A stretch of 64,000 nucleotides of DNA from a virus (IMGVR_UViG_3300014697_000001:160001-224000), one strand, 5' to 3'; numbered from the stretch's first letter, positions 1 through 64,000 are shown. Made by a program: numbers and translations. The notes: generated by a model from the sequence alone, not told the origin.

Positions 1-515
1 CCTGCAACCATGATGAACGGCATCAGTGGAATCGTTGCCACTGTACCTACCGCCCAACCCAAGGTGTAGAAGAACCCTGGTGCACGACCAGTCCGTGCCA
101 TGGACGAGGCAGGAACCGAGTAATAGTTGGTGTAGAACTGAGTCAGGCTGTTGAACTGCGGAAAGCCCATGCGAAAGTGTACAACCTGCATGTTGTCGTC
201 AATCTTCTCGCTGTAGGTACGGCCCATGCCATTACACCCTTTCGGGTCAGTGCTGGTGCTGCGCGATACCTTCGGGAGCAGGGTCGATGATCCTCGACCG
301 TGCTGATTGACAAACAGGTTGTGTTTCAGGTCTGCATACCGAGTGAACTGAGGGAGAGGGTTAATGACAAAGTTTCCACCTAGGGTGGTGTCGTTGGCCT
401 TCTGCATCGAGGTGGAATAAATTCGGTTGACGACCGCAGCATTACCCCCGATGATGGTATCGGCAGGCAGCAAGAAGGCTGATTTAACCCAACTGTCGTC
501 GAGGATATTGTCCAT
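1..515 (-). CDS. Virion baseplate/tail-associated protein, N-terminal part (phiKZ gp182-like); runs off the window edge
   Basis: Open frame from ATG at 515 with GAGG RBS (MDNILDDSWVKSAFLLP...DTTLGGNFVINPLPQFTRYADL). Lies directly downstream of the gp181-like gene, as in phiKZ-like phages. Not in the ORF track. Confidence 0.6.
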   Translation of the reverse strand, partial: MDNILDDSWVKSAFLLPADTIIGGNAAVVNRIYSTSMQKANDTTLGGNFVINPLPQFTRYADLKHNLFVNQHGRGSSTLLPKVSRSTSTDPKGCNGMGRTYSEKIDDNMQVVHFRMGFPQFNSLTQFYTNYYSVPASSMARTGRAPGFFYTLGWAVGTVATIPLMPFIMVA

Positions 516-527
516 GGGTGACCTCTT

Positions 528-570
528 AAAAATAGAAAAAGAGAGTGAGGGGATTGCTCCCCTCACTCTA
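528..570 (-). terminator. Intrinsic terminator after the tape-measure gene
   Basis: AGAGTGAGGGGA-TTGC-TCCCCTCACTCT hairpin; the A-rich run on its left is a U-tract on the minus strand. Confidence 0.7.
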
Positions 571-573
571 TGG

Positions 574-3500
574 TTACGCCATCCGCCCTACGGAGACCGT
601 CCCTTTCGGAGCGGGCCGTGTGGCATTGATACTGGGGTTCTGTCGAGTGGTGGAATTGGCCATCAGCTCACTTTTACCAGAGGTGACTCCGGGTGTGGGC
701 ATGGCGCCACCTTTGACCAGACTTACCAGGGTGATCAGTTGCTCCAGCTGCGATTCGTTAACACTGATCAGACGACCGATGTTAGCTTCAGCACCACCGA
801 ATGTATCGGCATTGGCTCGAGTCTGCGGGGCAGTCTGAGCTTCTGCAGTACGTGCAGCCACGGCCAAGGGTGCAATGGTAGACTGGGTCTGCCGTGCGTC
901 GGCCTGTTCGGTGAGACTGGTCGCGGAAGGTGCACTCTGGTTCTCTGCCACAGTATTTGTTGCAGGTGCTGTTTCAACAGGCTTAACCATCGATGGCATT
1001 GTACCATCAGCGGTAACTGCCACTGACTCAGTTGCCGCAGTTGCCTCCACTGGACCTGCGGCTCCTCCAGCATTGCCTGCGGCGGTTTCGCTGGCAGCGA
1101 GTACAGGCGAACCTGTCAGCAGCCCTTGGGCCACTTGACCTGCGTCTTGTTTCCGATGCTTCGTCAACTTCTTATCGAAGTCGTTGTAGACATCAGCCAC
1201 GGTACGCGGTTGGCCATTGCGATTGTAGAAGATCGCGGGGTTTGATTTTGCCTGAGCTTGCCCCACATGGTTGATCGCAAGATCGCCCGGAGGTGCACTC
1301 AAGAATTTCTTCGCCCCACCTGGACCTAGGAAGTGTGCCAAGTAGACGTCAGTGTCCGTGATGCCACGGTTCACCACCTTCTTGATGGTGTCGACGTTTT
1401 CCCGGATGTACTCAAGGCCCAACAGGGCGTTTGCCCGTGGATCGTGCTGCGTGGTGTTAGGGTTGATCCCGTACTTGCTGGCGTACTTTGCCATCAGTCC
1501 TTTCCAAGTGCCGTTGATGACCTGGTAGTAACTGGCAGCCGAAGAGAGCACACCGGCGGAGGGGTTGCGTGGGTTCTTGTACGGCAATGCATTAGGTCTG
1601 TAGTTAGATTCAACACCGGCAATACTAGCAGCCAGTGCTGGATCGACCCCGACCATGTTGGCAGCTGCCATCAAGGTAGCCCGGTTCGCTTCCCACCCAT
1701 CGCCTTGCGGTTCTGGGATGTCGTTGATGTTACCGCCTGTGCCACCACCAGGATGACTGACGGGTGTTCCAGTCTTCAGTGTCGATGCACCCCCAGGTGC
1801 AGCGGGTTGACCGCTGCTGTTGATAGACCCCTGTTGTTCAGGCTTGCTACCAAATCCGAAGAAGTCCTTTGTCTTCGACCACCAACTGCCCCCATTCTCC
1901 TTTTGAGATTCTGGGGTCGCAGAGCCGTTCGGGCCATTGGTTTGTCCCTGTGTGCTCGGTCGGTTGGTTTGGGTGGGATCTTCAGCCAGGAGTTCACCAT
2001 TCTTGCCGCGGGTGCGGCCCTTTTGAATGGCTTCCTCTTCCGACAGGACTTTGTCCTTAATCTTCAAGCTGAGGTTGTACAGGGGTTCCTTGACCGAGTC
2101 ACTGTCCTCATTGAGGTAGTAGCCGGGCCATGGGCTCGCTGTAATCTCCCAGACCGAGATACCGGCATTGTCCCGTGCCGTGGCCGTTTCACGAAGCACT
2201 TCCATCAACTGCTCAGGTGCCAGTCGGTCGTCGGCAGTTTGCGCATCGATGTTAGCGCGCGCCCTCACCCCAGTGCAGAAGGCCAGGTATGCCGGCAGGA
2301 AACGACGATGGAACCAAATGTAGCACCGATCAGCCTCTTCCCCGATGGGGGAGAATATCTTCTCTGCCCGCAACATCCCGGCACTAACATCAGCCAGTTC
2401 AGCTTGGCCATCCTTGTTGTAGCGTGTGGTAGCAAAGCAGTAAGCTTCAAGTGCAGCCAATTGATTGACTTTACTTTCGACCATCTCGGTCAGGCCGTAG
2501 ACACGATAGCGGACAGACCGCCCGTCAGTCAAAGCCTTAGACGATTTATTGATCGCAGCAATCACTGCCGCACCTGCACCCATGATGGCAGTGGCGCCGG
2601 TAGGGTCGTAGCTTGCCTTCACCATCCCAGTGACATTGGCCGTCGTGGTTTTGCTCTGGTTATTCAGCGGTTGTGGCGGTGGAGTAGCCGAGGTGGTCGA
2701 TGGGCTTTGCAGTTCTGCTTTGGCTTTCGCTGCTGCTTCCTTGCGTGCCGCACCATCGTGGCCAGGGAACATCCCTGCAGCGGCTGCGTTTGTCTTGGCC
2801 ACGGTATCGACTGCAGACTTCACAGCCTTGGCTTCGATTTCTCGCTTGACATCCTTGACAATCTTTTCCACGCCGCTGGCATCCATTTCCAGCTCATCAT
2901 CCTCGAACGGACTGATCATGGCATTAAGGACTTCGGGGCGCTCACTCATGGCGACCTTACCCACAAACTCCAGCGCCACCTTACCGGTCAGCTTCTCGTC
3001 GATCTTGACTAGGTCAAACGACTTGTTCAGCATGTGGTAGTTGCCAATCCAGTTCAAGTACACCGCCGCAAAACGACCGGTCACAAACGCCTTGACGCGC
3101 TGGAACAGTTCGTTTTCTGAGGGTGGGACATCCATGTTGATCTTGAACATCTGGGCAATGGGTTCGAACGACATGCTCTGCATGTCCACTTGCGCCTTCC
3201 CTGTTGGGTCAACGGTTGTGTACTTGCCCACGTACTCTTCCAGTTGCAGCAGGGTCTTCAGTTCATCCGTATCAGGTTGCGGATCGATGCCGTACTGCGC
3301 CATCCGAAGACGCGTCAGTGGCGGAACCTTTTCCTTGACGAACGAGTACACCATGGCACCCACGGCTACGGCAGCACCCCCGATCGCCAGCCCTGCGAGT
3401 ACCGGAGCACTGACCAGACCAGCCGCACCCAAGAGAGCACCAGCAGCCATGCGAGCACCTGTCCCCAACACAGTACGGGTCAGGGGATTAGTCAGAATGC

Positions 3501-6500
3501 GCCCAGCAAGCTTTGCAGCACCCCAGGTTCCCTTACCCATGAGCTTGGTTGCACCCCAACCCAACTTAGCCGCACCGCCGATTCCCTTAGCACCCAGCTT
3601 CAATCCTTTGCCGAAGATCCCCATCTTATCAAGCGCCCGTCCCCCAAAGTTCATCAGCTTACCGAGTTTACCGGTTCGCTTAGCACGGCGCTTATTCTTG
3701 CGGTCTTTCTTACTCTCGCCATCGCCACCACCGAAGAAGTCGCCGAGACCACCCAACCATCCACCCCCACCGCCTTCTTCGTCGCCTTCCCCACCTTGGA
3801 GTTTGGCCATCAGTGCAGCAAGTGGACCACCTTTACTAAAGAGTCCACCGATGCCATCGGATTTTCCTTTGATCTTGTCCTTAAGGTCGTCTTTCATTCC
3901 TTTGGCTCTCGAAGCCAGGTCCTGGAACGATCCCTTACGGACTTTTTCGCGGGTGACTTCCTGCAAGGTCTGATACTGAAGCTGCACGTTGCGCAGCGCC
4001 AGCGTCAACATGTCCTCGTTATGGTCTCCGGTCAGCTCACTGGAAATATCAGCACCCATCTTACCTTTGAGCCTGCGCATCAGACGATTAATGCGAGGTC
4101 TGAAGGTACGCTTCTGGCGCTTCAGTTCCTTGCCTGCCTGGTCCAGGTGGGGGCTGGCTGCAGTCGCCAATTTGTTGGACTGATCGATGATATACCGACC
4201 TGCCTCACCGGTCATCTGACCTGCCTTTGAACTGGCAAACCGGAACTTAAGGTCTGCAGCGCGCTTGATCAGCTTCCCTTTCTTGTCAGCGATGTAACCG
4301 CTTTCCATGAAGTCGTTGTACCGCATGACCGTCTTGCCCTTGAGGTCGACGACATCGCTCTGAATCTCTTCCAAGTGCTTGAGGATCGCACCGGTGGCTT
4401 TGTCGCGGTACTCGCCAGCTTTAAGCTTGGCTTCAGTGATCAAGGGATGATCATCGCCTTGGAGCCAGATATCCTTACCCAGCTCCTTGGCTTTGTCGAA
4501 TTTCTCATTACCACGTTTCCAGACATCGGATGCCCGATCACCGGCAACATTGCGGTAATGCTTGAAGCGTTCGGAGAGGTTCTGGGTAGCCCCTTGCACC
4601 TTTCCTGCCATCCCTTCCATGGCCCCGCCCTGACAACAGCACAATCCTTTTGTACTGAGTTGCTTGAGTAGCTCAACCGTCTCACTGTGAAAATCTCGCG
4701 ATTCACGGATCAAAGTCAGGAGGGTGGACTTATCCCCTAGGTAGCGCTCTAGTCCGGTCTTTCGACCGAGGCTCTGCGCCGCGCCAGCGGAAGATACATC
4801 AGCTCGAGCAGCCCGCGAGGCATGATCACCAGCAGGATTAATAAGCTTTGCAATACGACCAGGCAGGAGATCACGCAGATTATCGCCATCCTTGCGACCT
4901 TGCGGAGTTCCTGTTTCACCTGATTCACCGTCGGAGTCGTCATCGAGAATGTTGCTCCAATATTTGTTGAAATCAATGGTGTCTTCGCGGCCATCCCGGC
5001 GTATGAAGCCAAGTTCTCTAAGGGTGTCTTTACCAACTAGGTCTCCGAGGATGCGGGTCCTGTCGCCTATCGCAGGTACCATGCTGGACATGCGATAGAA
5101 GTGATCGGCAATGTCATTGAAGCGCTTACGCCCCTCGATGGACATGTCAGTGCGATTGCCGTTCTCATCCAACCCGAATGCATCGATTACCGCTTCGGTG
5201 ATTTCCTCCACCACCCCCGGTTCTTCACCTGGGTAGTTGTCGGGATCGGACAACCGGTCGGGTTTCAGGTCGCGTCCGTTAGCCAACTCGTCGAGCAGCT
5301 TCAGTTTGAGCACTCGCTGTGCGCGCGTAGACATCCCGTCGGCGCCAATCATCTTCAGGAAGTCATCAGCGGCAGCGCGTAGACTTTCACGTTCTTGACG
5401 TGGCATCAGCGTGCGTTGGATATCCTTCAGTTGATCTTTGCGGCTAGTGAAACCACCCCGAGCAAGGTTATAGACCTGCTTCTCGCCCTCTTCGCCTCGA
5501 GCGAGGGTTTTGGTCCAGTGAGCAATTTCAGACAGGTAACCTGGAATCACTTCGATCAATGAACGGCGTGAGAGTTTATCAAACGTCGCCATCTCATCGA
5601 GGGATTCAATCGAATCCCCACCAGTTCGTGCATCCAGACTAAATTGCGGCAAAAAGCTCTTGAAGACTTTGCCTATCACTGACTTGAAGCCATAACCTTC
5701 GTTGTCAGATTGACTTTGCGCGTATTCGTTGACTTTCTGCGGCAGGCCGCTGAATATACCTCTGAGTTTTTCACCACCCATTGCAATACGCTTGTTCTTC
5801 GCCAGGAATGGCGCGATGAACATCGACGCGTGATCGCGAGCTGCCCCGGCGGCAGTCGCGCCGAGGGTCTGACCTGCCAGATAGCTCTTATCCATGCCCT
5901 CGGTCATGCTGCGGGCTTCCTTGATTGGATCAAGGAAACCGCTGACCATGCCTTGGACGTTGGACATCATCTGTTTGGTGTAATTTTGCGACCAATTTGA
6001 AATCGAGTTAAGACCATTTCCCAGGAGTCGTTGTTTGGCCAACTGACCAAACATTTCACTGCCACGAATCTTAACCGCCTCAGGGAGCGCGGTGTTGTGG
6101 CGGATGGTTTCAAGTAATTGTTGTTGTTTCTGTGTCGCAATGGACATCATGTCCGTCAGTTGCTTGGTGGTCGCGTACTGACGGTAATTCAGTTCCAGCA
6201 TCTTTTGCTGGTAACGAATAGTGACCTTGTCCTGATACCCAACCAACCGTGCCATGCTGCGATTGATGGCATTGAGGGCTTGGATGTTGGACTTAAAGCG
6301 AGCCTGTTCAAGCGCCTTGCGCTCGACGTTCTCAACCGCATCCTGATCAGAACGCTCTTCGTCGGCAGCGGCCTTGGCCTTGAAGATCTCAGCCAGCGCA
6401 GCCAGCTCACTCTCTTCCTGTTCTCGACGGTACTGGGCTTCGGAGGTGACCTTGTAGTCTTCATCTTCTTCCAGGGCGTTGTTCAGGCGGTCTGCGACTT

Positions 6501-6864
6501 TCTTAGGCAGAACCTTATTTCCCAGAAGGTTCATGGCCTTTCGGCCAAACCTCTTACTGCTGCGAACCAGTTCTGGAGAATCCCCGGTTACCTTATCGTA
6601 TAGTGAGCGGGTGTCGGTTGCGATATTCTCGAGTGTGTCAGCTGCCAGCGAATACCCTTCAGGCATTGCCAGCGACATAGCGGTCCTGAGGCTAGATGCA
6701 CTGGTCAGTTCGTTTTTAGCGCCGTGTACTACGCCTTTGAGCACACGCTCGATGGGTTTGCGGGAAGAGCTATCCTCCACACCTTCGCCATCAAATTCAG
6801 GGACGTCGAAGTCGAAACTATCGAGGTCGAGGTCGTCCAAATTGATTTCGTCTTTCTTAGCCAT
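574..6864 (-). CDS. Tape-measure-like virion protein with C-terminal lytic transglycosylase (phiKZ gp181-like)
   Basis: 2096 aa with a long helical N-terminus and a Gly/Ala hydrophobic stretch. SLT motifs IAGVES, SSAASYYQVINGTW, DPRANALLG and YLAHFLGPGGA. Divergent from the vRNAP beta-prime gene, as in phiKZ. Confidence 0.85.
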   Translation of the reverse strand: MAKKDEINLDDLDLDSFDFDVPEFDGEGVEDSSSRKPIERVLKGVVHGAKNELTSASSLRTAMSLAMPEGYSLAADTLENIATDTRSLYDKVTGDSPELVRSSKRFGRKAMNLLGNKVLPKKVADRLNNALEEDEDYKVTSEAQYRREQEESELAALAEIFKAKAAADEERSDQDAVENVERKALEQARFKSNIQALNAINRSMARLVGYQDKVTIRYQQKMLELNYRQYATTKQLTDMMSIATQKQQQLLETIRHNTALPEAVKIRGSEMFGQLAKQRLLGNGLNSISNWSQNYTKQMMSNVQGMVSGFLDPIKEARSMTEGMDKSYLAGQTLGATAAGAARDHASMFIAPFLAKNKRIAMGGEKLRGIFSGLPQKVNEYAQSQSDNEGYGFKSVIGKVFKSFLPQFSLDARTGGDSIESLDEMATFDKLSRRSLIEVIPGYLSEIAHWTKTLARGEEGEKQVYNLARGGFTSRKDQLKDIQRTLMPRQERESLRAAADDFLKMIGADGMSTRAQRVLKLKLLDELANGRDLKPDRLSDPDNYPGEEPGVVEEITEAVIDAFGLDENGNRTDMSIEGRKRFNDIADHFYRMSSMVPAIGDRTRILGDLVGKDTLRELGFIRRDGREDTIDFNKYWSNILDDDSDGESGETGTPQGRKDGDNLRDLLPGRIAKLINPAGDHASRAARADVSSAGAAQSLGRKTGLERYLGDKSTLLTLIRESRDFHSETVELLKQLSTKGLCCCQGGAMEGMAGKVQGATQNLSERFKHYRNVAGDRASDVWKRGNEKFDKAKELGKDIWLQGDDHPLITEAKLKAGEYRDKATGAILKHLEEIQSDVVDLKGKTVMRYNDFMESGYIADKKGKLIKRAADLKFRFASSKAGQMTGEAGRYIIDQSNKLATAASPHLDQAGKELKRQKRTFRPRINRLMRRLKGKMGADISSELTGDHNEDMLTLALRNVQLQYQTLQEVTREKVRKGSFQDLASRAKGMKDDLKDKIKGKSDGIGGLFSKGGPLAALMAKLQGGEGDEEGGGGGWLGGLGDFFGGGDGESKKDRKNKRRAKRTGKLGKLMNFGGRALDKMGIFGKGLKLGAKGIGGAAKLGWGATKLMGKGTWGAAKLAGRILTNPLTRTVLGTGARMAAGALLGAAGLVSAPVLAGLAIGGAAVAVGAMVYSFVKEKVPPLTRLRMAQYGIDPQPDTDELKTLLQLEEYVGKYTTVDPTGKAQVDMQSMSFEPIAQMFKINMDVPPSENELFQRVKAFVTGRFAAVYLNWIGNYHMLNKSFDLVKIDEKLTGKVALEFVGKVAMSERPEVLNAMISPFEDDELEMDASGVEKIVKDVKREIEAKAVKSAVDTVAKTNAAAAGMFPGHDGAARKEAAAKAKAELQSPSTTSATPPPQPLNNQSKTTTANVTGMVKASYDPTGATAIMGAGAAVIAAINKSSKALTDGRSVRYRVYGLTEMVESKVNQLAALEAYCFATTRYNKDGQAELADVSAGMLRAEKIFSPIGEEADRCYIWFHRRFLPAYLAFCTGVRARANIDAQTADDRLAPEQLMEVLRETATARDNAGISVWEITASPWPGYYLNEDSDSVKEPLYNLSLKIKDKVLSEEEAIQKGRTRGKNGELLAEDPTQTNRPSTQGQTNGPNGSATPESQKENGGSWWSKTKDFFGFGSKPEQQGSINSSGQPAAPGGASTLKTGTPVSHPGGGTGGNINDIPEPQGDGWEANRATLMAAANMVGVDPALAASIAGVESNYRPNALPYKNPRNPSAGVLSSAASYYQVINGTWKGLMAKYASKYGINPNTTQHDPRANALLGLEYIRENVDTIKKVVNRGITDTDVYLAHFLGPGGAKKFLSAPPGDLAINHVGQAQAKSNPAIFYNRNGQPRTVADVYNDFDKKLTKHRKQDAGQVAQGLLTGSPVLAASETAAGNAGGAAGPVEATAATESVAVTADGTMPSMVKPVETAPATNTVAENQSAPSATSLTEQADARQTQSTIAPLAVAARTAEAQTAPQTRANADTFGGAEANIGRLISVNESQLEQLITLVSLVKGGAMPTPGVTSGKSELMANSTTRQNPSINATRPAPKGTVSVGRMA

Positions 6865-6934
6865 GGCCTAGATACTCCACGCAGGCTTTAAATAAGATTA
6901 GCCTTCTTTCATACCAACTGTTGGAAATCCCACT

Positions 6935-8578
6935 ATGAATTACGCAGAGATTCCGGCCAAGGTCTGGCCAATGGTCCTGACTAAAGAACGGGTCAGTCGC
7001 TTGACCCCGGTCACCAGCCTTGATATCTACGATGGGGCCAGCAGTGAATTTCACGATGAAGGACTGTATTCAACCCGGATCTTCGGTCGGGTGGGTTCAG
7101 ATCAACGCGAAACCACCTTTTCCTACATTAACCTCAAGGTCCGGGTGTTTCACCCCAAGATCTTCAGGGACCTGATGAGCCTGAAAGGCATTTACCGCGG
7201 GATCGTCAGTGGGCGGGAGACCGCCATTTTTGACCCGGTGTCCAAGGATTTCGTTGCAGACAAGTCCGAGAAGGCTGAAACCGGTTACAGCTTCTTTGTT
7301 CGTCACTTCCATGAACTGCAGCTGCGCAAGAGCAAGTCACCGACCCGCCAGATGCGCGTTGAGTTCATTAATCAGTGGCGTGATACCGCATTGGGGCAGT
7401 ACTTGCCGATTATTCCGGCTGGGATGCGTGACCTTGAGATCAATGACAACGGTGTGGTCTCTAAGAACGAGATCCATGACTTGTATTACCGGGCACTGTC
7501 AATCAGTAACACCATCCCGATTAGCAGCGACATGGAATCACCCGCCCTGGACATTGCCCGTAACGCACTGACCAACTGCCTGATGGAAATCTACGACCTC
7601 ATCGAGGGTATGTTGTCCGGTAAGAATGGTCTTATTCTGGACAAGTGGGCCAGCCGTCGGGTGGCTTACGGTACCCGGAACGTCCTGACCGTAATGGACA
7701 CCTCCATTGCCAACTTGGACGACACCAATGCACCGGGTTTCGATGCCACGACCCTTGGCCTGTTTCAGGTCATCAAGGGACTGACCCCAGTCACCATCCA
7801 CCACCTACGTAACCTGGTAGAGCCGTTGATCAACCCAGGGGAAGGTCAAGCCCGGCTGATTGACAAGGAGACCCTCCGTCCCAAATGGGTAACGCTGTCA
7901 CCCGAAACCCGTGATCTGTGGACCACCCGTGATGGATTGGAGCGGATCATCGATCGCTACCAGATGATGGATGTGCGTCATCGGGCTATTGAGGTGGAGG
8001 GGAATTATCTGGCCCTGATCTATAAAGGTCCGGACATGACGTTCAAGATCTTCCACGATCTGCATGACATGCCTGCCGAGCTTAACCGCGATCATGTCCA
8101 CCCCATCAACTTGGTGGAGTTGCTCTACCTCTGTGGTTACAAACACTGGAACCGGTATTTTGCCCAGATCAGTCGTTACCCCATTTCTGGTAACCGCTCG
8201 ATCTATGCGAGCCGCATCTATGTCAAGACAACCATCGTGGGTGAGAAGCGGACTGAACTCGACGATAACTGGGAACCCTATCCAGAAGATCATGTCGCCC
8301 TTGAGTTTCCATTGACTGGATCGACGTCCTATATGGACAGTCAGAGTCCCCACTCAACGAAGCTTGTCGGTCTGGGTGCTGACTTTGACGGTGACACTGG
8401 TTCTGCAACCTTGGTGATGAGTAATGAAGCCTTGGATGAAAACGACAAACTGCTCAGCAGTCGCCAGTATTGGGTCGACACCGACGGCAGTCTGCTTTCC
8501 TCCTACAACTACGACACCATCAAGTACGTGATTGCCAACATGACGGGTCGCTTCAAACACGGCCGGGCAAAAGCCTAA
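6935..8578 (+). CDS. Virion RNA polymerase beta-prime subunit, N-terminal/catalytic part (phiKZ gp180-like)
   Basis: GLYSTRIFG, LPIIPAGMRD and SRYP motifs plus catalytic GADFDGD; 547 aa. Confidence 0.92.
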   Translation: MNYAEIPAKVWPMVLTKERVSRLTPVTSLDIYDGASSEFHDEGLYSTRIFGRVGSDQRETTFSYINLKVRVFHPKIFRDLMSLKGIYRGIVSGRETAIFDPVSKDFVADKSEKAETGYSFFVRHFHELQLRKSKSPTRQMRVEFINQWRDTALGQYLPIIPAGMRDLEINDNGVVSKNEIHDLYYRALSISNTIPISSDMESPALDIARNALTNCLMEIYDLIEGMLSGKNGLILDKWASRRVAYGTRNVLTVMDTSIANLDDTNAPGFDATTLGLFQVIKGLTPVTIHHLRNLVEPLINPGEGQARLIDKETLRPKWVTLSPETRDLWTTRDGLERIIDRYQMMDVRHRAIEVEGNYLALIYKGPDMTFKIFHDLHDMPAELNRDHVHPINLVELLYLCGYKHWNRYFAQISRYPISGNRSIYASRIYVKTTIVGEKRTELDDNWEPYPEDHVALEFPLTGSTSYMDSQSPHSTKLVGLGADFDGDTGSATLVMSNEALDENDKLLSSRQYWVDTDGSLLSSYNYDTIKYVIANMTGRFKHGRAKA

Positions 8579-8607
8579 GTCGATATGTGAGCGCCAGGAG
8601 ATTTAAC

Positions 8608-11600
8608 ATGGCTGTAATGTTTATTTACGAGCGCTATGAAAAGCTGTTCGGTATTCGACGCTTGGGTGGTCTGGAAAACCCCAAGGTCAGGCCGATCAGT
8701 CGCTTTGCGCTACCGCGTGGTACGGTCTACCACTACATGCCCGTCACCGAGACTGAACTCGGCCCGGCCAATGACGACCCTGCCATCAAGGCGGCCCAGC
8801 GGTTGGTCTTCATTGATCATGTATCTGATCTGTTGGTTAAAGACGGCAATCCCCGGCCGACCTATAAGCTGATTGGTCCGATGATTCAGCAGTATCGGCG
8901 TGAGCACATGTTCATCCGACCTATGCGCGATTACATCGGCAGCACCAAAGAGCTGACCAACATGGTAGTGGTCAACTACGCCATGATCGGACACATGTAC
9001 AAGTATCAGCGTTCGGCTCTGAGTCGGTGGTGGTACTGGAAGAACATTCGTTCCACGCAATGGGAGCGGATCAATCAACTGAAGACCCCTCACGAACGTC
9101 ATCATCTGGTCGTGGTGGATGTCCCTCAGAGCCTGCCAGCCCTGTCGGATCTGCGTAAAGCAGAGCGCAACATGACGCCGATGTTGATGAAAGTATTCAA
9201 CTCACGTGAGCGTCTGGATCTGCTGGATCTGTGGATGTGGTTGGGCGAACACCGTGCCAAGGCGCCAATGGCTAAGTTGGACGAATCGCGCCTACACGAG
9301 ATCGAACTGCTTATTCGCCGCGAGACTGGGTTCCTGACCATCAACTTGGGCTTGCTCAATAGCTGGCGTAAAGCAGATGCCGGTGTCTCTATGGAATCGC
9401 TGACCATCGGTGAACCGGACCCTGAGTTTGACTTCGAGGAGACCTTTGATCGGTATGTCTCGATGGAGAACAATGGTGACATGACGCTGGATGAGGACAT
9501 GCAGGTTTCGATGGAAGCTGCGGCTGGCATTGACCCCAAGATCCTCCAGTTGCGCTTCCTGAAGATGCTGACACGGGTTGTTGCCCAGACCAGTACAGTG
9601 CAGGCCGAAGTTGATCCGGATTTGCTGAATGAATCCCCTGAAGCAGGCGAGGTGGACCCTGAAGAAGCGGCTCAGGCCAAGGAAGAAGCTGACGAAGAAG
9701 CCCGGCTGCTGGAGGAGTCAACCAATCCCGAACTGACCATCGAGGAGGCGGAAGAAGAACTGTCTGAAGAACTCGATGAGCCAGCGACCGACAATACCGA
9801 CACTGTACTCACCGATGAGGACGGGGAGCTAGTGATTGAGGCTGACCAGGATAAACGCGAAAGCGTCGGTCAAGTGGTCGGTACCAGCAACATCGCGCAC
9901 ACCCTGACTAGCAGCATTCAGGCTAAGCTCGATGAGTTGGTGGACAAGGACCTGTATACCGCTGCCCAGTACCGTCGGATGCAGCGTATGGCCGAGTCGT
10001 ACAAGACCATGCCCGATCCGTGGAACACAGGGAAGACTGTGGAAGAGTCGCTGGTCATCACCGATGAAGATCAAATCCTCTCGGCAGCTGACAACTACCC
10101 TAAGACTGACGCGGTGCGTGACGAATCCATGTTGCAATCAACCGTGGAACAGATGGACAGTCAGTACATCGAACGGGTGATGAATAAGGACATTCTCAAT
10201 GCGGTGATGTCCGTTCAGAAAGCCGGTGTAGCAGTTACTGGGTATAAGGTAGAGGTGGTGCAGGATGCGGTCAGTCACTATGAGATCCACAAGATCCAGT
10301 TGACCCCTGTAACGGGAAAACCTTCGACCATCTCGTTCCGGGTGCCGGTCGTTGACAAGCGCGGGGTGTACATCTCCAACGGTCAACGGTATCGGATGCG
10401 GACTCAGAAAGCAGACGTACCTATCCGTAAGGTTAACCCCACCCGTGTAGCATTGACCAGCTACTACAGTAAGTTGTTCGTCGAACGCTCTCAGCGCTCT
10501 GTGTTCAACTACGATGCCTGGATCGGTAAGCAGATTGTCGCCAAGGGTCTTGATCAGACCGATAACGACATCAACAATGTAAAGGTCGCTGACGTAGCGG
10601 ACTTCGGACTTGACCTGCCCACGATTTACACCATCATCGGTAGTCGTGTGATGTCCTTTGAGTCGAATGGACAGTACTGGTTCGATTACAAGAACCGTCA
10701 CCGCAGCCGTGTATTGGACATGGTACAGGTCGAAGCGCTGGAGAACAAGCATCCTGGGATGGTGGTCTGCGGTAAGCGCGACAACGGTTATGTACTGGTG
10801 GACCGTGACAATGCTTTCTACCTGGTTAAGGGTAATGAACAGGTTGAAGAGCTAGGCCATGTCGAAGAGCTGTTTAACCTGAACCGTGAAAAGGCCCCGG
10901 TGGGGATGGCTGAAATCAGCATCTTCGGTAAAACCATGCCGGTTGGAATCGCACTGGCGTATCTGGTCGGGTTTGATCGGTTGCTTGAACTGACCAAAGC
11001 CAGCTTCCGGACGGTCCCTGTTGGAACTCGGCTGCAGATGGGGCCGGATGAGTACGCGTTGAAGTTCCTGGATGAAACGGTGGTGCTCGACAAGACCGAC
11101 GACAAAGTCAGTATGATTTTCGCCGGGTTCGTGCACTATCACAAGCAGATCAAGAGCTTCAGTCGCCACAGCTTCAATGCCAAGGACGTGTACTTCACGG
11201 TGCTGGACGCTAACGGTATCGGGTTGCGGTATTTGCGTGAACTGGACCTGATGAACGCCATGTGGGTCGATCCGATCACCAAGGGCGTACTCGAGTGGAT
11301 GAAAGAACCCACCGAGTATGTGCCATTGTTGCTACGGGCTGTCGAACTGCTGATCAACCGTTATGTCCCAACTGTTGTGGAAGGGGCGGAAGGTCTGATC
11401 GATGGTCTCGAACGAGCCAAGGGCTATGAGCGGATTCCAGGAGCAGTCTATGGGGAACTGGTGCGTTCGATTCGGGTGTATAACTCGCGCAGTGCATCGA
11501 GCAACTCTCAAGTCACCATGAAGCCTCATGAAGTCTGGACCAACATCGTCCAAGACCCGGCGTCGGCACTGGTCGATGACATCAACCCGATTCAGAACCT

Positions 11601-12999
11601 CAAGCAAAAGGAGATCATCACGTACGGGGGTCGCGGTGGACGGAGCAGCCGCTCGATGACCGCAGAATCTCGCCTGTACAAGGAAAGTGATATTGGCTTC
11701 ATCTCTGGCGATACAGTGGACTCGGGGGACGTGGCGGTCATCACCTACATGTCACCGAATGCCAACATCACCAGCATTCGCGGTACCGTTCGCAAGTACG
11801 ACAAGGAAAAGGATGGTTCGGCTAACCTGCTGTCGACATCGGCTTTGATCTCACCGTTCTCTGACCGAGATGACCCGAAACGCGTCAACTTCATCGGCAT
11901 CCAACAGTCTCACGTAATCGCTGCACAGGGTTACCGTGAGTCACCTATCAGCACCGGTTACGATCACATTCTGGCCCATCGGGTCGATGAGATCTTCGCC
12001 GTGCCTGCCTCTAAAGCAGGTGAAGTGGTTGAGCAGAGTGACGAGCATCTGGTGGTGGCGTATGAGGACGGGACGTTTGAACACGTTGATCTGACCACGC
12101 AGTATGGCATCTCGGCCGGTTCGGTCTATCCACAGCGACAGGCTACAACCCTGAAGCTGGGCGACAAGATCGAGAAGGGCGACATCCTCAAGTACAACGC
12201 CGGGTTCTTCAAGCCCAGCCGGTTCCATCCCAAGCAGGTGCAGTGGATGGCAGGGGTGATTGCCCGGACAGCTTTGATGGAAGCGTCCTATACGCTCGAG
12301 GACTCCTCGGCCATTGATGATTGGTTGGCTGAGCAACTGGGATCGGAAGTCACCAAGGTCAAGACCATTGTTGTTCGGTTTGACCAGACAATCCGTAACT
12401 TGGTCAAGGAAGGCGACCACACGGACATCGCAACTATCCTATGTACGATCGAAGACGCTGTAACAGCCGAATCCGGCTTGTTCTCAGACGACGATCTGGA
12501 TACCTTGCGCCTGATGTCATCGGCAACACCTTCGGCAGGCGCTGTAGGTGAAGTCTCGAAGATCGAAGTCTTCTACCATGGTGACCCGGACGACATGTCG
12601 GATTCGCTTTTGGAGTTGGCGTTGGCTCACGACAAGCGTCGCCGTAAGGTGGCCAAGCGGCTGGGTAAACCGGCAGCCAGTGGGCAAGTGGATCAGTCAT
12701 TGCGTATTGATGGCAACGGTCTCGAACTCGATCACATGGCAATCAAGGTGTACATCACGCACCGTGAAGGAATGTCGGTAGGGGACAAGTTGGTATTTGC
12801 CTCCCAGATGAAGAGTGTTGTCGGTCACCGGTTGTCGGGGATCAATGAGACCGAATCGGGGCGGACAGTCAACGCAGTCTTCGGCGCCAAGTCGGTCATG
12901 GACCGGATTGTATTGTCCGCACTGTTGTCTGGCATGACCATCTCGGTCTTGACAGCGATTGGTGAAAACGCTGCCGCGATGTGGATGGACGGTAAATAA
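8608..12999 (+). CDS. Virion RNA polymerase beta subunit, N-terminal part (phiKZ gp178-like)
   Basis: ATG at 8608 with AGGAG RBS. Beta motifs GVYISNGQRY, LISPFSDRDDPKRV, EDSSAI, VGDKL and QMKSVVG; about 1463 aa. Confidence 0.92.
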   Translation: MAVMFIYERYEKLFGIRRLGGLENPKVRPISRFALPRGTVYHYMPVTETELGPANDDPAIKAAQRLVFIDHVSDLLVKDGNPRPTYKLIGPMIQQYRREHMFIRPMRDYIGSTKELTNMVVVNYAMIGHMYKYQRSALSRWWYWKNIRSTQWERINQLKTPHERHHLVVVDVPQSLPALSDLRKAERNMTPMLMKVFNSRERLDLLDLWMWLGEHRAKAPMAKLDESRLHEIELLIRRETGFLTINLGLLNSWRKADAGVSMESLTIGEPDPEFDFEETFDRYVSMENNGDMTLDEDMQVSMEAAAGIDPKILQLRFLKMLTRVVAQTSTVQAEVDPDLLNESPEAGEVDPEEAAQAKEEADEEARLLEESTNPELTIEEAEEELSEELDEPATDNTDTVLTDEDGELVIEADQDKRESVGQVVGTSNIAHTLTSSIQAKLDELVDKDLYTAAQYRRMQRMAESYKTMPDPWNTGKTVEESLVITDEDQILSAADNYPKTDAVRDESMLQSTVEQMDSQYIERVMNKDILNAVMSVQKAGVAVTGYKVEVVQDAVSHYEIHKIQLTPVTGKPSTISFRVPVVDKRGVYISNGQRYRMRTQKADVPIRKVNPTRVALTSYYSKLFVERSQRSVFNYDAWIGKQIVAKGLDQTDNDINNVKVADVADFGLDLPTIYTIIGSRVMSFESNGQYWFDYKNRHRSRVLDMVQVEALENKHPGMVVCGKRDNGYVLVDRDNAFYLVKGNEQVEELGHVEELFNLNREKAPVGMAEISIFGKTMPVGIALAYLVGFDRLLELTKASFRTVPVGTRLQMGPDEYALKFLDETVVLDKTDDKVSMIFAGFVHYHKQIKSFSRHSFNAKDVYFTVLDANGIGLRYLRELDLMNAMWVDPITKGVLEWMKEPTEYVPLLLRAVELLINRYVPTVVEGAEGLIDGLERAKGYERIPGAVYGELVRSIRVYNSRSASSNSQVTMKPHEVWTNIVQDPASALVDDINPIQNLKQKEIITYGGRGGRSSRSMTAESRLYKESDIGFISGDTVDSGDVAVITYMSPNANITSIRGTVRKYDKEKDGSANLLSTSALISPFSDRDDPKRVNFIGIQQSHVIAAQGYRESPISTGYDHILAHRVDEIFAVPASKAGEVVEQSDEHLVVAYEDGTFEHVDLTTQYGISAGSVYPQRQATTLKLGDKIEKGDILKYNAGFFKPSRFHPKQVQWMAGVIARTALMEASYTLEDSSAIDDWLAEQLGSEVTKVKTIVVRFDQTIRNLVKEGDHTDIATILCTIEDAVTAESGLFSDDDLDTLRLMSSATPSAGAVGEVSKIEVFYHGDPDDMSDSLLELALAHDKRRRKVAKRLGKPAASGQVDQSLRIDGNGLELDHMAIKVYITHREGMSVGDKLVFASQMKSVVGHRLSGINETESGRTVNAVFGAKSVMDRIVLSALLSGMTISVLTAIGENAAAMWMDGK

Positions 13000-13009
13000 C
13001 GTGATCGAA

Positions 13010-13045
13010 GGCCAGAGATCTTCAAGGGTCTCTGGCCCTCCTTTT
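13010..13045 (+). terminator. Hairpin/terminator after the vRNAP beta gene
   Basis: GGCCAGAGA...TCTCTGGCC followed by CTCCTTTT. Confidence 0.5.
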
Positions 13046-13073
13046 ACAGCTTCACAAAACAGGGTTTTCTCTC

Positions 13074-13268
13074 ATGAGCACCAATACTACTTTTGACAAC
13101 CTGTCGGTGTTGGCGAACGCCGTCGACATCGGCGTCGAGATCATCGGAAACGTCTCCGGCAACATGATCTCCAACCGTCTGGAAGGTACCACGCTGAACG
13201 ATCGCACGATCGCAGCTATCCTGGCTGCCGAACTGAACAATGTAATCGAGGGTCGTGAACATGCTTAA
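13074..13268 (+). CDS. Small hypothetical protein, probably virion-associated
   Basis: 64-aa ORF with coding-like codon use, overlapping the start of the next gene. Confidence 0.6.
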   Translation: MSTNTTFDNLSVLANAVDIGVEIIGNVSGNMISNRLEGTTLNDRTIAAILAAELNNVIEGREHA

Positions 13269-14610
13269 CCGTATCGCCATCGAAGCAGCCCTGCCAGTGG
13301 CTCAGCGTTTGGCTGAGCGTAAGCTGCGCGTGCTGCCGAGCGAAGGTAGCCCTTTGCTCAGCCTGACCATGACCACTGAAACCGCCATGGTGGAAAACGC
13401 CCTGGCCCTGAACAGTGATGTCACCGCTGTACTGCAAGAGCGTTCCAACAACGACCTTCATCGCCTGGCCAAAGCCGACATCATCAAACTGGCTTCGCTG
13501 TCCATCTCCCGTCTGCATGACATGACGCGCAACGTCATTCTGCCGCACATCAAGGACGTGGTTCCGCGTGTTCAGGCCTACGTCAGTGCCCGTCGGGTCG
13601 AGGCCTCCCTCCCTTACACCGTGGAGATGCGTGAAATCCCTGCCGTGTACAGCAACCCTGTTCTGAAGCAGCTGTATGAGCGCTACCCGACTGCCAGTCA
13701 GTTGGATACTCCCGCTCGCAACCTGTGCCCGGTCGAACTGGACCGAATCAAGGACCTCTGCAAAACCGGTATGGCAGGCTTCGACGAAGAACTGGCCCTG
13801 ATTCTGGGGCTGGGCAACGACGAAGGCTATGCCGAAGTTCAGCAAGTGCTGTCGGGTCGCAAAGGTGTACAGGCACTCCACGTCGATCACCTTCCTGGTG
13901 TTCTGGTGGCCGCTCAAGCCATCTACGGTGAACCCGAGCCGGGTGTTAACCTGACACTGGTCGAGTACAACGATCTGGTCAACCGCCTGCTGGCCAAAAC
14001 TGCCCAGTTGATTCGCGGTGCCCAGTTGCGTTACGAAGCAGCCGACAAGGCTGGCACCCTCTATGCCACAGGTCGGGATTCGCTGACCACTGTTGCAGTG
14101 ATGGGTCGCGTCTACCGCCAGATGTTGGACCAGGGTCTTACCCCGGAGGCACTGATCGGTAACGAGATGGCCGGCCGTCGGTTCAGTCAGGGTCAGCTGA
14201 TCGAGAACAAGACCGCTCTGGAACAGATCTACACCCGTGAGATGAACCTGCGCAGCCTCAAGGTACAGTCTGAAATGACCGGCATTGTGCGCGATGGCGT
14301 GCGCCAGATCGTCAATGGTGAAATCGTTGAGAAAGACCTCGGCGAGGACATGGCCGATGCGCAACGTAAGCTGGTCGAACTGTGCAGCAAGATTCACGAG
14401 AAGTGCTGCGATGATCTGAATCAACTGATCACCGAAATCATCTGTGAAGTCTTCTACCCGAAGACCGATGCCCTGACCTTCATCAACCTGATGAATCGTG
14501 TTGGTGCGCAGATGGAGGCCGATGCTGACCCGCGCGAAGTGGCGCTGATGGCCACCGTGAAGTACATCAGCCACTGGCAAGCGCGCCAGCTGGGCCTGAT
14601 CCAGGCGTAA
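13261..14610 (+). CDS. Conserved head protein (phiKZ gp177 / SPN3US gp243 position)
   Basis: About 449 aa, helical, GAGG RBS; synteny between the vRNAP beta and beta-prime C genes. Confidence 0.6.
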   Translation: MLNRIAIEAALPVAQRLAERKLRVLPSEGSPLLSLTMTTETAMVENALALNSDVTAVLQERSNNDLHRLAKADIIKLASLSISRLHDMTRNVILPHIKDVVPRVQAYVSARRVEASLPYTVEMREIPAVYSNPVLKQLYERYPTASQLDTPARNLCPVELDRIKDLCKTGMAGFDEELALILGLGNDEGYAEVQQVLSGRKGVQALHVDHLPGVLVAAQAIYGEPEPGVNLTLVEYNDLVNRLLAKTAQLIRGAQLRYEAADKAGTLYATGRDSLTTVAVMGRVYRQMLDQGLTPEALIGNEMAGRRFSQGQLIENKTALEQIYTREMNLRSLKVQSEMTGIVRDGVRQIVNGEIVEKDLGEDMADAQRKLVELCSKIHEKCCDDLNQLITEIICEVFYPKTDALTFINLMNRVGAQMEADADPREVALMATVKYISHWQARQLGLIQA

Positions 14611-14663
14611 TGGCAATTGTGGTCAGTGGGGCGACCCACTGACCCTCTCAAGGATATCTCACC

Positions 14664-15395
14664 ATGAGCATTTCATCTTCCCGATACATCCGTGATGCAG
14701 CTCGGGTACACAAGGCCCTTTCTCGCACCGATGAAGGGTCGTACGTGGCATTGAAGCCACTGAAGGTCCAGATCCCAGCACGCTTTCCCCAGCGTGAACT
14801 GGCGGTCTTCGAGGAAGAGATCACCTTCCTGGGGTTTTGCGCCATCATCCTCGACGATACGTACTACATGGCTTCGAAGATCTGTGCACCCATCCGTAGT
14901 GAACCCACACTGGTGGGCAGTGCAGTCGTCGATGAGGTAGAGTACATTGAGATGCAATATGAACCAGGTGATAGGGTCATTGCCAGTGAAGATCTGGTGA
15001 TGATCGACAACCTGCTCTACCGCATTTACGATGAGTTGATTGCGAAAGGTCGTGTGCCATGGTACCTGACTTACCGCGAACTCGGTGGGATGTTTTCCAC
15101 CGCTCGTAAACACGCCGGCGTCAGGGTCGGTAAGACCCCCACGGTGATGGAGATCATCACCAGCACCATTTGCCGTGACCCGTCCGATCTGAGACGGTTC
15201 TACCGCGAATCGGTGGAAACCTATGAAGATATTGACCAGAATCCTCCGACCATCATTCCACTGCGTAACGTAAGCTATGGTGCGAATAACACCATTGCGA
15301 AGTTGGCAGGTAGTCGGTTTGATGAAGGTATGACCAGTGCGATTGTGAACCCAGGTGACCGGGTTGAGCGCACTGAACGAATTCTGCGAACTTGA
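14664..15395 (+). CDS. Virion RNA polymerase beta-prime C-terminal fragment (phiKZ gp176 / SPN3US gp244-like)
   Basis: C-terminus PLRNVSYGANNTIAKLAGSRFDEGMTSAI...ERILR resembles the end of bacterial beta-prime (GITKASL...SFISAASFQET...LTEAA...ENVI); synteny. Confidence 0.65.
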   Translation: MSISSSRYIRDAARVHKALSRTDEGSYVALKPLKVQIPARFPQRELAVFEEEITFLGFCAIILDDTYYMASKICAPIRSEPTLVGSAVVDEVEYIEMQYEPGDRVIASEDLVMIDNLLYRIYDELIAKGRVPWYLTYRELGGMFSTARKHAGVRVGKTPTVMEIITSTICRDPSDLRRFYRESVETYEDIDQNPPTIIPLRNVSYGANNTIAKLAGSRFDEGMTSAIVNPGDRVERTERILRT

Positions 15396-15408
15396 GTTGA
15401 GGTTCCTC

Positions 15409-16197
15409 ATGGAACGTATTGTTTATCAGTGTAACGTGTTGCAGGGCATCAACAAGGCAGGGGACCTTAAGAAGCTCGACAACGGCTATTATGAAGTACG
15501 TTTGGGTGCCCTTGGGGCATTCAATGCTCAGGGCTGGCTGTACAGCGAGCCAGAAGGTCGGCGCCTCATCGAGGGTTCTGGTGGCCTGATGCGCATGATC
15601 GATGCAGGTCGTCTGCGTGGCGAGTGCGGTCATCCACGGTTTCGGCCGGGTATGAGTCAGATGGAATGGTTCGGTCGTGTCAATGACATCTATGAACCTA
15701 ACGTCTGCGTCCATATCCGCCGGATTCGTCTGGAGCCGGGTGTCGATGAACGGGGCCGTGGTGTGACCATGGTGGTGGGCGAGGTCAAAGCCTCTGGTAA
15801 AGAGAGCATGTGGCTTGACCGTCAGCTGGAGAACCGGGATGAGGACGTATGCTTCTCAATCCGTTCCTTCACCGATGACAAGGTCATTGGTGGCATCAAG
15901 ACCAAGTTGCTGAAGAAGATCGTGACCTGGGATTGTGTGAACGAGCCTGGGATCGCCAAGTCTTCGAAATACGGCACCGCCTCGCTGGAAAGCCTCGCTC
16001 AGGATGCTAATGGGGATATCCCGATGGCTGAACTGGAAACTGCGTTCTACATCGACGCACTTCGCCGCGAAGCCCAAGCGATTCCGACAGGTGTAGGTGA
16101 GGGCATCGGCTTTGAAAGTCGCGCCAATATGTTCAGCCTCATCGCTGAAGTTGAACGTCCCATCCGGGCCTACGTACCCTCCAGCTGGAGATGGTAA
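15409..16197 (+). CDS. Prohead (maturation) serine protease (phiKZ gp175-like)
   Basis: Catalytic motifs GECGHP (His), FSIRSFT (Ser) and TWDCVNEPG (Asp). Candidate autocleavage sites ASLE and GFE. GAGG RBS before ATG 15409. Confidence 0.9.
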   Translation: MERIVYQCNVLQGINKAGDLKKLDNGYYEVRLGALGAFNAQGWLYSEPEGRRLIEGSGGLMRMIDAGRLRGECGHPRFRPGMSQMEWFGRVNDIYEPNVCVHIRRIRLEPGVDERGRGVTMVVGEVKASGKESMWLDRQLENRDEDVCFSIRSFTDDKVIGGIKTKLLKKIVTWDCVNEPGIAKSSKYGTASLESLAQDANGDIPMAELETAFYIDALRREAQAIPTGVGEGIGFESRANMFSLIAEVERPIRAYVPSSWRW

Positions 16198-17520
16198 ATG
16201 AACGACACATTCCACAATGCCTTGGTGGATGCGTCTGAGCGGGTAGAGGCAGAAGCGACTCTGGCACCGGCGCTTGCTACGCTCTCTGAGCTGGCAGACA
16301 TCGATGCCAGTCGCATCACCCTAGAGAGCTGCATTGAGCAGCTCACTATGGCTGACGGCTCAATTGTCGATGTCCTGGAAGCTGAGCAGACCTACCTGGA
16401 ATGGCGGGCGTCCCACTCCGACCTCTTGTCTGGACAGAGTCGTGCCCAGACCGGTGAGGCACTGATTGATGAGATTCGTGACGCCGTGGCGGTGCTAAAT
16501 AACCCTGCCATGGAATCGAACCTGATCCAGAACCTCAAGCGCAGTTTCCACGCCATGAGCACGTCCCTTCGGACCTTTGGCAAGAACCTGGTCGACATCA
16601 AGACAAAGCTTAACGTCAACCGCTCAAACATCGCAGAAAACCCTGTCATGCTCAGTTCTGCCAGTACTTACTCCTTCTTGACTCGGGATAACAAACCGGT
16701 CAACAAGATGAGCTCCAGTATTGACCAGGACCTTAAATTCATTGAAGCGTGCGAGTCCAAGTACCAGATGCTCTTTGAGCGTTCCACGGACATGGGTAAG
16801 AAGTTTCGTGAAGCGGCTAACAGCGATTCCAACGAAGTTATTCGTGAGGCCATCGATTTCTTCGATGAGAACATCCTCGACCGCACCGAGTTCAATGACC
16901 TGACCCGTTTCAAGTTGCTGGGCAATCGTACGGTGGCCATGGATAAGCGAGGTTACCCTCAGTTCAAGAAGTCGCCGATACCGTGGTCGTTTACCTCCAA
17001 GGATGACGACGAACACAACCTTCCGACCATGCTGGCCAAAAAGAAGATCCACGGATTTTCCATTGGCGGGCCGATCACCACTGTGAAGGGTGTGGTAGGT
17101 CTGAATTCCGTTGTGGCCAAGAAAAAAGTAGCCGAACAGATCAAGGCTTCAGGTGGTGAAACCGAAGTCAGTGATTTCGTCAAGGTAATTGACAAAACGC
17201 TGGCGCTGAACACCCGAGCTGTCAAGTTCGCTCAAATGGCGGCTGCCATGAGTGAAAAAGTCCAGCGGCTTTCTAGCGACATGGACGATGCGTACAATCA
17301 TGTGAACACAGAGAAAACCCAGCAGGAAAACGTAACTCGCCTTCGTGAGCTGCGTGCCCTGCATCGTGCGGCTCGCCGCAGCGTGTCTCAGTACATGTTT
17401 CTGGGGAAAGCCATCGCCACCATGATGGAAGACCATTCCAATTACGTGTACCGCAACGTCACACTCATTGCCCATGATGTGTTGAAACAAACCTCCAAAC
17501 CTCGCAAGGAAACGAAGTAA
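16198..17520 (+). CDS. Internal head protein with cleavable acidic propeptide
   Basis: 440 aa with an acidic N-terminus containing PAMES (A-x-E site); follows the protease gene. Confidence 0.65.
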   Translation: MNDTFHNALVDASERVEAEATLAPALATLSELADIDASRITLESCIEQLTMADGSIVDVLEAEQTYLEWRASHSDLLSGQSRAQTGEALIDEIRDAVAVLNNPAMESNLIQNLKRSFHAMSTSLRTFGKNLVDIKTKLNVNRSNIAENPVMLSSASTYSFLTRDNKPVNKMSSSIDQDLKFIEACESKYQMLFERSTDMGKKFREAANSDSNEVIREAIDFFDENILDRTEFNDLTRFKLLGNRTVAMDKRGYPQFKKSPIPWSFTSKDDDEHNLPTMLAKKKIHGFSIGGPITTVKGVVGLNSVVAKKKVAEQIKASGGETEVSDFVKVIDKTLALNTRAVKFAQMAAAMSEKVQRLSSDMDDAYNHVNTEKTQQENVTRLRELRALHRAARRSVSQYMFLGKAIATMMEDHSNYVYRNVTLIAHDVLKQTSKPRKETK

Positions 17521-18758
17521 TGAAAAACAGTATTCTGTCTCAGGCACTCAAGGTGTCCCTCGAAGACCTCGAAGTCACTGAAGGCACCACGGAGCTGCTG
17601 GAAGAGCACCAAGCGGCCGCAGGCGATCTGACTCCTGAAGTCTACGTCGACGAGCGCATCGAAATGGAACAGGACGTTGATGTCCTGGAAGAAGCCGCTG
17701 CCCAGATCGAGAACAACGAGACCGTTAGCCACGAGCAACTGGACCAGGTAGCACATCTGGCCAATGCTGTCATGGGTCGCTATGGCGTCAGCTTCGAAGG
17801 CACCGGCCTCGAGTCTTCGGAAGAGCCTGCTGCACGCGCCAGCCAACTGGTCGCCCAGATCCGTGATGTCAACGCATCGCTGGAATCGAGCATGAACGTG
17901 GCGATGGAATCCTTCGCCCTGCGCGACATGTGGGATAGCGTTGGCATGATCAACCGCGAAATGACCGGTCTGCGCGATGCCATCTCCGTACTGAAGAACT
18001 ACGACGGCCAGACCAAGATCCGTCTGGGCTTCATGTACCGTGCCTTCACCGTTGACGGCGAGATCGCTGAAAACCTGTCGAGCGCGGCCGGTGACACCGC
18101 CAAGATCGTCGACGATCTGGTCAAGATGGGCAGCGAAGCAATCGATGCCGCCAAGAAGGCTGCTGCTATTGCCAGTGCCGTGAACTGGAAGGACGAGGAA
18201 GCTGCTCGTGCTGGCATGAGCAAGATTGCCGCCCTGCGCAACCCCACCAAGGACATCCTGCGCACATTCCGCCAAGTGTTCACCATGTCCAACCGCAAGA
18301 TCACCAGTAATGAATTCACCATCAAGAAAGGTGAGCTGCTGAAAGAGTGGAGCAAGGGTGGCACCATCAAGGTCAGCGGCTCGCGCATGACCACCTTCGA
18401 GAAGGTCGATTTCTGGCTGCTGACGGGCGGTAAGCTCAGCGTCCTGATCAACGGTACTGCCAAGCGCAAGATCGACGTGAAGGCACTGGTACAGGGTCTG
18501 GAGAAGTTCCAGGCTGCTGCTGCCAAGACTCAGGCCATCCGGAACGCTGCGCCGAAGAAATGGCGTGAGCACGAGAAGCTCGTCAAGGACCTCAAGGCTG
18601 AAGTCACCGGTTCTTCCGAAGCCAAGGTCACTCGCCGCGCCATCAGCGAACTCGATCGTCTGGGCTGGCAGTGCCTGAACGGCGCGTTCACCATCATTGC
18701 TGGTGTGATCCGTGAGGTCAACTCCATCAACGGTAAAGTCGCCGACAAGATGCGCTAA
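17520..18758 (+). CDS. Internal head/inner-body-type protein (phiKZ gp93/95-like family)
   Basis: Acidic propeptide with repeated S/A/G-x-E sites (VSLE, VSHE, VSFE, TGLE, ASLE, VAME) and a basic mature domain; strong codon bias. Confidence 0.75.
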   Translation: MKNSILSQALKVSLEDLEVTEGTTELLEEHQAAAGDLTPEVYVDERIEMEQDVDVLEEAAAQIENNETVSHEQLDQVAHLANAVMGRYGVSFEGTGLESSEEPAARASQLVAQIRDVNASLESSMNVAMESFALRDMWDSVGMINREMTGLRDAISVLKNYDGQTKIRLGFMYRAFTVDGEIAENLSSAAGDTAKIVDDLVKMGSEAIDAAKKAAAIASAVNWKDEEAARAGMSKIAALRNPTKDILRTFRQVFTMSNRKITSNEFTIKKGELLKEWSKGGTIKVSGSRMTTFEKVDFWLLTGGKLSVLINGTAKRKIDVKALVQGLEKFQAAAAKTQAIRNAAPKKWREHEKLVKDLKAEVTGSSEAKVTRRAISELDRLGWQCLNGAFTIIAGVIREVNSINGKVADKMR

Positions 18759-18772
18759 GTGTCCAAACATAC

Positions 18773-18804
18773 GGGGAGGGCTTCGGCCCTCCCTTTATGC
18801 CGCC
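18773..18804 (+). terminator. Hairpin + TATGCC terminator of the head operon
   Basis: GGGAGGGC-TTCG-GCCCTCCC-TTTATGCCGCC. Confidence 0.75.
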
Positions 18805-18820
18805 TGTCTGGTTTATTCGA

Positions 18821-18854
18821 TTCCAATTTTTTTCAACGATACATGATAGCAGTG
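18821..18854 (+). promoter_or_regulatory. Putative phage early (vRNAP) promoter
   Basis: TTCCA-N14-TACATGAT-N5-TG; one of 8 exactly spaced copies. Confidence 0.7.
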
Positions 18855-18900
18855 ACAAGAGGAACTAATCCTCACTTACCAGTCCTTAGGAGGACACATA

Positions 18901-19182
18901 ATGCAACATGACATTGTTGAACTTCTGGATGCCATCAAATACGCCAAAGAGAACTTTGGTGACGATGAGTCTTCCAACCTGTTCTTCACCCGTAAGGAGA
19001 AAACCGACGCGTTCGGTTTTCCTTACCGCGAAGATAAGGTTAAGTTCGAGTGCGTCCTTATTCTCGCTACGGTCACTGGGACCAAGATCGAGATCAAGGT
19101 TATCGGGCTGGGTGACGACGTCCAGTTCCAGCGGGAATTCATCGCTGAGACTATCGCCACCCATCGGAAAGAGAGTGTCTAG
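18901..19182 (+). CDS. Early hypothetical protein
   Basis: 93 aa, AGGAGG RBS. Confidence 0.8.
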   Translation: MQHDIVELLDAIKYAKENFGDDESSNLFFTRKEKTDAFGFPYREDKVKFECVLILATVTGTKIEIKVIGLGDDVQFQREFIAETIATHRKESV

Positions 19183-19236
19183 CACACTCTCTCCAACCCC
19201 TTTACAAGTCACCGTTTCTAATTGAAGGACCCTATC

Positions 19237-19371
19237 ATGAAAGAATTTATGCTGATCGTCGTAGGCTTCACTGCAGGCTATTTGGCCAAAGCCAAGTTCG
19301 AGGAAACCAAGCGTCTCAAAGAAGAGAACGCCATCCTCAAAGCCCGTAACGAATCGAAGGAGAACAAATAA
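19237..19371 (+). CDS. 44-aa single-pass membrane protein
   Basis: MKEFMLIVVGFTAGYLAKAKFEETKRLKEENAILKARNESKENK; AAGGA RBS; below the ORF-track cutoff. Confidence 0.7.
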   Translation: MKEFMLIVVGFTAGYLAKAKFEETKRLKEENAILKARNESKENK

Positions 19372-19505
19372 TGGAAGGCTTCAATCCCCTGATCGATGCA
19401 GCAGTAGTGGGCGGCTTCATGGTTGTCCTGCTGGTGATGTCCTACGTTGGTCACCGTTATGACCAACACAAGAAAAGTAAACTGCGCGGCGCAACCCGCG
19501 TATAA
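19371..19505 (+). CDS. 44-aa single-pass membrane protein
   Basis: MEGFNPLIDAAVVGGFMVVLLVMSYVGHRYDQHKKSKLRGATRV; AAGGAG RBS; TAATG coupling to the previous ORF. Confidence 0.7.
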   Translation: MEGFNPLIDAAVVGGFMVVLLVMSYVGHRYDQHKKSKLRGATRV

Positions 19506-19544
19506 CCCGCTCCATCCAAACCAAAACCTGTAAGGAGTTACACC

Positions 19545-19796
19545 ATGGCAATTGCAGAAACCATCAAAGCTCTCGGCACCGTCGTTGTTGAAGCTGTCAA
19601 AGAACATCCGGCGGTTGTCTGCGGCGTCGCCGCAGTTGCAGTAGTCGGCACCGGTGGGACCATCTGGTACCGTAAGCGCAAGCAGACCAAGGCGATGGGT
19701 CAGATCATCATCACCCCGGAAGTCGCTGCCGTGGCTGCTGCCGCCGTAGCAAACGCCGCTGCAACCGCTGAGTCCGTCACGGCTGAGGCCAAGTAA
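19545..19796 (+). CDS. 83-aa single-pass membrane protein
   Basis: TAAGGAG RBS; hydrophobic AVVCGVAAVAVVGTGGTIWY followed by RKRK. Confidence 0.8.
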   Translation: MAIAETIKALGTVVVEAVKEHPAVVCGVAAVAVVGTGGTIWYRKRKQTKAMGQIIITPEVAAVAAAAVANAAATAESVTAEAK

Positions 19797-19806
19797 GCCC
19801 CTCTGG

Positions 19807-19835
19807 AAAAAGGACCTTCGGGTCCTTTTTTCTTT
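19807..19835 (+). terminator. Intrinsic terminator
   Basis: AAAAGGACC-TTCG-GGTCCTTTTTT. Confidence 0.85.
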
Positions 19836-19851
19836 GTCGTTTAAGATTCCA

Positions 19852-19885
19852 TTGAACCTAAATATGGAAACACATTATCCACCTG
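19852..19885 (+). promoter_or_regulatory. Putative early promoter
   Basis: TTGAA-N14-CACATTAT-N5-TG. Confidence 0.6.
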
Positions 19886-19980
19886 CATCTAACGCTGTTC
19901 TGTAATAATTTACTGCAGCGGCTACGATTATGCAACAGCACGTGTTGACAACGAACATCTTTACATCCTAGGAGAAACAA

Positions 19981-20448
19981 ATGAGCGACGCACTGAACAA
20001 AATCAACCAGCGCATCAAAGATCTGGCTACCAAGGTTGAAGAGTCCATCTCTTTCGACGACGACGGTGCAGCGACCCTGCCGGAAACCTTCCTCGCCGAC
20101 AACCTGATCGAAAGCCTCGACCTCGACACCGTCAAGCGTGTCCATGATGAAGAAGCCAACGTCGCTGCCGGTCTGGCCCTGGGTCTGGCCAACGCCACCC
20201 TGCCGCTGATGCAGAAGAAGAAGGACCTCGAGCGCACCAGCGCCCACCTGGGCTTCGGCCACAACACCATCAAGGCGTCCATCGACCGCAAGATCATGAC
20301 CCGCGCACCTGGCTCGACTGAAGAGAAGGAAAAGTGGGGCAACGTCGCAGTCAAGCTGGAATCCGGTGCCACCGCCAAGCGCGGCGACCTGAAGCGCGTC
20401 AACCTGGGCATCGCTGAAAACTACGCCAAAACCTTCGGCGGCAAGTAA
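19981..20448 (+). CDS. Hypothetical protein, likely highly expressed
   Basis: 155 aa, AGGAG RBS, strong C-ending codon bias. Confidence 0.85.
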   Translation: MSDALNKINQRIKDLATKVEESISFDDDGAATLPETFLADNLIESLDLDTVKRVHDEEANVAAGLALGLANATLPLMQKKKDLERTSAHLGFGHNTIKASIDRKIMTRAPGSTEEKEKWGNVAVKLESGATAKRGDLKRVNLGIAENYAKTFGGK

Positions 20449-20458
20449 GCCCATCTGG

Positions 20459-20490
20459 ATCAGACCTGGTACTTCGGTACCAGGTCTGAT
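20459..20490 (+). terminator. 14-bp stem UUCG hairpin (terminator or processing site)
   Basis: ATCAGACCTGGTAC-TTCG-GTACCAGGTCTGAT followed by TATGTTCCTTCTTTC. Confidence 0.7.
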
Positions 20491-20541
20491 TATGTTCCTT
20501 CTTTCTTTCGTTCCATTCCTCCACCTAAGGATCTGATTCAC

Positions 20542-21123
20542 ATGAACACCCTGCCACTTGAAGAACTCGTTTCCAAACTCGCCTCCCTGCAGAAGGACCT
20601 GACTGCAGGTGGTTATGTCAAGCGCCTCATGATGACCGACGACATCAAGGATTACCGTAAGCTGCGTGAGCGTGCCACTGCCGAAAAGAATTTCTTCTTC
20701 TACGGCGCGGCGCTTCCCGATCGGCTGCAGGATATGCTCGATGGCCTGGTACGTGAGCATAAGGCGGCATTGCTGGAATTGCTCACCCAGGATAATCTGA
20801 CTGAGCACCAACTGGCGGTGGAATTCCATCAGGATCAGGATGCGTACCTGTTTACCCTGCTCGGCAATGGCATGGGCTTCTACGTGAGCGCCCGTACGAC
20901 GAAAGCTCGCGTTAAGCGCCCAACCCCCAAGGTTGAGGCCAAAGTCGTCGCTGAGGCCCCTGCCAAGCCGGCCGTGACCATGGCGGACCTGGTGAAGTCG
21001 CTGCCGCCTAAGGTTGAGAAACCCAAGGCTACCGTGACGCCGATCAAGGCCAGTAAGCCGCACAAGAAGCAGCCTCCTGTCAAACGTCGCCAGTTCACCG
21101 AAATTCGCGTCATCAAGAGCTGA
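20542..21123 (+). CDS. Hypothetical protein with a basic, Pro/Lys-rich tail
   Basis: 193 aa, TAAGGA RBS. Confidence 0.8.
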   Translation: MNTLPLEELVSKLASLQKDLTAGGYVKRLMMTDDIKDYRKLRERATAEKNFFFYGAALPDRLQDMLDGLVREHKAALLELLTQDNLTEHQLAVEFHQDQDAYLFTLLGNGMGFYVSARTTKARVKRPTPKVEAKVVAEAPAKPAVTMADLVKSLPPKVEKPKATVTPIKASKPHKKQPPVKRRQFTEIRVIKS

Positions 21124-21137
21124 TCAAGGGGTAGGCT

Positions 21138-21620
21138 ATGACCGGTCTACGGATGATGGAGGCAGCGCTCCTAGGAGCAATAGCGGTCATCCATTCAAAA
21201 GTCGATCAGGCAGCCCGTGAGAACGATATCTGGATTTACCGTGACCTCTGTCCTGTTGTCGATGAGTTCGGTATGACGACAGGATACGAGGATCATGGAG
21301 ATGAGGTCTGGATTACATTTTCGCTGAGTCCTGAGTTTGGCTTTACGCATCGTCTACGGATTGGGTTTCACGAATGGGAGACAGAGTACGACCATTTCTT
21401 GATTGACTTAAACCTTGAGGTCCCCCTGATCCTTATTCGGTCTGACTCTGAGATCGATCTGATCCATGACATCGGCACGGTGATTCATGCCATGGCCATG
21501 GTGGACCAAGAAGGCAACCAGGAAATGGAGAAACGCCGCCAAGCAGAAGCAGAAGCAGCTGAACGGGCCACCAGGCGCGCACGGTTTAAGGTGGTCGGGG
21601 GATCGGATGATCGTACCTGA
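21138..21620 (+). CDS. Hypothetical protein
   Basis: 160 aa, acidic, RBS present. Confidence 0.75.
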   Translation: MTGLRMMEAALLGAIAVIHSKVDQAARENDIWIYRDLCPVVDEFGMTTGYEDHGDEVWITFSLSPEFGFTHRLRIGFHEWETEYDHFLIDLNLEVPLILIRSDSEIDLIHDIGTVIHAMAMVDQEGNQEMEKRRQAEAEAAERATRRARFKVVGGSDDRT

Positions 21621-21957
21621 CTTCGATCATGCCCTAGAAGCCGCTGTAAGCGCCATAGAGCACGATCTAGCATTAATCCCTACGATGCATGGTCAGTTGT
21701 TGGATCTACGCGCTATGGGCCATATAGAGAGCGTGGAGGCCTTAAGACAACTGATTCGGTCGGGTGGGTTTGGCATATTGCTTAACCGTGGTCGAGACGA
21801 TTCCAAAAGGGTGTTTTATAGCACCGTCTTTGGCAGGGTGGTGAGACGTGCACCTGTAACCGGACATCGGATGATCGAGTCGATAAAGGGCTGGCTGGTA
21901 TTGGACTGTCCTGTCGAGTTGTACTTTGATGCACTGACCTGGTTGCCGTCAGAATAA
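21607..21957 (+). CDS. Hypothetical protein
   Basis: 116 aa from ATG 21607, overlapping the previous stop and ending at a terminator. Confidence 0.65.
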   Translation: MIVPDFDHALEAAVSAIEHDLALIPTMHGQLLDLRAMGHIESVEALRQLIRSGGFGILLNRGRDDSKRVFYSTVFGRVVRRAPVTGHRMIESIKGWLVLDCPVELYFDALTWLPSE

Positions 21958-21996
21958 GAGAGGGGCTTCGGCCCCTCTCCCTATTTCTTTTTGTTT
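21958..21996 (+). terminator. Intrinsic terminator
   Basis: GAGAGGGGC-TTCG-GCCCCTCTC followed by a T-rich tract. Confidence 0.8.
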
Positions 21997-21999
21997 CGA

Positions 22000-22033
22000 T
22001 TCCAATTTATTACAAGCATACATGATAGCGGTG
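22000..22033 (+). promoter_or_regulatory. Putative early promoter
   Basis: TTCCA-N14-TACATGAT-N5-TG, near-identical to the copy at 18821. Confidence 0.7.
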
Positions 22034-22064
22034 AACATACCCAACCTGCTACAGGAGCATCATC

Positions 22065-23105
22065 ATGTCTGCATCTCAAATCAAAGTTCGCTGTGAAAAC
22101 CATATTGCCATGCCTCGCACTGGCAAGGTTGTTGACTTCTACAACGCGCTTCAGGTCGCCGAAGGCATTTACTTTAAGCACGGGAGAATGGAGCGCCTCA
22201 ATGACAAAGAGATCTTTACCGTACTGCGGGTGAAACAGTCCAAATGTATCGCACGGGTCACTGCTGATAACGTGACCCCCGTGACATCGCGAGATGGGCG
22301 TTTGTTTTTCCTGAATGACTGGCCAGAAGAGGGCTTCATGTCAGTCGCGACTATCGAGCATAAGTTCTTTTTCGAACGTGTGATCCCTGATCCGTTAACA
22401 CCCCCTCAGTCCAACACCACCCAGATCGAAGATGCTCTGGATGAATTGGATGTTCCAGAACCCAACTACGATTACACTGTGGAGGTCAGTGGCGAGTTGA
22501 ACGAGCGTTACCAGATCCAGTTCCAGAATGAGCAGCAGGCCCAGATGCTCCGCTATCAAGAGACTGCCCCGTGGTACAAGGCAATCATGCAGATCATCGA
22601 TCGGATGGTACTGGGAAGCGAAAGCCGCCGGGTTAAGGTGACCTTGCATCCCAACATTCCGGGGTGCACAGACTATCACTACAATACCATCATCACCGTC
22701 GATGGTCAGCGGATCGGAACCATGCTGGTCAACGGTAAGATCGTTTCTGCCCCACACCTCGACAACAGCTCTGACCGCTTTGGTCTGAGCTTTTACGTGG
22801 AGTTGATCGGTGCAGGTCCTGAGGTGGTACGGGAGGCTTCACCAAAGGCGCCTGTGCGCGATTGGATTCCCCAGATGAACCAGTTCGTGAGGGTCGAAGG
22901 TGAAGACGAACTCTACGTCATCGCCGATTACGACCTGTATAAGAACATGTTCATCCTGACCATTGCTGACTCTGCACGGCGTGAACGTGAGGCCAGGCTC
23001 GGCGGCATGAGTGATCGTGACTACCGAATGGCACGTGCCAGCATGGAAGATCCACACATCCGCGTTGAACCGGGTCGTCTGCGTCCATTTACCCTGCGTT
23101 ACTGA
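22065..23105 (+). CDS. Early hypothetical protein
   Basis: 346 aa, AGGAG RBS, own promoter and terminator. Confidence 0.8.
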   Translation: MSASQIKVRCENHIAMPRTGKVVDFYNALQVAEGIYFKHGRMERLNDKEIFTVLRVKQSKCIARVTADNVTPVTSRDGRLFFLNDWPEEGFMSVATIEHKFFFERVIPDPLTPPQSNTTQIEDALDELDVPEPNYDYTVEVSGELNERYQIQFQNEQQAQMLRYQETAPWYKAIMQIIDRMVLGSESRRVKVTLHPNIPGCTDYHYNTIITVDGQRIGTMLVNGKIVSAPHLDNSSDRFGLSFYVELIGAGPEVVREASPKAPVRDWIPQMNQFVRVEGEDELYVIADYDLYKNMFILTIADSARREREARLGGMSDRDYRMARASMEDPHIRVEPGRLRPFTLRY

Positions 23106-23110
23106 CAGGC

Positions 23111-23162
23111 GGCATAGAGAGGGAGCTTGCGCTCCCTCTCTTAGCTGTTTCTTTTTTCTTTG
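23111..23162. terminator. Bidirectional terminator between convergent genes
   Basis: GGCATA-GAGAGGGAGC-TTGC-GCTCCCTCTC followed by a T-rich tract. Confidence 0.8.
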
Positions 23163-23164
23163 CT

Positions 23165-24031
23165 TTACAGCTTGATGTAGGTACGGTTGAATTCCGCAAC
23201 CTGCTCGCTGAAGCCGACATTGTGCTTGGCGACATCCGCTTCCACACCGGACATGAAGGCCGGTTTCAGGTTCGGACTGGTGCCAGTCTTCGGCATTGCA
23301 TCGAGCAACTGCTGAGCAAACCGATCAACAGCGATACCGACCTGCTGCATGCCCGTGAAGGGAACAGTCAGGACCAGTTCTTCGCCGTCGGCGGTCTTGT
23401 CCCGACGACCAGTGAAATCACCGGCGGTAGTCGGGTACATGTTGGTCATCAGCCATGCCGAGTTGACCTTGGTGAAGGTCGGATCGGGTTCGAACGCGAT
23501 GATCGACATGGAGTAGATGTCCGGCAGCAGGTCGGTCGGCGCATTGACGCGCGTGGCGATACCTGGAACCTTCGAATCCGGGTCCATGATCAGCTCGGTA
23601 ATCCACGACTCCAGGAAACGCTGGACGGGACGGCCGTACTTTTCACGGATGGACATCGACGGGTCGGACTTCTGACGCAGCACGTTGCTCGGCGTCTGTT
23701 GCATTTCACCAGCACCCGAGACCGGAGCCTCGACGCTGTTGACAGTCAGGGTACGGTTGAAGCCGTCCCAGGTCTGTGCATGCATTTCCACGATGCCTTT
23801 CAGCGCCCGGTAGTAGCTGTCCGGGTTATCGAGGTACTGGAAGCCGCGCGGGGCCTGCAGGACTTTGATCACCAGGTTACGACGGACGTAATCGGTGTTG
23901 GCGTGGAAGTAACGCAGGTCAGACTGGTAGGCGTTCTGCCCACCAATTGCCAGGTTTACCATCGGCGAGTTGTTGAACTCGCCGTAACCCAGGCCATTGC
24001 CCAGGAGAGTGTCACGATGCCGGACGCCCAT
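23165..24031 (-). CDS. Tail tube protein (phiKZ gp30-like)
   Basis: 288 aa directly downstream of the sheath gene; EPDPT...AWLMTNMYP motif; high codon bias. Confidence 0.8.
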   Translation of the reverse strand: MGVRHRDTLLGNGLGYGEFNNSPMVNLAIGGQNAYQSDLRYFHANTDYVRRNLVIKVLQAPRGFQYLDNPDSYYRALKGIVEMHAQTWDGFNRTLTVNSVEAPVSGAGEMQQTPSNVLRQKSDPSMSIREKYGRPVQRFLESWITELIMDPDSKVPGIATRVNAPTDLLPDIYSMSIIAFEPDPTFTKVNSAWLMTNMYPTTAGDFTGRRDKTADGEELVLTVPFTGMQQVGIAVDRFAQQLLDAMPKTGTSPNLKPAFMSGVEADVAKHNVGFSEQVAEFNRTYIKL

Positions 24032-26085
24032 TATTCAGTCTCCTGTCCAGTACGACGACCGGCCACGATGGTCAGTGCTTGCACCGTCTTCATGCCGTCG
24101 AACAGGCCTTCGATATCCGTGTGCCAGCTGTACCCACGCTGAGTGTCAGCCGGGGTGTAGTAGGACGACGGGGTGATGTTGGCGCGACCGTCGTAACGGT
24201 CCTTGATCTGCTCTTCGATGAAACGGTCGACGTTAGTCGTGTATTCATCAGCGGTCATGCGGCTGTCGCCGGTGAACATGCGCCAGGCGAGTTCGCCGAT
24301 GCGGTTCAGGTGGGAGCAGATGGCCATTGGGAAGAACGAGTTCAGCACCGAGGTGTTGTCGTGATAAACCGTCTGGATACCAGGGAAGAATACCTGGTTG
24401 CGGTGATCGAACGGCTCGGCCGAGCTGATGCCATTCTGCCAGTCAGTGTTACGTGGTTTGACCGGACGGAACTTGGCATTGTGATCGACGAAACGAGTCA
24501 CGACACGATAGATGCCGTTATCCGGCGCATAACCGGACAGCATGCGAGCACCACCCATGTAGGTAGCAACCTTGGTCGCGAAGTCCACGGTGAACGGCAG
24601 GATACCGTCGTACATGGAATCGAGGTAGGTCCCGGCGTGCTTCATCACCACAGCACGGCATGCGCCAGTGTTGTAGAACTCAGACTCAGGAACCAGCGAC
24701 AACGCGTTACGCAGAGCAGCACCGATGCTGGAATCTTCTTCCGGCGTGTTCAGGGGCTCGAGCACGTCCTGCGTAGCAGCCAATACCCAGGCGTCCGGAC
24801 GAACAGCCATGATGTTGGCCATCAGCAGCTTGGTTTCCAGGGTGAAGCCGGTGTCAATGAAAGCCGACATCGGGAAGCTGGCGCGGTCGGAGTAGGCGAT
24901 CTCGCCCTGACCGAATACGTTCAGTTCTTCACGCACAGCGGCGTCATACTCGACAGGACTTACCGCACCGTCGGTACCGCCTTGCAGCCAGTGGGTGGCC
25001 GCTTCGCCGAACAGGGCACCGCCCTCACTTGGACCTTCGATCTTGATGCTGTAGTACGGCACGCCATTGACGTCGACGCCGCCAAACAGGTTGATCGAAT
25101 GCTCTGGGGTCACTTCGCTGCCGATCAGACCGTAGTCCTGCTCGGTGGACAGAAGCTTCTCCAGGACCAATTGCAGGTTGTCCTTGTAGACATGGAAGCT
25201 CTTCAGCGGGCCATAGCCGGTGAACACTTCCGGATCATTGTCCTCGAACGCCTTGAGGATACGCTTGTCGTGCGCGTAGTTGATCTTGGTCTTCGGATCG
25301 ACCACACCCTGCTTCAGGCTGAACTCGACGAACGGCTCACCGTTCATGTTCATCAGCGGCGAACCAGTGCTGTTGCTGTTGGCACGCTCGAGGATCGACA
25401 GGCGATACAGGTAAGCGCCCTGCTCTTCGATCAGTTCGGCGTTGGCCGGAGTCGAGGAGTTGGTGGTCGGTGCAACCAGACGGATGCCGAAGTTGGAGCC
25501 CTTGGCACCGAAGAAACGCGCTTCGATGTCAAACAGCGGGTACATGGTCGACGGCGCGCCGCTACCATCGACCATAGTGCCGGTGGTCGGTGTGCCTTGA
25601 CGAAGAGCGGTTTCACCCGGCTCGTCGATGTGGAAACGGACGCGATGACCGTCGACGGTTTCACCGGTTTCAACCAGTTCACCATTGGTACGCTTGAAGG
25701 TACCGTCGGCATTACGCTCGTACTGTGCAACTTGATCAGCGATCACGTCAGCCCAGACACGTAGGGTGGCTACTTTTGCGCCAGCCGGTTTCATCCGACG
25801 GACAAGTGCCATGGCACCAGTTTGCAGAACTTTCTGCAACATAGCGGCCTGGTGGCTCAGGAATGCAGAGCCGGCGTAGAAGTTATCTGCGCCATAAATG
25901 GAATTGAAACCATCGCCACTAACCAGACTGGCAGTGTCGGACGGACCCCAAGAGGTGAACAGCGGGCAGAACGGCAGGAAGATCGGCAGGTTGACGATCT
26001 CCAGCGGTTGGCCTTGGCCACTCACATCCTTGAAGCCAAGAACTTCAGTTCTCGGCAAAGATGAAGCCATCGAAACAGACGACAT
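24031..26085 (-). CDS. Contractile tail sheath protein (phiKZ gp29-like)
   Basis: About 684 aa with GGAG RBS 8 nt before ATG 26085; WLQGGTDG, DTGF and FFPGIQTVY motifs; synteny with tube and terminase. Confidence 0.85.
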   Translation of the reverse strand: MSSVSMASSLPRTEVLGFKDVSGQGQPLEIVNLPIFLPFCPLFTSWGPSDTASLVSGDGFNSIYGADNFYAGSAFLSHQAAMLQKVLQTGAMALVRRMKPAGAKVATLRVWADVIADQVAQYERNADGTFKRTNGELVETGETVDGHRVRFHIDEPGETALRQGTPTTGTMVDGSGAPSTMYPLFDIEARFFGAKGSNFGIRLVAPTTNSSTPANAELIEEQGAYLYRLSILERANSNSTGSPLMNMNGEPFVEFSLKQGVVDPKTKINYAHDKRILKAFEDNDPEVFTGYGPLKSFHVYKDNLQLVLEKLLSTEQDYGLIGSEVTPEHSINLFGGVDVNGVPYYSIKIEGPSEGGALFGEAATHWLQGGTDGAVSPVEYDAAVREELNVFGQGEIAYSDRASFPMSAFIDTGFTLETKLLMANIMAVRPDAWVLAATQDVLEPLNTPEEDSSIGAALRNALSLVPESEFYNTGACRAVVMKHAGTYLDSMYDGILPFTVDFATKVATYMGGARMLSGYAPDNGIYRVVTRFVDHNAKFRPVKPRNTDWQNGISSAEPFDHRNQVFFPGIQTVYHDNTSVLNSFFPMAICSHLNRIGELAWRMFTGDSRMTADEYTTNVDRFIEEQIKDRYDGRANITPSSYYTPADTQRGYSWHTDIEGLFDGMKTVQALTIVAGRRTGQETE

Positions 26086-26275
26086 GTACATGTCTCCCAT
26101 GGGAATAAATGAATCAACTTCCGCGCGAAGTTTACTTTGGCAGAGAGATGGTATGACCACGCCGTTATATAGAGTGGCGTATACGGCAATCAAGGTGACC
26201 GATACCATCACCGCATACTATTCGATTCCGATATTCCCTGACTTTGTTTAATTTTACATCCACACGAGGTTTATC

Positions 26276-27241
26276 ATGCTCACCAGCCCTTGGAACACCA
26301 CCGTTTTGCGTAAGTATAAGCTCTCCACACTGCTCAGTGAATTGGCCATGGCTAAGGCCACGGGCGGACTGATTCGTGATAGTGAGTCGGTGGTATTCGT
26401 CACACCGTTGGCGGAAAAAGTACCTGTGTTCGTCATGCCAGTTACCTCGGTCGAGTATGCTGAACGCAAGCTCGATGATAACGGTAGCGTGTTCATGGAT
26501 GCCCGTTCGTTCATGCGTCGCGAACAACGCTCTGACACAGGGTTTGTGGTTGCCAACCAAATGCAGGCAGATTTCTTTTCGCGTATGGGTGACCTGACCG
26601 CCCTGTGGATCAAAGACCCATCCCTGCGCGAAGACTTCATGCGCACCAGCGATCTTCCGGCCCAAGTCTATATCAGTTGGCTCAGTCAATCGATTGCCAA
26701 CAAGCTGGGTCTGGACCTGGATGTGGCCCGTGAAGTACAGATCATTACCGGTGCTTACTATGCCCAGCGTTTCTTCTCGCCTGAAGAGATGCTCTCTGAG
26801 CGCGGCCGTGAGAAGCTGGTCAAGCTGCTCCAGCGTTGGACTCGTGCCCCTATCCAACTGATCACCTCGATCGTGGATGACCTGCCGTACATGAGCCTGC
26901 TGGATGAGTATGTGGCAGCCCTGCACACCCACTTTGCCCAGAACACTCGGATCAGCCAGATCAATGTCGGCTTCCTGATCATGACTTTGGGGCGTTCGTG
27001 GTTCGGGTACGGTGCGCAAGAGATTGCTGCTGTCGCACTGGAATACCCACCCGTTTACCTTGCACTGGTGGAAGCGGCGTGCAATGCCAAGGTCTGGCGT
27101 AAGACCCACCTCGGTAAACTGGTTGAGCGTTTTGCCGTGGGGCGTACAGGCGATGAGTTCAGCCGCTCCATGGAAGTGCTGGCCGGTAAGGTCAGGGCAC
27201 CGGGTTCACCCAATCGTCGCGCCAGCCTGGAAGCGTTCTAA
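26276..27241 (+). CDS. Conserved virion (head) protein (phiKZ gp28-like)
   Basis: 321 aa with GAGG RBS, SWFG...ALEYPP motif and terminal ASLE site; synteny. Confidence 0.7.
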   Translation: MLTSPWNTTVLRKYKLSTLLSELAMAKATGGLIRDSESVVFVTPLAEKVPVFVMPVTSVEYAERKLDDNGSVFMDARSFMRREQRSDTGFVVANQMQADFFSRMGDLTALWIKDPSLREDFMRTSDLPAQVYISWLSQSIANKLGLDLDVAREVQIITGAYYAQRFFSPEEMLSERGREKLVKLLQRWTRAPIQLITSIVDDLPYMSLLDEYVAALHTHFAQNTRISQINVGFLIMTLGRSWFGYGAQEIAAVALEYPPVYLALVEAACNAKVWRKTHLGKLVERFAVGRTGDEFSRSMEVLAGKVRAPGSPNRRASLEAF

Positions 27242-27374
27242 GGCACTGCTGTCAGCGATGACAAGGGCAAGCTTTACCAAACAACCCCCACTAGCGACAA
27301 GCCCATGAACACCACTTTCGGCCAGTACTTGAAAGACGTCATGGCTGGCAAGCGCTAATTCGATAGGTGTCCAC

Positions 27375-29942
27375 ATGACCTCCGATGACTTTCTCATCAA
27401 TCACGCCTACCAGCATGTCTGGTGTGCGCCGGAGCAGGACCGGCAACATATCCTGAGACCCTCAAGGATCAGTCCAAGAGTCGGTGCACGGGGCAGTATT
27501 CAAGTACTCTGGAACACCGTTAACCTGCCGACACAAGGCCCACGCTACCATGTGTTTCAGTTTGGCAACATCGCCCAGGGAACCTTGGGTCTGAAGTTCA
27601 AGCGCAACGTCTGGACGGCGGTCAGTAATCAAATGGTTACTGACAACATGGTGATCGAGGTCTATACCGAGCGGGGTCTTATGGTCCCGCGGTCGCAGAT
27701 GTACTTTCTCGGGACCGAGGATGGCAACATCGTGGTCGCTGTGCTGGCGCTGCCGGAGATTGGCGACTTCGGGACCGAGGATCTGTACTTCCGGTTTTAC
27801 AGCAATGCTTTCTTCGATCGGGCTGATGCACACGACCCCTATGAAGGCATTGAATACCTGTACAACGTGCCCCTAACTGCCAGCCAGATTAACAGCCTAA
27901 CCTTCCAGCTTCGCAGGATGCAGGAACGCTCAGGGCATGTTTTCATCTACGTCAATGGTTGGTTTACCAATGATGTCACCACCGCCACTGTGGGTAAAGG
28001 CGACCACGTCGAACTGGTACGCGACAGTTCGGTGGAACGGGTGGTGGAGTTTGCAGTTGCTGATCTGCCGGTATTTCTGTCAGAGCTAGACCAGAAGCAA
28101 AAGTACCTGCTACACCCGCCGCGAGCTGGTGACGATCTAATCCGTTACCGTGATGATCAGGATCTGTTCCTGGTGCACAAGCGAACCGCACACATTCAAA
28201 AGGGTGTGTACTACCACAAGAACCTGGAAGACTCCATCCGGATGGTCACCCATCAGGATTACTCGATCCCATCGATCTATGTGGACAGGATGTGTTCGTT
28301 GAACCCGAACTGGGCGCGCAGTAATCAGCTGACCGCTGTGATGGTCCAGCGTCGGTCGGGAATGGACAAGAACCTGGTAGACGAAGCCCACCACATCAAA
28401 GAGCTGTACAAGTTTGATGAGGATGGATTCCATTCAGCTATCATGGGATCGGAAGCTGTCGTGGACGTCTGGCGGGTAGAAGCCCTTGAGAAATCCATGT
28501 ACACAGCCCTGATGCGTGCTCCAGCGGGTAAGATCACCCGTCAGATGGTAGAACAGGCGTACGGTTACAATGCCATCACGCGCATTGTGGCAGACACCCC
28601 ACAGACCGTCACCACCCCGAAGGGTTGGGTGGAGTTGCCGTTTGGACTGCGGGGCGAGAGTACAGTCTACGAGTACGACGGCCAAGGTGTGTTGCTTGGG
28701 TGGTATGTTAACCAGAACACGCAGTGGTACGTTCCAAGGTCTGAAACCTGTCGCTATATCGAGGCAATCGTAGGCAAGGGGGGTTCGATCCAATCAACAG
28801 TCTACGGGAAAAACCACAAGCCGGCCAAAGGTCTGACCTTTCGTTGCTACGTGTGTCCGATAGAGTCAGCCCTCCCCACTGGGGAATGGCGCGATGTGAC
28901 CGACGACCCGGCGTTCTACGATTTTCTCGACGATACCGTTCTGTGGAAGGTCGACCCGGCGTTCTATTACACCGCGGTCAAGATGGACGACACCTTCCTG
29001 ACGTACAACCTGGTGCTCGACTACCCGGATGGCCTGCTGCGTTTCAGTCTGAACGTACAGGAACTGCGGATCAATGGCCTGTTGTACAAAGGTCTGGTTG
29101 AGATTCCCTCTGGTTTGCTCGAGTTATGGCTGAATGGTCATCCGTTGATTGAAGGGTTGGACTGGCTGATGAATGGTCAGGAGATCTGCATCATCAACAA
29201 GGAGTGGCGTAACCAGGTCGGCACATCGAACACCATCACAGTTCGCGCGACTGGGTTCTGCACCAAGGACATGGAGAGAATCCGTGCTTCTGAGTACGGG
29301 ATTGTTGAAAACGGTCTGCTGAGTCGTAACAACCGCTGGAACCTGCGGGACGATAAGGTCATTCGGGTGATTGCGGACGGGCGAATCTGGTCCCGTGATG
29401 AACTCAGCTGGGCGGAAGACAGGCCCGATGTGATTCTGACTAACGTACGGAACGGTGCACCCTACCAGGTCACCGAGCCTCTGATTCCATTGCGTGGTTT
29501 GACGCATGAAGAATCGTACCGGTTAAGGGATCGAGCGGAAACCACCGACCTGCAGATTGAAAACTACATGACCGTGGTCGTCGGTGACGTGCCGGCACAG
29601 GAAGTCAATTTGATTCCACGTCGGCACCGTATCTACAGTCCGTTCGTCGCCAAGTTGATGCACGATCTCATGGATGGGTTCTTTGATCAGATCGAATTGA
29701 CAGGCCACTACAGTGATGTCGAGGTACGCAAGTGGTGCGAGCCTTACGTCTGGTTGCTGCCGTATGAGCCATCTGTTCGAGGCTTCGATCAACGGTACAT
29801 CGCCATCGAGGCACATGAGCGGGAAGCCAAGGTTGAGCTGAACGTCTACCATTACAACTTCTTGGCGCGCGCTATTCGGGTGATGCTCAACGACAAGGTC
29901 GACATCACACACTCGATCACCATCGATCACCCACCTGTTTAA
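27375..29942 (+). CDS. Conserved virion structural protein (phiKZ gp27-like)
   Basis: 855 aa with N-terminal VWCAPEQD and LWLNGHPLIEGLD; synteny. Confidence 0.7.
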   Translation: MTSDDFLINHAYQHVWCAPEQDRQHILRPSRISPRVGARGSIQVLWNTVNLPTQGPRYHVFQFGNIAQGTLGLKFKRNVWTAVSNQMVTDNMVIEVYTERGLMVPRSQMYFLGTEDGNIVVAVLALPEIGDFGTEDLYFRFYSNAFFDRADAHDPYEGIEYLYNVPLTASQINSLTFQLRRMQERSGHVFIYVNGWFTNDVTTATVGKGDHVELVRDSSVERVVEFAVADLPVFLSELDQKQKYLLHPPRAGDDLIRYRDDQDLFLVHKRTAHIQKGVYYHKNLEDSIRMVTHQDYSIPSIYVDRMCSLNPNWARSNQLTAVMVQRRSGMDKNLVDEAHHIKELYKFDEDGFHSAIMGSEAVVDVWRVEALEKSMYTALMRAPAGKITRQMVEQAYGYNAITRIVADTPQTVTTPKGWVELPFGLRGESTVYEYDGQGVLLGWYVNQNTQWYVPRSETCRYIEAIVGKGGSIQSTVYGKNHKPAKGLTFRCYVCPIESALPTGEWRDVTDDPAFYDFLDDTVLWKVDPAFYYTAVKMDDTFLTYNLVLDYPDGLLRFSLNVQELRINGLLYKGLVEIPSGLLELWLNGHPLIEGLDWLMNGQEICIINKEWRNQVGTSNTITVRATGFCTKDMERIRASEYGIVENGLLSRNNRWNLRDDKVIRVIADGRIWSRDELSWAEDRPDVILTNVRNGAPYQVTEPLIPLRGLTHEESYRLRDRAETTDLQIENYMTVVVGDVPAQEVNLIPRRHRIYSPFVAKLMHDLMDGFFDQIELTGHYSDVEVRKWCEPYVWLLPYEPSVRGFDQRYIAIEAHEREAKVELNVYHYNFLARAIRVMLNDKVDITHSITIDHPPV

Positions 29943-29984
29943 CTTCCATGGAGCACGGGGTCAATAGGCCCCGTGAAATAAACG

Positions 29985-31661
29985 ATGAGCACAATTTCTG
30001 ACATTCCTCAGGTCGGTATTGTTGACCTTGACCGTGAGTGGAGGATCTGGAACATCACCCAGATCTTCACTGGTCTGCCGGGCACTGGTCTACACTGTCC
30101 GAACGTCGATGACCTGATCCTGGACATGACGTCGGGTTACTACCGCGTCACCACCATCGACATAACCACCGGTCGTAGCACCTACATCCCGTGGGAGTTG
30201 CCCCCGGTCACCCAGAACAACGTGGTCATCGATCAGTTGCTTGGTGTGGGTACTGGTCAACAAAGTGAGACATGGCGGGTCTACATTGACACACGTCAGA
30301 TGCCCTTCTCGCTTCAAGTGGATGGTCGCCTGCACCTGTATCGGTCTGATGCGGACCATTACAAGGTCTTCCTGGGTACCGACCTCACCGACAACGGTGT
30401 AGTCGTCAGCGCCAATTACAATGCCTCCGGTGAATTCCTTGGAGAGAACATTCCACTGGAGCATGTCGGGACTGACAATATCAATAACTGGGCGATCTGG
30501 GCGCCAGCTGCCGGTAACACCAACCGCCGTCTCAATGACGGGGAAGTGGTGACCGTGGTGATGTATAATGCCACGGGACACAAGCTTAGCCATTCGTCGA
30601 TGCTGGTGCAGAACACCAGCCTGGTGCGTCGCTCTGCTGCTGGCATGAAACGCATCCGTTCCATCGGCCTCAAGAGCCCGTATCTGTCCGATGCAGACCC
30701 AACCCAACTCGTGGTACCGATTAACGTCGATCTGCGCACTGTGGGCGTTACAGGGGTTGTACGGTACAACTCCGGTGAAGAGATGGAAGTCCCCATCACG
30801 CTGGACGGCTCCGGTAAGATGAGTCTGCACGGTCTGCGGTGGTTCACTCCGACGATTCAGTCTCACCCGCACAAAATGACCCTGAGCTACCGGATGAGTG
30901 AAGATGAATACTCGTTGGAACACGGGATCACCGAGAACGGTTATATCACTGAAGCCTTTACCATCAAGGCGATTGCGGCAGACAATGCTTACAGCCTTCG
31001 TCTGTACGTCTTCCCGACGTGGAATGGTGCAGCAGGTCGGTATGACTTGGACTTCTGGTTGTTTAACATCGACCGGGACGTTTACTACCGCGTGCCGCGT
31101 AGCGTAATCGAGATCCCCGACAATGAAGTGGCCTTCGATGGCCAGGACTTTGTCTCCCGTCAACGGCTTAAGTTTGGTCTGAAGCTGTCCAACGTCGATC
31201 CGATCTTCACCGCTCACCGTTTTGTACAAGCGGCTGAGATCTCGCTGACCAAGGCGGGTGATCAGTCAGGTGACCGTTGGCAGATCAAATGTGATCCGTC
31301 GCAGGAGAAGTTCTACGGTCAAGGTATCGTGGCCAAGAACCGCTTCGTCAACACCAACCTGTCGTACCTGGATCTGAAGTCCGGTGCTACCAGCCTGGAT
31401 GCGTGGCTGGACAAAGTGTACCGGCCTTTGAACCATTTATATGACAGCACAAGTGAAGTCGCTGCTCCAGAGCCGACACACTTTGTGATCCATACCAAGA
31501 CACGCGAGTACACCTTCTATCGTGATCAGTGGAGCCAGGAGTTCCCGATTCTCAATGATGTTAAAGTTGGCGAGACCATTTACCTGCGGTGGGTGCGCGA
31601 AACTGCGCAAGGTCCATTGCAGCTTGGGGTCACGGGCATGAGTGTGCAGCAAAGCAACTGA
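29985..31661 (+). CDS. Conserved virion structural protein (phiKZ gp26-like)
   Basis: 558 aa, beta-rich, immediately upstream of terminase. Confidence 0.7.
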   Translation: MSTISDIPQVGIVDLDREWRIWNITQIFTGLPGTGLHCPNVDDLILDMTSGYYRVTTIDITTGRSTYIPWELPPVTQNNVVIDQLLGVGTGQQSETWRVYIDTRQMPFSLQVDGRLHLYRSDADHYKVFLGTDLTDNGVVVSANYNASGEFLGENIPLEHVGTDNINNWAIWAPAAGNTNRRLNDGEVVTVVMYNATGHKLSHSSMLVQNTSLVRRSAAGMKRIRSIGLKSPYLSDADPTQLVVPINVDLRTVGVTGVVRYNSGEEMEVPITLDGSGKMSLHGLRWFTPTIQSHPHKMTLSYRMSEDEYSLEHGITENGYITEAFTIKAIAADNAYSLRLYVFPTWNGAAGRYDLDFWLFNIDRDVYYRVPRSVIEIPDNEVAFDGQDFVSRQRLKFGLKLSNVDPIFTAHRFVQAAEISLTKAGDQSGDRWQIKCDPSQEKFYGQGIVAKNRFVNTNLSYLDLKSGATSLDAWLDKVYRPLNHLYDSTSEVAAPEPTHFVIHTKTREYTFYRDQWSQEFPILNDVKVGETIYLRWVRETAQGPLQLGVTGMSVQQSN

Positions 31662-31733
31662 GTTAGGGTGCCTGGGTCTGTCGGGGGTAATTCCCCGATA
31701 GGCCTGGGTATGCCTTGGGATTGAGGTCCATCA

Positions 31734-33953
31734 ATGGAAACTATTCTTTTTGCTAACGACTGGCAGGAGAAGTACCCCACCGCAATTTGGGATACCAAGA
31801 CGACCAATACCTCCTTTTTGGGTTTCTCGGCCCTGCTGAAACACATGGGGGTTAAGAACCACTTGTTCATGCTGGCATTGCTTCAGCCTGATCTTCAAGG
31901 GGTCGATCCCTTTGATCCGTTACTCTCCGAGGAGATGAAACTCAAGATCAAGATCGAGTGTACGTTCAACCCTTGGTACTTCATTCGTGAAGTCATGCGG
32001 GTACCGCCGGCAGCAGGTGATACACCCATCAAGCTGGAAGCAAACCGGGGTAACATCTCGCTGTGGTGGAGTTTCCTGAACCACATCGACTACTTCCTTG
32101 TGCAGATCCGTCAGACCGGTAAGTCCCTTAACTCGGACGGTATCTCGGTTTGGTATCAGGTCTTCGGCGCACGCAACTCGCGGTCCAACCTGTTCACCAA
32201 GGGTGACTTGTACAAGGAACACATTGCACGTCTGAAGAAACTCCGGGCATTGCTCCCTAAGTACCTGGTGAACATTGTCAAGAAGGACACGGATAACCAG
32301 AAAGAATTCACCAACATGTCCCAAGGTAACCGGATGGTGGTCTACATCCCTCAGAAGGACGAAGAAGCGGCCCGTAACCTAGGTCGTGGTCTGACTGTAC
32401 CCCACAACCACACGGACGAAATCGCGTTCCTGAAGAACGTCCACATCTCCTTGGGTGTTATGCTCGCAGGTGGTGGTGCGGCACGTGAAGAAGCGGCCCG
32501 CAACGGCCTGCCGTACGGTAACATCTTTACTACCACAGCGGGCGAACTGGACACCCCGGAAGGGGCCTATGCCTACGACCTCATGACCGGTGGGGCCGAG
32601 TGGAACGATCACTTCTACGACTGCACCAATCGCACCGAACTGTACGAGGTGGTTCGCAAGCAGTGCCGTAACAAAGATGCCATCCTGATCAACGGTACCT
32701 TCAACCATCGTCAGCTGGGTAAGACCGATGCATGGCTCAGGACCAAAATTGCAGAATCCCGCCAGACCGGTGACGAGGTTCGGCGTGACTATCTGAACGA
32801 ATGGACCTCAGGTAACGCCAAGAACCCGCTGACCAAAGACTTGTTGCGCAAGATCATGGCCAGTGTGGTCAAGCCCGAGTTCCTTGAAATCGATAAGACG
32901 GACTATTATTCGATTCGCTGGTATGTGCCAGAACGAGAAGTTCGGGAAGGTTTGCCGGGACGTGAACTTGTCATGGGGATGGACACCTCCAACGCAGTCG
33001 GACGAGACAACATCACAGGGGTGATATTGGACACCAGTACCCTTGAGACAGTCGGGGCATGGACAGTGAACGACTCCAACCTCACGGTGTTTGCCATGTG
33101 GCTGGTGAAGTTCTTTATCCGATTCAAGAAGTTGACCTTGGTGCCTGAGTCGAAATCCACCTGGATCGGTATTCTGGACACCTTGTTGCTGACTCTGCCG
33201 TCTCACGGTATTGACCCTGCCAAGCGGATCTACTCGACGTTGGTTGATGCCAAGGACCAATCGCCTGAGGACCGTAAGCGCTACCACGAGTACATTGGGG
33301 ATCGGGATAATTACCGGTCGTATCGGAAGCATTTCGGTTTCCCAACGAACCAAGGGTTGCGTGAGATCATCTATGGACCCGTCTTGCAGGAAGCGGCCAA
33401 GAAGACAGGTTCACTGGTACGGGATGCCAAGTTGCAAGGTGAGCTGGCACGTCTGGTGGAAAGGAATAACCGGATCGACCACCAGGCATCTGGACACGAC
33501 GACCATGTCATCAGTTGGCTACTCTGTCACTGGTTCTTGACGTACGGTCAGAACCTTGAGCATTACGGCATTACCTTGAGCGAGGTCAAACGGCGCGTCT
33601 ATGAGGCTGAACATAAGTTGTCCTGGGATGAACAGCGCCGCTACGATAAGCAGCAGCAGATTCGTGACGAGATCGCCCTGCTCAATGAACGGTTGTCCTC
33701 AGAGCGCAACGTCTACGAACGAACCAAGGTGCAAAACCGGTTAGACCTCTTGATGGCCAAGATCTCCGATGAGTTTGACATGGAGAGTGCGGCATCCATT
33801 GACCAGATCAAAGAGAGTAACCGGGAGCGGCAGATGATCGATACCCGATCGTTTGGACCGGGTAGGGCCTTGGCCTTTGAGCGACCATTGAACCTTGACC
33901 TGCGCAGTCGAGGTCATTATCAGGCGCCCAGAGGCCAGGTCATGATTCGGTGA
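31734..33953 (+). CDS. terL: Terminase large subunit
   Basis: Walker A RQTGKS, Walker B HTDEIAF, coupling motif TTT, and RNase H-like nuclease residues GMDTS and HDDHVISW. Confidence 0.93.
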   Translation: METILFANDWQEKYPTAIWDTKTTNTSFLGFSALLKHMGVKNHLFMLALLQPDLQGVDPFDPLLSEEMKLKIKIECTFNPWYFIREVMRVPPAAGDTPIKLEANRGNISLWWSFLNHIDYFLVQIRQTGKSLNSDGISVWYQVFGARNSRSNLFTKGDLYKEHIARLKKLRALLPKYLVNIVKKDTDNQKEFTNMSQGNRMVVYIPQKDEEAARNLGRGLTVPHNHTDEIAFLKNVHISLGVMLAGGGAAREEAARNGLPYGNIFTTTAGELDTPEGAYAYDLMTGGAEWNDHFYDCTNRTELYEVVRKQCRNKDAILINGTFNHRQLGKTDAWLRTKIAESRQTGDEVRRDYLNEWTSGNAKNPLTKDLLRKIMASVVKPEFLEIDKTDYYSIRWYVPEREVREGLPGRELVMGMDTSNAVGRDNITGVILDTSTLETVGAWTVNDSNLTVFAMWLVKFFIRFKKLTLVPESKSTWIGILDTLLLTLPSHGIDPAKRIYSTLVDAKDQSPEDRKRYHEYIGDRDNYRSYRKHFGFPTNQGLREIIYGPVLQEAAKKTGSLVRDAKLQGELARLVERNNRIDHQASGHDDHVISWLLCHWFLTYGQNLEHYGITLSEVKRRVYEAEHKLSWDEQRRYDKQQQIRDEIALLNERLSSERNVYERTKVQNRLDLLMAKISDEFDMESAASIDQIKESNRERQMIDTRSFGPGRALAFERPLNLDLRSRGHYQAPRGQVMIR

Positions 33954-33956
33954 GAC

Positions 33957-33990
33957 GGCATAGAGAGGGGCGCTCGCCCCTCTCTATGTT
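33957..33990. terminator. Bidirectional hairpin/TATG terminator
   Basis: GGCATAGAGAGGGGCG-CT-CGCCCCTCTCTATGTT between convergent genes. Confidence 0.75.
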
Positions 33991-33995
33991 GGCCG

Positions 33996-35255
33996 TTACG
34001 TTTTACGGTAATGGTTCATGGTTACAGTCCGGATGACCAGGTATAGTACGATCCCGGTGCGGATGGATTTCATCAGCGAATCGTTCTTGGTCTTGACTGC
34101 CTTCTTCACCACATCGTAACCCACGTCCCTCATTTCCAGCAACAGATCGTTATTGGCACGAGAGGCGGTGTAAAGGTTACGGAGCTTCCCTAGCAGCGAG
34201 GCGATGTCCTTGGTGTTGATGCTGTTGCGGTTAGACGCAATGAAGTCAAACAAGTGCTCCAGGGTCAGGTCCACCAAACGGGTGACGTTGGGGTCACCTT
34301 TGAGCTTGGAGGAGTGTTTGGCCATGTACTCCAAGCACTCGAGCATGTTGTGCAAGGGCAGCTTGGGCATGGTGCCTGCGACGATCTCGGCAAGTTCCCG
34401 GATGATGAAACTGTTACGGTCTGCCATGACTTCGTCGAGGTAGCGGCGGTACGTGGAGTAGACGTTCTTGCGATTGCGGACCACAACCTCCCCATCCATA
34501 TTGATCGAGGTGTTAGAGGTGCTGCGGATCAATGCCGTAGGATCACGACGCACGATCTCGAACTCGTCGCGGATGTTCTTCAAGTAACCCTTGATCCGAC
34601 CTTGGATGTCGTTGACCATGTAGATGATGTCGTAGTCATCGTCAAACTGCTGAAACGTCTTTTGCTTGAAATGTGGGGAGTCCTTGGCCAAGGTAGCGGT
34701 GGCACGGTATTCCAACAAGGCACCCCAGCTTCCCAACTCCTTCAGTTTGTATTTCTTGGGGAGGCGAGCGTAGGTGGCTACCGCCACCGCCTCGTCGGCC
34801 TTATTGGGGAACCAGTAAGCCAATATGGAGGTGATGAACTTGTACTGCAACACCAACAGGGCATCGACCATGGCCTGTTGTTTTTCAGACTCAGTCAGCT
34901 TGGATCGGAAGATCGCATGGACCAGCCAAAGGCACGACAGGTTCATGACGTTGGTCGATACGAAACGGACCTTCTTGGGGTCGGGTACCAGAGTGCTCAA
35001 TTCCAGCAGTTCATCCTGCAGGGAGACATCATCGATGTCCATCACGCTGGTGAACCATTCCAACTGATCGGTGCGGGTGAAACGAACGTCCTGTACGCCC
35101 ATCAAATGTCCGCCGAAGAAAGCCACATGGTCTTCATTCTTGTTGGCGAAGTTTTGGCGGTACGTCTGCAGGCGCCGAATAAACTGGCGGTCGATGGTGA
35201 TGTGTTGACATGCCGCATCAAACAACGACTTCACGTTAGGGGGAGGCGTGGCCAT
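33996..35255 (-). CDS. Conserved virion-associated protein of phiKZ-like phages
   Basis: About 419 aa, helical, FFGGHLMGV motif, AGGA RBS; convergent with terminase. Confidence 0.6.
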   Translation of the reverse strand: MATPPPNVKSLFDAACQHITIDRQFIRRLQTYRQNFANKNEDHVAFFGGHLMGVQDVRFTRTDQLEWFTSVMDIDDVSLQDELLELSTLVPDPKKVRFVSTNVMNLSCLWLVHAIFRSKLTESEKQQAMVDALLVLQYKFITSILAYWFPNKADEAVAVATYARLPKKYKLKELGSWGALLEYRATATLAKDSPHFKQKTFQQFDDDYDIIYMVNDIQGRIKGYLKNIRDEFEIVRRDPTALIRSTSNTSINMDGEVVVRNRKNVYSTYRRYLDEVMADRNSFIIRELAEIVAGTMPKLPLHNMLECLEYMAKHSSKLKGDPNVTRLVDLTLEHLFDFIASNRNSINTKDIASLLGKLRNLYTASRANNDLLLEMRDVGYDVVKKAVKTKNDSLMKSIRTGIVLYLVIRTVTMNHYRKT

Positions 35256-35302
35256 GATAAGTCCTGCTGTGAAAATCAAAGGTGAATATCATACCGATAC
35301 GA

Positions 35303-35336
35303 ATGGAATATTCTTCAACCCTACATGATCCAGGTG
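35303..35336 (+). promoter_or_regulatory. Putative early promoter
   Basis: TTCAACCC-TACATGAT-N5-TG. Confidence 0.65.
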
Positions 35337-35368
35337 AATATAACCCAAAATCGTAAGGAGATTTACCC

Positions 35369-35923
35369 GTGTCTACCCAACAAGATCTTTACGCCCCGAA
35401 GAACAACGACCGCTTTGATAACACAGCTTCCACGCTGATGCTGGAAAGCCATACCATCAAATCATCCATCGGTGGAGCCATTGGAGTACGTGAGATGCAA
35501 GGGACTTTAAGTAGCCGGATTCGTAGTCTGACCTGCGATGTAGTCGAAGGAATGACCCAGTACGAATGGCGCGCCAAGGCTATCAAGCACCCGGCATATC
35601 CGCTGATCTTTGAAGAACTTAAAGCCGCCCATGACTTCAAGATCCTTGATAAGGTCATGGATCAGCTGGAGGCCCTAGGATGCATTGTAACGTACGATCG
35701 GTCCACTGCCCAACTCACCGTAGGGTTGAACATCAATAACCTCTGTAAAGGCTTCACAGAGCGTATGACGATGGTGGATGTGCGTAACAAGCGACTCATT
35801 GATCAAGCCAATGGCATTGGTCCTCTGGATCGGTTCATGGAACCCCAATCCAGGCTGCAAGCGGGCGACATCCAGATCAGTCCTACGTACTTTCTGACGT
35901 TCAACCTCAAGGACGATCAGTAA
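35369..35923 (+). CDS. Early hypothetical protein
   Basis: 184 aa, TAAGGAG RBS, GTG start. Confidence 0.8.
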   Translation: MSTQQDLYAPKNNDRFDNTASTLMLESHTIKSSIGGAIGVREMQGTLSSRIRSLTCDVVEGMTQYEWRAKAIKHPAYPLIFEELKAAHDFKILDKVMDQLEALGCIVTYDRSTAQLTVGLNINNLCKGFTERMTMVDVRNKRLIDQANGIGPLDRFMEPQSRLQAGDIQISPTYFLTFNLKDDQ

Positions 35924-36026
35924 CCTACACTTGAAACCCTGTCCGCTGATGTCTTAGTCAGCGGTTCCCCTTTCCATTTCTGACTAAGATGGGCAGGGTT
36001 TCTTTTTTGCCCCAGGAGGCACATTC

Positions 36027-36443
36027 ATGTCCAGCGATGTTATCGGACGCATTGAAACATTCAAGCAACTGGTAAACACCCTCTCTCAGTACATTCATAC
36101 CGCCATCCCTCCTGAGATTGAACGGCAGGTATTCACTCACTCTGCTCCACTGATTCAGTCAGTTGCATGGCTCATGACCGGTTTCCACAAAGACCTGACG
36201 GCAGACATGTCCGTGGACGATACTGTCAACCACCTGATGACTTGGCGTGGTGACATCGCCCGGTTGCTCAAAGACAATGAGGTGTCATTCGACATCGTGG
36301 TACGGGATAATGAGATCTGGGGATACATGAGCGATTATCAGTCAGGGATCGCCATCGGTCACTCCTTGACGAAGAAGGATGAACTCTTCCTGGACAAACT
36401 CATGCTGAAGGACCTCTACATCGCGCCGGTGTGGTTGAACTGA
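36027..36443 (+). CDS. Hypothetical protein
   Basis: 138 aa, AGGAGG RBS. Confidence 0.8.
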   Translation: MSSDVIGRIETFKQLVNTLSQYIHTAIPPEIERQVFTHSAPLIQSVAWLMTGFHKDLTADMSVDDTVNHLMTWRGDIARLLKDNEVSFDIVVRDNEIWGYMSDYQSGIAIGHSLTKKDELFLDKLMLKDLYIAPVWLN

Positions 36444-36905
36444 TTCATCTGACATAAAGCCCCTATACAGTCCCTCTCGAAGGCTGTATAGGGGTACTTT
36501 ATCGGGTGATCTTTTTTCTTTTACAATAGGGTCCATATTGGTATAGGTGTTCATTTCCGCATCTGATCTAAGGGGGGTGGAAATGGGCCAGTAGAGTTCG
36601 TTCTGTGTAGTTAATATCTGGGGGGTTTGGAGACTACTGATTTGCGATCCTGTAGCGTAGCGTAAGGGAGACAAATCATCATTGCTGGTGCTCTTAAGAG
36701 GGCTTCGCCCTCTATATACACTAAGTAAAACATATAACCATACCATTAATGGATACCGTAATTTATTACGATCCATCGGTAAGTTCAGGACCGACTGAGA
36801 TCAGCGTGAGCGAGATCGAAGGAGGAGTTCTCCCAACTTACCAGCTTCGGGCTGGTTATTTATGTTGCTTCACTGAAATCGTATGGACTACTTACCGGAG
36901 TGATC

Positions 36906-37556
36906 ATGAATACATTAATCTTAAGTTCCGAACAAGAAAGACTGAAAGGACGTTTTCTACGGGTGTTGGGTAGACCACTCCTTAAAGGCAATGTGAACCT
37001 TGGGTACTTTGGTGAATTCACCGCTGATGAAGTTATCCATGACCCCACGCTAGTCAGCACCCTGGGACTGACAGCAGGAACTGCACAATGGAACAATGAG
37101 AAATGGCTTGGGTTTAGTTACAGGGGTCGACGGCTTCTAGTCGCTAAGAAACCCAAACGGAATTTCATTTCATGGAATGACCTCAATGCCCGTGGTCTGA
37201 TCTTTGGCCGAGACCTGGTCATTAAAGGACTCCCTGCTAAGTGCCGGGTCTTGACCGGTGGTAACGGCAATCCCTCAACTGCGGCGGGAGGCGAATACTC
37301 CGCACTGATTGCCAGTGTGTCCGAATCCACCAATGGTGAGTTTGCCCAATTTACTGCCGCAGCACTGGGGATGGGACCTACACACGCAAGCGAGAATCCA
37401 GGTCGTGTAACGATTTGTCAAGAGACCGGAGTTGATCCACTGAACCGCGTGACGCGCGGGTCTTCGGGCCAAGGTATCATGGCTTATTTCAATCACCACG
37501 CCGCTACACTTGCTAACGAAGCCACTGGCTGGCGCCCTGTGATTGAATTCACCTGA
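36906..37556 (+). CDS. Putative virion surface protein with a C-type-lectin-like fold
   Basis: GGAG RBS; LLVAKKP...ISWNDL...RVLTGG...GEY...RG...GWRPVIE pattern. Confidence 0.55.
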   Translation: MNTLILSSEQERLKGRFLRVLGRPLLKGNVNLGYFGEFTADEVIHDPTLVSTLGLTAGTAQWNNEKWLGFSYRGRRLLVAKKPKRNFISWNDLNARGLIFGRDLVIKGLPAKCRVLTGGNGNPSTAAGGEYSALIASVSESTNGEFAQFTAAALGMGPTHASENPGRVTICQETGVDPLNRVTRGSSGQGIMAYFNHHAATLANEATGWRPVIEFT

Positions 37557-37596
37557 TCACTCCTTTCTGTATTATCTGGTTGCGGGGAAGTAAACC

Positions 37597-37944
37597 ATGA
37601 GCCTACAGGGTAGCTACACTGTCGATGAATTGATTGAGTATGCTAACGGTAAGCCTGTCATCACCCTTGACTTGAATGAACTGAAACACCAGTACCCGCA
37701 TGACCGAATCAGCAAGAAGCGCCTGGAGCGGATCGTCATTGATGGCTTCCCGATTATCGTCAAGCGCCATGCTGAAGGCTACCTGTACACCCTGGATGGG
37801 TTTCATCGGGCGTACAAGGCCATCAAGGAAGGACGTAAGACTATCCAGGGAGTCTTGTTAAGCGACAAAGACATCGAGATCCTGAAGAAAGCCACTCGAC
37901 CCCGGACGTTTGTCGAACATAAACCCCCTTCATTCAAATGGTGA
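37597..37944 (+). CDS. Stand-alone ParB/sulfiredoxin-like domain protein
   Basis: PIIV...YTLDGFHRAYKA...G.KTI motif; 115 aa. Confidence 0.75.
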   Translation: MSLQGSYTVDELIEYANGKPVITLDLNELKHQYPHDRISKKRLERIVIDGFPIIVKRHAEGYLYTLDGFHRAYKAIKEGRKTIQGVLLSDKDIEILKKATRPRTFVEHKPPSFKW

Positions 37945-37950
37945 CCTGAC

Positions 37951-38364
37951 ATGTTCAATGTATTCGTATCACTGGAAGACGTACTGGCTCCGATAGGAGA
38001 ATCCAAGGCACCTGTCGTTGGGATGCAGGTGGGTGACTGGGACGATAGCTTCATGAGCACGGTCAATCAGATTGTGGATCTAGGCTATGCGATCAAGGTC
38101 ATTCCGACTGGTAGTGCGGTGTCGGCAGAAGCCCTGAATCCTTTGACCAAGGTGATGGAACCTGATGATGGCGAGCCCATGAGCGAACCTCAGGTGGTGT
38201 TCTATTACAAGGGCAAGGGTGCAGAAGACATCTTGGAAGGTATTCCTGTTCTGACTGTCTCTGAGGGCAAGGTCCAGGTCAGTCACGAGGGCCGTGTAAA
38301 AGAATTGGCTGAATACCTGGGGATGTTGGATCATGAGGGGCCGGACGATGAAAACCGTTATTGA
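37951..38364 (+). CDS. Hypothetical protein, possible protease-processed head protein
   Basis: 137 aa with VSLE near the N-terminus and VSHE near the C-terminus. Confidence 0.65.
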   Translation: MFNVFVSLEDVLAPIGESKAPVVGMQVGDWDDSFMSTVNQIVDLGYAIKVIPTGSAVSAEALNPLTKVMEPDDGEPMSEPQVVFYYKGKGAEDILEGIPVLTVSEGKVQVSHEGRVKELAEYLGMLDHEGPDDENRY

Positions 38365-38662
38365 ATGGTCGGTGGTGGCTGCCATCCTGTTCATGGCAGT
38401 GTTTCCCTACATTGGGTATTACCGTGATAACAAGACGCTGAAGAACAGCCTCTACGACAATGGAGCGGGGTATATGGAAGTGTTCTTGAGCGCTGTCAAA
38501 CACCGCTTCTTCGAGGTCATGGGGACCTTGGTGTTGTTGTTCTTGCTGTGTGCGTGGTCGGTGGTCATTGCACTGGCTTGTGCAGTCTACTTTACAGCTG
38601 TCGCTTTCGCGGCGATATACGCGCAACGGCAGGGTTATAAAACGCGGGAGCTGGTGGATTGA
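38348..38662 (+). CDS. Small membrane protein (2-3 TM segments)
   Basis: 104 aa with hydrophobic helices, GAGG RBS. Confidence 0.7.
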   Translation: MKTVIEWSVVAAILFMAVFPYIGYYRDNKTLKNSLYDNGAGYMEVFLSAVKHRFFEVMGTLVLLFLLCAWSVVIALACAVYFTAVAFAAIYAQRQGYKTRELVD

Positions 38663-38670
38663 TTCGAACA

Positions 38671-38706
38671 TAGGGGAGGGGCGACTGCCCCTCCCCGTTA
38701 TGCCGC
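38671..38706 (+). terminator. Hairpin + TATGCC terminator
   Basis: GGGGAGGGGC-GACT-GCCCCTCCCC-GTTATGCCGC. Confidence 0.7.
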
Positions 38707-38722
38707 TTGCATGAAAATTCGA

Positions 38723-38756
38723 TTCGAAATAATTTCAACCCTACATAGTACTCGTG
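38723..38756 (+). promoter_or_regulatory. Putative early promoter
   Basis: TTCGA-N14-TACATAGT-N5-TG. Confidence 0.65.
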
Positions 38757-38808
38757 ACATGGCAGAATAATCTACCTGTCTAACCATGATCTATCTAGGA
38801 GATCCACC

Positions 38809-39183
38809 ATGAGCATCGCCACTATGAAAGCCGAACTGACCGCCGCCGTTGAGAACGTGGTTGCTGGCCGTAAAGTTTCAGACCTTCTGAAAGACCGTGC
38901 CAACCGCCTGCTGGCTGTGAGTTCCAAGTACTACAACGAAGAGACCCTCGATAACGACATCATCGAGAAAGTCATCGAGACCTTCAAAGCCAATCCGGAG
39001 TTGGGTAGTCACGACATGACTGTGGTCGATGGTGTCATCTATCCGGTCATGATGGATGAGGCAGAAGGCAATCAGGTCATCGATCAACTCGGTGAAATGC
39101 TTGACCTGTACGAACCTCATCAGTCTGCTACTCTGGCCTTTGTCATCCGCTGGACGTCGGAAGGTTACTTCAAAGCTGCATAA
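38809..39183 (+). CDS. Early hypothetical protein (acidic)
   Basis: 124 aa, AGGAG RBS. Confidence 0.8.
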   Translation: MSIATMKAELTAAVENVVAGRKVSDLLKDRANRLLAVSSKYYNEETLDNDIIEKVIETFKANPELGSHDMTVVDGVIYPVMMDEAEGNQVIDQLGEMLDLYEPHQSATLAFVIRWTSEGYFKAA

Positions 39184-39255
39184 CCCTTCCTCAACCGCTG
39201 CACCCAGGGTAGGACGTCCTACCCTGGCTACCCCATTCCCGTAAGGAGCTTTACC

Positions 39256-39645
39256 ATGAACTTCGCTACCATTATCGACACCATCGACATGTTGATCATC
39301 GTCGCTACCGTGTTGTTCGTTTTTATCATCCCACCGATCAAGGGCTATCCGAAAGGTGAAGCTCTCACCGCCCAGAATCTGAAGGAGTTCTTCCTGGGCT
39401 ATGCGTACGGTTACAGCCAGTCGGTCTACAAAGGCTTTGTCAGCAACGGCAAGCTGCGGATCGGTCGTACCCTGTTCCAGATCGCATTCACTATCGGTGT
39501 CTACCTCATCGGCCTTGAACTCTATGCTGCCGCTCAGGTGATTATCATCGCCCTGGCCGCACCACTGAGCCTTTTCCCTGAACCGAAACTCTCGGCAATG
39601 GAGAAAGTCATGCTGGATCTTGATATCTCCATGAAGGTCCACTGA
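39256..39645 (+). CDS. Early membrane protein
   Basis: 129 aa with about 3 hydrophobic segments, TAAGGAG RBS. Confidence 0.8.
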   Translation: MNFATIIDTIDMLIIVATVLFVFIIPPIKGYPKGEALTAQNLKEFFLGYAYGYSQSVYKGFVSNGKLRIGRTLFQIAFTIGVYLIGLELYAAAQVIIIALAAPLSLFPEPKLSAMEKVMLDLDISMKVH

Positions 39646-39650
39646 CCGAC

Positions 39651-39699
39651 GGCATAGAGAGGGAGCGCAAGCTCCCTCTCTTAGCTGTTTCTTTTTTTC
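39651..39699. repeat. Terminator; near-exact copy of 23111-23159
   Basis: GGCATAGAGAGGGAGC-GCAA-GCTCCCTCTCTTAGCTGTTTCTTTTTT. Confidence 0.85.
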
Positions 39700-39731
39700 T
39701 AATCCGTAAAGAAATACGACAACGACTCATA

Positions 39732-39839
39732 ATGTGGTCGACCTCAATACATCAAAAGGAAGCAGCTACTCACTTAGGGATTAACCGCTCCACTCTTGCT
39801 AGCCGACTCAGTAGGCAGAAGAACAGTGGTATCAAATGA
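39732..39839 (+). pseudogene. Helix-turn-helix remnant (NUMOD1/Fis-like)
   Basis: MWSTSIHQKEAATHLGINRSTLASRLSRQKNSGIK; no RBS; lies between two terminators. Confidence 0.5.
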
Positions 39840-39842
39840 CTC

Positions 39843-39886
39843 GGCATAGAGAGGGGCGTGACGCCCCTCTCCACTACTTTTTCTTT
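39843..39886. terminator. GGCATA-hairpin terminator
   Basis: GGCATAGAGAGGGGCG-TGA-CGCCCCTCTC followed by a T-rich tract. Confidence 0.75.
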
Positions 39887-39887
39887 G

Positions 39888-40715
39888 TCATCTCCGGGAC
39901 CCAACAGTATAGCGTAGGAGTCTGCGATGCTGATCGCGGTTTGCCATCACCCCGCGCTTGCGCCATTCATCCCGCAGGTATTCCTTGTACATTGTGGCAG
40001 CGTCGGCATAGGAGTCGACGACTTCACGAATCCGGCCCAGCGAAGCACCGCCTCGGATTGCACCTTCGTCCAATGGAATGATGGTACGGTTGTAGATGTA
40101 CGCCTTGGTAGCCAGAATGCACAGTTCGGAGAAAGCATCCGAATAGCTCATGGGGAGGTTAGCGAGGTTCGGATCGTGGGCAACCATACAGCGCAGGTAC
40201 ATAATGCCTGGCACCCGGTTCATGTTGGTGACCATGACCACGTTATCTGCTACCAGTGTGCAGTACGCCGACTGCACCTGTGTCCAGGCGGCATTCGACT
40301 GCATGAGCCCGGCAGCCGCTTCCAGTACCATCGAACGGTCTTCGGAGATCACCCCAACATTTCCGAGAGTATGACCTTGACCATAACTGAGTCCATAGAC
40401 TTCGGTGATGCTTCGCCCTTGAGTCAGTTCTTTATCGATGGTGTAGACCATTGTCCAGTTATCGACCCGCTCACTCTTGACATTTAGCATCGGGATGAAC
40501 ACCTCAACCCCCGAACAGAGGTTGATATCGATCATCACCTTACCCTCAATGATCTGGCGACGAATGATGGTGTCCATGCTGACGCCGGTGCTGTAGTCGC
40601 GAATCAGACCATTCTTCGACGGGTCATAGCGAGTCGGGGAAAAGGTGTAGCGCAACACTTCTGGCGGGATTTCAAACTTGATGGTGTCAAGTGCCCGCGA
40701 TAGATGATCGACCAT
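39888..40715 (-). CDS. Conserved protein, putative neck/head-tail adaptor
   Basis: 275 aa, AGGAGA RBS; C-terminal LATKAYIY...IRGGASLG...YKEYL resembles T4 gp13-type neck proteins. Confidence 0.5.
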   Translation of the reverse strand: MVDHLSRALDTIKFEIPPEVLRYTFSPTRYDPSKNGLIRDYSTGVSMDTIIRRQIIEGKVMIDINLCSGVEVFIPMLNVKSERVDNWTMVYTIDKELTQGRSITEVYGLSYGQGHTLGNVGVISEDRSMVLEAAAGLMQSNAAWTQVQSAYCTLVADNVVMVTNMNRVPGIMYLRCMVAHDPNLANLPMSYSDAFSELCILATKAYIYNRTIIPLDEGAIRGGASLGRIREVVDSYADAATMYKEYLRDEWRKRGVMANRDQHRRLLRYTVGSRR

Positions 40716-40759
40716 AGTGGTCTCCTGTCTGTTTAAGAACCCATACACACGATTGGCCA

Positions 40760-40793
40760 TTCAAATATTTCATGGACACACATTATCCATATG
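40760..40793 (+). promoter_or_regulatory. Putative early promoter of phuZ
   Basis: TTCAA-N14-CACATTAT-N5-TG. Confidence 0.65.
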
Positions 40794-40847
40794 CTCGCGA
40801 TCATAGCTTCATCAACTAATCGCTCAACCCCAAAGAGGAAACACAAG

Positions 40848-41831
40848 ATGTCCCAAGGTCTTTCTACTCGTCCTGTCGGCCAAGTGCGTATCTATGCGTG
40901 TGGCGGTGGCGGCATCAACATCGGTCGTGACTACCTGACCCCCGGTCATTCGGCAGACATTGCTGACTTCCAAGTGGCTTTCGTCGACACCTCCGACTCC
41001 AACCTCACCGACGGCCTGGAGAACAACACCTGGCTGTTCAAGGACCTCGACGGTTCCGGTAAGATCCGCAACAGCAACGACAAAGTAATTGCCAAGGCAG
41101 TGCCTGACATCCTGCGTAAGTTCGCTCCGGCTGACATGAACATCGTGATCTTCACGGCGTCGGGTGGTACGGGTTCGGTCGCCGGCCCGCTGATCCTCAA
41201 GCAGCTGCTGGAAGACGGTCACCAGGCCGTCGGTATCGTCACCGGTTCTCACGAGTCCATCAAGACTGCCGAGAACACCATCGGTACCATCAAGTCGCTC
41301 GATGCCATCGGTCGCATGACCAACAAGCCGGTGGTTATCCACTTCGGCATGAACCGTCCGAATGTGCCACGCTCCTCGATCGACCGTGAAGCCCACCTGA
41401 TGATCAACGCCCTGGCAATCCTGTGCAGCCGCCGTAACCACGGCCTGGACACTGCCGACATCGCCAGCTTCCTGCAGTTCAACAAGTCGTCCGATATCCC
41501 GGCGTGCCTGGCTCGTATCCACCTGTTCGATGACATCGATCAGTTCGAGAAAGTCCTGACCGACCCGATCTCGGCTGCTTACCTCAAGCGCGAGCAGGAT
41601 GATCCTCAGCCGAATGTCTTCGTGCCTTACAGCTGCGATGGCTTCATGCCGTCGTTTGCTCAAACGTCGAAGAGCCTGTTCTTCGGTATCGAAAACCACT
41701 CCTTCGGTGCCCTGGCGCAGGAACTCGAAGGCCTGAAGAAGGAGATGGAGATGCAGCGTAAAACCCGCTCTCAAGCTGTCTCGTTCTTCAGTGACAGCGA
41801 TGACGTGTCCACTACCGGACTCGTGCTCTAA
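40848..41831 (+). CDS. phuZ: Phage tubulin PhuZ
   Basis: CGGGGINIG, DTS, GSGK, tubulin signature SGGTGS, T7 loop LDTAD and acidic C-terminal DDVSTTGLVL; 327 aa. Confidence 0.95.
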   Translation: MSQGLSTRPVGQVRIYACGGGGINIGRDYLTPGHSADIADFQVAFVDTSDSNLTDGLENNTWLFKDLDGSGKIRNSNDKVIAKAVPDILRKFAPADMNIVIFTASGGTGSVAGPLILKQLLEDGHQAVGIVTGSHESIKTAENTIGTIKSLDAIGRMTNKPVVIHFGMNRPNVPRSSIDREAHLMINALAILCSRRNHGLDTADIASFLQFNKSSDIPACLARIHLFDDIDQFEKVLTDPISAAYLKREQDDPQPNVFVPYSCDGFMPSFAQTSKSLFFGIENHSFGALAQELEGLKKEMEMQRKTRSQAVSFFSDSDDVSTTGLVL

Positions 41832-41840
41832 GCAATACAC

Positions 41841-41875
41841 GACAGCGGGAGCAATCCCGCTGTCCTTATGCCGCC
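41841..41875 (+). terminator. Hairpin + TATGCC
   Basis: GACAGCGGGA-GCAA-TCCCGCTGTC-CTTATGCCGCC. Confidence 0.7.
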
Positions 41876-41900
41876 ATCCCACATCTACGGAGACTCACCC

Positions 41901-42602
41901 ATGTCCAAGCAAGATTCCAACATTATCCTCGGCGTTGACGGTAAGCCGATGTACGAACTCGTCACCAAACCTCATCAGGAGCAGGCGTTCATTCATAAGC
42001 CCGTCTTCGGTAAGATCAACTTGCTGCGTGTAGGTTTCCTGTCGCCGGTGCCGCCGCGTCATCTGAACAATGAGGCCTACATCCACGATTCCCGTCCGAT
42101 TGCATGGCCACTGTACCATCCTTACTGGATCGTCCGCATGTCTGACGATGCCAACATGCTGATGGCGTATGTCGAAGAAATCGAGCATGTCAAGCTGTAC
42201 TGGCCGGAAGCAACCGAGGTGACCGTCTTCGAGGAGAACGTCACCCACTACTGCTTCAATAGTAACTTCCCTGAACCTATCTGGCTCAAGGACGTGCAAG
42301 ACCCCAGTTTCCGGGTCGCACCACCCAAGACTGGCGCGTTCAAGATTACTGAACCTGAATCCGACCTGTCGATCATCGGCTTTAGCGACGACACCGATTA
42401 CGATATTCAGCTCAACTGCCACCAACTGGAATACGGTGTACATGAGCACGAGGCGTTCCAGCGCGAATACACCGACTGGACAGGACTCGAAGTCAACGTC
42501 TATGCGACCGAGACTCTGGAGGAAGCTGAAGCATATGCCCGTAAGCTTCTGAAGTTCGAGAATGCCGAAGACGGTAGCCTGCCTACCACCCTCCCACTCT
42601 GA
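41901..42602 (+). CDS. Two-domain protein with a C-terminal degenerate GIY-YIG-like domain
   Basis: GAFKIT-x6-IIGFS...H.L..G.H....FQREY...ETLEEA pattern, lacking the catalytic residues. Confidence 0.6.
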   Translation: MSKQDSNIILGVDGKPMYELVTKPHQEQAFIHKPVFGKINLLRVGFLSPVPPRHLNNEAYIHDSRPIAWPLYHPYWIVRMSDDANMLMAYVEEIEHVKLYWPEATEVTVFEENVTHYCFNSNFPEPIWLKDVQDPSFRVAPPKTGAFKITEPESDLSIIGFSDDTDYDIQLNCHQLEYGVHEHEAFQREYTDWTGLEVNVYATETLEEAEAYARKLLKFENAEDGSLPTTLPL

Positions 42603-42625
42603 CTGATAATGGATGGAGTTAAGTA

Positions 42626-43261
42626 ATGGATACCACCACCAGCAACCGCCCCACCTATGCTCAGAATGTCGAGCTGTATCGCCACCAGCTGTGGCTGAAT
42701 GTATTGCGCCAATGCAGTCAATACCCTCACTCCAGTCGCCCTTCCCGTGAACGCTTCAACGCAAAGCTCATGAAGTACGCTAAAGGGGCCGGTAAGAATT
42801 ACATGGACTTGTTCAATTCCAGTAATGAGAAGGATCAGGACATTCCGGTTGGCTGGGCAGGCAAGAAACGCAAACAGATGATCCGCGAACAGGGACATTT
42901 CAATCTGGGTCGCAAAGCACCTCGTGTAAAACGTACGGTGGTAAAAGGCAACATCGCTCAACTGTCACTGGGTAACCGCTTGTCCATGTTCAAGTACATC
43001 CCAATTGAGCCCCTTGAACCGTGGACAGTCGATGACCTTCATCAGATCATCGACTGCCGCAATGGGAAAAGGGGTTGCCTGCATTTCATCGACAGCGGTA
43101 TGAACACGATCCGTACGATCGAGTACATCCGTGACCAGACCCTTGACGAATCTGAGGTCATCGCGCTGTGGTCCAGCATCTCGATCCCACGTACTCGTCC
43201 TGGTTCAGAAGGTGAGGTCCGACCGCTATTTCGTCGTCCTCATTTTCGCCAGCAGCAGTAA
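42626..43261 (+). CDS. Hypothetical protein (basic)
   Basis: 211 aa, GGAG RBS. Confidence 0.75.
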   Translation: MDTTTSNRPTYAQNVELYRHQLWLNVLRQCSQYPHSSRPSRERFNAKLMKYAKGAGKNYMDLFNSSNEKDQDIPVGWAGKKRKQMIREQGHFNLGRKAPRVKRTVVKGNIAQLSLGNRLSMFKYIPIEPLEPWTVDDLHQIIDCRNGKRGCLHFIDSGMNTIRTIEYIRDQTLDESEVIALWSSISIPRTRPGSEGEVRPLFRRPHFRQQQ

Positions 43262-43296
43262 CAGACCCCCATACCACCCTTTCAAGGACTTTGTCG

Positions 43297-43500
43297 ATGT
43301 GTACCACATTTGAATGTGAGCGTTGCGGTAACGCTGATTCCATTCATGCCACCCCACAGACTGGAATCGGGTATGAATGTCATCGCTGCAAGACCGGCGA
43401 ATGGCATCACCTTTTTCAAGAAACCCGATATAGTTTCGAAATCCACGGTCCTGCTTTGAACAAGGTCAATCCTGACAATTCGTTCACCAGCTTCAGCTGA
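43297..43500 (+). CDS. Small zinc-ribbon protein
   Basis: CERC...CHRC; AAGGA RBS; 67 aa. Confidence 0.7.
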   Translation: MCTTFECERCGNADSIHATPQTGIGYECHRCKTGEWHHLFQETRYSFEIHGPALNKVNPDNSFTSFS

Positions 43501-43508
43501 CCCGGTAT

Positions 43509-43555
43509 AGAGGGAGGACCTAGGTCCTCCCTCTTACTTTTCTTTTTATGCCGCC
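43509..43555 (+). terminator. Palindromic terminator with U-tract and TATGCC
   Basis: AGAGGGAGGACCTAGGTCCTCCCTCT-TACTTTTCTTTTTATGCCGCC. Confidence 0.8.
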
Positions 43556-43606
43556 TCAAATACCGGTAAAAACGAACCGCCCGTCCTTATCTTCTGAGGG
43601 GGGCAC

Positions 43607-43957
43607 ATGACCATCCATTTAAACGCACCCAGCGTGCTCATATTCGACGTTTTTGCTTTAACCGATACCCTAGATAGGGGTGGGGAGTTCTCGCCTCTGG
43701 CGTGGCAATACGTCGTCGAGAGGGATCTGGTGGTTTTGGGTAATCTGACCGTTGTATCCAGCTACCCGAAGTGCCCATCTCTGACTGAGCAGTATCGACT
43801 TATTCAAGCCCTGCAAGCCAGGGATAACATCAACATTATCTCATCAATAGGTCAGGTACTCATGGAGCACTTGGCACAGTACGTCATTTCGATTGAGATG
43901 ACGACAACCGAACTGATTGTGACCAAACGAAAACTGGTGACGGGAGTAGTCGTGTGA
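43607..43957 (+). CDS. Small hypothetical protein (array member 1)
   Basis: 116 aa, GAGGGG RBS. Confidence 0.7.
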   Translation: MTIHLNAPSVLIFDVFALTDTLDRGGEFSPLAWQYVVERDLVVLGNLTVVSSYPKCPSLTEQYRLIQALQARDNINIISSIGQVLMEHLAQYVISIEMTTTELIVTKRKLVTGVVV

Positions 43958-44556
43958 AGTTCATCATAGTACCCTTTACTGAGTTGCTCGCATACATTGA
44001 GAGCACCCTGGATTTATGGCCACACGGTCACAGACTACCAGAAGACAAGCGAGAGCGTGACAATCAGCTGACCCTTGCAGCCGGTGAACTCTGTAAGAAC
44101 CTGATACTGCAGTCAGTCAAACATATTCGCAATAAGCCCGATCCGCTGGTCCAGCTGTTGCATGACTTGGGGTATCCGATCAAGTCCTTGTCGACAGAAG
44201 AACTCGATAACCTGATGATGGAGGTAGATGATCATTACATCTATCTTACGGTCCTGTTCGATGCGGTTGACGACAAGGTGCAGCCGTACCTTGAACGTAA
44301 GGTCTTCACCATGGTCGTTGAAGATGAGGACGTCCTCATTGAGGTGACCGGAGATTTGATCAACCAGCGGTATCAGGCTCTCAAGCGTCGCTTGAAGGAC
44401 CGTACCCCGCCGAAGATCGGAGAAGATGAACTCAATACGCAAGCCATGGCTGAGTACATCGACCGGATGGTGGGTGAAGTCCTTGGCTCGGTCCAATCAC
44501 CGGCCATGCGCGACGAACTGAAGCTGATCTTCGACCAGGCCATTAAACGCTACTAG
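43954..44556 (+). CDS. Acidic hypothetical protein (array member 2)
   Basis: 200 aa, GGAG RBS, GTGA overlap. Confidence 0.8.
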   Translation: MKFIIVPFTELLAYIESTLDLWPHGHRLPEDKRERDNQLTLAAGELCKNLILQSVKHIRNKPDPLVQLLHDLGYPIKSLSTEELDNLMMEVDDHYIYLTVLFDAVDDKVQPYLERKVFTMVVEDEDVLIEVTGDLINQRYQALKRRLKDRTPPKIGEDELNTQAMAEYIDRMVGEVLGSVQSPAMRDELKLIFDQAIKRY

Positions 44557-44575
44557 CGCCCTAGAGGAGACTGAC

Positions 44576-45016
44576 ATGGCTCGGTATCTACTTGGTGCCA
44601 GCGAGCTTGAGCAGAATATTGAAGCAATTGTCAATGAGAACCTCGGTGTCTGTTTTGCAGCCGAGGTGACCAATGCCATGCAGCGTCTGGTTGATAGTTA
44701 TAACCATTGCCAGACCGATGAGCTCCTTGATCGACTGGCAGCGCCCTGGACAGACTGGCTTGAAGATTACGCCCCTCTTGACCGTATTGTTGAAAGCTTC
44801 ACCCAGCTTGTGGAAAGCTGTATAAACCCCACCACCGACATAGCCGTGCTGGACTACTTGCCCAAGGAAGAAACACTTGTAGTCACTCAGCAACCTAAGC
44901 CCGCCCCAGACCCGGTTAAACACCTGAAGGACGAATACCAGCATGCGACCATGCAAGGTGATTTCTACCCCGAACGGATACGTAGGGCTCTCGACGAACT
45001 GGCTGCGTACATTTAA
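44576..45016 (+). CDS. Acidic hypothetical protein (array member 3)
   Basis: 146 aa, GAGGAG RBS. Confidence 0.8.
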   Translation: MARYLLGASELEQNIEAIVNENLGVCFAAEVTNAMQRLVDSYNHCQTDELLDRLAAPWTDWLEDYAPLDRIVESFTQLVESCINPTTDIAVLDYLPKEETLVVTQQPKPAPDPVKHLKDEYQHATMQGDFYPERIRRALDELAAYI

Positions 45017-45434
45017 GCCCACGCCGTACAAGTACTCACAAGTCACTGTTGATCCAGGCCCCAACACGGTCCGGTATGTGATGGTCAATTCTCCCATGGA
45101 CCATGATGAGTTCAAAATCCTGTACAGGCGCCTGGGTAAAATTGGTGTCATGGTGCCAATGGCCGAGATGGCCAACTGCGCCATGTCAGGCCTGAACGTC
45201 CTTGACACGCCTGCGGGCATGGCTTGGACCCGTCTGGTAGCCAGGGATGAGTATGCCAGACGTATCGATGAGATTAAACGTATCACTGAGAGACTCCATA
45301 AAGAATTTCATGGAGTGTTGTCATCCCAACCTTTCGCCTACAAGGTCGTCGAATATTGCGACGGCCTGATGGTATTGGAGGTTCGCGCCCGTGTCGACTG
45401 GGATAAGCTCAATTGCTATAAGGTTGCCATTTGA
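44943..45434 (+). CDS. Hypothetical protein (array member 4; start uncertain)
   Basis: Fills the gap between neighbours and overlaps both. Confidence 0.65.
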   Translation: MRPCKVISTPNGYVGLSTNWLRTFKPTPYKYSQVTVDPGPNTVRYVMVNSPMDHDEFKILYRRLGKIGVMVPMAEMANCAMSGLNVLDTPAGMAWTRLVARDEYARRIDEIKRITERLHKEFHGVLSSQPFAYKVVEYCDGLMVLEVRARVDWDKLNCYKVAI

Positions 45435-45846
45435 TGAGGCATTTTGGACGCTCGGTGAAACACTGGCCGAACGTCTAGGTGCCTCGGCACTCCTTTATGC
45501 CGCAATCGCCTATTACGTGTTCGATGATTCGTTCTTCGCCGAAGACATCATCGATCACAACCCCGAACTTGCCGAACCCATCGTGGCATGGATGGAAGAT
45601 CTCTATTGCACGTTCGGCAATATCCTTTCCCAACTTCGAGTCTACTATGCCAAAGACACGTTTCATTCTGAATCGGAATCAACCTACCAGTTGCTCAAAG
45701 TTAACTACGTCAGTACCGACGAAGACCTCTACGTCAGTGCCACCTGCGATCCGCGCTATTATCACCTTGGAAACCAGTGGCGAGTTCTTAGTGAACTTGA
45801 CACATGTGTTACAGGCCAGCGGCATGTCGCTGGAAGAGCTATTTGA
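45391..45846 (+). CDS. Acidic hypothetical protein (array member 5)
   Basis: 151 aa, GGAGG RBS before GTG. Confidence 0.75.
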   Translation: MSTGISSIAIRLPFDEAFWTLGETLAERLGASALLYAAIAYYVFDDSFFAEDIIDHNPELAEPIVAWMEDLYCTFGNILSQLRVYYAKDTFHSESESTYQLLKVNYVSTDEDLYVSATCDPRYYHLGNQWRVLSELDTCVTGQRHVAGRAI

Positions 45847-46087
45847 ATACCTCTCCACCGCACTGTCCGATTACCGGCACGATCGCTTCCCGGAACAGGT
45901 CCTATTGAATTCGCGCTACCCCGATAGCTATTCGATGCAAATTCGAGAGCACCTGAGTCAGTTAATCGACCAGCTGAATGACCAAACGGAATTGATCCAA
46001 CGGCAGGCCCAAGCTATCCGCCTAATGGGGGTAAATCCTGATGATGATTCGGCCTACATTGAGATCGTCCCACTTCCAGACAAGTGA
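45737..46087 (+). CDS. Acidic hypothetical protein (array member 6; start uncertain)
   Basis: 3-prime part of ORF 45479..46087; an in-frame GTG at 45737 gives 116 aa. Confidence 0.6.
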   Translation: MPPAIRAIITLETSGEFLVNLTHVLQASGMSLEELFEYLSTALSDYRHDRFPEQVLLNSRYPDSYSMQIREHLSQLIDQLNDQTELIQRQAQAIRLMGVNPDDDSAYIEIVPLPDK

Positions 46088-46451
46088 CCGTCCAGCCCTC
46101 CCATTGGTGCTGATGGTCCCTGACAATAAGGAAGCCTTACAGTCCATCCCTAAACCACTGCTGCCCATCGCCGTTGTCTCAGCCATGCGAGGAGTTATTT
46201 ACAACTGCCTCCCGGCTGAATATGGGAATGTATTGAGATTCTGGACAAGCTATAAGAACCCTGGCACCCGGTCCCGCGACCTCTCCACAGTTATGGTTCA
46301 GGCAGAAGAAGCATTCGAGTCCGTGGTAGAGATCCTTGCAGATCTCTCCGATCATTTGAGTCTATATAGCGACCAGGATCATTTAGTGATTGATTTGATC
46401 CGGTACGACCCTTATGATCAAGGATTTGTAGTGAGAATATCCGATGGCTGA
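46041..46451 (+). CDS. Hypothetical protein (array member 7)
   Basis: 136 aa, overlaps its neighbours. Confidence 0.7.
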   Translation: MMIRPTLRSSHFQTSDRPALPLVLMVPDNKEALQSIPKPLLPIAVVSAMRGVIYNCLPAEYGNVLRFWTSYKNPGTRSRDLSTVMVQAEEAFESVVEILADLSDHLSLYSDQDHLVIDLIRYDPYDQGFVVRISDG

Positions 46452-46779
46452 ACAAATTATCCTAATCGATGGGAGAGACATTTACAGGGATTTTCTTGAC
46501 GACCTCTCACGGTTGATGGACCATTCCTACGACTTTGATGAGATCTTCTCCTTATACGGCGACTGGGCGCGCCGTGGCGAGCATTTCGTTGACGAATTCG
46601 CGGCCGGATTGTTTCCACCTGACTTGGGCGAGACAGCCGATGATTTCGTGGGTCTGCGGAACGCCATGATCAACCTCTATTGTGCGGTGGATCGAGCCAC
46701 CCGTGGACTGGATCGCCGATCCATTGTTCACATGGCTTACAGTGAACCTGACGAAACCATCGTAATCACCGCACGTTAA
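46444..46779 (+). CDS. Acidic hypothetical protein (array member 8)
   Basis: 111 aa, 8-nt overlap with the previous gene. Confidence 0.8.
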   Translation: MAEQIILIDGRDIYRDFLDDLSRLMDHSYDFDEIFSLYGDWARRGEHFVDEFAAGLFPPDLGETADDFVGLRNAMINLYCAVDRATRGLDRRSIVHMAYSEPDETIVITAR

Positions 46780-46810
46780 ATCACCTTCCATTACATCATC
46801 GAGTGACGTG

Positions 46811-47107
46811 ATGATCCTTATCGGCATTTCTGAAGTTATTGCTGAGTTACTTCCTGAGGTGTGCCATTCTATCGACCCGGACATCCCACCTTCATCTGAC
46901 CTCCCCCTTGAGGTACGCAAATACCTGCGTGCACTGCTCATGCGAGCGTTTCACCGCGCCCTGAGCGAGGAGTTCGCATTTGACATGAGGTGGGTGTTAC
47001 AAGTGAAACAAGATGGATTACTCACCCAACTGAGCGATCGTCGCTGGATCGACGTCGAGGTGATGGACACAGATGGCACTTTCATTCTTACATTCGAGGA
47101 TCTATGA
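46811..47107 (+). CDS. Acidic hypothetical protein (array member 9)
   Basis: About 98 aa. Confidence 0.7.
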   Translation: MILIGISEVIAELLPEVCHSIDPDIPPSSDLPLEVRKYLRALLMRAFHRALSEEFAFDMRWVLQVKQDGLLTQLSDRRWIDVEVMDTDGTFILTFEDL

Positions 47108-47109
47108 CC

Positions 47110-47499
47110 ATGATCACCAATTACATCGGCTCCACTGTTAAGTTCGACACGGCTGCTCCGGCAGCCCTTGGCTCCAACCGCCAGAACGTCACCGTGTTGG
47201 CGGTTTTGGACTTGGACACCGCGATGCTTCTGTCCGATGTGCGCGCCAAACACGCACAGGTCAAGAACTACATCACCGACCTACCGGGTAGCGCAGGAGC
47301 GTACAGCTACGTCAAGTTGCGCTACGGCAACGGTGAGGTTGAAGTCCTCGGTGTGCCATGGATTCGTCACGAAACCATCGAGGTAATCGACAACCGCGAG
47401 TTGTTCATCCGGGTCCGAAATGCTACCCCGTCCACTGAGAATATCATTCGACAGGCATTCTTGCAAAATGGGATCGAAGACTTTACATTTGAGGGCTAA
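47110..47499 (+). CDS. Conserved protein upstream of DNA polymerase (phiKZ gp49-like)
   Basis: GSTVKFDT.AP..LG...NVTV...VLGVPWI motif; GAGGA RBS. Confidence 0.7.
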   Translation: MITNYIGSTVKFDTAAPAALGSNRQNVTVLAVLDLDTAMLLSDVRAKHAQVKNYITDLPGSAGAYSYVKLRYGNGEVEVLGVPWIRHETIEVIDNRELFIRVRNATPSTENIIRQAFLQNGIEDFTFEG

Positions 47500-47977
47500 A
47501 CGCCGGGTAAGCTATCCCACCCGGTCCAACGACTTCATTCTCAGCCGCGACCCTAAGCGAGAAACCTTCCTGCTCTATTCGTTTGACGAGGCGTACTTCG
47601 ATAAGTACGCCGAGTTCTACGATGCGGTTAAAGCCACCTTGCTTCGGTATGAAATACCCAATGAGATGGTCATGTGTCTTGAACACACCCTATCTCCCTC
47701 TGCCATGGTGGATGTCCTGATGCGCGAGCAGATGGGTAACACCGACATGACCGAGGCCATGATGGATGACATCTATGGATTGACAGACATTGACGACTGT
47801 GCATCAGACATCATCGAGCACGTGGTCAACCTCTGCAACTGTGGCGTTTTCCCGCAAGGTTTTGACAATGTCTGTGACCTCCTGAGGACCAACGAAGGCT
47901 TCTACTTGCTGGACTTCTACCCTGTCCGGGAAGAGGACACCATGGTGTATGTGGTGGCAAATGCTGACAGTGAATAA
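47468..47977 (+). CDS. Acidic hypothetical protein (array-like member 10; start uncertain)
   Basis: Very Asp/Glu-rich, with the same terminal beta-hairpin pattern as the array. Confidence 0.7.
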   Translation: MGSKTLHLRAKRRVSYPTRSNDFILSRDPKRETFLLYSFDEAYFDKYAEFYDAVKATLLRYEIPNEMVMCLEHTLSPSAMVDVLMREQMGNTDMTEAMMDDIYGLTDIDDCASDIIEHVVNLCNCGVFPQGFDNVCDLLRTNEGFYLLDFYPVREEDTMVYVVANADSE

Positions 47978-47984
47978 AAACAAA

Positions 47985-48024
47985 AGGAGCTCTCTCTATG
48001 AGAGCTCCTACTTATTTCTTTTTC
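47985..48024 (+). terminator. Hairpin/terminator
   Basis: AGGAGCTCTC-TCTAT-GAGAGCTCCT followed by a T-rich tract. Confidence 0.65.
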
Positions 48025-48044
48025 CCCAATTTTAAGGCCGAGTG

Positions 48045-50327
48045 ATGGAAAATCCATTTGTTCTTCCCAAAGACCAGTACACGCGCGACCTAGATCTGCT
48101 TAAAGGTTATTTCGATCAGAATATTCACTTTCTCACGACCATGACAGGTCAGCCCGAAGAGAAAGCCATGAATTTCCTTAAGCGAACCCTGTCGCGTGGT
48201 GGTGACTTCCCGCTCCGTGACCCGAACATGCTGGTCTTGAAGCAAGAAAGCCCAGGTAATCGCGTCAAGGACGAAATGACCCTGCTGACCTACGTCAAAA
48301 CAGTGACCGATAGCAAGCGCATCCTGTCGCCGTCAATGGTCTGCTATGAAAACCCCGAAGTGCTTAAGTCTCCGTCTGCCATTTTCGTTGAGAAAGGCAT
48401 TGCCGGCCGTAAGAAAGCCAAGACCGAGATGTTTTACGCCAAGGTAGCCGGGGATGAAGTCCTTGAAAAGATCAAGGATGCGGAACAGAACGCCAAGAAG
48501 ATCGGTATCAACTCCCTCTCTGGCATGCATGGCTTCTCCGGTAACATCCTGTACATTAAATCCGGCCACTCCAGCCTGACGTCGATGTGCCGGGCGGCAA
48601 CTGGATACGGCAACGCCAACAACGAACGCCTTCTGGCCGGGTCGAGGCATTACCACACCCCGACTATCGCTTTGGCCAATATGCTTTCACTGGTCACCAC
48701 TCAGCCGCACGACGTTTTCGAAGCGGCCATGGAAAAATGCGGGCTGGTCTACCCCACTGTCGAGCAAACGGCTGACTGTATTCGCCGCAGTACTGACCTG
48801 TACTGGCGTAACGCGGGACAATTCCAGAAAATCATTGACTACATCGCGCGCATCACCCCACTGGAACGTGCCATCATCGTTTATACCGGTGATCTGTACC
48901 ACATCGCCCAGTACAACGATGGTTTTGTTCGCACCATGATGGACAAACTGATCAAGTATGACCCGGCTTCAGACGCCACTGTGATCGAGGACCCGTACGC
49001 TATTCTGACGGGTAAGACATTCGACGGTGATCTGCTGATGCTGGCCACCTACCTCAATGCCGACCTTACCAAGGGGGAGAACTTTGACTCCCTCAAGGAT
49101 AAAGGCCTGACCGACGTACTGGCAAAGGTGGCGAAGACGGCGTATCATGTCCAAGGAGTCCTGGAGGAGTACTTTACCTTTATCCGGGTGTTCCTCACTC
49201 CGGTGGGTCTGACTCCAACGGTGGCCAACATCAAAGGCATCCTGCGACGCAGCGTGCTGGCTTCCGATACTGACTCGACCATTTTCACCACTCAGGAATG
49301 GGTGACGTGGTACACCGGTACCGACCGGCGGACAAGGGAAGGTGACGGCATTTGGTACGCCACGACGTTCATTGCCTGTCAGTGCATCGTGCATGTGTTG
49401 GCTAAATTGTCAGCGAACATGGGGGTGATCCAGCAGGACCTGCATCGGTTGACCATGAAGAACGAATACGCCTTCCCTGTATTCACCCTGACCAGCCGTG
49501 CCAAGCACTACTACGCATTCATGTCGGCCCGTGAGGGTAACGTCTATAAGGACTACGACATGGAGATCAAGGGCGTGGCGTTGCGGTCATCCACAGTGCC
49601 TCCGACTATCATCAAGGCAGCTAAAGGTCTGATGAAGGAAGTCATGACCCGTGCCGATGAAAACCGACAGTTCACCCTAGAGGAAGTCTATCAGATCGTC
49701 TGGCGGTATGAGCAGGACATCTATACCTCGATCAAGAAAGGTGAGCACCGCTACCTGAAGTCAGCTCAGATTCAGGAGTCGTACGCCAACATGAACAAGG
49801 ACGATCCGTACAAGGAGAAGACCAACTACCGACACTACCTGATGTGGGAAGATATCTTTGCCCCCAAGTACGGTCATGTAGAGTCCCCACCCTTTACGGT
49901 CATTAAGGTCCCGCTGGCAGTAAATAACAAGACTGACATGCAGACCTGGTTCAAACACTGCGACTCCATCGACCCTGAATTTGGGGCTCGTCTGCGCAAC
50001 TACTGCGTCCTGTCGGAGCGTGAGCAGATCAGCACCCTGATGCTGCCACTGTCTATCCTGTCGGGGACCGGAATGCCCGACGAAGTCATGGCGATGATCG
50101 ACATCCGTCGACTGACCTATGGTATCCTGGAGTCGTTCTACATGATCCTTGAGTCTCTTGGAATCTTCCAGGTCGACAGCAAGTACGTCAGGCTCATCAG
50201 TGACATCTATACCCCGAGCGGCGAAATCAATCTGCAGCCTTCGCCAACAGATGCCAACAGCACACTGGAGGACGATGATGACGATGATTTGTTCGAGGAC
50301 GACGATGAAGACTGGCTTCTCCTTTAA
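48045..50327 (+). CDS. Family B DNA polymerase, polymerase subunit (phiKZ gp50-like)
   Basis: RKKAK...KIGINSLSG (motif B), SDTDS (motif C), KHYY and EIKGVALR. Confidence 0.88.
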   Translation: MENPFVLPKDQYTRDLDLLKGYFDQNIHFLTTMTGQPEEKAMNFLKRTLSRGGDFPLRDPNMLVLKQESPGNRVKDEMTLLTYVKTVTDSKRILSPSMVCYENPEVLKSPSAIFVEKGIAGRKKAKTEMFYAKVAGDEVLEKIKDAEQNAKKIGINSLSGMHGFSGNILYIKSGHSSLTSMCRAATGYGNANNERLLAGSRHYHTPTIALANMLSLVTTQPHDVFEAAMEKCGLVYPTVEQTADCIRRSTDLYWRNAGQFQKIIDYIARITPLERAIIVYTGDLYHIAQYNDGFVRTMMDKLIKYDPASDATVIEDPYAILTGKTFDGDLLMLATYLNADLTKGENFDSLKDKGLTDVLAKVAKTAYHVQGVLEEYFTFIRVFLTPVGLTPTVANIKGILRRSVLASDTDSTIFTTQEWVTWYTGTDRRTREGDGIWYATTFIACQCIVHVLAKLSANMGVIQQDLHRLTMKNEYAFPVFTLTSRAKHYYAFMSAREGNVYKDYDMEIKGVALRSSTVPPTIIKAAKGLMKEVMTRADENRQFTLEEVYQIVWRYEQDIYTSIKKGEHRYLKSAQIQESYANMNKDDPYKEKTNYRHYLMWEDIFAPKYGHVESPPFTVIKVPLAVNNKTDMQTWFKHCDSIDPEFGARLRNYCVLSEREQISTLMLPLSILSGTGMPDEVMAMIDIRRLTYGILESFYMILESLGIFQVDSKYVRLISDIYTPSGEINLQPSPTDANSTLEDDDDDDLFEDDDEDWLLL

Positions 50328-50336
50328 AGGTGCACC

Positions 50337-50564
50337 ATGATAAACTCTCCATTGTTTGCCGCCACTGAGCTCAGCGGTATCTTCTCAAATCACGCAGGAT
50401 CGAAAAGGCCAAAGACCCGTTCGATCACCGTGAAACATGGGTTCACCAGCACCACCGTTGAAATCCCAGAGGTGGTTGAGCTTGATGAATTGCTGAGTAT
50501 CTTGGGACACTCGGTGAGACCACTTGACAGTGACTTGTCAGAGGTTCTCTTGGCCATGACATAA
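50337..50564 (+). CDS. Small hypothetical protein
   Basis: 75 aa, AAGGTG RBS. Confidence 0.55.
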   Translation: MINSPLFAATELSGIFSNHAGSKRPKTRSITVKHGFTSTTVEIPEVVELDELLSILGHSVRPLDSDLSEVLLAMT

Positions 50565-50571
50565 GCCAGAC

Positions 50572-50606
50572 GGCATAAGGAGGGGCCTCAGCCCCTCTCT
50601 ATGTCC
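50572..50606. terminator. Bidirectional GGCATA/TATG hairpin
   Basis: GGCATAAGGAGGGGC-CTCA-GCCCCTCTCTATGTCC between convergent genes. Confidence 0.7.
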
Positions 50607-51713
50607 TTATAGGTAAGGTTCGATGTGTTCGGCTATAAACCCGGCCACATAGTCGGCAACATTGGCCGGTACCTGGTTGACCAGGTACTTTCCAGACTGT
50701 GCTTCCTTAAGGCTTCGACGGATACGGTTTTTATCCGAATCGTTCTTGGCGTTAGAGCTTACTGCATCGAACTTAAGCAACATGGCAATGACTGGGAGTC
50801 TCGCGATGGTCAGCGCCCAGATCGCCTGGTTGGTGTAAGCAATGTCGGGCATCCGGACTGTCTGAAGCAGGTTGTCCTGACCGAACACGGGAGTGTTACT
50901 CAGGATGTCCTTGTAGAAGCTGGTCTGACTGCTGAACTTGTTGACAATTTCACCCAACCCCTTCGTCAAGCGAGGCCAGAGGTCTGTGGTGAAGAACGGC
51001 ATCGCCGAATCGATCTTGGTGTACTGCTCAGCTCCCAGCAAATGATGCGTGGTGTTGAGAACTGCCACATCCAGATGACTGGATAGCATATTCGGGATGA
51101 TGACTTGTGTGATAAAATGAGCAGCCGGCAGGGTATGGCCTTCAGGGGCCATGGTGCGCACCGCCATGCGCCAGAGATGATACTGACAGGCCAACAGCGG
51201 GATGTTCAATTCCAGCACGCTCATGGCGCCGTCGGGAAGCCCCTTGAACTCGGCTGTCCCATCTAGCTCAATGATACCACACCCCATCACCGGATGGCTC
51301 AGGACCCGAATGGGTGACATGTCCCGCCAGCCAAACCAGATCTGTGCTGGTGTCAGGTTATCATCGGTCACAGCGATGATGATCTCATTGACTCCCTTGC
51401 CGTAGAACTGACTCTTGGTATTGACTCGTCCGTGGTGGGCTGCGTTGCAGAAACCCATTTGTCCAGCCAGTCGGTTAACGATACTGCTGACTTGTAGATA
51501 ATAGTCGGGGAGATCACCGTCAAATGGAATGTCGATCAGGCCGAGGATCTTAAGGAGTACATGGTCACTTTTGAGGTAGCCTGGGTTCATTGCCCGGTAC
51601 TGTTTATAGCGCTCTACCTGAGTACCCATCAGTTCACGCTTGACGTAATCCAGCCCGAAGACCGTGGTGTTCGTCTGGCGCAACAGCTGGTCGGAGTTAA
51701 AAAGCGTGTACAT
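50607..51713 (-). CDS. Conserved protein (phiKZ gp52-like)
   Basis: 368 aa, AAGGA RBS; inverted gene between DNA polymerase and chimallin, as in phiKZ-like phages. Confidence 0.65.
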   Translation of the reverse strand: MYTLFNSDQLLRQTNTTVFGLDYVKRELMGTQVERYKQYRAMNPGYLKSDHVLLKILGLIDIPFDGDLPDYYLQVSSIVNRLAGQMGFCNAAHHGRVNTKSQFYGKGVNEIIIAVTDDNLTPAQIWFGWRDMSPIRVLSHPVMGCGIIELDGTAEFKGLPDGAMSVLELNIPLLACQYHLWRMAVRTMAPEGHTLPAAHFITQVIIPNMLSSHLDVAVLNTTHHLLGAEQYTKIDSAMPFFTTDLWPRLTKGLGEIVNKFSSQTSFYKDILSNTPVFGQDNLLQTVRMPDIAYTNQAIWALTIARLPVIAMLLKFDAVSSNAKNDSDKNRIRRSLKEAQSGKYLVNQVPANVADYVAGFIAEHIEPYL

Positions 51714-51928
51714 GATGATGGAGTCCTTGGGTAAAAGTCTAATCTCAAAGGATTGGCCGAACATGACAAATAGTAAAAAATAACTACCATTCCCCTATTG
51801 TATAGGAGATGTGCTCCTGACAGAGTTTTCACTCTGTCGCCAAGGGAGGGTATTTCCTTTTCCTGTGGATCACGTCGTATTTTTAAACGCAACCGTCGGA
51901 TTGTACGAGCCTAGGAATTAGAATTCCA

Positions 51929-51962
51929 TTCAAACAATTCATGGCGCTATATAATCCACGTG
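51929..51962 (+). promoter_or_regulatory. Putative early promoter of chimallin
   Basis: TTCAA-N14-TATATAAT-N5-TG. Confidence 0.65.
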
Positions 51963-52022
51963 AATATCCCTACGATGTTCACTAGGCCTAGTAAACAACG
52001 AAACCCCTCCAAGGAGTACACC

Positions 52023-53933
52023 ATGGCAGTTCAAGATAGCCACGACAACAGCAACAACTCTCAGGCACAGGACCCGTCCTACGAACCGGCTAACAGCCGT
52101 TCGTCCCGTCCGACCCCTCAGGAAAACCCGGTCCTGAACGCTGGTCTGCTGGATATCAACCGTCTGCTCGGCAGCCCGATGTCCCGTCGCACCAGCGGTG
52201 AATCCCTGGTCAACGCCATCAAGGCCGCTAAGTTCTGGTTCTCGGCCGAGCGTCAAGTAGCCGGTGCCGCTGCCATCGACCTGACCAAGATCCAAGTGCT
52301 GGGTCTGGACGGTCAGGAAAACAACGTCAGCATCTCCTCGGTGATCCTGGCGTACCCGATCGAAGATCAGGGCGTTACCAAGGTACTGGTTCACTCGCTG
52401 GTGCTGGAAGGCACGCTGAGCGACGAAACCCCGATCCGCAACGTCGAGATCAACCATCGCACCTACCCGCTGCCGATCATCGCTTCGGATTACGTGACCG
52501 AGTCGTACCTCGCCCTCATCGACGACATCGTCAAGAAGGCATTCGACCAGTCCCGTCGTTCCGTCGAAGTGATCCGTGGCGGCTGGCGTGTGGTTGACCG
52601 CAAGGTCGACTTCAACGATCCGGAAACTACCGAAGCGCGTCAGGTCATCTTCTACGCGCAGGCGGCTCTGTCCTCGATGTACAACGAGCTGTACCGCAAC
52701 GACATGTTCTTCAGCCTCGAGTGGCTCAACAAGCAGTCTACCCTCGAGATCAACGTCGACATGTCCGGCCGTGAAAGCGTCTCCGCCGACGGTCTGCCCC
52801 GCCGCAGCGACATCGCGGTATCGGTTGCAGGTACCGTTCGCAAGGGCGACCAGAACGTCACCGTGCCTCTGGCCAACCTGGGCGGTTACATGAACATCGT
52901 GTACACCCCGCCGCAGAACGAAGAGCGTTGGGCTCGTGACCGTCGTCGCGATCAGCCGTACTTCACCCCGACGTACATCATCAACCGCATGGACACCAGC
53001 GGCAACGCCATCACCCCGGAGCTCCTGCTCCTGGCACTGGCATCGTCCTCGGTGATCTCCAAGAACCAAGCGTGGGCCCGTACCTTCCTGCCGGGCGAAG
53101 TTGCCCGTGGTGAGATCGATGCTCGCGACAGCGGTCTGCTGAACATTCTCGGCCCGGATGAAGATCCGCAACCGATCGTGTTCGACAACCGTGGTTCGCT
53201 GGACGAAGAGAAGTGGGGTCAGTACTTCTTCAGTCTGGTCGATGAAAACCTGGTATACGCAATCGAGCTGGAAGAAGGTGGCGACAACAGCTGGCTGACC
53301 AGCCTGCTGCTGGATGCTGCAGACGACACTTCGGCCAACCGCGAAGCTGTTCGCCGTCTGTACGACTACGCTGACCGCCTGACTTCGGGCAACTTCAGCC
53401 GTCGTGCTCAAGAGCTGGGCGTAGAAAACCCGCTCGTGATGTCCGGTGCCCGTTACCTGACTGGTACCTGGCTGGACGAGAAGGGCAACGAGCGCGATCT
53501 GCGCGAATGGGACCTGCTCCGTTGGATGGCGCAGAACCCGAACGATGGTGGTGAAAGCGCCCTGCGTTATCAGGACGTGATCGACCGCACTGACCTGGAC
53601 GTGGAAATCCGCGTATCTGAGCAGTTCGACCAGCTGACCGGCGCCCTGCAGCAGAACGTCAAGTTCTCCCGCTACGTCGACCTGGCCTTCATCAACCCGC
53701 ACTTCATCGAAGCGCTGGCACTGGCGGTGGCCGATTGCAAGATCAACATCGATCAGCGTCAAGCTCACTTCACCTTCGGTGCTCGTCGTCTGCGTGGCAA
53801 CACTCGCATTCGCGACTTCCGTGGTGGCGATCTGACCCACGGTCTGCTGAACAGCCGTCGTGTGGTTAATGGCGATCAGCGCAGCCTGCGCAGCCATGTG
53901 AGCAACGGCTTCGGTCGCGGTTCGTCGTTCTAA
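52023..53933 (+). CDS. chmA: Chimallin, major phage-nucleus shell protein
   Basis: 636 aa, AAGGAG RBS, very strong codon bias, disordered termini and GLPRRSD motif; immediately upstream of nvRNAP beta-prime (phiKZ gp54 position). Confidence 0.85.
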   Translation: MAVQDSHDNSNNSQAQDPSYEPANSRSSRPTPQENPVLNAGLLDINRLLGSPMSRRTSGESLVNAIKAAKFWFSAERQVAGAAAIDLTKIQVLGLDGQENNVSISSVILAYPIEDQGVTKVLVHSLVLEGTLSDETPIRNVEINHRTYPLPIIASDYVTESYLALIDDIVKKAFDQSRRSVEVIRGGWRVVDRKVDFNDPETTEARQVIFYAQAALSSMYNELYRNDMFFSLEWLNKQSTLEINVDMSGRESVSADGLPRRSDIAVSVAGTVRKGDQNVTVPLANLGGYMNIVYTPPQNEERWARDRRRDQPYFTPTYIINRMDTSGNAITPELLLLALASSSVISKNQAWARTFLPGEVARGEIDARDSGLLNILGPDEDPQPIVFDNRGSLDEEKWGQYFFSLVDENLVYAIELEEGGDNSWLTSLLLDAADDTSANREAVRRLYDYADRLTSGNFSRRAQELGVENPLVMSGARYLTGTWLDEKGNERDLREWDLLRWMAQNPNDGGESALRYQDVIDRTDLDVEIRVSEQFDQLTGALQQNVKFSRYVDLAFINPHFIEALALAVADCKINIDQRQAHFTFGARRLRGNTRIRDFRGGDLTHGLLNSRRVVNGDQRSLRSHVSNGFGRGSSF

Positions 53934-53944
53934 GCAACACCATT

Positions 53945-53980
53945 AGAGAGGGGGAGCTCCGGCTCCCCCGATCTATGCCC
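53945..53980 (+). terminator. Hairpin + TATGCC after chimallin
   Basis: GGGGGAGC-TCCG-GCTCCCCC-GATCTATGCCC. Confidence 0.65.
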
Positions 53981-54030
53981 TTTCCATTAATTTTTATACT
54001 CACCAATAACCGCCAATAAAGGTACTGTAC

Positions 54031-55500
54031 ATGGCCATCAAAGAACGCAATGGCATTTACCTGAGTGTGGTCAACTACGACGACATCTTCCGTCATCAGG
54101 CGCATCCTGCGATCCTCATGAACGAGTTCAACATCGATCTGGAAGCCGATCGTCTTGAGCTTAATAACCTGATCTATGCCAGCCTTGACGGCGATTCGCT
54201 GAACAACACCGCCAGCTGTGACTGCGGTTCCATTGTCGGCATGGACAATTACAACATCCGTTGCAATAACTGCTTATCGCTGGTTGTCCCGGTTACCGAG
54301 AAGCCTCTGGAGTCTATCCTCTGGCTCAAAGCACCAGCGGGCATTAAAGCATTCATTAACCTTACGGTGTGGCGGATTCTGTCAAAGAACCTCAGCCATT
54401 CTAATTTCAACATCCTCGAGTACCTGACCAATCCCCGTTATCAACCGGCTGCTCCATTGGCTGCCGACAAGATGCGTAAACTTGAACGGCTCGAGATCCC
54501 ACGCGGCTACAACCACTTCATCGAGAACTATGAAGCCATCCTGGTTGCCCTGGCCAAGGCGTCACTGATTGGTCCGTCTGCCAGTGCACGGAAACGCCGC
54601 AAGATCATGCGCTTCCTTCAGGAGAATTTCGACCGGACGTTCTCCGAACACCTGCCATTTCCTACTCGCCTTGGCTTTATCCGCGAGTCGTCCAATAACC
54701 GGATCGTGTCCGACCCAAAGATGGTCCCGGCCATCGATGCGGCACACATCCTCATCGGTATCGACAACCGCGAAAACGCGGAGAACCAGCCCAAGCTTCC
54801 ACAGGCCAACAAAGAAGCGCGGATGGTCAATGCCCTCAATAACTTCAGCGAGTACTATAAGTCGTTCGAGTCTGAGGTCATCTTTAAGAAGCCTGGGATC
54901 ATGCGTAAGCTGATCTATGGTACCCGGCCATACTGGGGATTCCGTTCGGTCATCACCTCCCGGCAAAAGCCACATCGTCAAGATGGCCTGGAGATGCCAT
55001 GGTCGCTAAGTATCTTGTTGTTCAAGGTCCATCTGCAAAATAAGCTCATGGCGCGGGGCTATACACCCAACGAAATGAATGCCCTGATCTACGAGAACAC
55101 GTTGCGCTACCACCCGGATCTGCACAACCTGCTCAACGAACTGCTGAAGGAGTCACCCACCGGGACTATCCCCACGCTCTTTGGTCGTAACCCTACCCTC
55201 ACCCGAGGCAGTATCGGTTACAACCAGATCGATACATTCAAGACCGACCCGACCGACAACACCGTCAGCATGAGTCCCTTGAACCTGATCGATAAGAACG
55301 CTGACTTTGACGGCGATGCGCTATGGGGTGAGTTGCCACTGGATAAGAAGAACGATAAAGTAATGAGTCGATTCGATCCAGTGACCGGTATCATGGACCT
55401 CAACAAACCGTTCACAGTTTCCCGTAACACCACCTTGCCGCCACCACTGATTGCCAGCATGACGAACTGGCTGATCGAAGGTGACCAGGTTTCACGATAA
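54031..55500 (+). CDS. Non-virion RNA polymerase beta-prime N-terminal subunit (phiKZ gp55-56.1-like)
   Basis: Zn-binding CDCG...CNNC, KPGIMRK, RSVIT, RNPTL and catalytic NADFDGD. Confidence 0.93.
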   Translation: MAIKERNGIYLSVVNYDDIFRHQAHPAILMNEFNIDLEADRLELNNLIYASLDGDSLNNTASCDCGSIVGMDNYNIRCNNCLSLVVPVTEKPLESILWLKAPAGIKAFINLTVWRILSKNLSHSNFNILEYLTNPRYQPAAPLAADKMRKLERLEIPRGYNHFIENYEAILVALAKASLIGPSASARKRRKIMRFLQENFDRTFSEHLPFPTRLGFIRESSNNRIVSDPKMVPAIDAAHILIGIDNRENAENQPKLPQANKEARMVNALNNFSEYYKSFESEVIFKKPGIMRKLIYGTRPYWGFRSVITSRQKPHRQDGLEMPWSLSILLFKVHLQNKLMARGYTPNEMNALIYENTLRYHPDLHNLLNELLKESPTGTIPTLFGRNPTLTRGSIGYNQIDTFKTDPTDNTVSMSPLNLIDKNADFDGDALWGELPLDKKNDKVMSRFDPVTGIMDLNKPFTVSRNTTLPPPLIASMTNWLIEGDQVSR

Positions 55501-55554
55501 GGAGCAACTTATCATCCTACTCACCCATTCTCACAAAGGGGGCTAAGTCTCAAC

Positions 55555-56178
55555 ATGGCTATTGCAATGTATGCGGACGAGTCGGAATTTCGGTCGATGC
55601 ACTATGGGCTTCCGAAGTCAGAGGACCGGGCTGCCATTCGAAGCCGACTGGAGAACACAGCACGTTCCTTCGGGTTGATGGGCAGTGACCTGTATAACCG
55701 CGCCGTTGAGCGATTCGAGTCGTTTGACTTTGATCGCATCGAGCGCAAGGTCGATGCACTGAAACGTAAAGTCACCCACCTCTTCGACAAGGATTCCATC
55801 CGCCCGATGTCGAAGATTGGTCAATTCCAGCAAGCCGGCCCGGAACAGGCTCGCTGGCTCATGGCCAACCCACGGGCAAAGCAGTTGTTTGAGAAGGACA
55901 TGATGAATGGCTGGAGGGGTTTCCTCAAGCATGAAAATCGTGGCCGGATCGGCGAAGATGACCCTGATTACCAGGAAGTCACTAACGGACTGCTGCAATT
56001 CGATGAGCACGGCCACTCCAAGTTCGTCGAGTACTTGCATCTGTATGACTCTGATGGACGGACTCAGTTGACGTTTGCCGACCAGGTCACCATCCGTGAC
56101 TCCATGTGGGCCAATTTCAACACCTTCCTCGATGAAGGTTTGGACGACCCGAGTGATCCGGATAACGGCTCGCTTTGA
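55555..56178 (+). CDS. Conserved protein (phiKZ gp59-like)
   Basis: 207 aa with WLMANP, GEDDPDYQEVTNG and terminal DPSD...L; synteny. Confidence 0.6.
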   Translation: MAIAMYADESEFRSMHYGLPKSEDRAAIRSRLENTARSFGLMGSDLYNRAVERFESFDFDRIERKVDALKRKVTHLFDKDSIRPMSKIGQFQQAGPEQARWLMANPRAKQLFEKDMMNGWRGFLKHENRGRIGEDDPDYQEVTNGLLQFDEHGHSKFVEYLHLYDSDGRTQLTFADQVTIRDSMWANFNTFLDEGLDDPSDPDNGSL

Positions 56179-56268
56179 CTGATAGGGTGACACACCTGCC
56201 GATTGGTATGTGTGTCACCCCTTCCGTTACTGCCACCGCAATCCTTTTTCTTTGTCGGAGTCTTCCCC

Positions 56269-56709
56269 ATGTCCCGTGTGATTCCCGTCCTAGGCCCAGC
56301 AGGCTTCGCTTCTGACCTGACCATTAAAGCCGATGAGGCCATGGCCAACTTCTATATCACGCAGAAGTCTCAGTCGGACATGTACCGTGGGTCCCTGGTC
56401 AGTCTAGGGGCCATCATCAGTCGGTTTGGTAACAATCCAATTGAGCTGCAGAACGAGACTTACCGCGTCTTGCAGTCTTATTTTGAGCGTCAGTTTGATG
56501 CCGTAGATCTGAACGTCAACGCTGTCACGAAAGGGAACAGTATTGATTTACAGATCAGTGTTATCTTACGAGACGGAGACAAGAGCATTGACATTGTTCA
56601 CGTGGTAACATCCACGGACTCACGTATCCGTAGCATCATCGATTTACAAAACAACGGCCGGCCTTTCATCCCGGCTGATACCTTTAATGTACAAGGAGCT
56701 TCACTGTGA
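56269..56709 (+). CDS. Conserved hypothetical protein (phiKZ gp62-like)
   Basis: 146 aa, GGAG RBS, SQS..Y.G...SL motif; synteny. Confidence 0.6.
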   Translation: MSRVIPVLGPAGFASDLTIKADEAMANFYITQKSQSDMYRGSLVSLGAIISRFGNNPIELQNETYRVLQSYFERQFDAVDLNVNAVTKGNSIDLQISVILRDGDKSIDIVHVVTSTDSRIRSIIDLQNNGRPFIPADTFNVQGASL

Positions 56710-57263
56710 CCGAGCAAACCAAAGATCAGATCATCGCTGACCTCGAAGCGCGCGTAGCCACCCTCGAGTCCACCCTGATCGCCACCAACGATGCGCTTAC
56801 CAACATCCAGCGCTCCATCGTCGAACTGACTGCCGATCATGTTCAGCGTGTCTTCAACGATGACGTCCTGGTCGACTCCATCGCTCACCGCATCATGGTT
56901 GCTGGCGCCAACGCTATCTCCCACAAGGTCAAGTCTTCCAAGCAGCGCGCTCCCGAGCTGGTGGTAGTGGAAGGTTACGTCCCAGGCGCTATCCGTGTTA
57001 CCCTGACCGGCGACGGCACCGTGATCGAAGAGCAGACCGAAGACGGCCAGTGGGTCTCCGGCGACGCCATCTCCGAAGAGCTGCGCCAGCCGCACGTGGT
57101 CACCGTGTTTGGCGACCTGGTTGTCTCCTACGGCGGTCAGCTGGACCGTGCTTACTACGTGCTGGAATCCACCCACCTGGAAGAGTTCCGTCGTCAGACC
57201 TCGGCTCAGGCCATGGAAGTTACCCGCACTGTTGAAGAAGCAGCTGCTGAAACCATCCAGTAA
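56706..57263 (+). CDS. Hypothetical protein with N-terminal coiled coil
   Basis: 185 aa, AAGGAG RBS, strong codon bias. Confidence 0.8.
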   Translation: MTEQTKDQIIADLEARVATLESTLIATNDALTNIQRSIVELTADHVQRVFNDDVLVDSIAHRIMVAGANAISHKVKSSKQRAPELVVVEGYVPGAIRVTLTGDGTVIEEQTEDGQWVSGDAISEELRQPHVVTVFGDLVVSYGGQLDRAYYVLESTHLEEFRRQTSAQAMEVTRTVEEAAAETIQ

Positions 57264-57310
57264 GACGGCATAATGGGGCGGGTTAACCCGCCCTGTTCGA
57301 GGATATAGCC

Positions 57311-57901
57311 ATGCAACTGAACTCCGATGACTTCGAACGTCTGGAAGCCATGGATTACGAGAACAACGCCCGGTTGCGTGAATCGGACTTTGTTCGTCGT
57401 CTCCTGCCTCACCTGATCCCCTCGGAAGACGGGCGAAAGCGCGACGTTTCGATCTATGTCGCAGCAGCAGGTCATCCGAACCGCATGATCGATGTGGTCG
57501 CCGATTCGGACCCCAGCAAGCTTCTGTTCACCGTACCGCCGCTGATCTCCCAGACCCCCATGGTCATTCGATCACTCGATGCCCAACCTGGTACCGATAT
57601 CGGAGAGATCACCGCCCAGTTCGAAGCCCAGATTACCACCGAGCATCCCGGTTCTGTGATCAACGGATTCGTTCAGCGTCTGATGGCCATCAACTTCACC
57701 CCAGCCGAAGCAATTGAGGTTGCCTACGGCAGGATGTGGCTTCAGATCTACCGTCGGTACAACATCCCACTGGAACGCCTGTTCGGCGACCAGGCCAAAG
57801 CTATCGAAGCGGCGCTCGGTCCTGTAAAGGAGGAGCAACCCGCTTCCTCCACTCGGAACACCATGGATGAAATCGACGAAGACGACCTCGCACCCATCTG
57901 A
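57311..57901 (+). CDS. Conserved hypothetical protein
   Basis: 196 aa with LFTVPPL motif and acidic tail. Confidence 0.75.
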   Translation: MQLNSDDFERLEAMDYENNARLRESDFVRRLLPHLIPSEDGRKRDVSIYVAAAGHPNRMIDVVADSDPSKLLFTVPPLISQTPMVIRSLDAQPGTDIGEITAQFEAQITTEHPGSVINGFVQRLMAINFTPAEAIEVAYGRMWLQIYRRYNIPLERLFGDQAKAIEAALGPVKEEQPASSTRNTMDEIDEDDLAPI

Positions 57902-59018
57902 AATTACGATGGCGTCCATCTCAGATATCCACTTGGCGCATCCGCGCACCAGTACGTACCACATTATCGACAATTTGCGAAAAGCCTTTCCCGATAATGC
58001 TGACACCGCCAAGTTGGATATCCTGTTCTTTGCCGGGGATGTCTTTGACCGGCTGATGAACCTGCCTCAGGACGAGGTGGATGCGATCCAAGAATGGATC
58101 GCCGACTTACTGAAACTGTGCGTCAAACACAACATCATTGTTCGGGTGCTGGAAGGCACCCCCAGCCATGATTGGCGTCAGTCCAAGCAGTTTGTCAACG
58201 TCAACAATTCGCTGCACATCAAAGCCAACCTTAAGTATGTCGATACCTTGTCCATCGAGGTGATCGACGAGCTGGGTGGGCTAAGTGTCCTGTATGTCCC
58301 TGATGAATGGAATGCTGACGCATCGGTGACCTGGCAACAGACCCTGGAGCTGTTAGGTATCCATGGGATGTCTCAGGTGGATGTGGCCTGCATGCACGGC
58401 TCATTTGACTATCAGCTGCCTGTGGAGTCAGTCAAAAACCACAACAGCGAACAGTACATGGCCATTGTGCGCAGCTACATCACCATCGGTCACGTGCACA
58501 TCCGTTCTGAGCGCGGCGGTAAGATTCTGGCCCAGGGTTCCTTTGACCGACTCTCACACGGTGAGGAATCTCCCAAAGGCCACTACCGTGCCTGTCTGTC
58601 TCCATCCGGTAATTACCACTGGTTTGTGGAGAACACAGGTGCTCGGATCTATAAGACCCTCGATTGTCGCGAGATGTCGACTGAGGCAGTGATTGCCTTG
58701 CTCGAGTCGTACGAAGATTGTCCTGATCTGTCCCGGTTTCGCCTGCTGATCACCCGTGGGTCTGTGGTTCAACATGGCATCAAGGATGTCCGACGTCGCT
58801 TCCCGCAGTTTGTCCTAAGTACCCAAATGGACGAGCTGAAGACTCAGGAGGACGCTGCGATTATCCAGGATAGACAGCCAGCCTTGAAGCCTATCAGCAT
58901 CACCCCGACTAACATCGGACACCTGGTAGCCGATCGGCTTAAGCGACTGTACCATGATGAGCACGATCCTGAAGTCATCTCGGTTCTGACTGTCCTAGGT
59001 AAATACAGTCAAGTATAG
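57867..59018 (+). CDS. SbcD/Mre11-like metallophosphoesterase nuclease
   Basis: SDIH, AGDVFD, GTPSHD, MHG and GHVH motifs. Confidence 0.88.
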   Translation: MKSTKTTSHPSEITMASISDIHLAHPRTSTYHIIDNLRKAFPDNADTAKLDILFFAGDVFDRLMNLPQDEVDAIQEWIADLLKLCVKHNIIVRVLEGTPSHDWRQSKQFVNVNNSLHIKANLKYVDTLSIEVIDELGGLSVLYVPDEWNADASVTWQQTLELLGIHGMSQVDVACMHGSFDYQLPVESVKNHNSEQYMAIVRSYITIGHVHIRSERGGKILAQGSFDRLSHGEESPKGHYRACLSPSGNYHWFVENTGARIYKTLDCREMSTEAVIALLESYEDCPDLSRFRLLITRGSVVQHGIKDVRRRFPQFVLSTQMDELKTQEDAAIIQDRQPALKPISITPTNIGHLVADRLKRLYHDEHDPEVISVLTVLGKYSQV

Positions 59019-59028
59019 GTAGACACCC

Positions 59029-59898
59029 ATGAGTAACAACGCGCAAGCCATGGCTGTTTTGTCCGAACGAGACCTTGGCCAGATTCCCGTGTCCATCGGA
59101 ACGAGTCTGGCCCTGGAAGGAGCCTTCGGGATTCTCGAGGACAACCACAACCCCAAGCCCATCATCAACCAGATCGATGTGCTGTATGTCAATATCCGAA
59201 CGCTGGTGCGTAACCTCGCCGGATCATTGAACCCCGAACTGGCGCATTACGTGTACCCGGAAGACATGGCGGCTATCTTGATCAACGAGATGACCGTCAT
59301 CGACCAGTCCATCCGTCAGATCACGAATGGACGGGCTCGAACTCAGTTTTACCTTTGTAACTATCGAGGACTGCCGAAACGATTCCCCTACGCTATTTTA
59401 AAGGCCGCTAACACCGAGCGTCAGAAACTTGCCGCCATTCGGGAAGAACAGACGGTCATTGAGCTGCTGGGTCTTCTGCCTAACCATCCGCACCTGAAGA
59501 CACTTGAGACGGACATCGATATCCCTAACGACCCGTACCGTGTACTGATGTTGACCAGTTATGCCGTAGACCTGCTTCAGCGTTATCGTTTCAGTGCCTT
59601 GACTTTGTTGGAATCGCACACGGGTGCTACCAAGGCCCAGACGTTCTGGCACACCAAGCTATCGAACGGTAAAGAGTTGACCAACATCCCTTTTGATCGC
59701 ATGACCCTGCAATTCTTTGGGGATGGAAGTAATCTCTTCACCGCATATCCGATCAAATACCGTCGGGTAATGCAGACGATCGCTGATAAAAACAAATGGA
59801 ACTCACTGACTACTAAAGACTACATTATCGACTGCATCAAGAAGGCCTATGAGCCCGAACTGGAGCGGCTGGTGATCAATCTCTACGCGAAAAGCTGA
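59029..59898 (+). CDS. Conserved protein (phiKZ gp66-like), possibly a 5'-nuclease-related fold
   Basis: SIGTSLALE, NIRTLVRN, LLESHTG and FGDG motifs; synteny. The fold assignment is tentative. Confidence 0.55.
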   Translation: MSNNAQAMAVLSERDLGQIPVSIGTSLALEGAFGILEDNHNPKPIINQIDVLYVNIRTLVRNLAGSLNPELAHYVYPEDMAAILINEMTVIDQSIRQITNGRARTQFYLCNYRGLPKRFPYAILKAANTERQKLAAIREEQTVIELLGLLPNHPHLKTLETDIDIPNDPYRVLMLTSYAVDLLQRYRFSALTLLESHTGATKAQTFWHTKLSNGKELTNIPFDRMTLQFFGDGSNLFTAYPIKYRRVMQTIADKNKWNSLTTKDYIIDCIKKAYEPELERLVINLYAKS

Positions 59899-59975
59899 GC
59901 CTCCTGAACCCCCTGTTAAAAAGAACCCATCACCTCTATATTGTAGAGAAAACGCCTAGACCGTTGGAGTACACC

Positions 59976-60716
59976 ATGAGCGAACAAAACCAGCGTCCTG
60001 AAACCATTCTGGACGATCCATCTCTGGCGTTGAAAGCCAAACGTCAAGACGGCATGGAAGGTGAACCTACCCTCCGCCCTAGCTACTACGAGAACAATCC
60101 CCGTCTGGTTGTGGCCACCAAAGTGCCGAACGACAAGAACAACGGCAAGATCGACGCCAAACTGTCGAACCGTGCGTTCTTCTCGATTCTGCGCGCCCTG
60201 GAAGCGGTAGCAAACAGCAAAGAACCGGTTGTCTGGTTCATGGACAACAAGGGCCATCGCTTCATCGACAAGAAGCGTGACCCGAACCCCTCGATCATGA
60301 GCTGCATCAAGATGGAAAAGAATGCCGAAGGCGTTATCTCCATCTGCATCAGTGCCGGTAAGACCCGTCCCCTGATCGAGTTCCCGTTCCTCGACGACAC
60401 CTATCACCAGTTCCGTGATGCGAACGGCTCCATGCCGGTAGCGATCGCTTCCCGCCTGTACTGCCTCGCCTGGATCGACACCATGCGCGAGTACATGGGT
60501 AAGGTACTTGAGCGTCATTACAAGAAGCCCGAGTGGATGAATCGCAACCGTGACAATGGCGGCGGTTTCAACCGTGGCAACGGTGGTGGTAACCAAGGTG
60601 GCTGGAATAACGGTGGTGGTAACAATGGCGGCGGTTGGGGTGGTAATGCTGGCCATACCAGCAGCGCACCCAGCAGCGGCAGCGACTTCAGCTTTGACTC
60701 GGACGTGCCTCTCTAG
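59976..60716 (+). CDS. phiKZ gp67-like protein with an SSB-like Gly/Asn linker and acidic tip
   Basis: 246 aa; GGN-rich tail ending SDFSFDSDVPL. Confidence 0.65.
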   Translation: MSEQNQRPETILDDPSLALKAKRQDGMEGEPTLRPSYYENNPRLVVATKVPNDKNNGKIDAKLSNRAFFSILRALEAVANSKEPVVWFMDNKGHRFIDKKRDPNPSIMSCIKMEKNAEGVISICISAGKTRPLIEFPFLDDTYHQFRDANGSMPVAIASRLYCLAWIDTMREYMGKVLERHYKKPEWMNRNRDNGGGFNRGNGGGNQGGWNNGGGNNGGGWGGNAGHTSSAPSSGSDFSFDSDVPL

Positions 60717-60749
60717 GACCTGAATACGAATTAAGCCTTGATCATGGAT

Positions 60750-60778
60750 CGACACAGGGTCGTAATGACCCTGTGTCG
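60750..60778 (+). terminator. Hairpin after the gp67-like gene
   Basis: CGACACAGGGTC-GTAAT-GACCCTGTGTCG. Confidence 0.55.
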
Positions 60779-60802
60779 GCCTTATACCCTATCGAGGTTT
60801 CA

Positions 60803-60836
60803 TTCAACCATTTTAAGGCGATACATTATCAGTCTG
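60803..60836 (+). promoter_or_regulatory. Putative early promoter of the nvRNAP/picA operon
   Basis: TTCAA-N14-TACATTAT-N5-TG. Confidence 0.65.
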
Positions 60837-60897
60837 ATCGCCGATCTATCAATCGGTATAACCATCCACTGATCTATCACCATCCTCGAGGTAATCG

Positions 60898-62463
60898 ATG
60901 CAGATCAATGTACAGGACATGTCCAGCAAAGGGATCTCCATGCTTCGTTTGGAGCACGGCGACAAAACTCTCATGCTGTCGGCTGGAAGTTACTACTCGG
61001 CTGCTATCATCAACCGCGAAATCTTGTTCAAGGAGACCAACGAGTTCATCGCCACCCTACCTGAGGCCGACCAGACCCGCTTGTGGGATCTGTACGTGCG
61101 CTCTGCCGAACTTTTGATGTCCGAGGAAATCCGTTCCTCGTTCCTGGTCCGTGGCGAAATTGAAGCCATCACCAAGGAAATCTACACCATCGTCACCTAC
61201 CCAGCGCTGCGCAGCTTCATTGACCGCGCAGGCCTCGTTGTGCCCTCGGATGTTTCTGACAAGTTCGAAGAACACAATGAGTTCGGGAGAAACTACCGCC
61301 GTAGCCGCACGTATATTCGTTCCGACTACATGGACATGGTTGCACTCGCTCTGGGTCTTCGCTTCATGGTGCCGATCTGGGGCATGTACATCCAGAACGT
61401 CGCTCCGATCAATGGCAACGGCTATAAGGAGTCGGAAGCGGTTAAGTTGATCGAACTGGCTGGACTGGATAAGTGGCCGCCTTATCTGCGCATGGTCGAG
61501 TACATCGAAGCCAGCGTGGATAACGATATCAGCATGACCATGGTCATGGCAGGCCTTTCGAGTGAAGAGGTACCTCGCCACCTGATGTCGATGGCCCTGG
61601 TGCGTAAGATCTCCATTGGTCCACTGTCCACTCCGGTGGAGCAGAACTCGTTGGCCCGAATTCTGTTCAACTACGTGACTGGTACTGCCATCCGCATGGA
61701 CGGTCGTTTCCAGTCGGTAACCGGTGTGGTTCAAGCCAAGCGTCGTCGTTCCATGGACATGTCCGATGAGGATAACTCCTCGGTGTGGGATGACTACAGC
61801 CAGGCAACTGAGATCTCGGAAGGTGATCGACAGGTCATCGAGATCTACACGGAAGGGGTGGAGCACATCGTGGCTCGGATGGCGCCTAATCTGCCCATCG
61901 GGCGAGTTGAGCAGTGCATCTCGATCTGTTCGCGCCATGACACCCGTCCAATCGAGCCGTTCCAGAAAGCCTTGGTGTTCTGGGTTATCCGCACCATCAG
62001 TCCCGAAGCCCGCGAGCTGCTGCAAAAGCTGACGCATTTCCGCCTGATGGGCATTGCCCAAGCCATCCTAGATCATTGGGGGTTCCACGAACTGGCCATC
62101 CTGGTGGCAGCCGAACAATTCATCGATGCCGACGGTGAATCGTTCATGCCCATGGAGACCCGGAACAAGATCACCCGCCAACAAGCGGAGGTCCTTGACA
62201 AGCAATACCCTCACTACCGACAAGAGACAAAGCGCCAAGAACCCGGCAAACGGTCCAACGTGGCGGTCATTGCGATCGACATGGTAGTGGACTGGATGTC
62301 AGGTAAGGCGTGGAAGCCTCATGCACCCAGAGACATCATCGAGAAGATCCCCATGCTGGCGCAGACCGGCCACATGTACATCTCCGGTGACATCAAACGT
62401 CAACTTGCCGACATGATCATTCATGTCAATCAACTACTTGGGAGTCAACATGGAACTAATTGA
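60898..62463 (+). CDS. Non-virion RNAP sigma-like specificity subunit (phiKZ gp68-like)
   Basis: 521 aa with TYIRSDY...LRFMVPIWG.Y motif; synteny. Confidence 0.75.
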   Translation: MQINVQDMSSKGISMLRLEHGDKTLMLSAGSYYSAAIINREILFKETNEFIATLPEADQTRLWDLYVRSAELLMSEEIRSSFLVRGEIEAITKEIYTIVTYPALRSFIDRAGLVVPSDVSDKFEEHNEFGRNYRRSRTYIRSDYMDMVALALGLRFMVPIWGMYIQNVAPINGNGYKESEAVKLIELAGLDKWPPYLRMVEYIEASVDNDISMTMVMAGLSSEEVPRHLMSMALVRKISIGPLSTPVEQNSLARILFNYVTGTAIRMDGRFQSVTGVVQAKRRRSMDMSDEDNSSVWDDYSQATEISEGDRQVIEIYTEGVEHIVARMAPNLPIGRVEQCISICSRHDTRPIEPFQKALVFWVIRTISPEARELLQKLTHFRLMGIAQAILDHWGFHELAILVAAEQFIDADGESFMPMETRNKITRQQAEVLDKQYPHYRQETKRQEPGKRSNVAVIAIDMVVDWMSGKAWKPHAPRDIIEKIPMLAQTGHMYISGDIKRQLADMIIHVNQLLGSQHGTN

Positions 62464-63928
62464 TATCGTTTTTCGTGAGCGTTCGGGCTATCGCGAGATG
62501 CAGCTGCGACCCTTCGACGCTGATGCCACGGGCGATCTCATCCGCCAGCTGAACGAAGACACCTCCGGCGGCAGTGACCTGACCCCGGCGGCATTGAGCC
62601 GTACAGCTGGGCGCATCATCCGTCCAGCCGCCAACGTCAGCGGCAGCGCCCTGATCAGTAATGGCTGGGGTGAAAAGCGCTTCATGTTCATCATGACCGT
62701 GCTGGTTCGTGAAGCTCGTGGTTCCCGTTCCACAGTGGAGATCACCGGACACACAGACCATGCCGATGCAGCCAATACCCTGCGTGGTGTTCGTCTGCCT
62801 GACGACATGTGCCTGTACTTCAACTCGATCACCGAGGTGAACCAAGCGTATCTGGACACCCCGACGCAACGCGGCTGGTGCACCCAGATTGCCGGTTCTC
62901 ACCACGTGATCGGTCCACAGACCCGTCCGAACTTCACCCGTGATCGTCTGTCTCCAGGCACAATGACCATGCGCCCCGAGGACGTGTTCCGGAACAACCC
63001 GAAGAACATTCTACAGAACAGCTTCAGCCGACTGGTTGAACGTGAAAGTGATTACCAGGACCTGCGCAACAGCTTCACCAGTGACTCGCTGCGTCTGTCC
63101 AACCGCTGGAATGACTCCTCTACCCGTTACCTGCACCGCTCCATCAAAGCGCTGGCAGTGGCCAATCAGGGCGAACAGTACGGCGAGGGTATGAGCCTTG
63201 AACGTGATCCTGGCGAGATTCTCAAGGATGCCCGTAAGCAGGTTCGTGAACGTACGGTGAGCCAGATGTCAGTGTTCGCAGACTTCAACCGGGATACCAA
63301 CATCCTGAGTCAGGGTTTCATCACCTACGGTGAGCTCTGTGCCATGAACCCGGACTTTGCCTGGGACGATGTCAAGGTGTTCTTCGAGCGTCCGGAGACT
63401 GCCCGTGATTATGCCACCACCACCAGCAAATGGGATGGGCGGGATAACACCACGATCGCGGCAATTCAGATCGCCCGTGCACTGCCGACGTACATGGCGT
63501 TTCACCACATTGCTTTCATCGACTTTGAAGCAAACAACATGTCCTACGCCGGACAGCCCGTCATCCTCATTCCAGAAGTCCTGCCGATCCTCGGCAAGGC
63601 CATCAACCAGAATGCGCTTCAGGCGTTTGAGCAGCGCCTGATCACCGAGCTGTTTGTGGACATGCTCCCGTGGGAAGACTGCATGTTTGACCTGCGGGTT
63701 AAAGCCACGCTCAGTGGCGATGTAGTCATCAGCATCAAACTGGAAGGGGAAGATCCGGGTGAGTTTGCCTTCCCGGTGTTCTGTGACTCCCTGGTGGCTC
63801 CAGTGGTCGTCGACGATTCGTCGTGCATCGACCGGATGAGCAAAACGCTGACCAACATCGTAGACCGCATTGGCGGCGACGATCACCTCAGCAACGAAAT
63901 TATCACTGACAGCAGCTGTCGCTTTTAA
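62450..63928 (+). CDS. picA: Phage-nucleus protein importer PicA/Imp1 (phiKZ gp69-like)
   Basis: 492 aa, GGAG RBS; RPF, ISNGW...RFMF, ITGHTD, YFNSI, RPEDVF and PVFCDSL motifs; directly after the gp68-like gene. Confidence 0.75.
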   Translation: MELIDIVFRERSGYREMQLRPFDADATGDLIRQLNEDTSGGSDLTPAALSRTAGRIIRPAANVSGSALISNGWGEKRFMFIMTVLVREARGSRSTVEITGHTDHADAANTLRGVRLPDDMCLYFNSITEVNQAYLDTPTQRGWCTQIAGSHHVIGPQTRPNFTRDRLSPGTMTMRPEDVFRNNPKNILQNSFSRLVERESDYQDLRNSFTSDSLRLSNRWNDSSTRYLHRSIKALAVANQGEQYGEGMSLERDPGEILKDARKQVRERTVSQMSVFADFNRDTNILSQGFITYGELCAMNPDFAWDDVKVFFERPETARDYATTTSKWDGRDNTTIAAIQIARALPTYMAFHHIAFIDFEANNMSYAGQPVILIPEVLPILGKAINQNALQAFEQRLITELFVDMLPWEDCMFDLRVKATLSGDVVISIKLEGEDPGEFAFPVFCDSLVAPVVVDDSSCIDRMSKTLTNIVDRIGGDDHLSNEIITDSSCRF

Positions 63929-63943
63929 ATAAAGGAGTCCTCA

Positions 63944-64000
63944 ATGGAACTGCATGATTTCAACGCTCGTCTGTTGAACAGTTTGAACATCATCGACGAG
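63944..64000 (+). CDS. Start of the next conserved gene (phiKZ gp70 position), truncated by the window
   Basis: AAGGAG RBS; MELHDFNARLLNSLNIIDE. Confidence 0.6.
   Translation, partial: MELHDFNARLLNSLNIIDE

Follow-up and report, generated by a model that had tools for sequence, protein, structure and literature searches.

Hairpin elements at gene ends in the window

The stretch of DNA analyzed here (the window, 64,000 nt) is a piece of a 250.5-kb phiKZ-like Pseudomonas phage genome with 53% GC, which encodes vRNAP, nvRNAP, and chimallin. PHROG matches in the genome are to RNAP beta subunits, a nuclear shell protein, a tail sheath, and a terminase, and the phage is of the phiKZ-like kind with both virion and non-virion multisubunit RNA polymerases. 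Its closest relative is Pseudomonas phage pPa_SNUABM_DT01 (DT01; protein identity, 58%). GC-rich hairpins with a TATG box, a T-rich tail, or a different tail on each strand recur along the window, as do copies of an early-type promoter motif (Table 1). An Rfam search of the 64-kb window at the gathering score gave no matches.

Table 1. Hairpin elements and early-type promoter motifs, numbered from the first nucleotide of the window
Position	Strand	Element	Context	DT01 ortholog
542..583	-	T-tail hairpin, 12 bp, -21.9 kcal/mol	End of 2096-aa structural gene	Kept
18774..18804	+	Hairpin, 8 bp, -17.4 kcal/mol, TTTATGCCGCC box	15 nt past stop of gene 17520-18758; early-type promoter next	
18815..18864	+	Early-type promoter motif	Counterpart of phiKZ early promoter	
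19807..19846	+	T-tail hairpin	Closes first part of early unit beginning 18815	
20459..20497	+	Hairpin, 14 bp, -24.6 kcal/mol, TATGTTC box	Downstream of gene 19981-20448	Hairpin and TTTATGCCC kept
21958..21994	+	T-tail hairpin, 9 bp, -18.6 kcal/mol	Directly upstream of early-type promoter at 21994	
21994-22043, 35297-35346, 38717-38766		Further early-type promoter copies	Variant near 51930	
23108..23162	.	Two-faced candidate terminator cassette; plus: hairpin and T-rich tail; minus: hairpin and TATGCCGCC	Convergent junction; plus: early unit (gene 22065-23105); minus: virion structural and tail sheath operon; one of a near-identical set of five in the genome (~55 nt each)	Both sides kept
33955..33992	.	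Palindromic CATA-hairpin-TATG, 13 bp, -24.8 kcal/mol; TATGTT toward plus gene, TATGCCG toward minus gene; T-run on neither side	Terminase (plus) on one side, gene 33996-35255 (minus) on the other	
36840..36866	+	Weak hairpin, 6 bp, -8.8 kcal/mol, TATTTATGTT	Marginal member	
38673..38707	+	Hairpin, 10 bp, -23.6 kcal/mol, GTTATGCCGCT box	CATA at 5' side; early-type promoter next	
39648..39702	.	Second ~55-nt two-faced cassette copy of the window; plus: T-rich tail; minus: TATGCCGTC	Plus: early unit 38809-39645	
39843..39886	.	Back-up two-faced hairpin, 10 bp, -19.3 kcal/mol; plus: T-rich tail; minus: TATGCCGAG box	Minus-side box serves gene 39888-40715 (minus, conserved phrog_3179)	
41841..41875	+	Hairpin, 10 bp, -19.2 kcal/mol, CTTATGCCGCC box	9 nt past gene 40848-41831	
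43509..43555	+	Hairpin, 11 bp, -21.4 kcal/mol, T-run; TATGCCGCC box 12 nt past stem	Two tail types in series	
50570..50606	.	Hairpin, 7 bp, -13.2 kcal/mol; plus: TCTATGTCC; minus: CTTATGCCGTC	Convergent junction; minus: gene 50607-51713	
53950..53980	+	Hairpin, 8 bp, -18.4 kcal/mol, GATCTATGCCC	Downstream of chimallin gene (52023-53933)	TATT, then T-rich stretch
57265..57293	-	Hairpin, 7 bp, -14.5 kcal/mol, TATGCCGTC box, antisense side only	Between two plus-strand genes	Boxes on both sides

A preliminary description of this DNA had pointed to GC hairpins beside TATGCC, GGCATA, or TATGT variants. Such a hairpin adjoins all five plus-strand TATGCC sites (18796, 38699, 41867, 43547, and 53974), all six GGCATA sites (23111, 33957, 39651, 39843, 50572, and 57267), and all four TATGT variants (20491, 33985, 36861, and 50600). 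Two sites need qualification: at 43547, a T-run separates the stem from the box, and at 36861, the hairpin is weak. The stems at the remaining sites have 7 to 14 bp and folding energies of -13 to -25 kcal/mol. The two-sided layout described for 23111 and the 39651/39843 pair is also present. On the plus side, genes with the early-type promoter motif (window 21994 and 38717) end at a hairpin plus T-rich tail. Those on the minus side, the virion structural and tail sheath operon and a conserved core gene, respectively, end at a hairpin plus TATGCCG.

A conserved box replaces the U-tract

By plain count, TATGCC is not unusual in the window (27 versus 20.6 expected), and a simple scan for a hairpin plus T-run found no excess. 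Yet 10 of these 27 start within -4 to +5 nt of a strong stem end, the interval of our adjacency test, where 0.13 would be expected (P = 6e-17); the signal is thus the adjacency. The same holds genome-wide for TATG (77/963 at strong stem ends; 4.7 expected) and TATGCCG (22/48; 0.23 expected), and the genome-wide count of TATGCC that the preliminary description had proposed came to 27 of 113. The reversed control GTAT is found there in 13 of 1,344 cases, and TATGA and TATGG, with four each genome-wide, are barely enriched. TATG occurs on at least one side of 56 of the 84 intergenic strong hairpins, compared with 2 of 38 intragenic ones.

The box consensus is YY-TAT-G-Y-Y-G, mostly TTATGCCG in the studied phage. 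In a matrix anchored on TAT, the next position is G in 74 of 91, then C/T, C/T, and G; the base after TATG in hairpin-adjacent boxes is C in 48, T in 33, A in 4, and G in 6 (n = 91). The position weight matrix is the same in the studied genome, DT01, and phiKZ, and it equals the published consensus. The stem arms are GC-rich pyrimidine and purine runs of 7 to 14 bp (e.g., GGGAGGG/CCCTCCC and AGAGAGGG/CCCTCTCT), as in the phiKZ type, and the phiKZ-type box, Y-TTAT-K-Y-Y-G-T, lies directly 3' of the stem, with stem-to-TATG spacing from -4 to +5 nt.

Could these be ordinary intrinsic terminators, in which TTAT is a short U-tract and the other positions hitch-hike or extend the stem, with no polymerase-specific reading? 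The phiKZ sites have been classed as intrinsic by ARNold (PMC10914365), and overall, phiKZ tails are rich in T. TATG-box tails in the studied genome (53% GC), however, usually hold only 2 to 4 T in the best 8-nt window, and the class lacks a canonical U-tract (about 6 to 8 U) directly past the hairpin. The pairing of CATA with TATG merely lengthens the stem in 19 hairpins, but the box is one-sided in 37, so it is no stem extension at those. The conservation of the box G at position 4 and of YYG in three phages of 37 to 56% GC, together with the retention of tail class by side in DT01, also speaks against this account, which we consider quite improbable.

Placement relative to genes

Genes were called with our own crude caller, which gave 87% coding and missed at least one real gene. 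On this map, strong hairpins occupy 20/21 convergent, 0/21 divergent, and 55/204 tandem gaps. The corresponding figures are 19/21 convergent and 1/20 divergent in DT01, whose counts and those of the studied genome are not independent of each other, and 19/20 and 2/19 in phiKZ. The hairpins lie mostly 1 to 20 nt past a stop codon, and the phiKZ-type placement, at gene 3' ends and two-way between convergent genes, is found here. TATG stands on both sides at 12 convergent junctions, which indicates part of a stop signal rather than mainly a promoter, and on one side at nine. Among tandem gaps, 23 have a sense-side box, and about 10 have it on the antisense side only; a simple sense terminator leaves the latter (e.g., 57267) unexplained.

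This placement bears on whether the hairpin only ends the upstream transcript, the adjacent TATG (G = +1) being mainly the late promoter of the next gene. TATG with G at +1 is the proven core of the phiKZ late promoter, at which downstream sequence matters (PMC4666361), and the tandem-gap box usually lies on the sense side, 20 to 110 nt upstream of the next start. At 43547, it follows a complete hairpin and T-run, like a separate module. A late promoter would have TATG upstream of and toward the gene it serves. Many tandem sites have this arrangement. The 21 convergent junctions do not: there, the box is aimed at the 3' end of the gene on the opposite strand, and DT01 keeps this layout. Divergent gaps, which need promoters and not terminators, are free of such hairpins; the base after TATG near gene starts there is a purine about as often as a pyrimidine, and the YYG extension is missing. 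In addition, an early-type promoter belonging to the next gene directly follows the box at six or more sites, and TATGA and TATGG are not enriched at stems. Such stopping and restarting is therefore possible but unlikely as the main role: the context statistics argue for a stop signal and disfavor a mainly promoter function.

Placement also bears on a DNA-level element, such as a cruciform, a recombination or replication signal, or a dispersed mobile palindrome, that has nothing to do with transcription. The palindromes are perfect, and the five near-identical ~55-nt cassettes, all at the same kind of junction genome-wide, have the loop flipped between copies. Outside this cassette, however, the stems are all different, the sites lie strictly past stop codons and never in divergent gaps, and the asymmetric tails track gene direction; we regard a DNA-level role as highly improbable. 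A dispersed repeat of the REP or MITE kind was considered and rejected: instead of many copies, there are stems that nearly all differ and a single repeated cassette.

Two tail classes track promoter class

Besides the TATG boxes, the genome has a separate T-tail class with canonical U-tracts (21 sites). The first strong hairpin past an early-type promoter has a T-rich tail in 13 cases and TATG only in 3, compared with 30 and 92 at other gene ends (Fisher p = 1.6e-5); in 11 early units, the first hairpin has neither tail type. Fifteen of the 21 T-rich tails lie no more than 3.2 kb downstream of an early motif, and in each of the three phages, the tails of early units contain more T (p = 0.0013, 0.003, and 0.035). 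The minus-strand genes, which presumably are read by the non-virion RNA polymerase, have no early motif, and their tails are TATG in 22 cases and T-rich in 2. There are exceptions: the chimallin gene has an early-type promoter yet ends at a TATGCC box, and the 2096-aa structural gene is late yet has a T-run. The split is thus statistical, with T-rich tails mostly closing early units and TATG tails mostly closing the rest.

At orthologous DT01 junctions, the hairpin is kept in 23 of 33 cases and the tail class by side in 35 of 46, with only one TATG-to-U switch. Orthologous stem arms are about 50% identical between the two phages; the stems have turned over, but the TATG side and the T-rich side have stayed.

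These results partly support the overall interpretation in the preliminary description. Gene-end placement and adjacency enrichment support a terminator-type element in which a TATG box replaces the U-tract. The proposal of two codes, perhaps one per polymerase, gains from the strong enrichment of T-rich tails at the ends of early-motif units and from the side-specific layout kept in DT01, but it does not hold as a strict rule, given the exceptions.

Proposed mechanism of termination

We consider it likely that the elements are phiKZ-type transcription terminators with two tail dialects that track promoter class; by analogy with the relatives, RNA 3' ends would form at the hairpin-box sites. 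Each terminator would consist of a GC-rich RNA hairpin 1 to 20 nt past the stop codon and, within 0 to 3 nt, the conserved box in place of a U-tract. Because the stem is palindromic, a single hairpin can serve both strands, and at convergent junctions each arriving polymerase would meet its own tail. Most units that start from an early (virion-RNAP-type) promoter motif would end in T-rich tails, and most of the rest, with nearly all minus-strand genes among them, in TATG-box tails.

Alternatively, a host or phage endoribonuclease might cut at or past the UAUG box, with the hairpin shielding the new 3' end, in which case the mapped 3' ends of the relatives would be processed ends rather than termination points. 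The 3' end mapping in relatives is compatible with processing, and ONT-cappable-seq 3' ends by themselves cannot separate it from termination. A single-stranded, A/U-containing box beside a stable hairpin is also a common layout of endonuclease sites, but we know of no nuclease with UAUG-box specificity. At convergent junctions, precisely the places that call for a stop to polymerases, the box acts on either strand. Eight terminators of 201phi2-1, drawn from several motif classes, have been assayed in vivo with a reporter trap (PMC11512511). On balance, processing seems a rather poor prospect.

How might a TATG box help to terminate transcription? Speculatively, it could be a sequence-specific pause signal for the non-virion RNA polymerase. 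Structural work shows that a pocket in phiKZ GP123, a beta-like subunit, binds the non-template-strand TATG at late promoters (PMC12809450). If this pocket also bound the box during elongation, transcription could halt long enough for the hairpin to free the transcript, and a weak rU:dA hybrid would not be needed. The GP123 ortholog in the studied phage has 8 of 14 pocket residues identical and one more that is aromatic-conservative, at an overall identity of 29%. Counting against such a pause, the transcribing complex is reported to have an incomplete pocket (PMC12809450). The spread in stem-to-TATG spacing is loose for a fixed pause-to-hairpin geometry.

Comparison with known systems

The box shares its four letters with the phiKZ late promoter core TATG (Yakunina et al. 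2015, PMC4666361), and the GP123 ortholog keeps most of the residues of the pocket that reads it (PMC12809450). Unlike that promoter, the box beside hairpins is conserved beyond these four letters (Y ahead of them, Y-Y-G behind), aims into opposing genes at convergent junctions, and is absent from divergent promoter regions. With canonical intrinsic (Rho-independent) terminators, the elements share a GC hairpin just past the stop codon. The T-tail class fits that description, including two-way forms with an A-rich 5' side, whereas the TATG-box class has a conserved G and Y-Y-G instead of a weak-hybrid U-tract. The class II pause/termination signal of T7 RNAP is sequence-specific and hairpin-independent. 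It resembles the box in concept, a short specific sequence telling a phage polymerase to pause or stop, but our elements always have a hairpin, the polymerase is multisubunit, and the sequences are unrelated.

The closest match is to the relatives. The phiKZ terminator motif is a stem-loop followed by TTATKYYGT, for which ONT-cappable-seq located 61 sites (Putzeys et al. 2024, PMC10914365); in 201phi2-1, motif A (n = 59) is found at mapped RNA 3' ends (PMC11512511). Both have a pyrimidine/purine-run GC hairpin immediately followed by Y-TTAT-K-Y-Y-G-T, gene-end sites that include two-way ones between convergent genes, and the same multisubunit RNA polymerase pair in their lineage; a matrix built from phiKZ hairpin flanks fits both the published consensus (PMC10914365) and the box of the studied genome. 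In contrast to these phages, whose 3' ends were mapped, ours is known from sequence alone. It is also GC-richer, with a box of TTATGCCG(Y)C that contains few T and so cannot pass as a U-tract, and its T-rich tails form a clearly distinct second class that follows early-promoter units. The match to the published gene-end signal means that the finding, though real, belongs to a known kind, and the terminator family itself is already published, not new. The added point is that T-rich tails stand mostly on early gene units and TATG tails on the remaining units.

Hairpins followed by a TATG box

We read the GC hairpins of this phage as sites of hairpin-dependent 3' end formation with a sequence-specific tail, based on their anatomy, gene context, and conservation, as well as published mapping in relatives. 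The tail is a TATGCC(G)- or other TATG-type box directly after the hairpin, in place of a U-tract. The preliminary description had drawn attention to these hairpins, and it proved correct at each coordinate it named. Folding gives stems of 7-14 bp and -13 to -25 kcal/mol at these sites, except for a weak hairpin at 36840-36856; at 43547, a T-run lies between stem and box, and the box is 12 nt past the stem.

The raw count of TATGCC in the window is unremarkable (27 versus 20.6 expected), and generic promoter and terminator scans of the window gave no excess; the signal becomes visible only once adjacency to a stem is tested. In the window, 10 of the 27 TATGCC start -4 to +5 nt from the end of a strong stem, where 0.13 are expected. 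The genome-wide count of hairpin-adjacent boxes, which the preliminary description had proposed as a check, bears out its observation, with 77 of 963 TATG (4.7 expected) and 22 of 48 TATGCCG (0.23 expected); TATGA and TATGG are barely enriched at stem ends genome-wide. Among strong intergenic hairpins (n = 84), TATG is present on at least one side in 56 and on both sides in 19, and among hairpins inside genes in 2 of 38. Chance is thus rejected as an explanation. Two other candidates are rejected as the main reading: pure stem extension, because the box is one-sided in 37 cases, and a mobile repeat, because the stems differ.

Genomes compared and gene calling

The 64-kb window spans bases 160001-224000 of a single 250,515-bp contig with 52.8% GC. 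PHROG matches to a virion RNA polymerase (RNAP) beta subunit, tail sheath, terminase, DNA polymerase, nuclear shell protein (chimallin), and non-virion RNAP subunit identify the source virus, by homology, as a phiKZ-like nucleus-forming jumbo phage. A megablast search of a phage collection with 6 kb of the sequence returned no match. By protein search with the virion RNAP (vRNAP) subunit, the nearest record is Pseudomonas phage pPa_SNUABM_DT01 (DT01; 75% identity), and phiKZ stands at 39%. The whole genomes of this phage, DT01, and phiKZ were compared, with genes called in all three by a simple self-trained codon-usage caller (247, 282, and 348 genes). The caller is crude: it passed over a 547-aa open reading frame (ORF), window 6935-8578 (+). 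In DT01, the corresponding place is annotated as a virion RNAP beta/beta' subunit immediately preceding the gene of the large vRNAP subunit, and the ORF is therefore probably genuine. One or two of the "divergent gaps" used below are therefore artefacts, which leaves the absence of hairpins from divergent gaps unchanged. The two ends of the contig share ~100 bases (genome 1-~100 and 250,390-250,515), and the same promoter match occurs at genome 22 and 250414; this resembles an overlap left by the assembly of a genome that is circularly permuted or terminally redundant.

The box travels with gene ends

In phiKZ, TATG is the late-promoter core, with its G as +1 (PMC4666361), and the alternative raised in the preliminary description, that the box is a promoter that re-initiates transcription, was therefore worth testing. 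Gene context decides against this as the main role. In this phage, strong hairpins are found in 20 of 21 convergent, 0 of 21 divergent, and 55 of 204 tandem gaps; the corresponding counts are 19 of 21 convergent and 1 of 20 divergent gaps in DT01, and 19 of 20 and 2 of 19 in phiKZ. TATG is present on both sides of 12 convergent junctions and on one side of 9, and a box there runs into the opposing gene from its 3' end, a place with no use for a promoter. Divergent gaps carry hairpin-free TATG 25-60 nt ahead of starts, and the base that follows is A or G about as commonly as C or T; after hairpin-adjacent TATG, it is C or T in 81 of 91. At no fewer than six sites (at least six), an early-type promoter for the next gene lies directly past the box. 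Gap placement, flanking bases, and separate promoters therefore argue that the box travels with the gene end, and a promoter-only main reading is rejected on the convergent and divergent gap statistics. A restart role is conceivable at some tandem sites, where the box may double as a promoter. About 10 tandem sites have the box on the antisense side only (e.g., 57267), and these boxes may stop antisense transcription; in the phiKZ study, 9% of terminators lie antisense (PMC10914365).

Conservation in DT01

Proteins of this phage and DT01 have a median identity of 58%, and 112 adjacent gene pairs are syntenic. Of these junctions, 23 have a hairpin in both phages, 6 in this phage only, 4 in DT01 only, and 79 in neither. 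The stem arms are only ~50% identical, with pairing retained. The tail class agrees at 35 of 46 sides (14 TAT[GT] in both, 6 T-rich in both, and 15 with neither in both), and a change between TATG and T-rich is seen just once. DT01 retains the two-sided TATG of the convergent junctions at genome 8105, 83708, 96353, and 158380, as well as the asymmetric form, with GGCATA (the reverse complement of TATGCC) on the left and a T-run on the right, at genome 70239, 183106, and 225306. Such a pattern is expected of a functional structure whose tail is sequence-specific.

Two features lie beside the DNA polymerase gene. Just upstream of it, between two plus-strand genes, a 10-bp hairpin at window 47985-48009 has T-runs on both sides, forming a two-way T-tail terminator that is conserved in DT01. 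From the end of the gene to the terminator hairpin at 50580, ~250 nt (window 50328-50579) hold no called gene; the stretch is a long 3' untranslated region or else contains a small ORF that the caller missed.

Tail classes in early and other units

The genome carries ~15 copies of a long conserved motif built of the blocks GATTC-AA, TTTCAAC, ATACATGATAG, and a final GTGA; every copy is on the plus strand, 25-45 nt ahead of a start codon, and DT01 has ~14 copies. The motif is laid out like the phiKZ early promoter; for the latter, k-mer enrichment gave the core TATATTAC, with 24 copies, all on the plus strand. Given this parallel, we treat the motif as early and vRNAP-type by homology, and its copies are probably the vRNAP early promoters of this phage.

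Positions of two-faced cassettes and early-type promoter motifs
Feature	Position	Strand	Remark
~55-nt cassettes	window 23108-23162, 39648-39702; genome 70239, 75950, 235312	both strands read	near-identical
Early-type promoter motif	window 18815-18864, 21994-22043, 35297-35346, 38717-38766	+	variant near 51930

In this phage and DT01 together, the first strong hairpin downstream of an early-type promoter is T-rich in 13 cases and TATG-only in 3, versus 30 T-rich and 92 TATG at all other gene ends (Fisher p = 1.6e-5). In AT-rich phiKZ, the tail classes blur and the class table is uninformative, so that only the T-count test is usable; early units have more T in the 16-nt tail than the rest in all three phages (10 versus 6, 8 versus 6, and 9 versus 8; p = 0.0013, 0.003, and 0.035). 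T-rich tails fall ≤3.2 kb downstream of an early motif in 15 of 21 cases. Minus-strand genes never have the early motif, and they end in TATG 22 times and in a T-rich tail twice. There are exceptions: chimallin has an early-type promoter variant yet ends in a TATGCC box, a 2096-aa structural gene ends in a T-run, and in 11 early units the first hairpin met has neither tail.

Both classes occur together in five cassettes, two-faced terminators placed between an early unit and a minus-strand gene running toward it. The early side reads as hairpin plus T-rich tail and the opposite side as hairpin plus TATGCCG; the early-side genes have no PHROG family, and those facing them are conserved core genes or virion genes. 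The cassettes are alike up to a sharp boundary at either end. Three copies have GCAA as their 4-nt loop and the other two have the reverse complement, TTGC, as though a perfect palindrome had been inverted.

The preliminary description had suggested two codes on one hairpin, perhaps one per phage polymerase. The tail statistics and the cassettes argue for two codes; that there is one per polymerase is not proven. The pairing of early units with T-rich tails and other units with TATG, for which the support is statistical, is the part that we did not find in the literature, with no mention in the available portions of the phiKZ and 201phi2-1 transcriptome papers (PMC10914365, PMC11512511).

How the tail might be read

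In a 2026 structure, GP123, the beta-like subunit of the phiKZ non-virion RNAP, holds non-template-strand TATG in a pocket (PMC12809450). The GP123 ortholog of this phage (genome 102275-103909, outside the window) has 29% overall identity, with 8 of the 14 named pocket residues identical and one aromatic swap, Y406 to F. We propose that the same pocket would grip the box during elongation, and that the gripped box would pause the non-virion RNAP over the hairpin and so stand in for the U-tract. Two points speak against such a pause: the pocket is described as incomplete in the transcribing complex (PMC12809450), and the distance from stem to TATG ranges from -4 to +5 nt. It is also possible that nuclease processing makes the 3' ends, or that this is plain short-U-tract termination. 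The genome is GC-rich, and therefore the conserved tail cannot pass for a U-tract; sequence-specific reading can thus be tested more cleanly on templates from this phage and from DT01, its cultured relative, than on those from phiKZ.

It is tempting to combine the pocket with the tail classes into polymerase-specific stop dialects, a proposal that we hold tentatively and consider rather unlikely. The injected vRNAP would stop at a hairpin plus T-run and the non-virion RNAP at a hairpin plus TATGYYG, pausing by means of the late-promoter TATG pocket, and the two-faced cassettes would shield early units from late operons running toward them, each face carrying one code. Jumbo phages of the phiKZ group use two unusual RNA polymerases, and the box bears on how these stop. 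If the pairing is confirmed, it would provide a simple rule for annotating transcription units across this phage family, as well as orthogonal terminator parts for phage engineering.

Relation to known terminators

A matrix of all hairpin-adjacent cases, aligned on TAT, gives the box pattern Y-Y-TAT-G-Y-Y-G, with G at the fourth position in 74 of 91 cases. The same pattern is found in DT01 and in phiKZ, where T is favoured over C. The published phiKZ terminator consensus is a stem-loop followed by a TTAT region (…BYTTATKYYGT), from 61 termination regions mapped by ONT-cappable-seq (PMC10914365), and the same motif was recovered in 201phi2-1 as motif A (n = 59; PMC11512511). A comparison of the window with Rfam returned no family. 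The terminator reading put forward in the preliminary description is supported and already published for relatives. The box of this phage matches the conserved phiKZ terminator, and therefore the element itself is already described: judged by its motif, it is the local form of a known terminator family.
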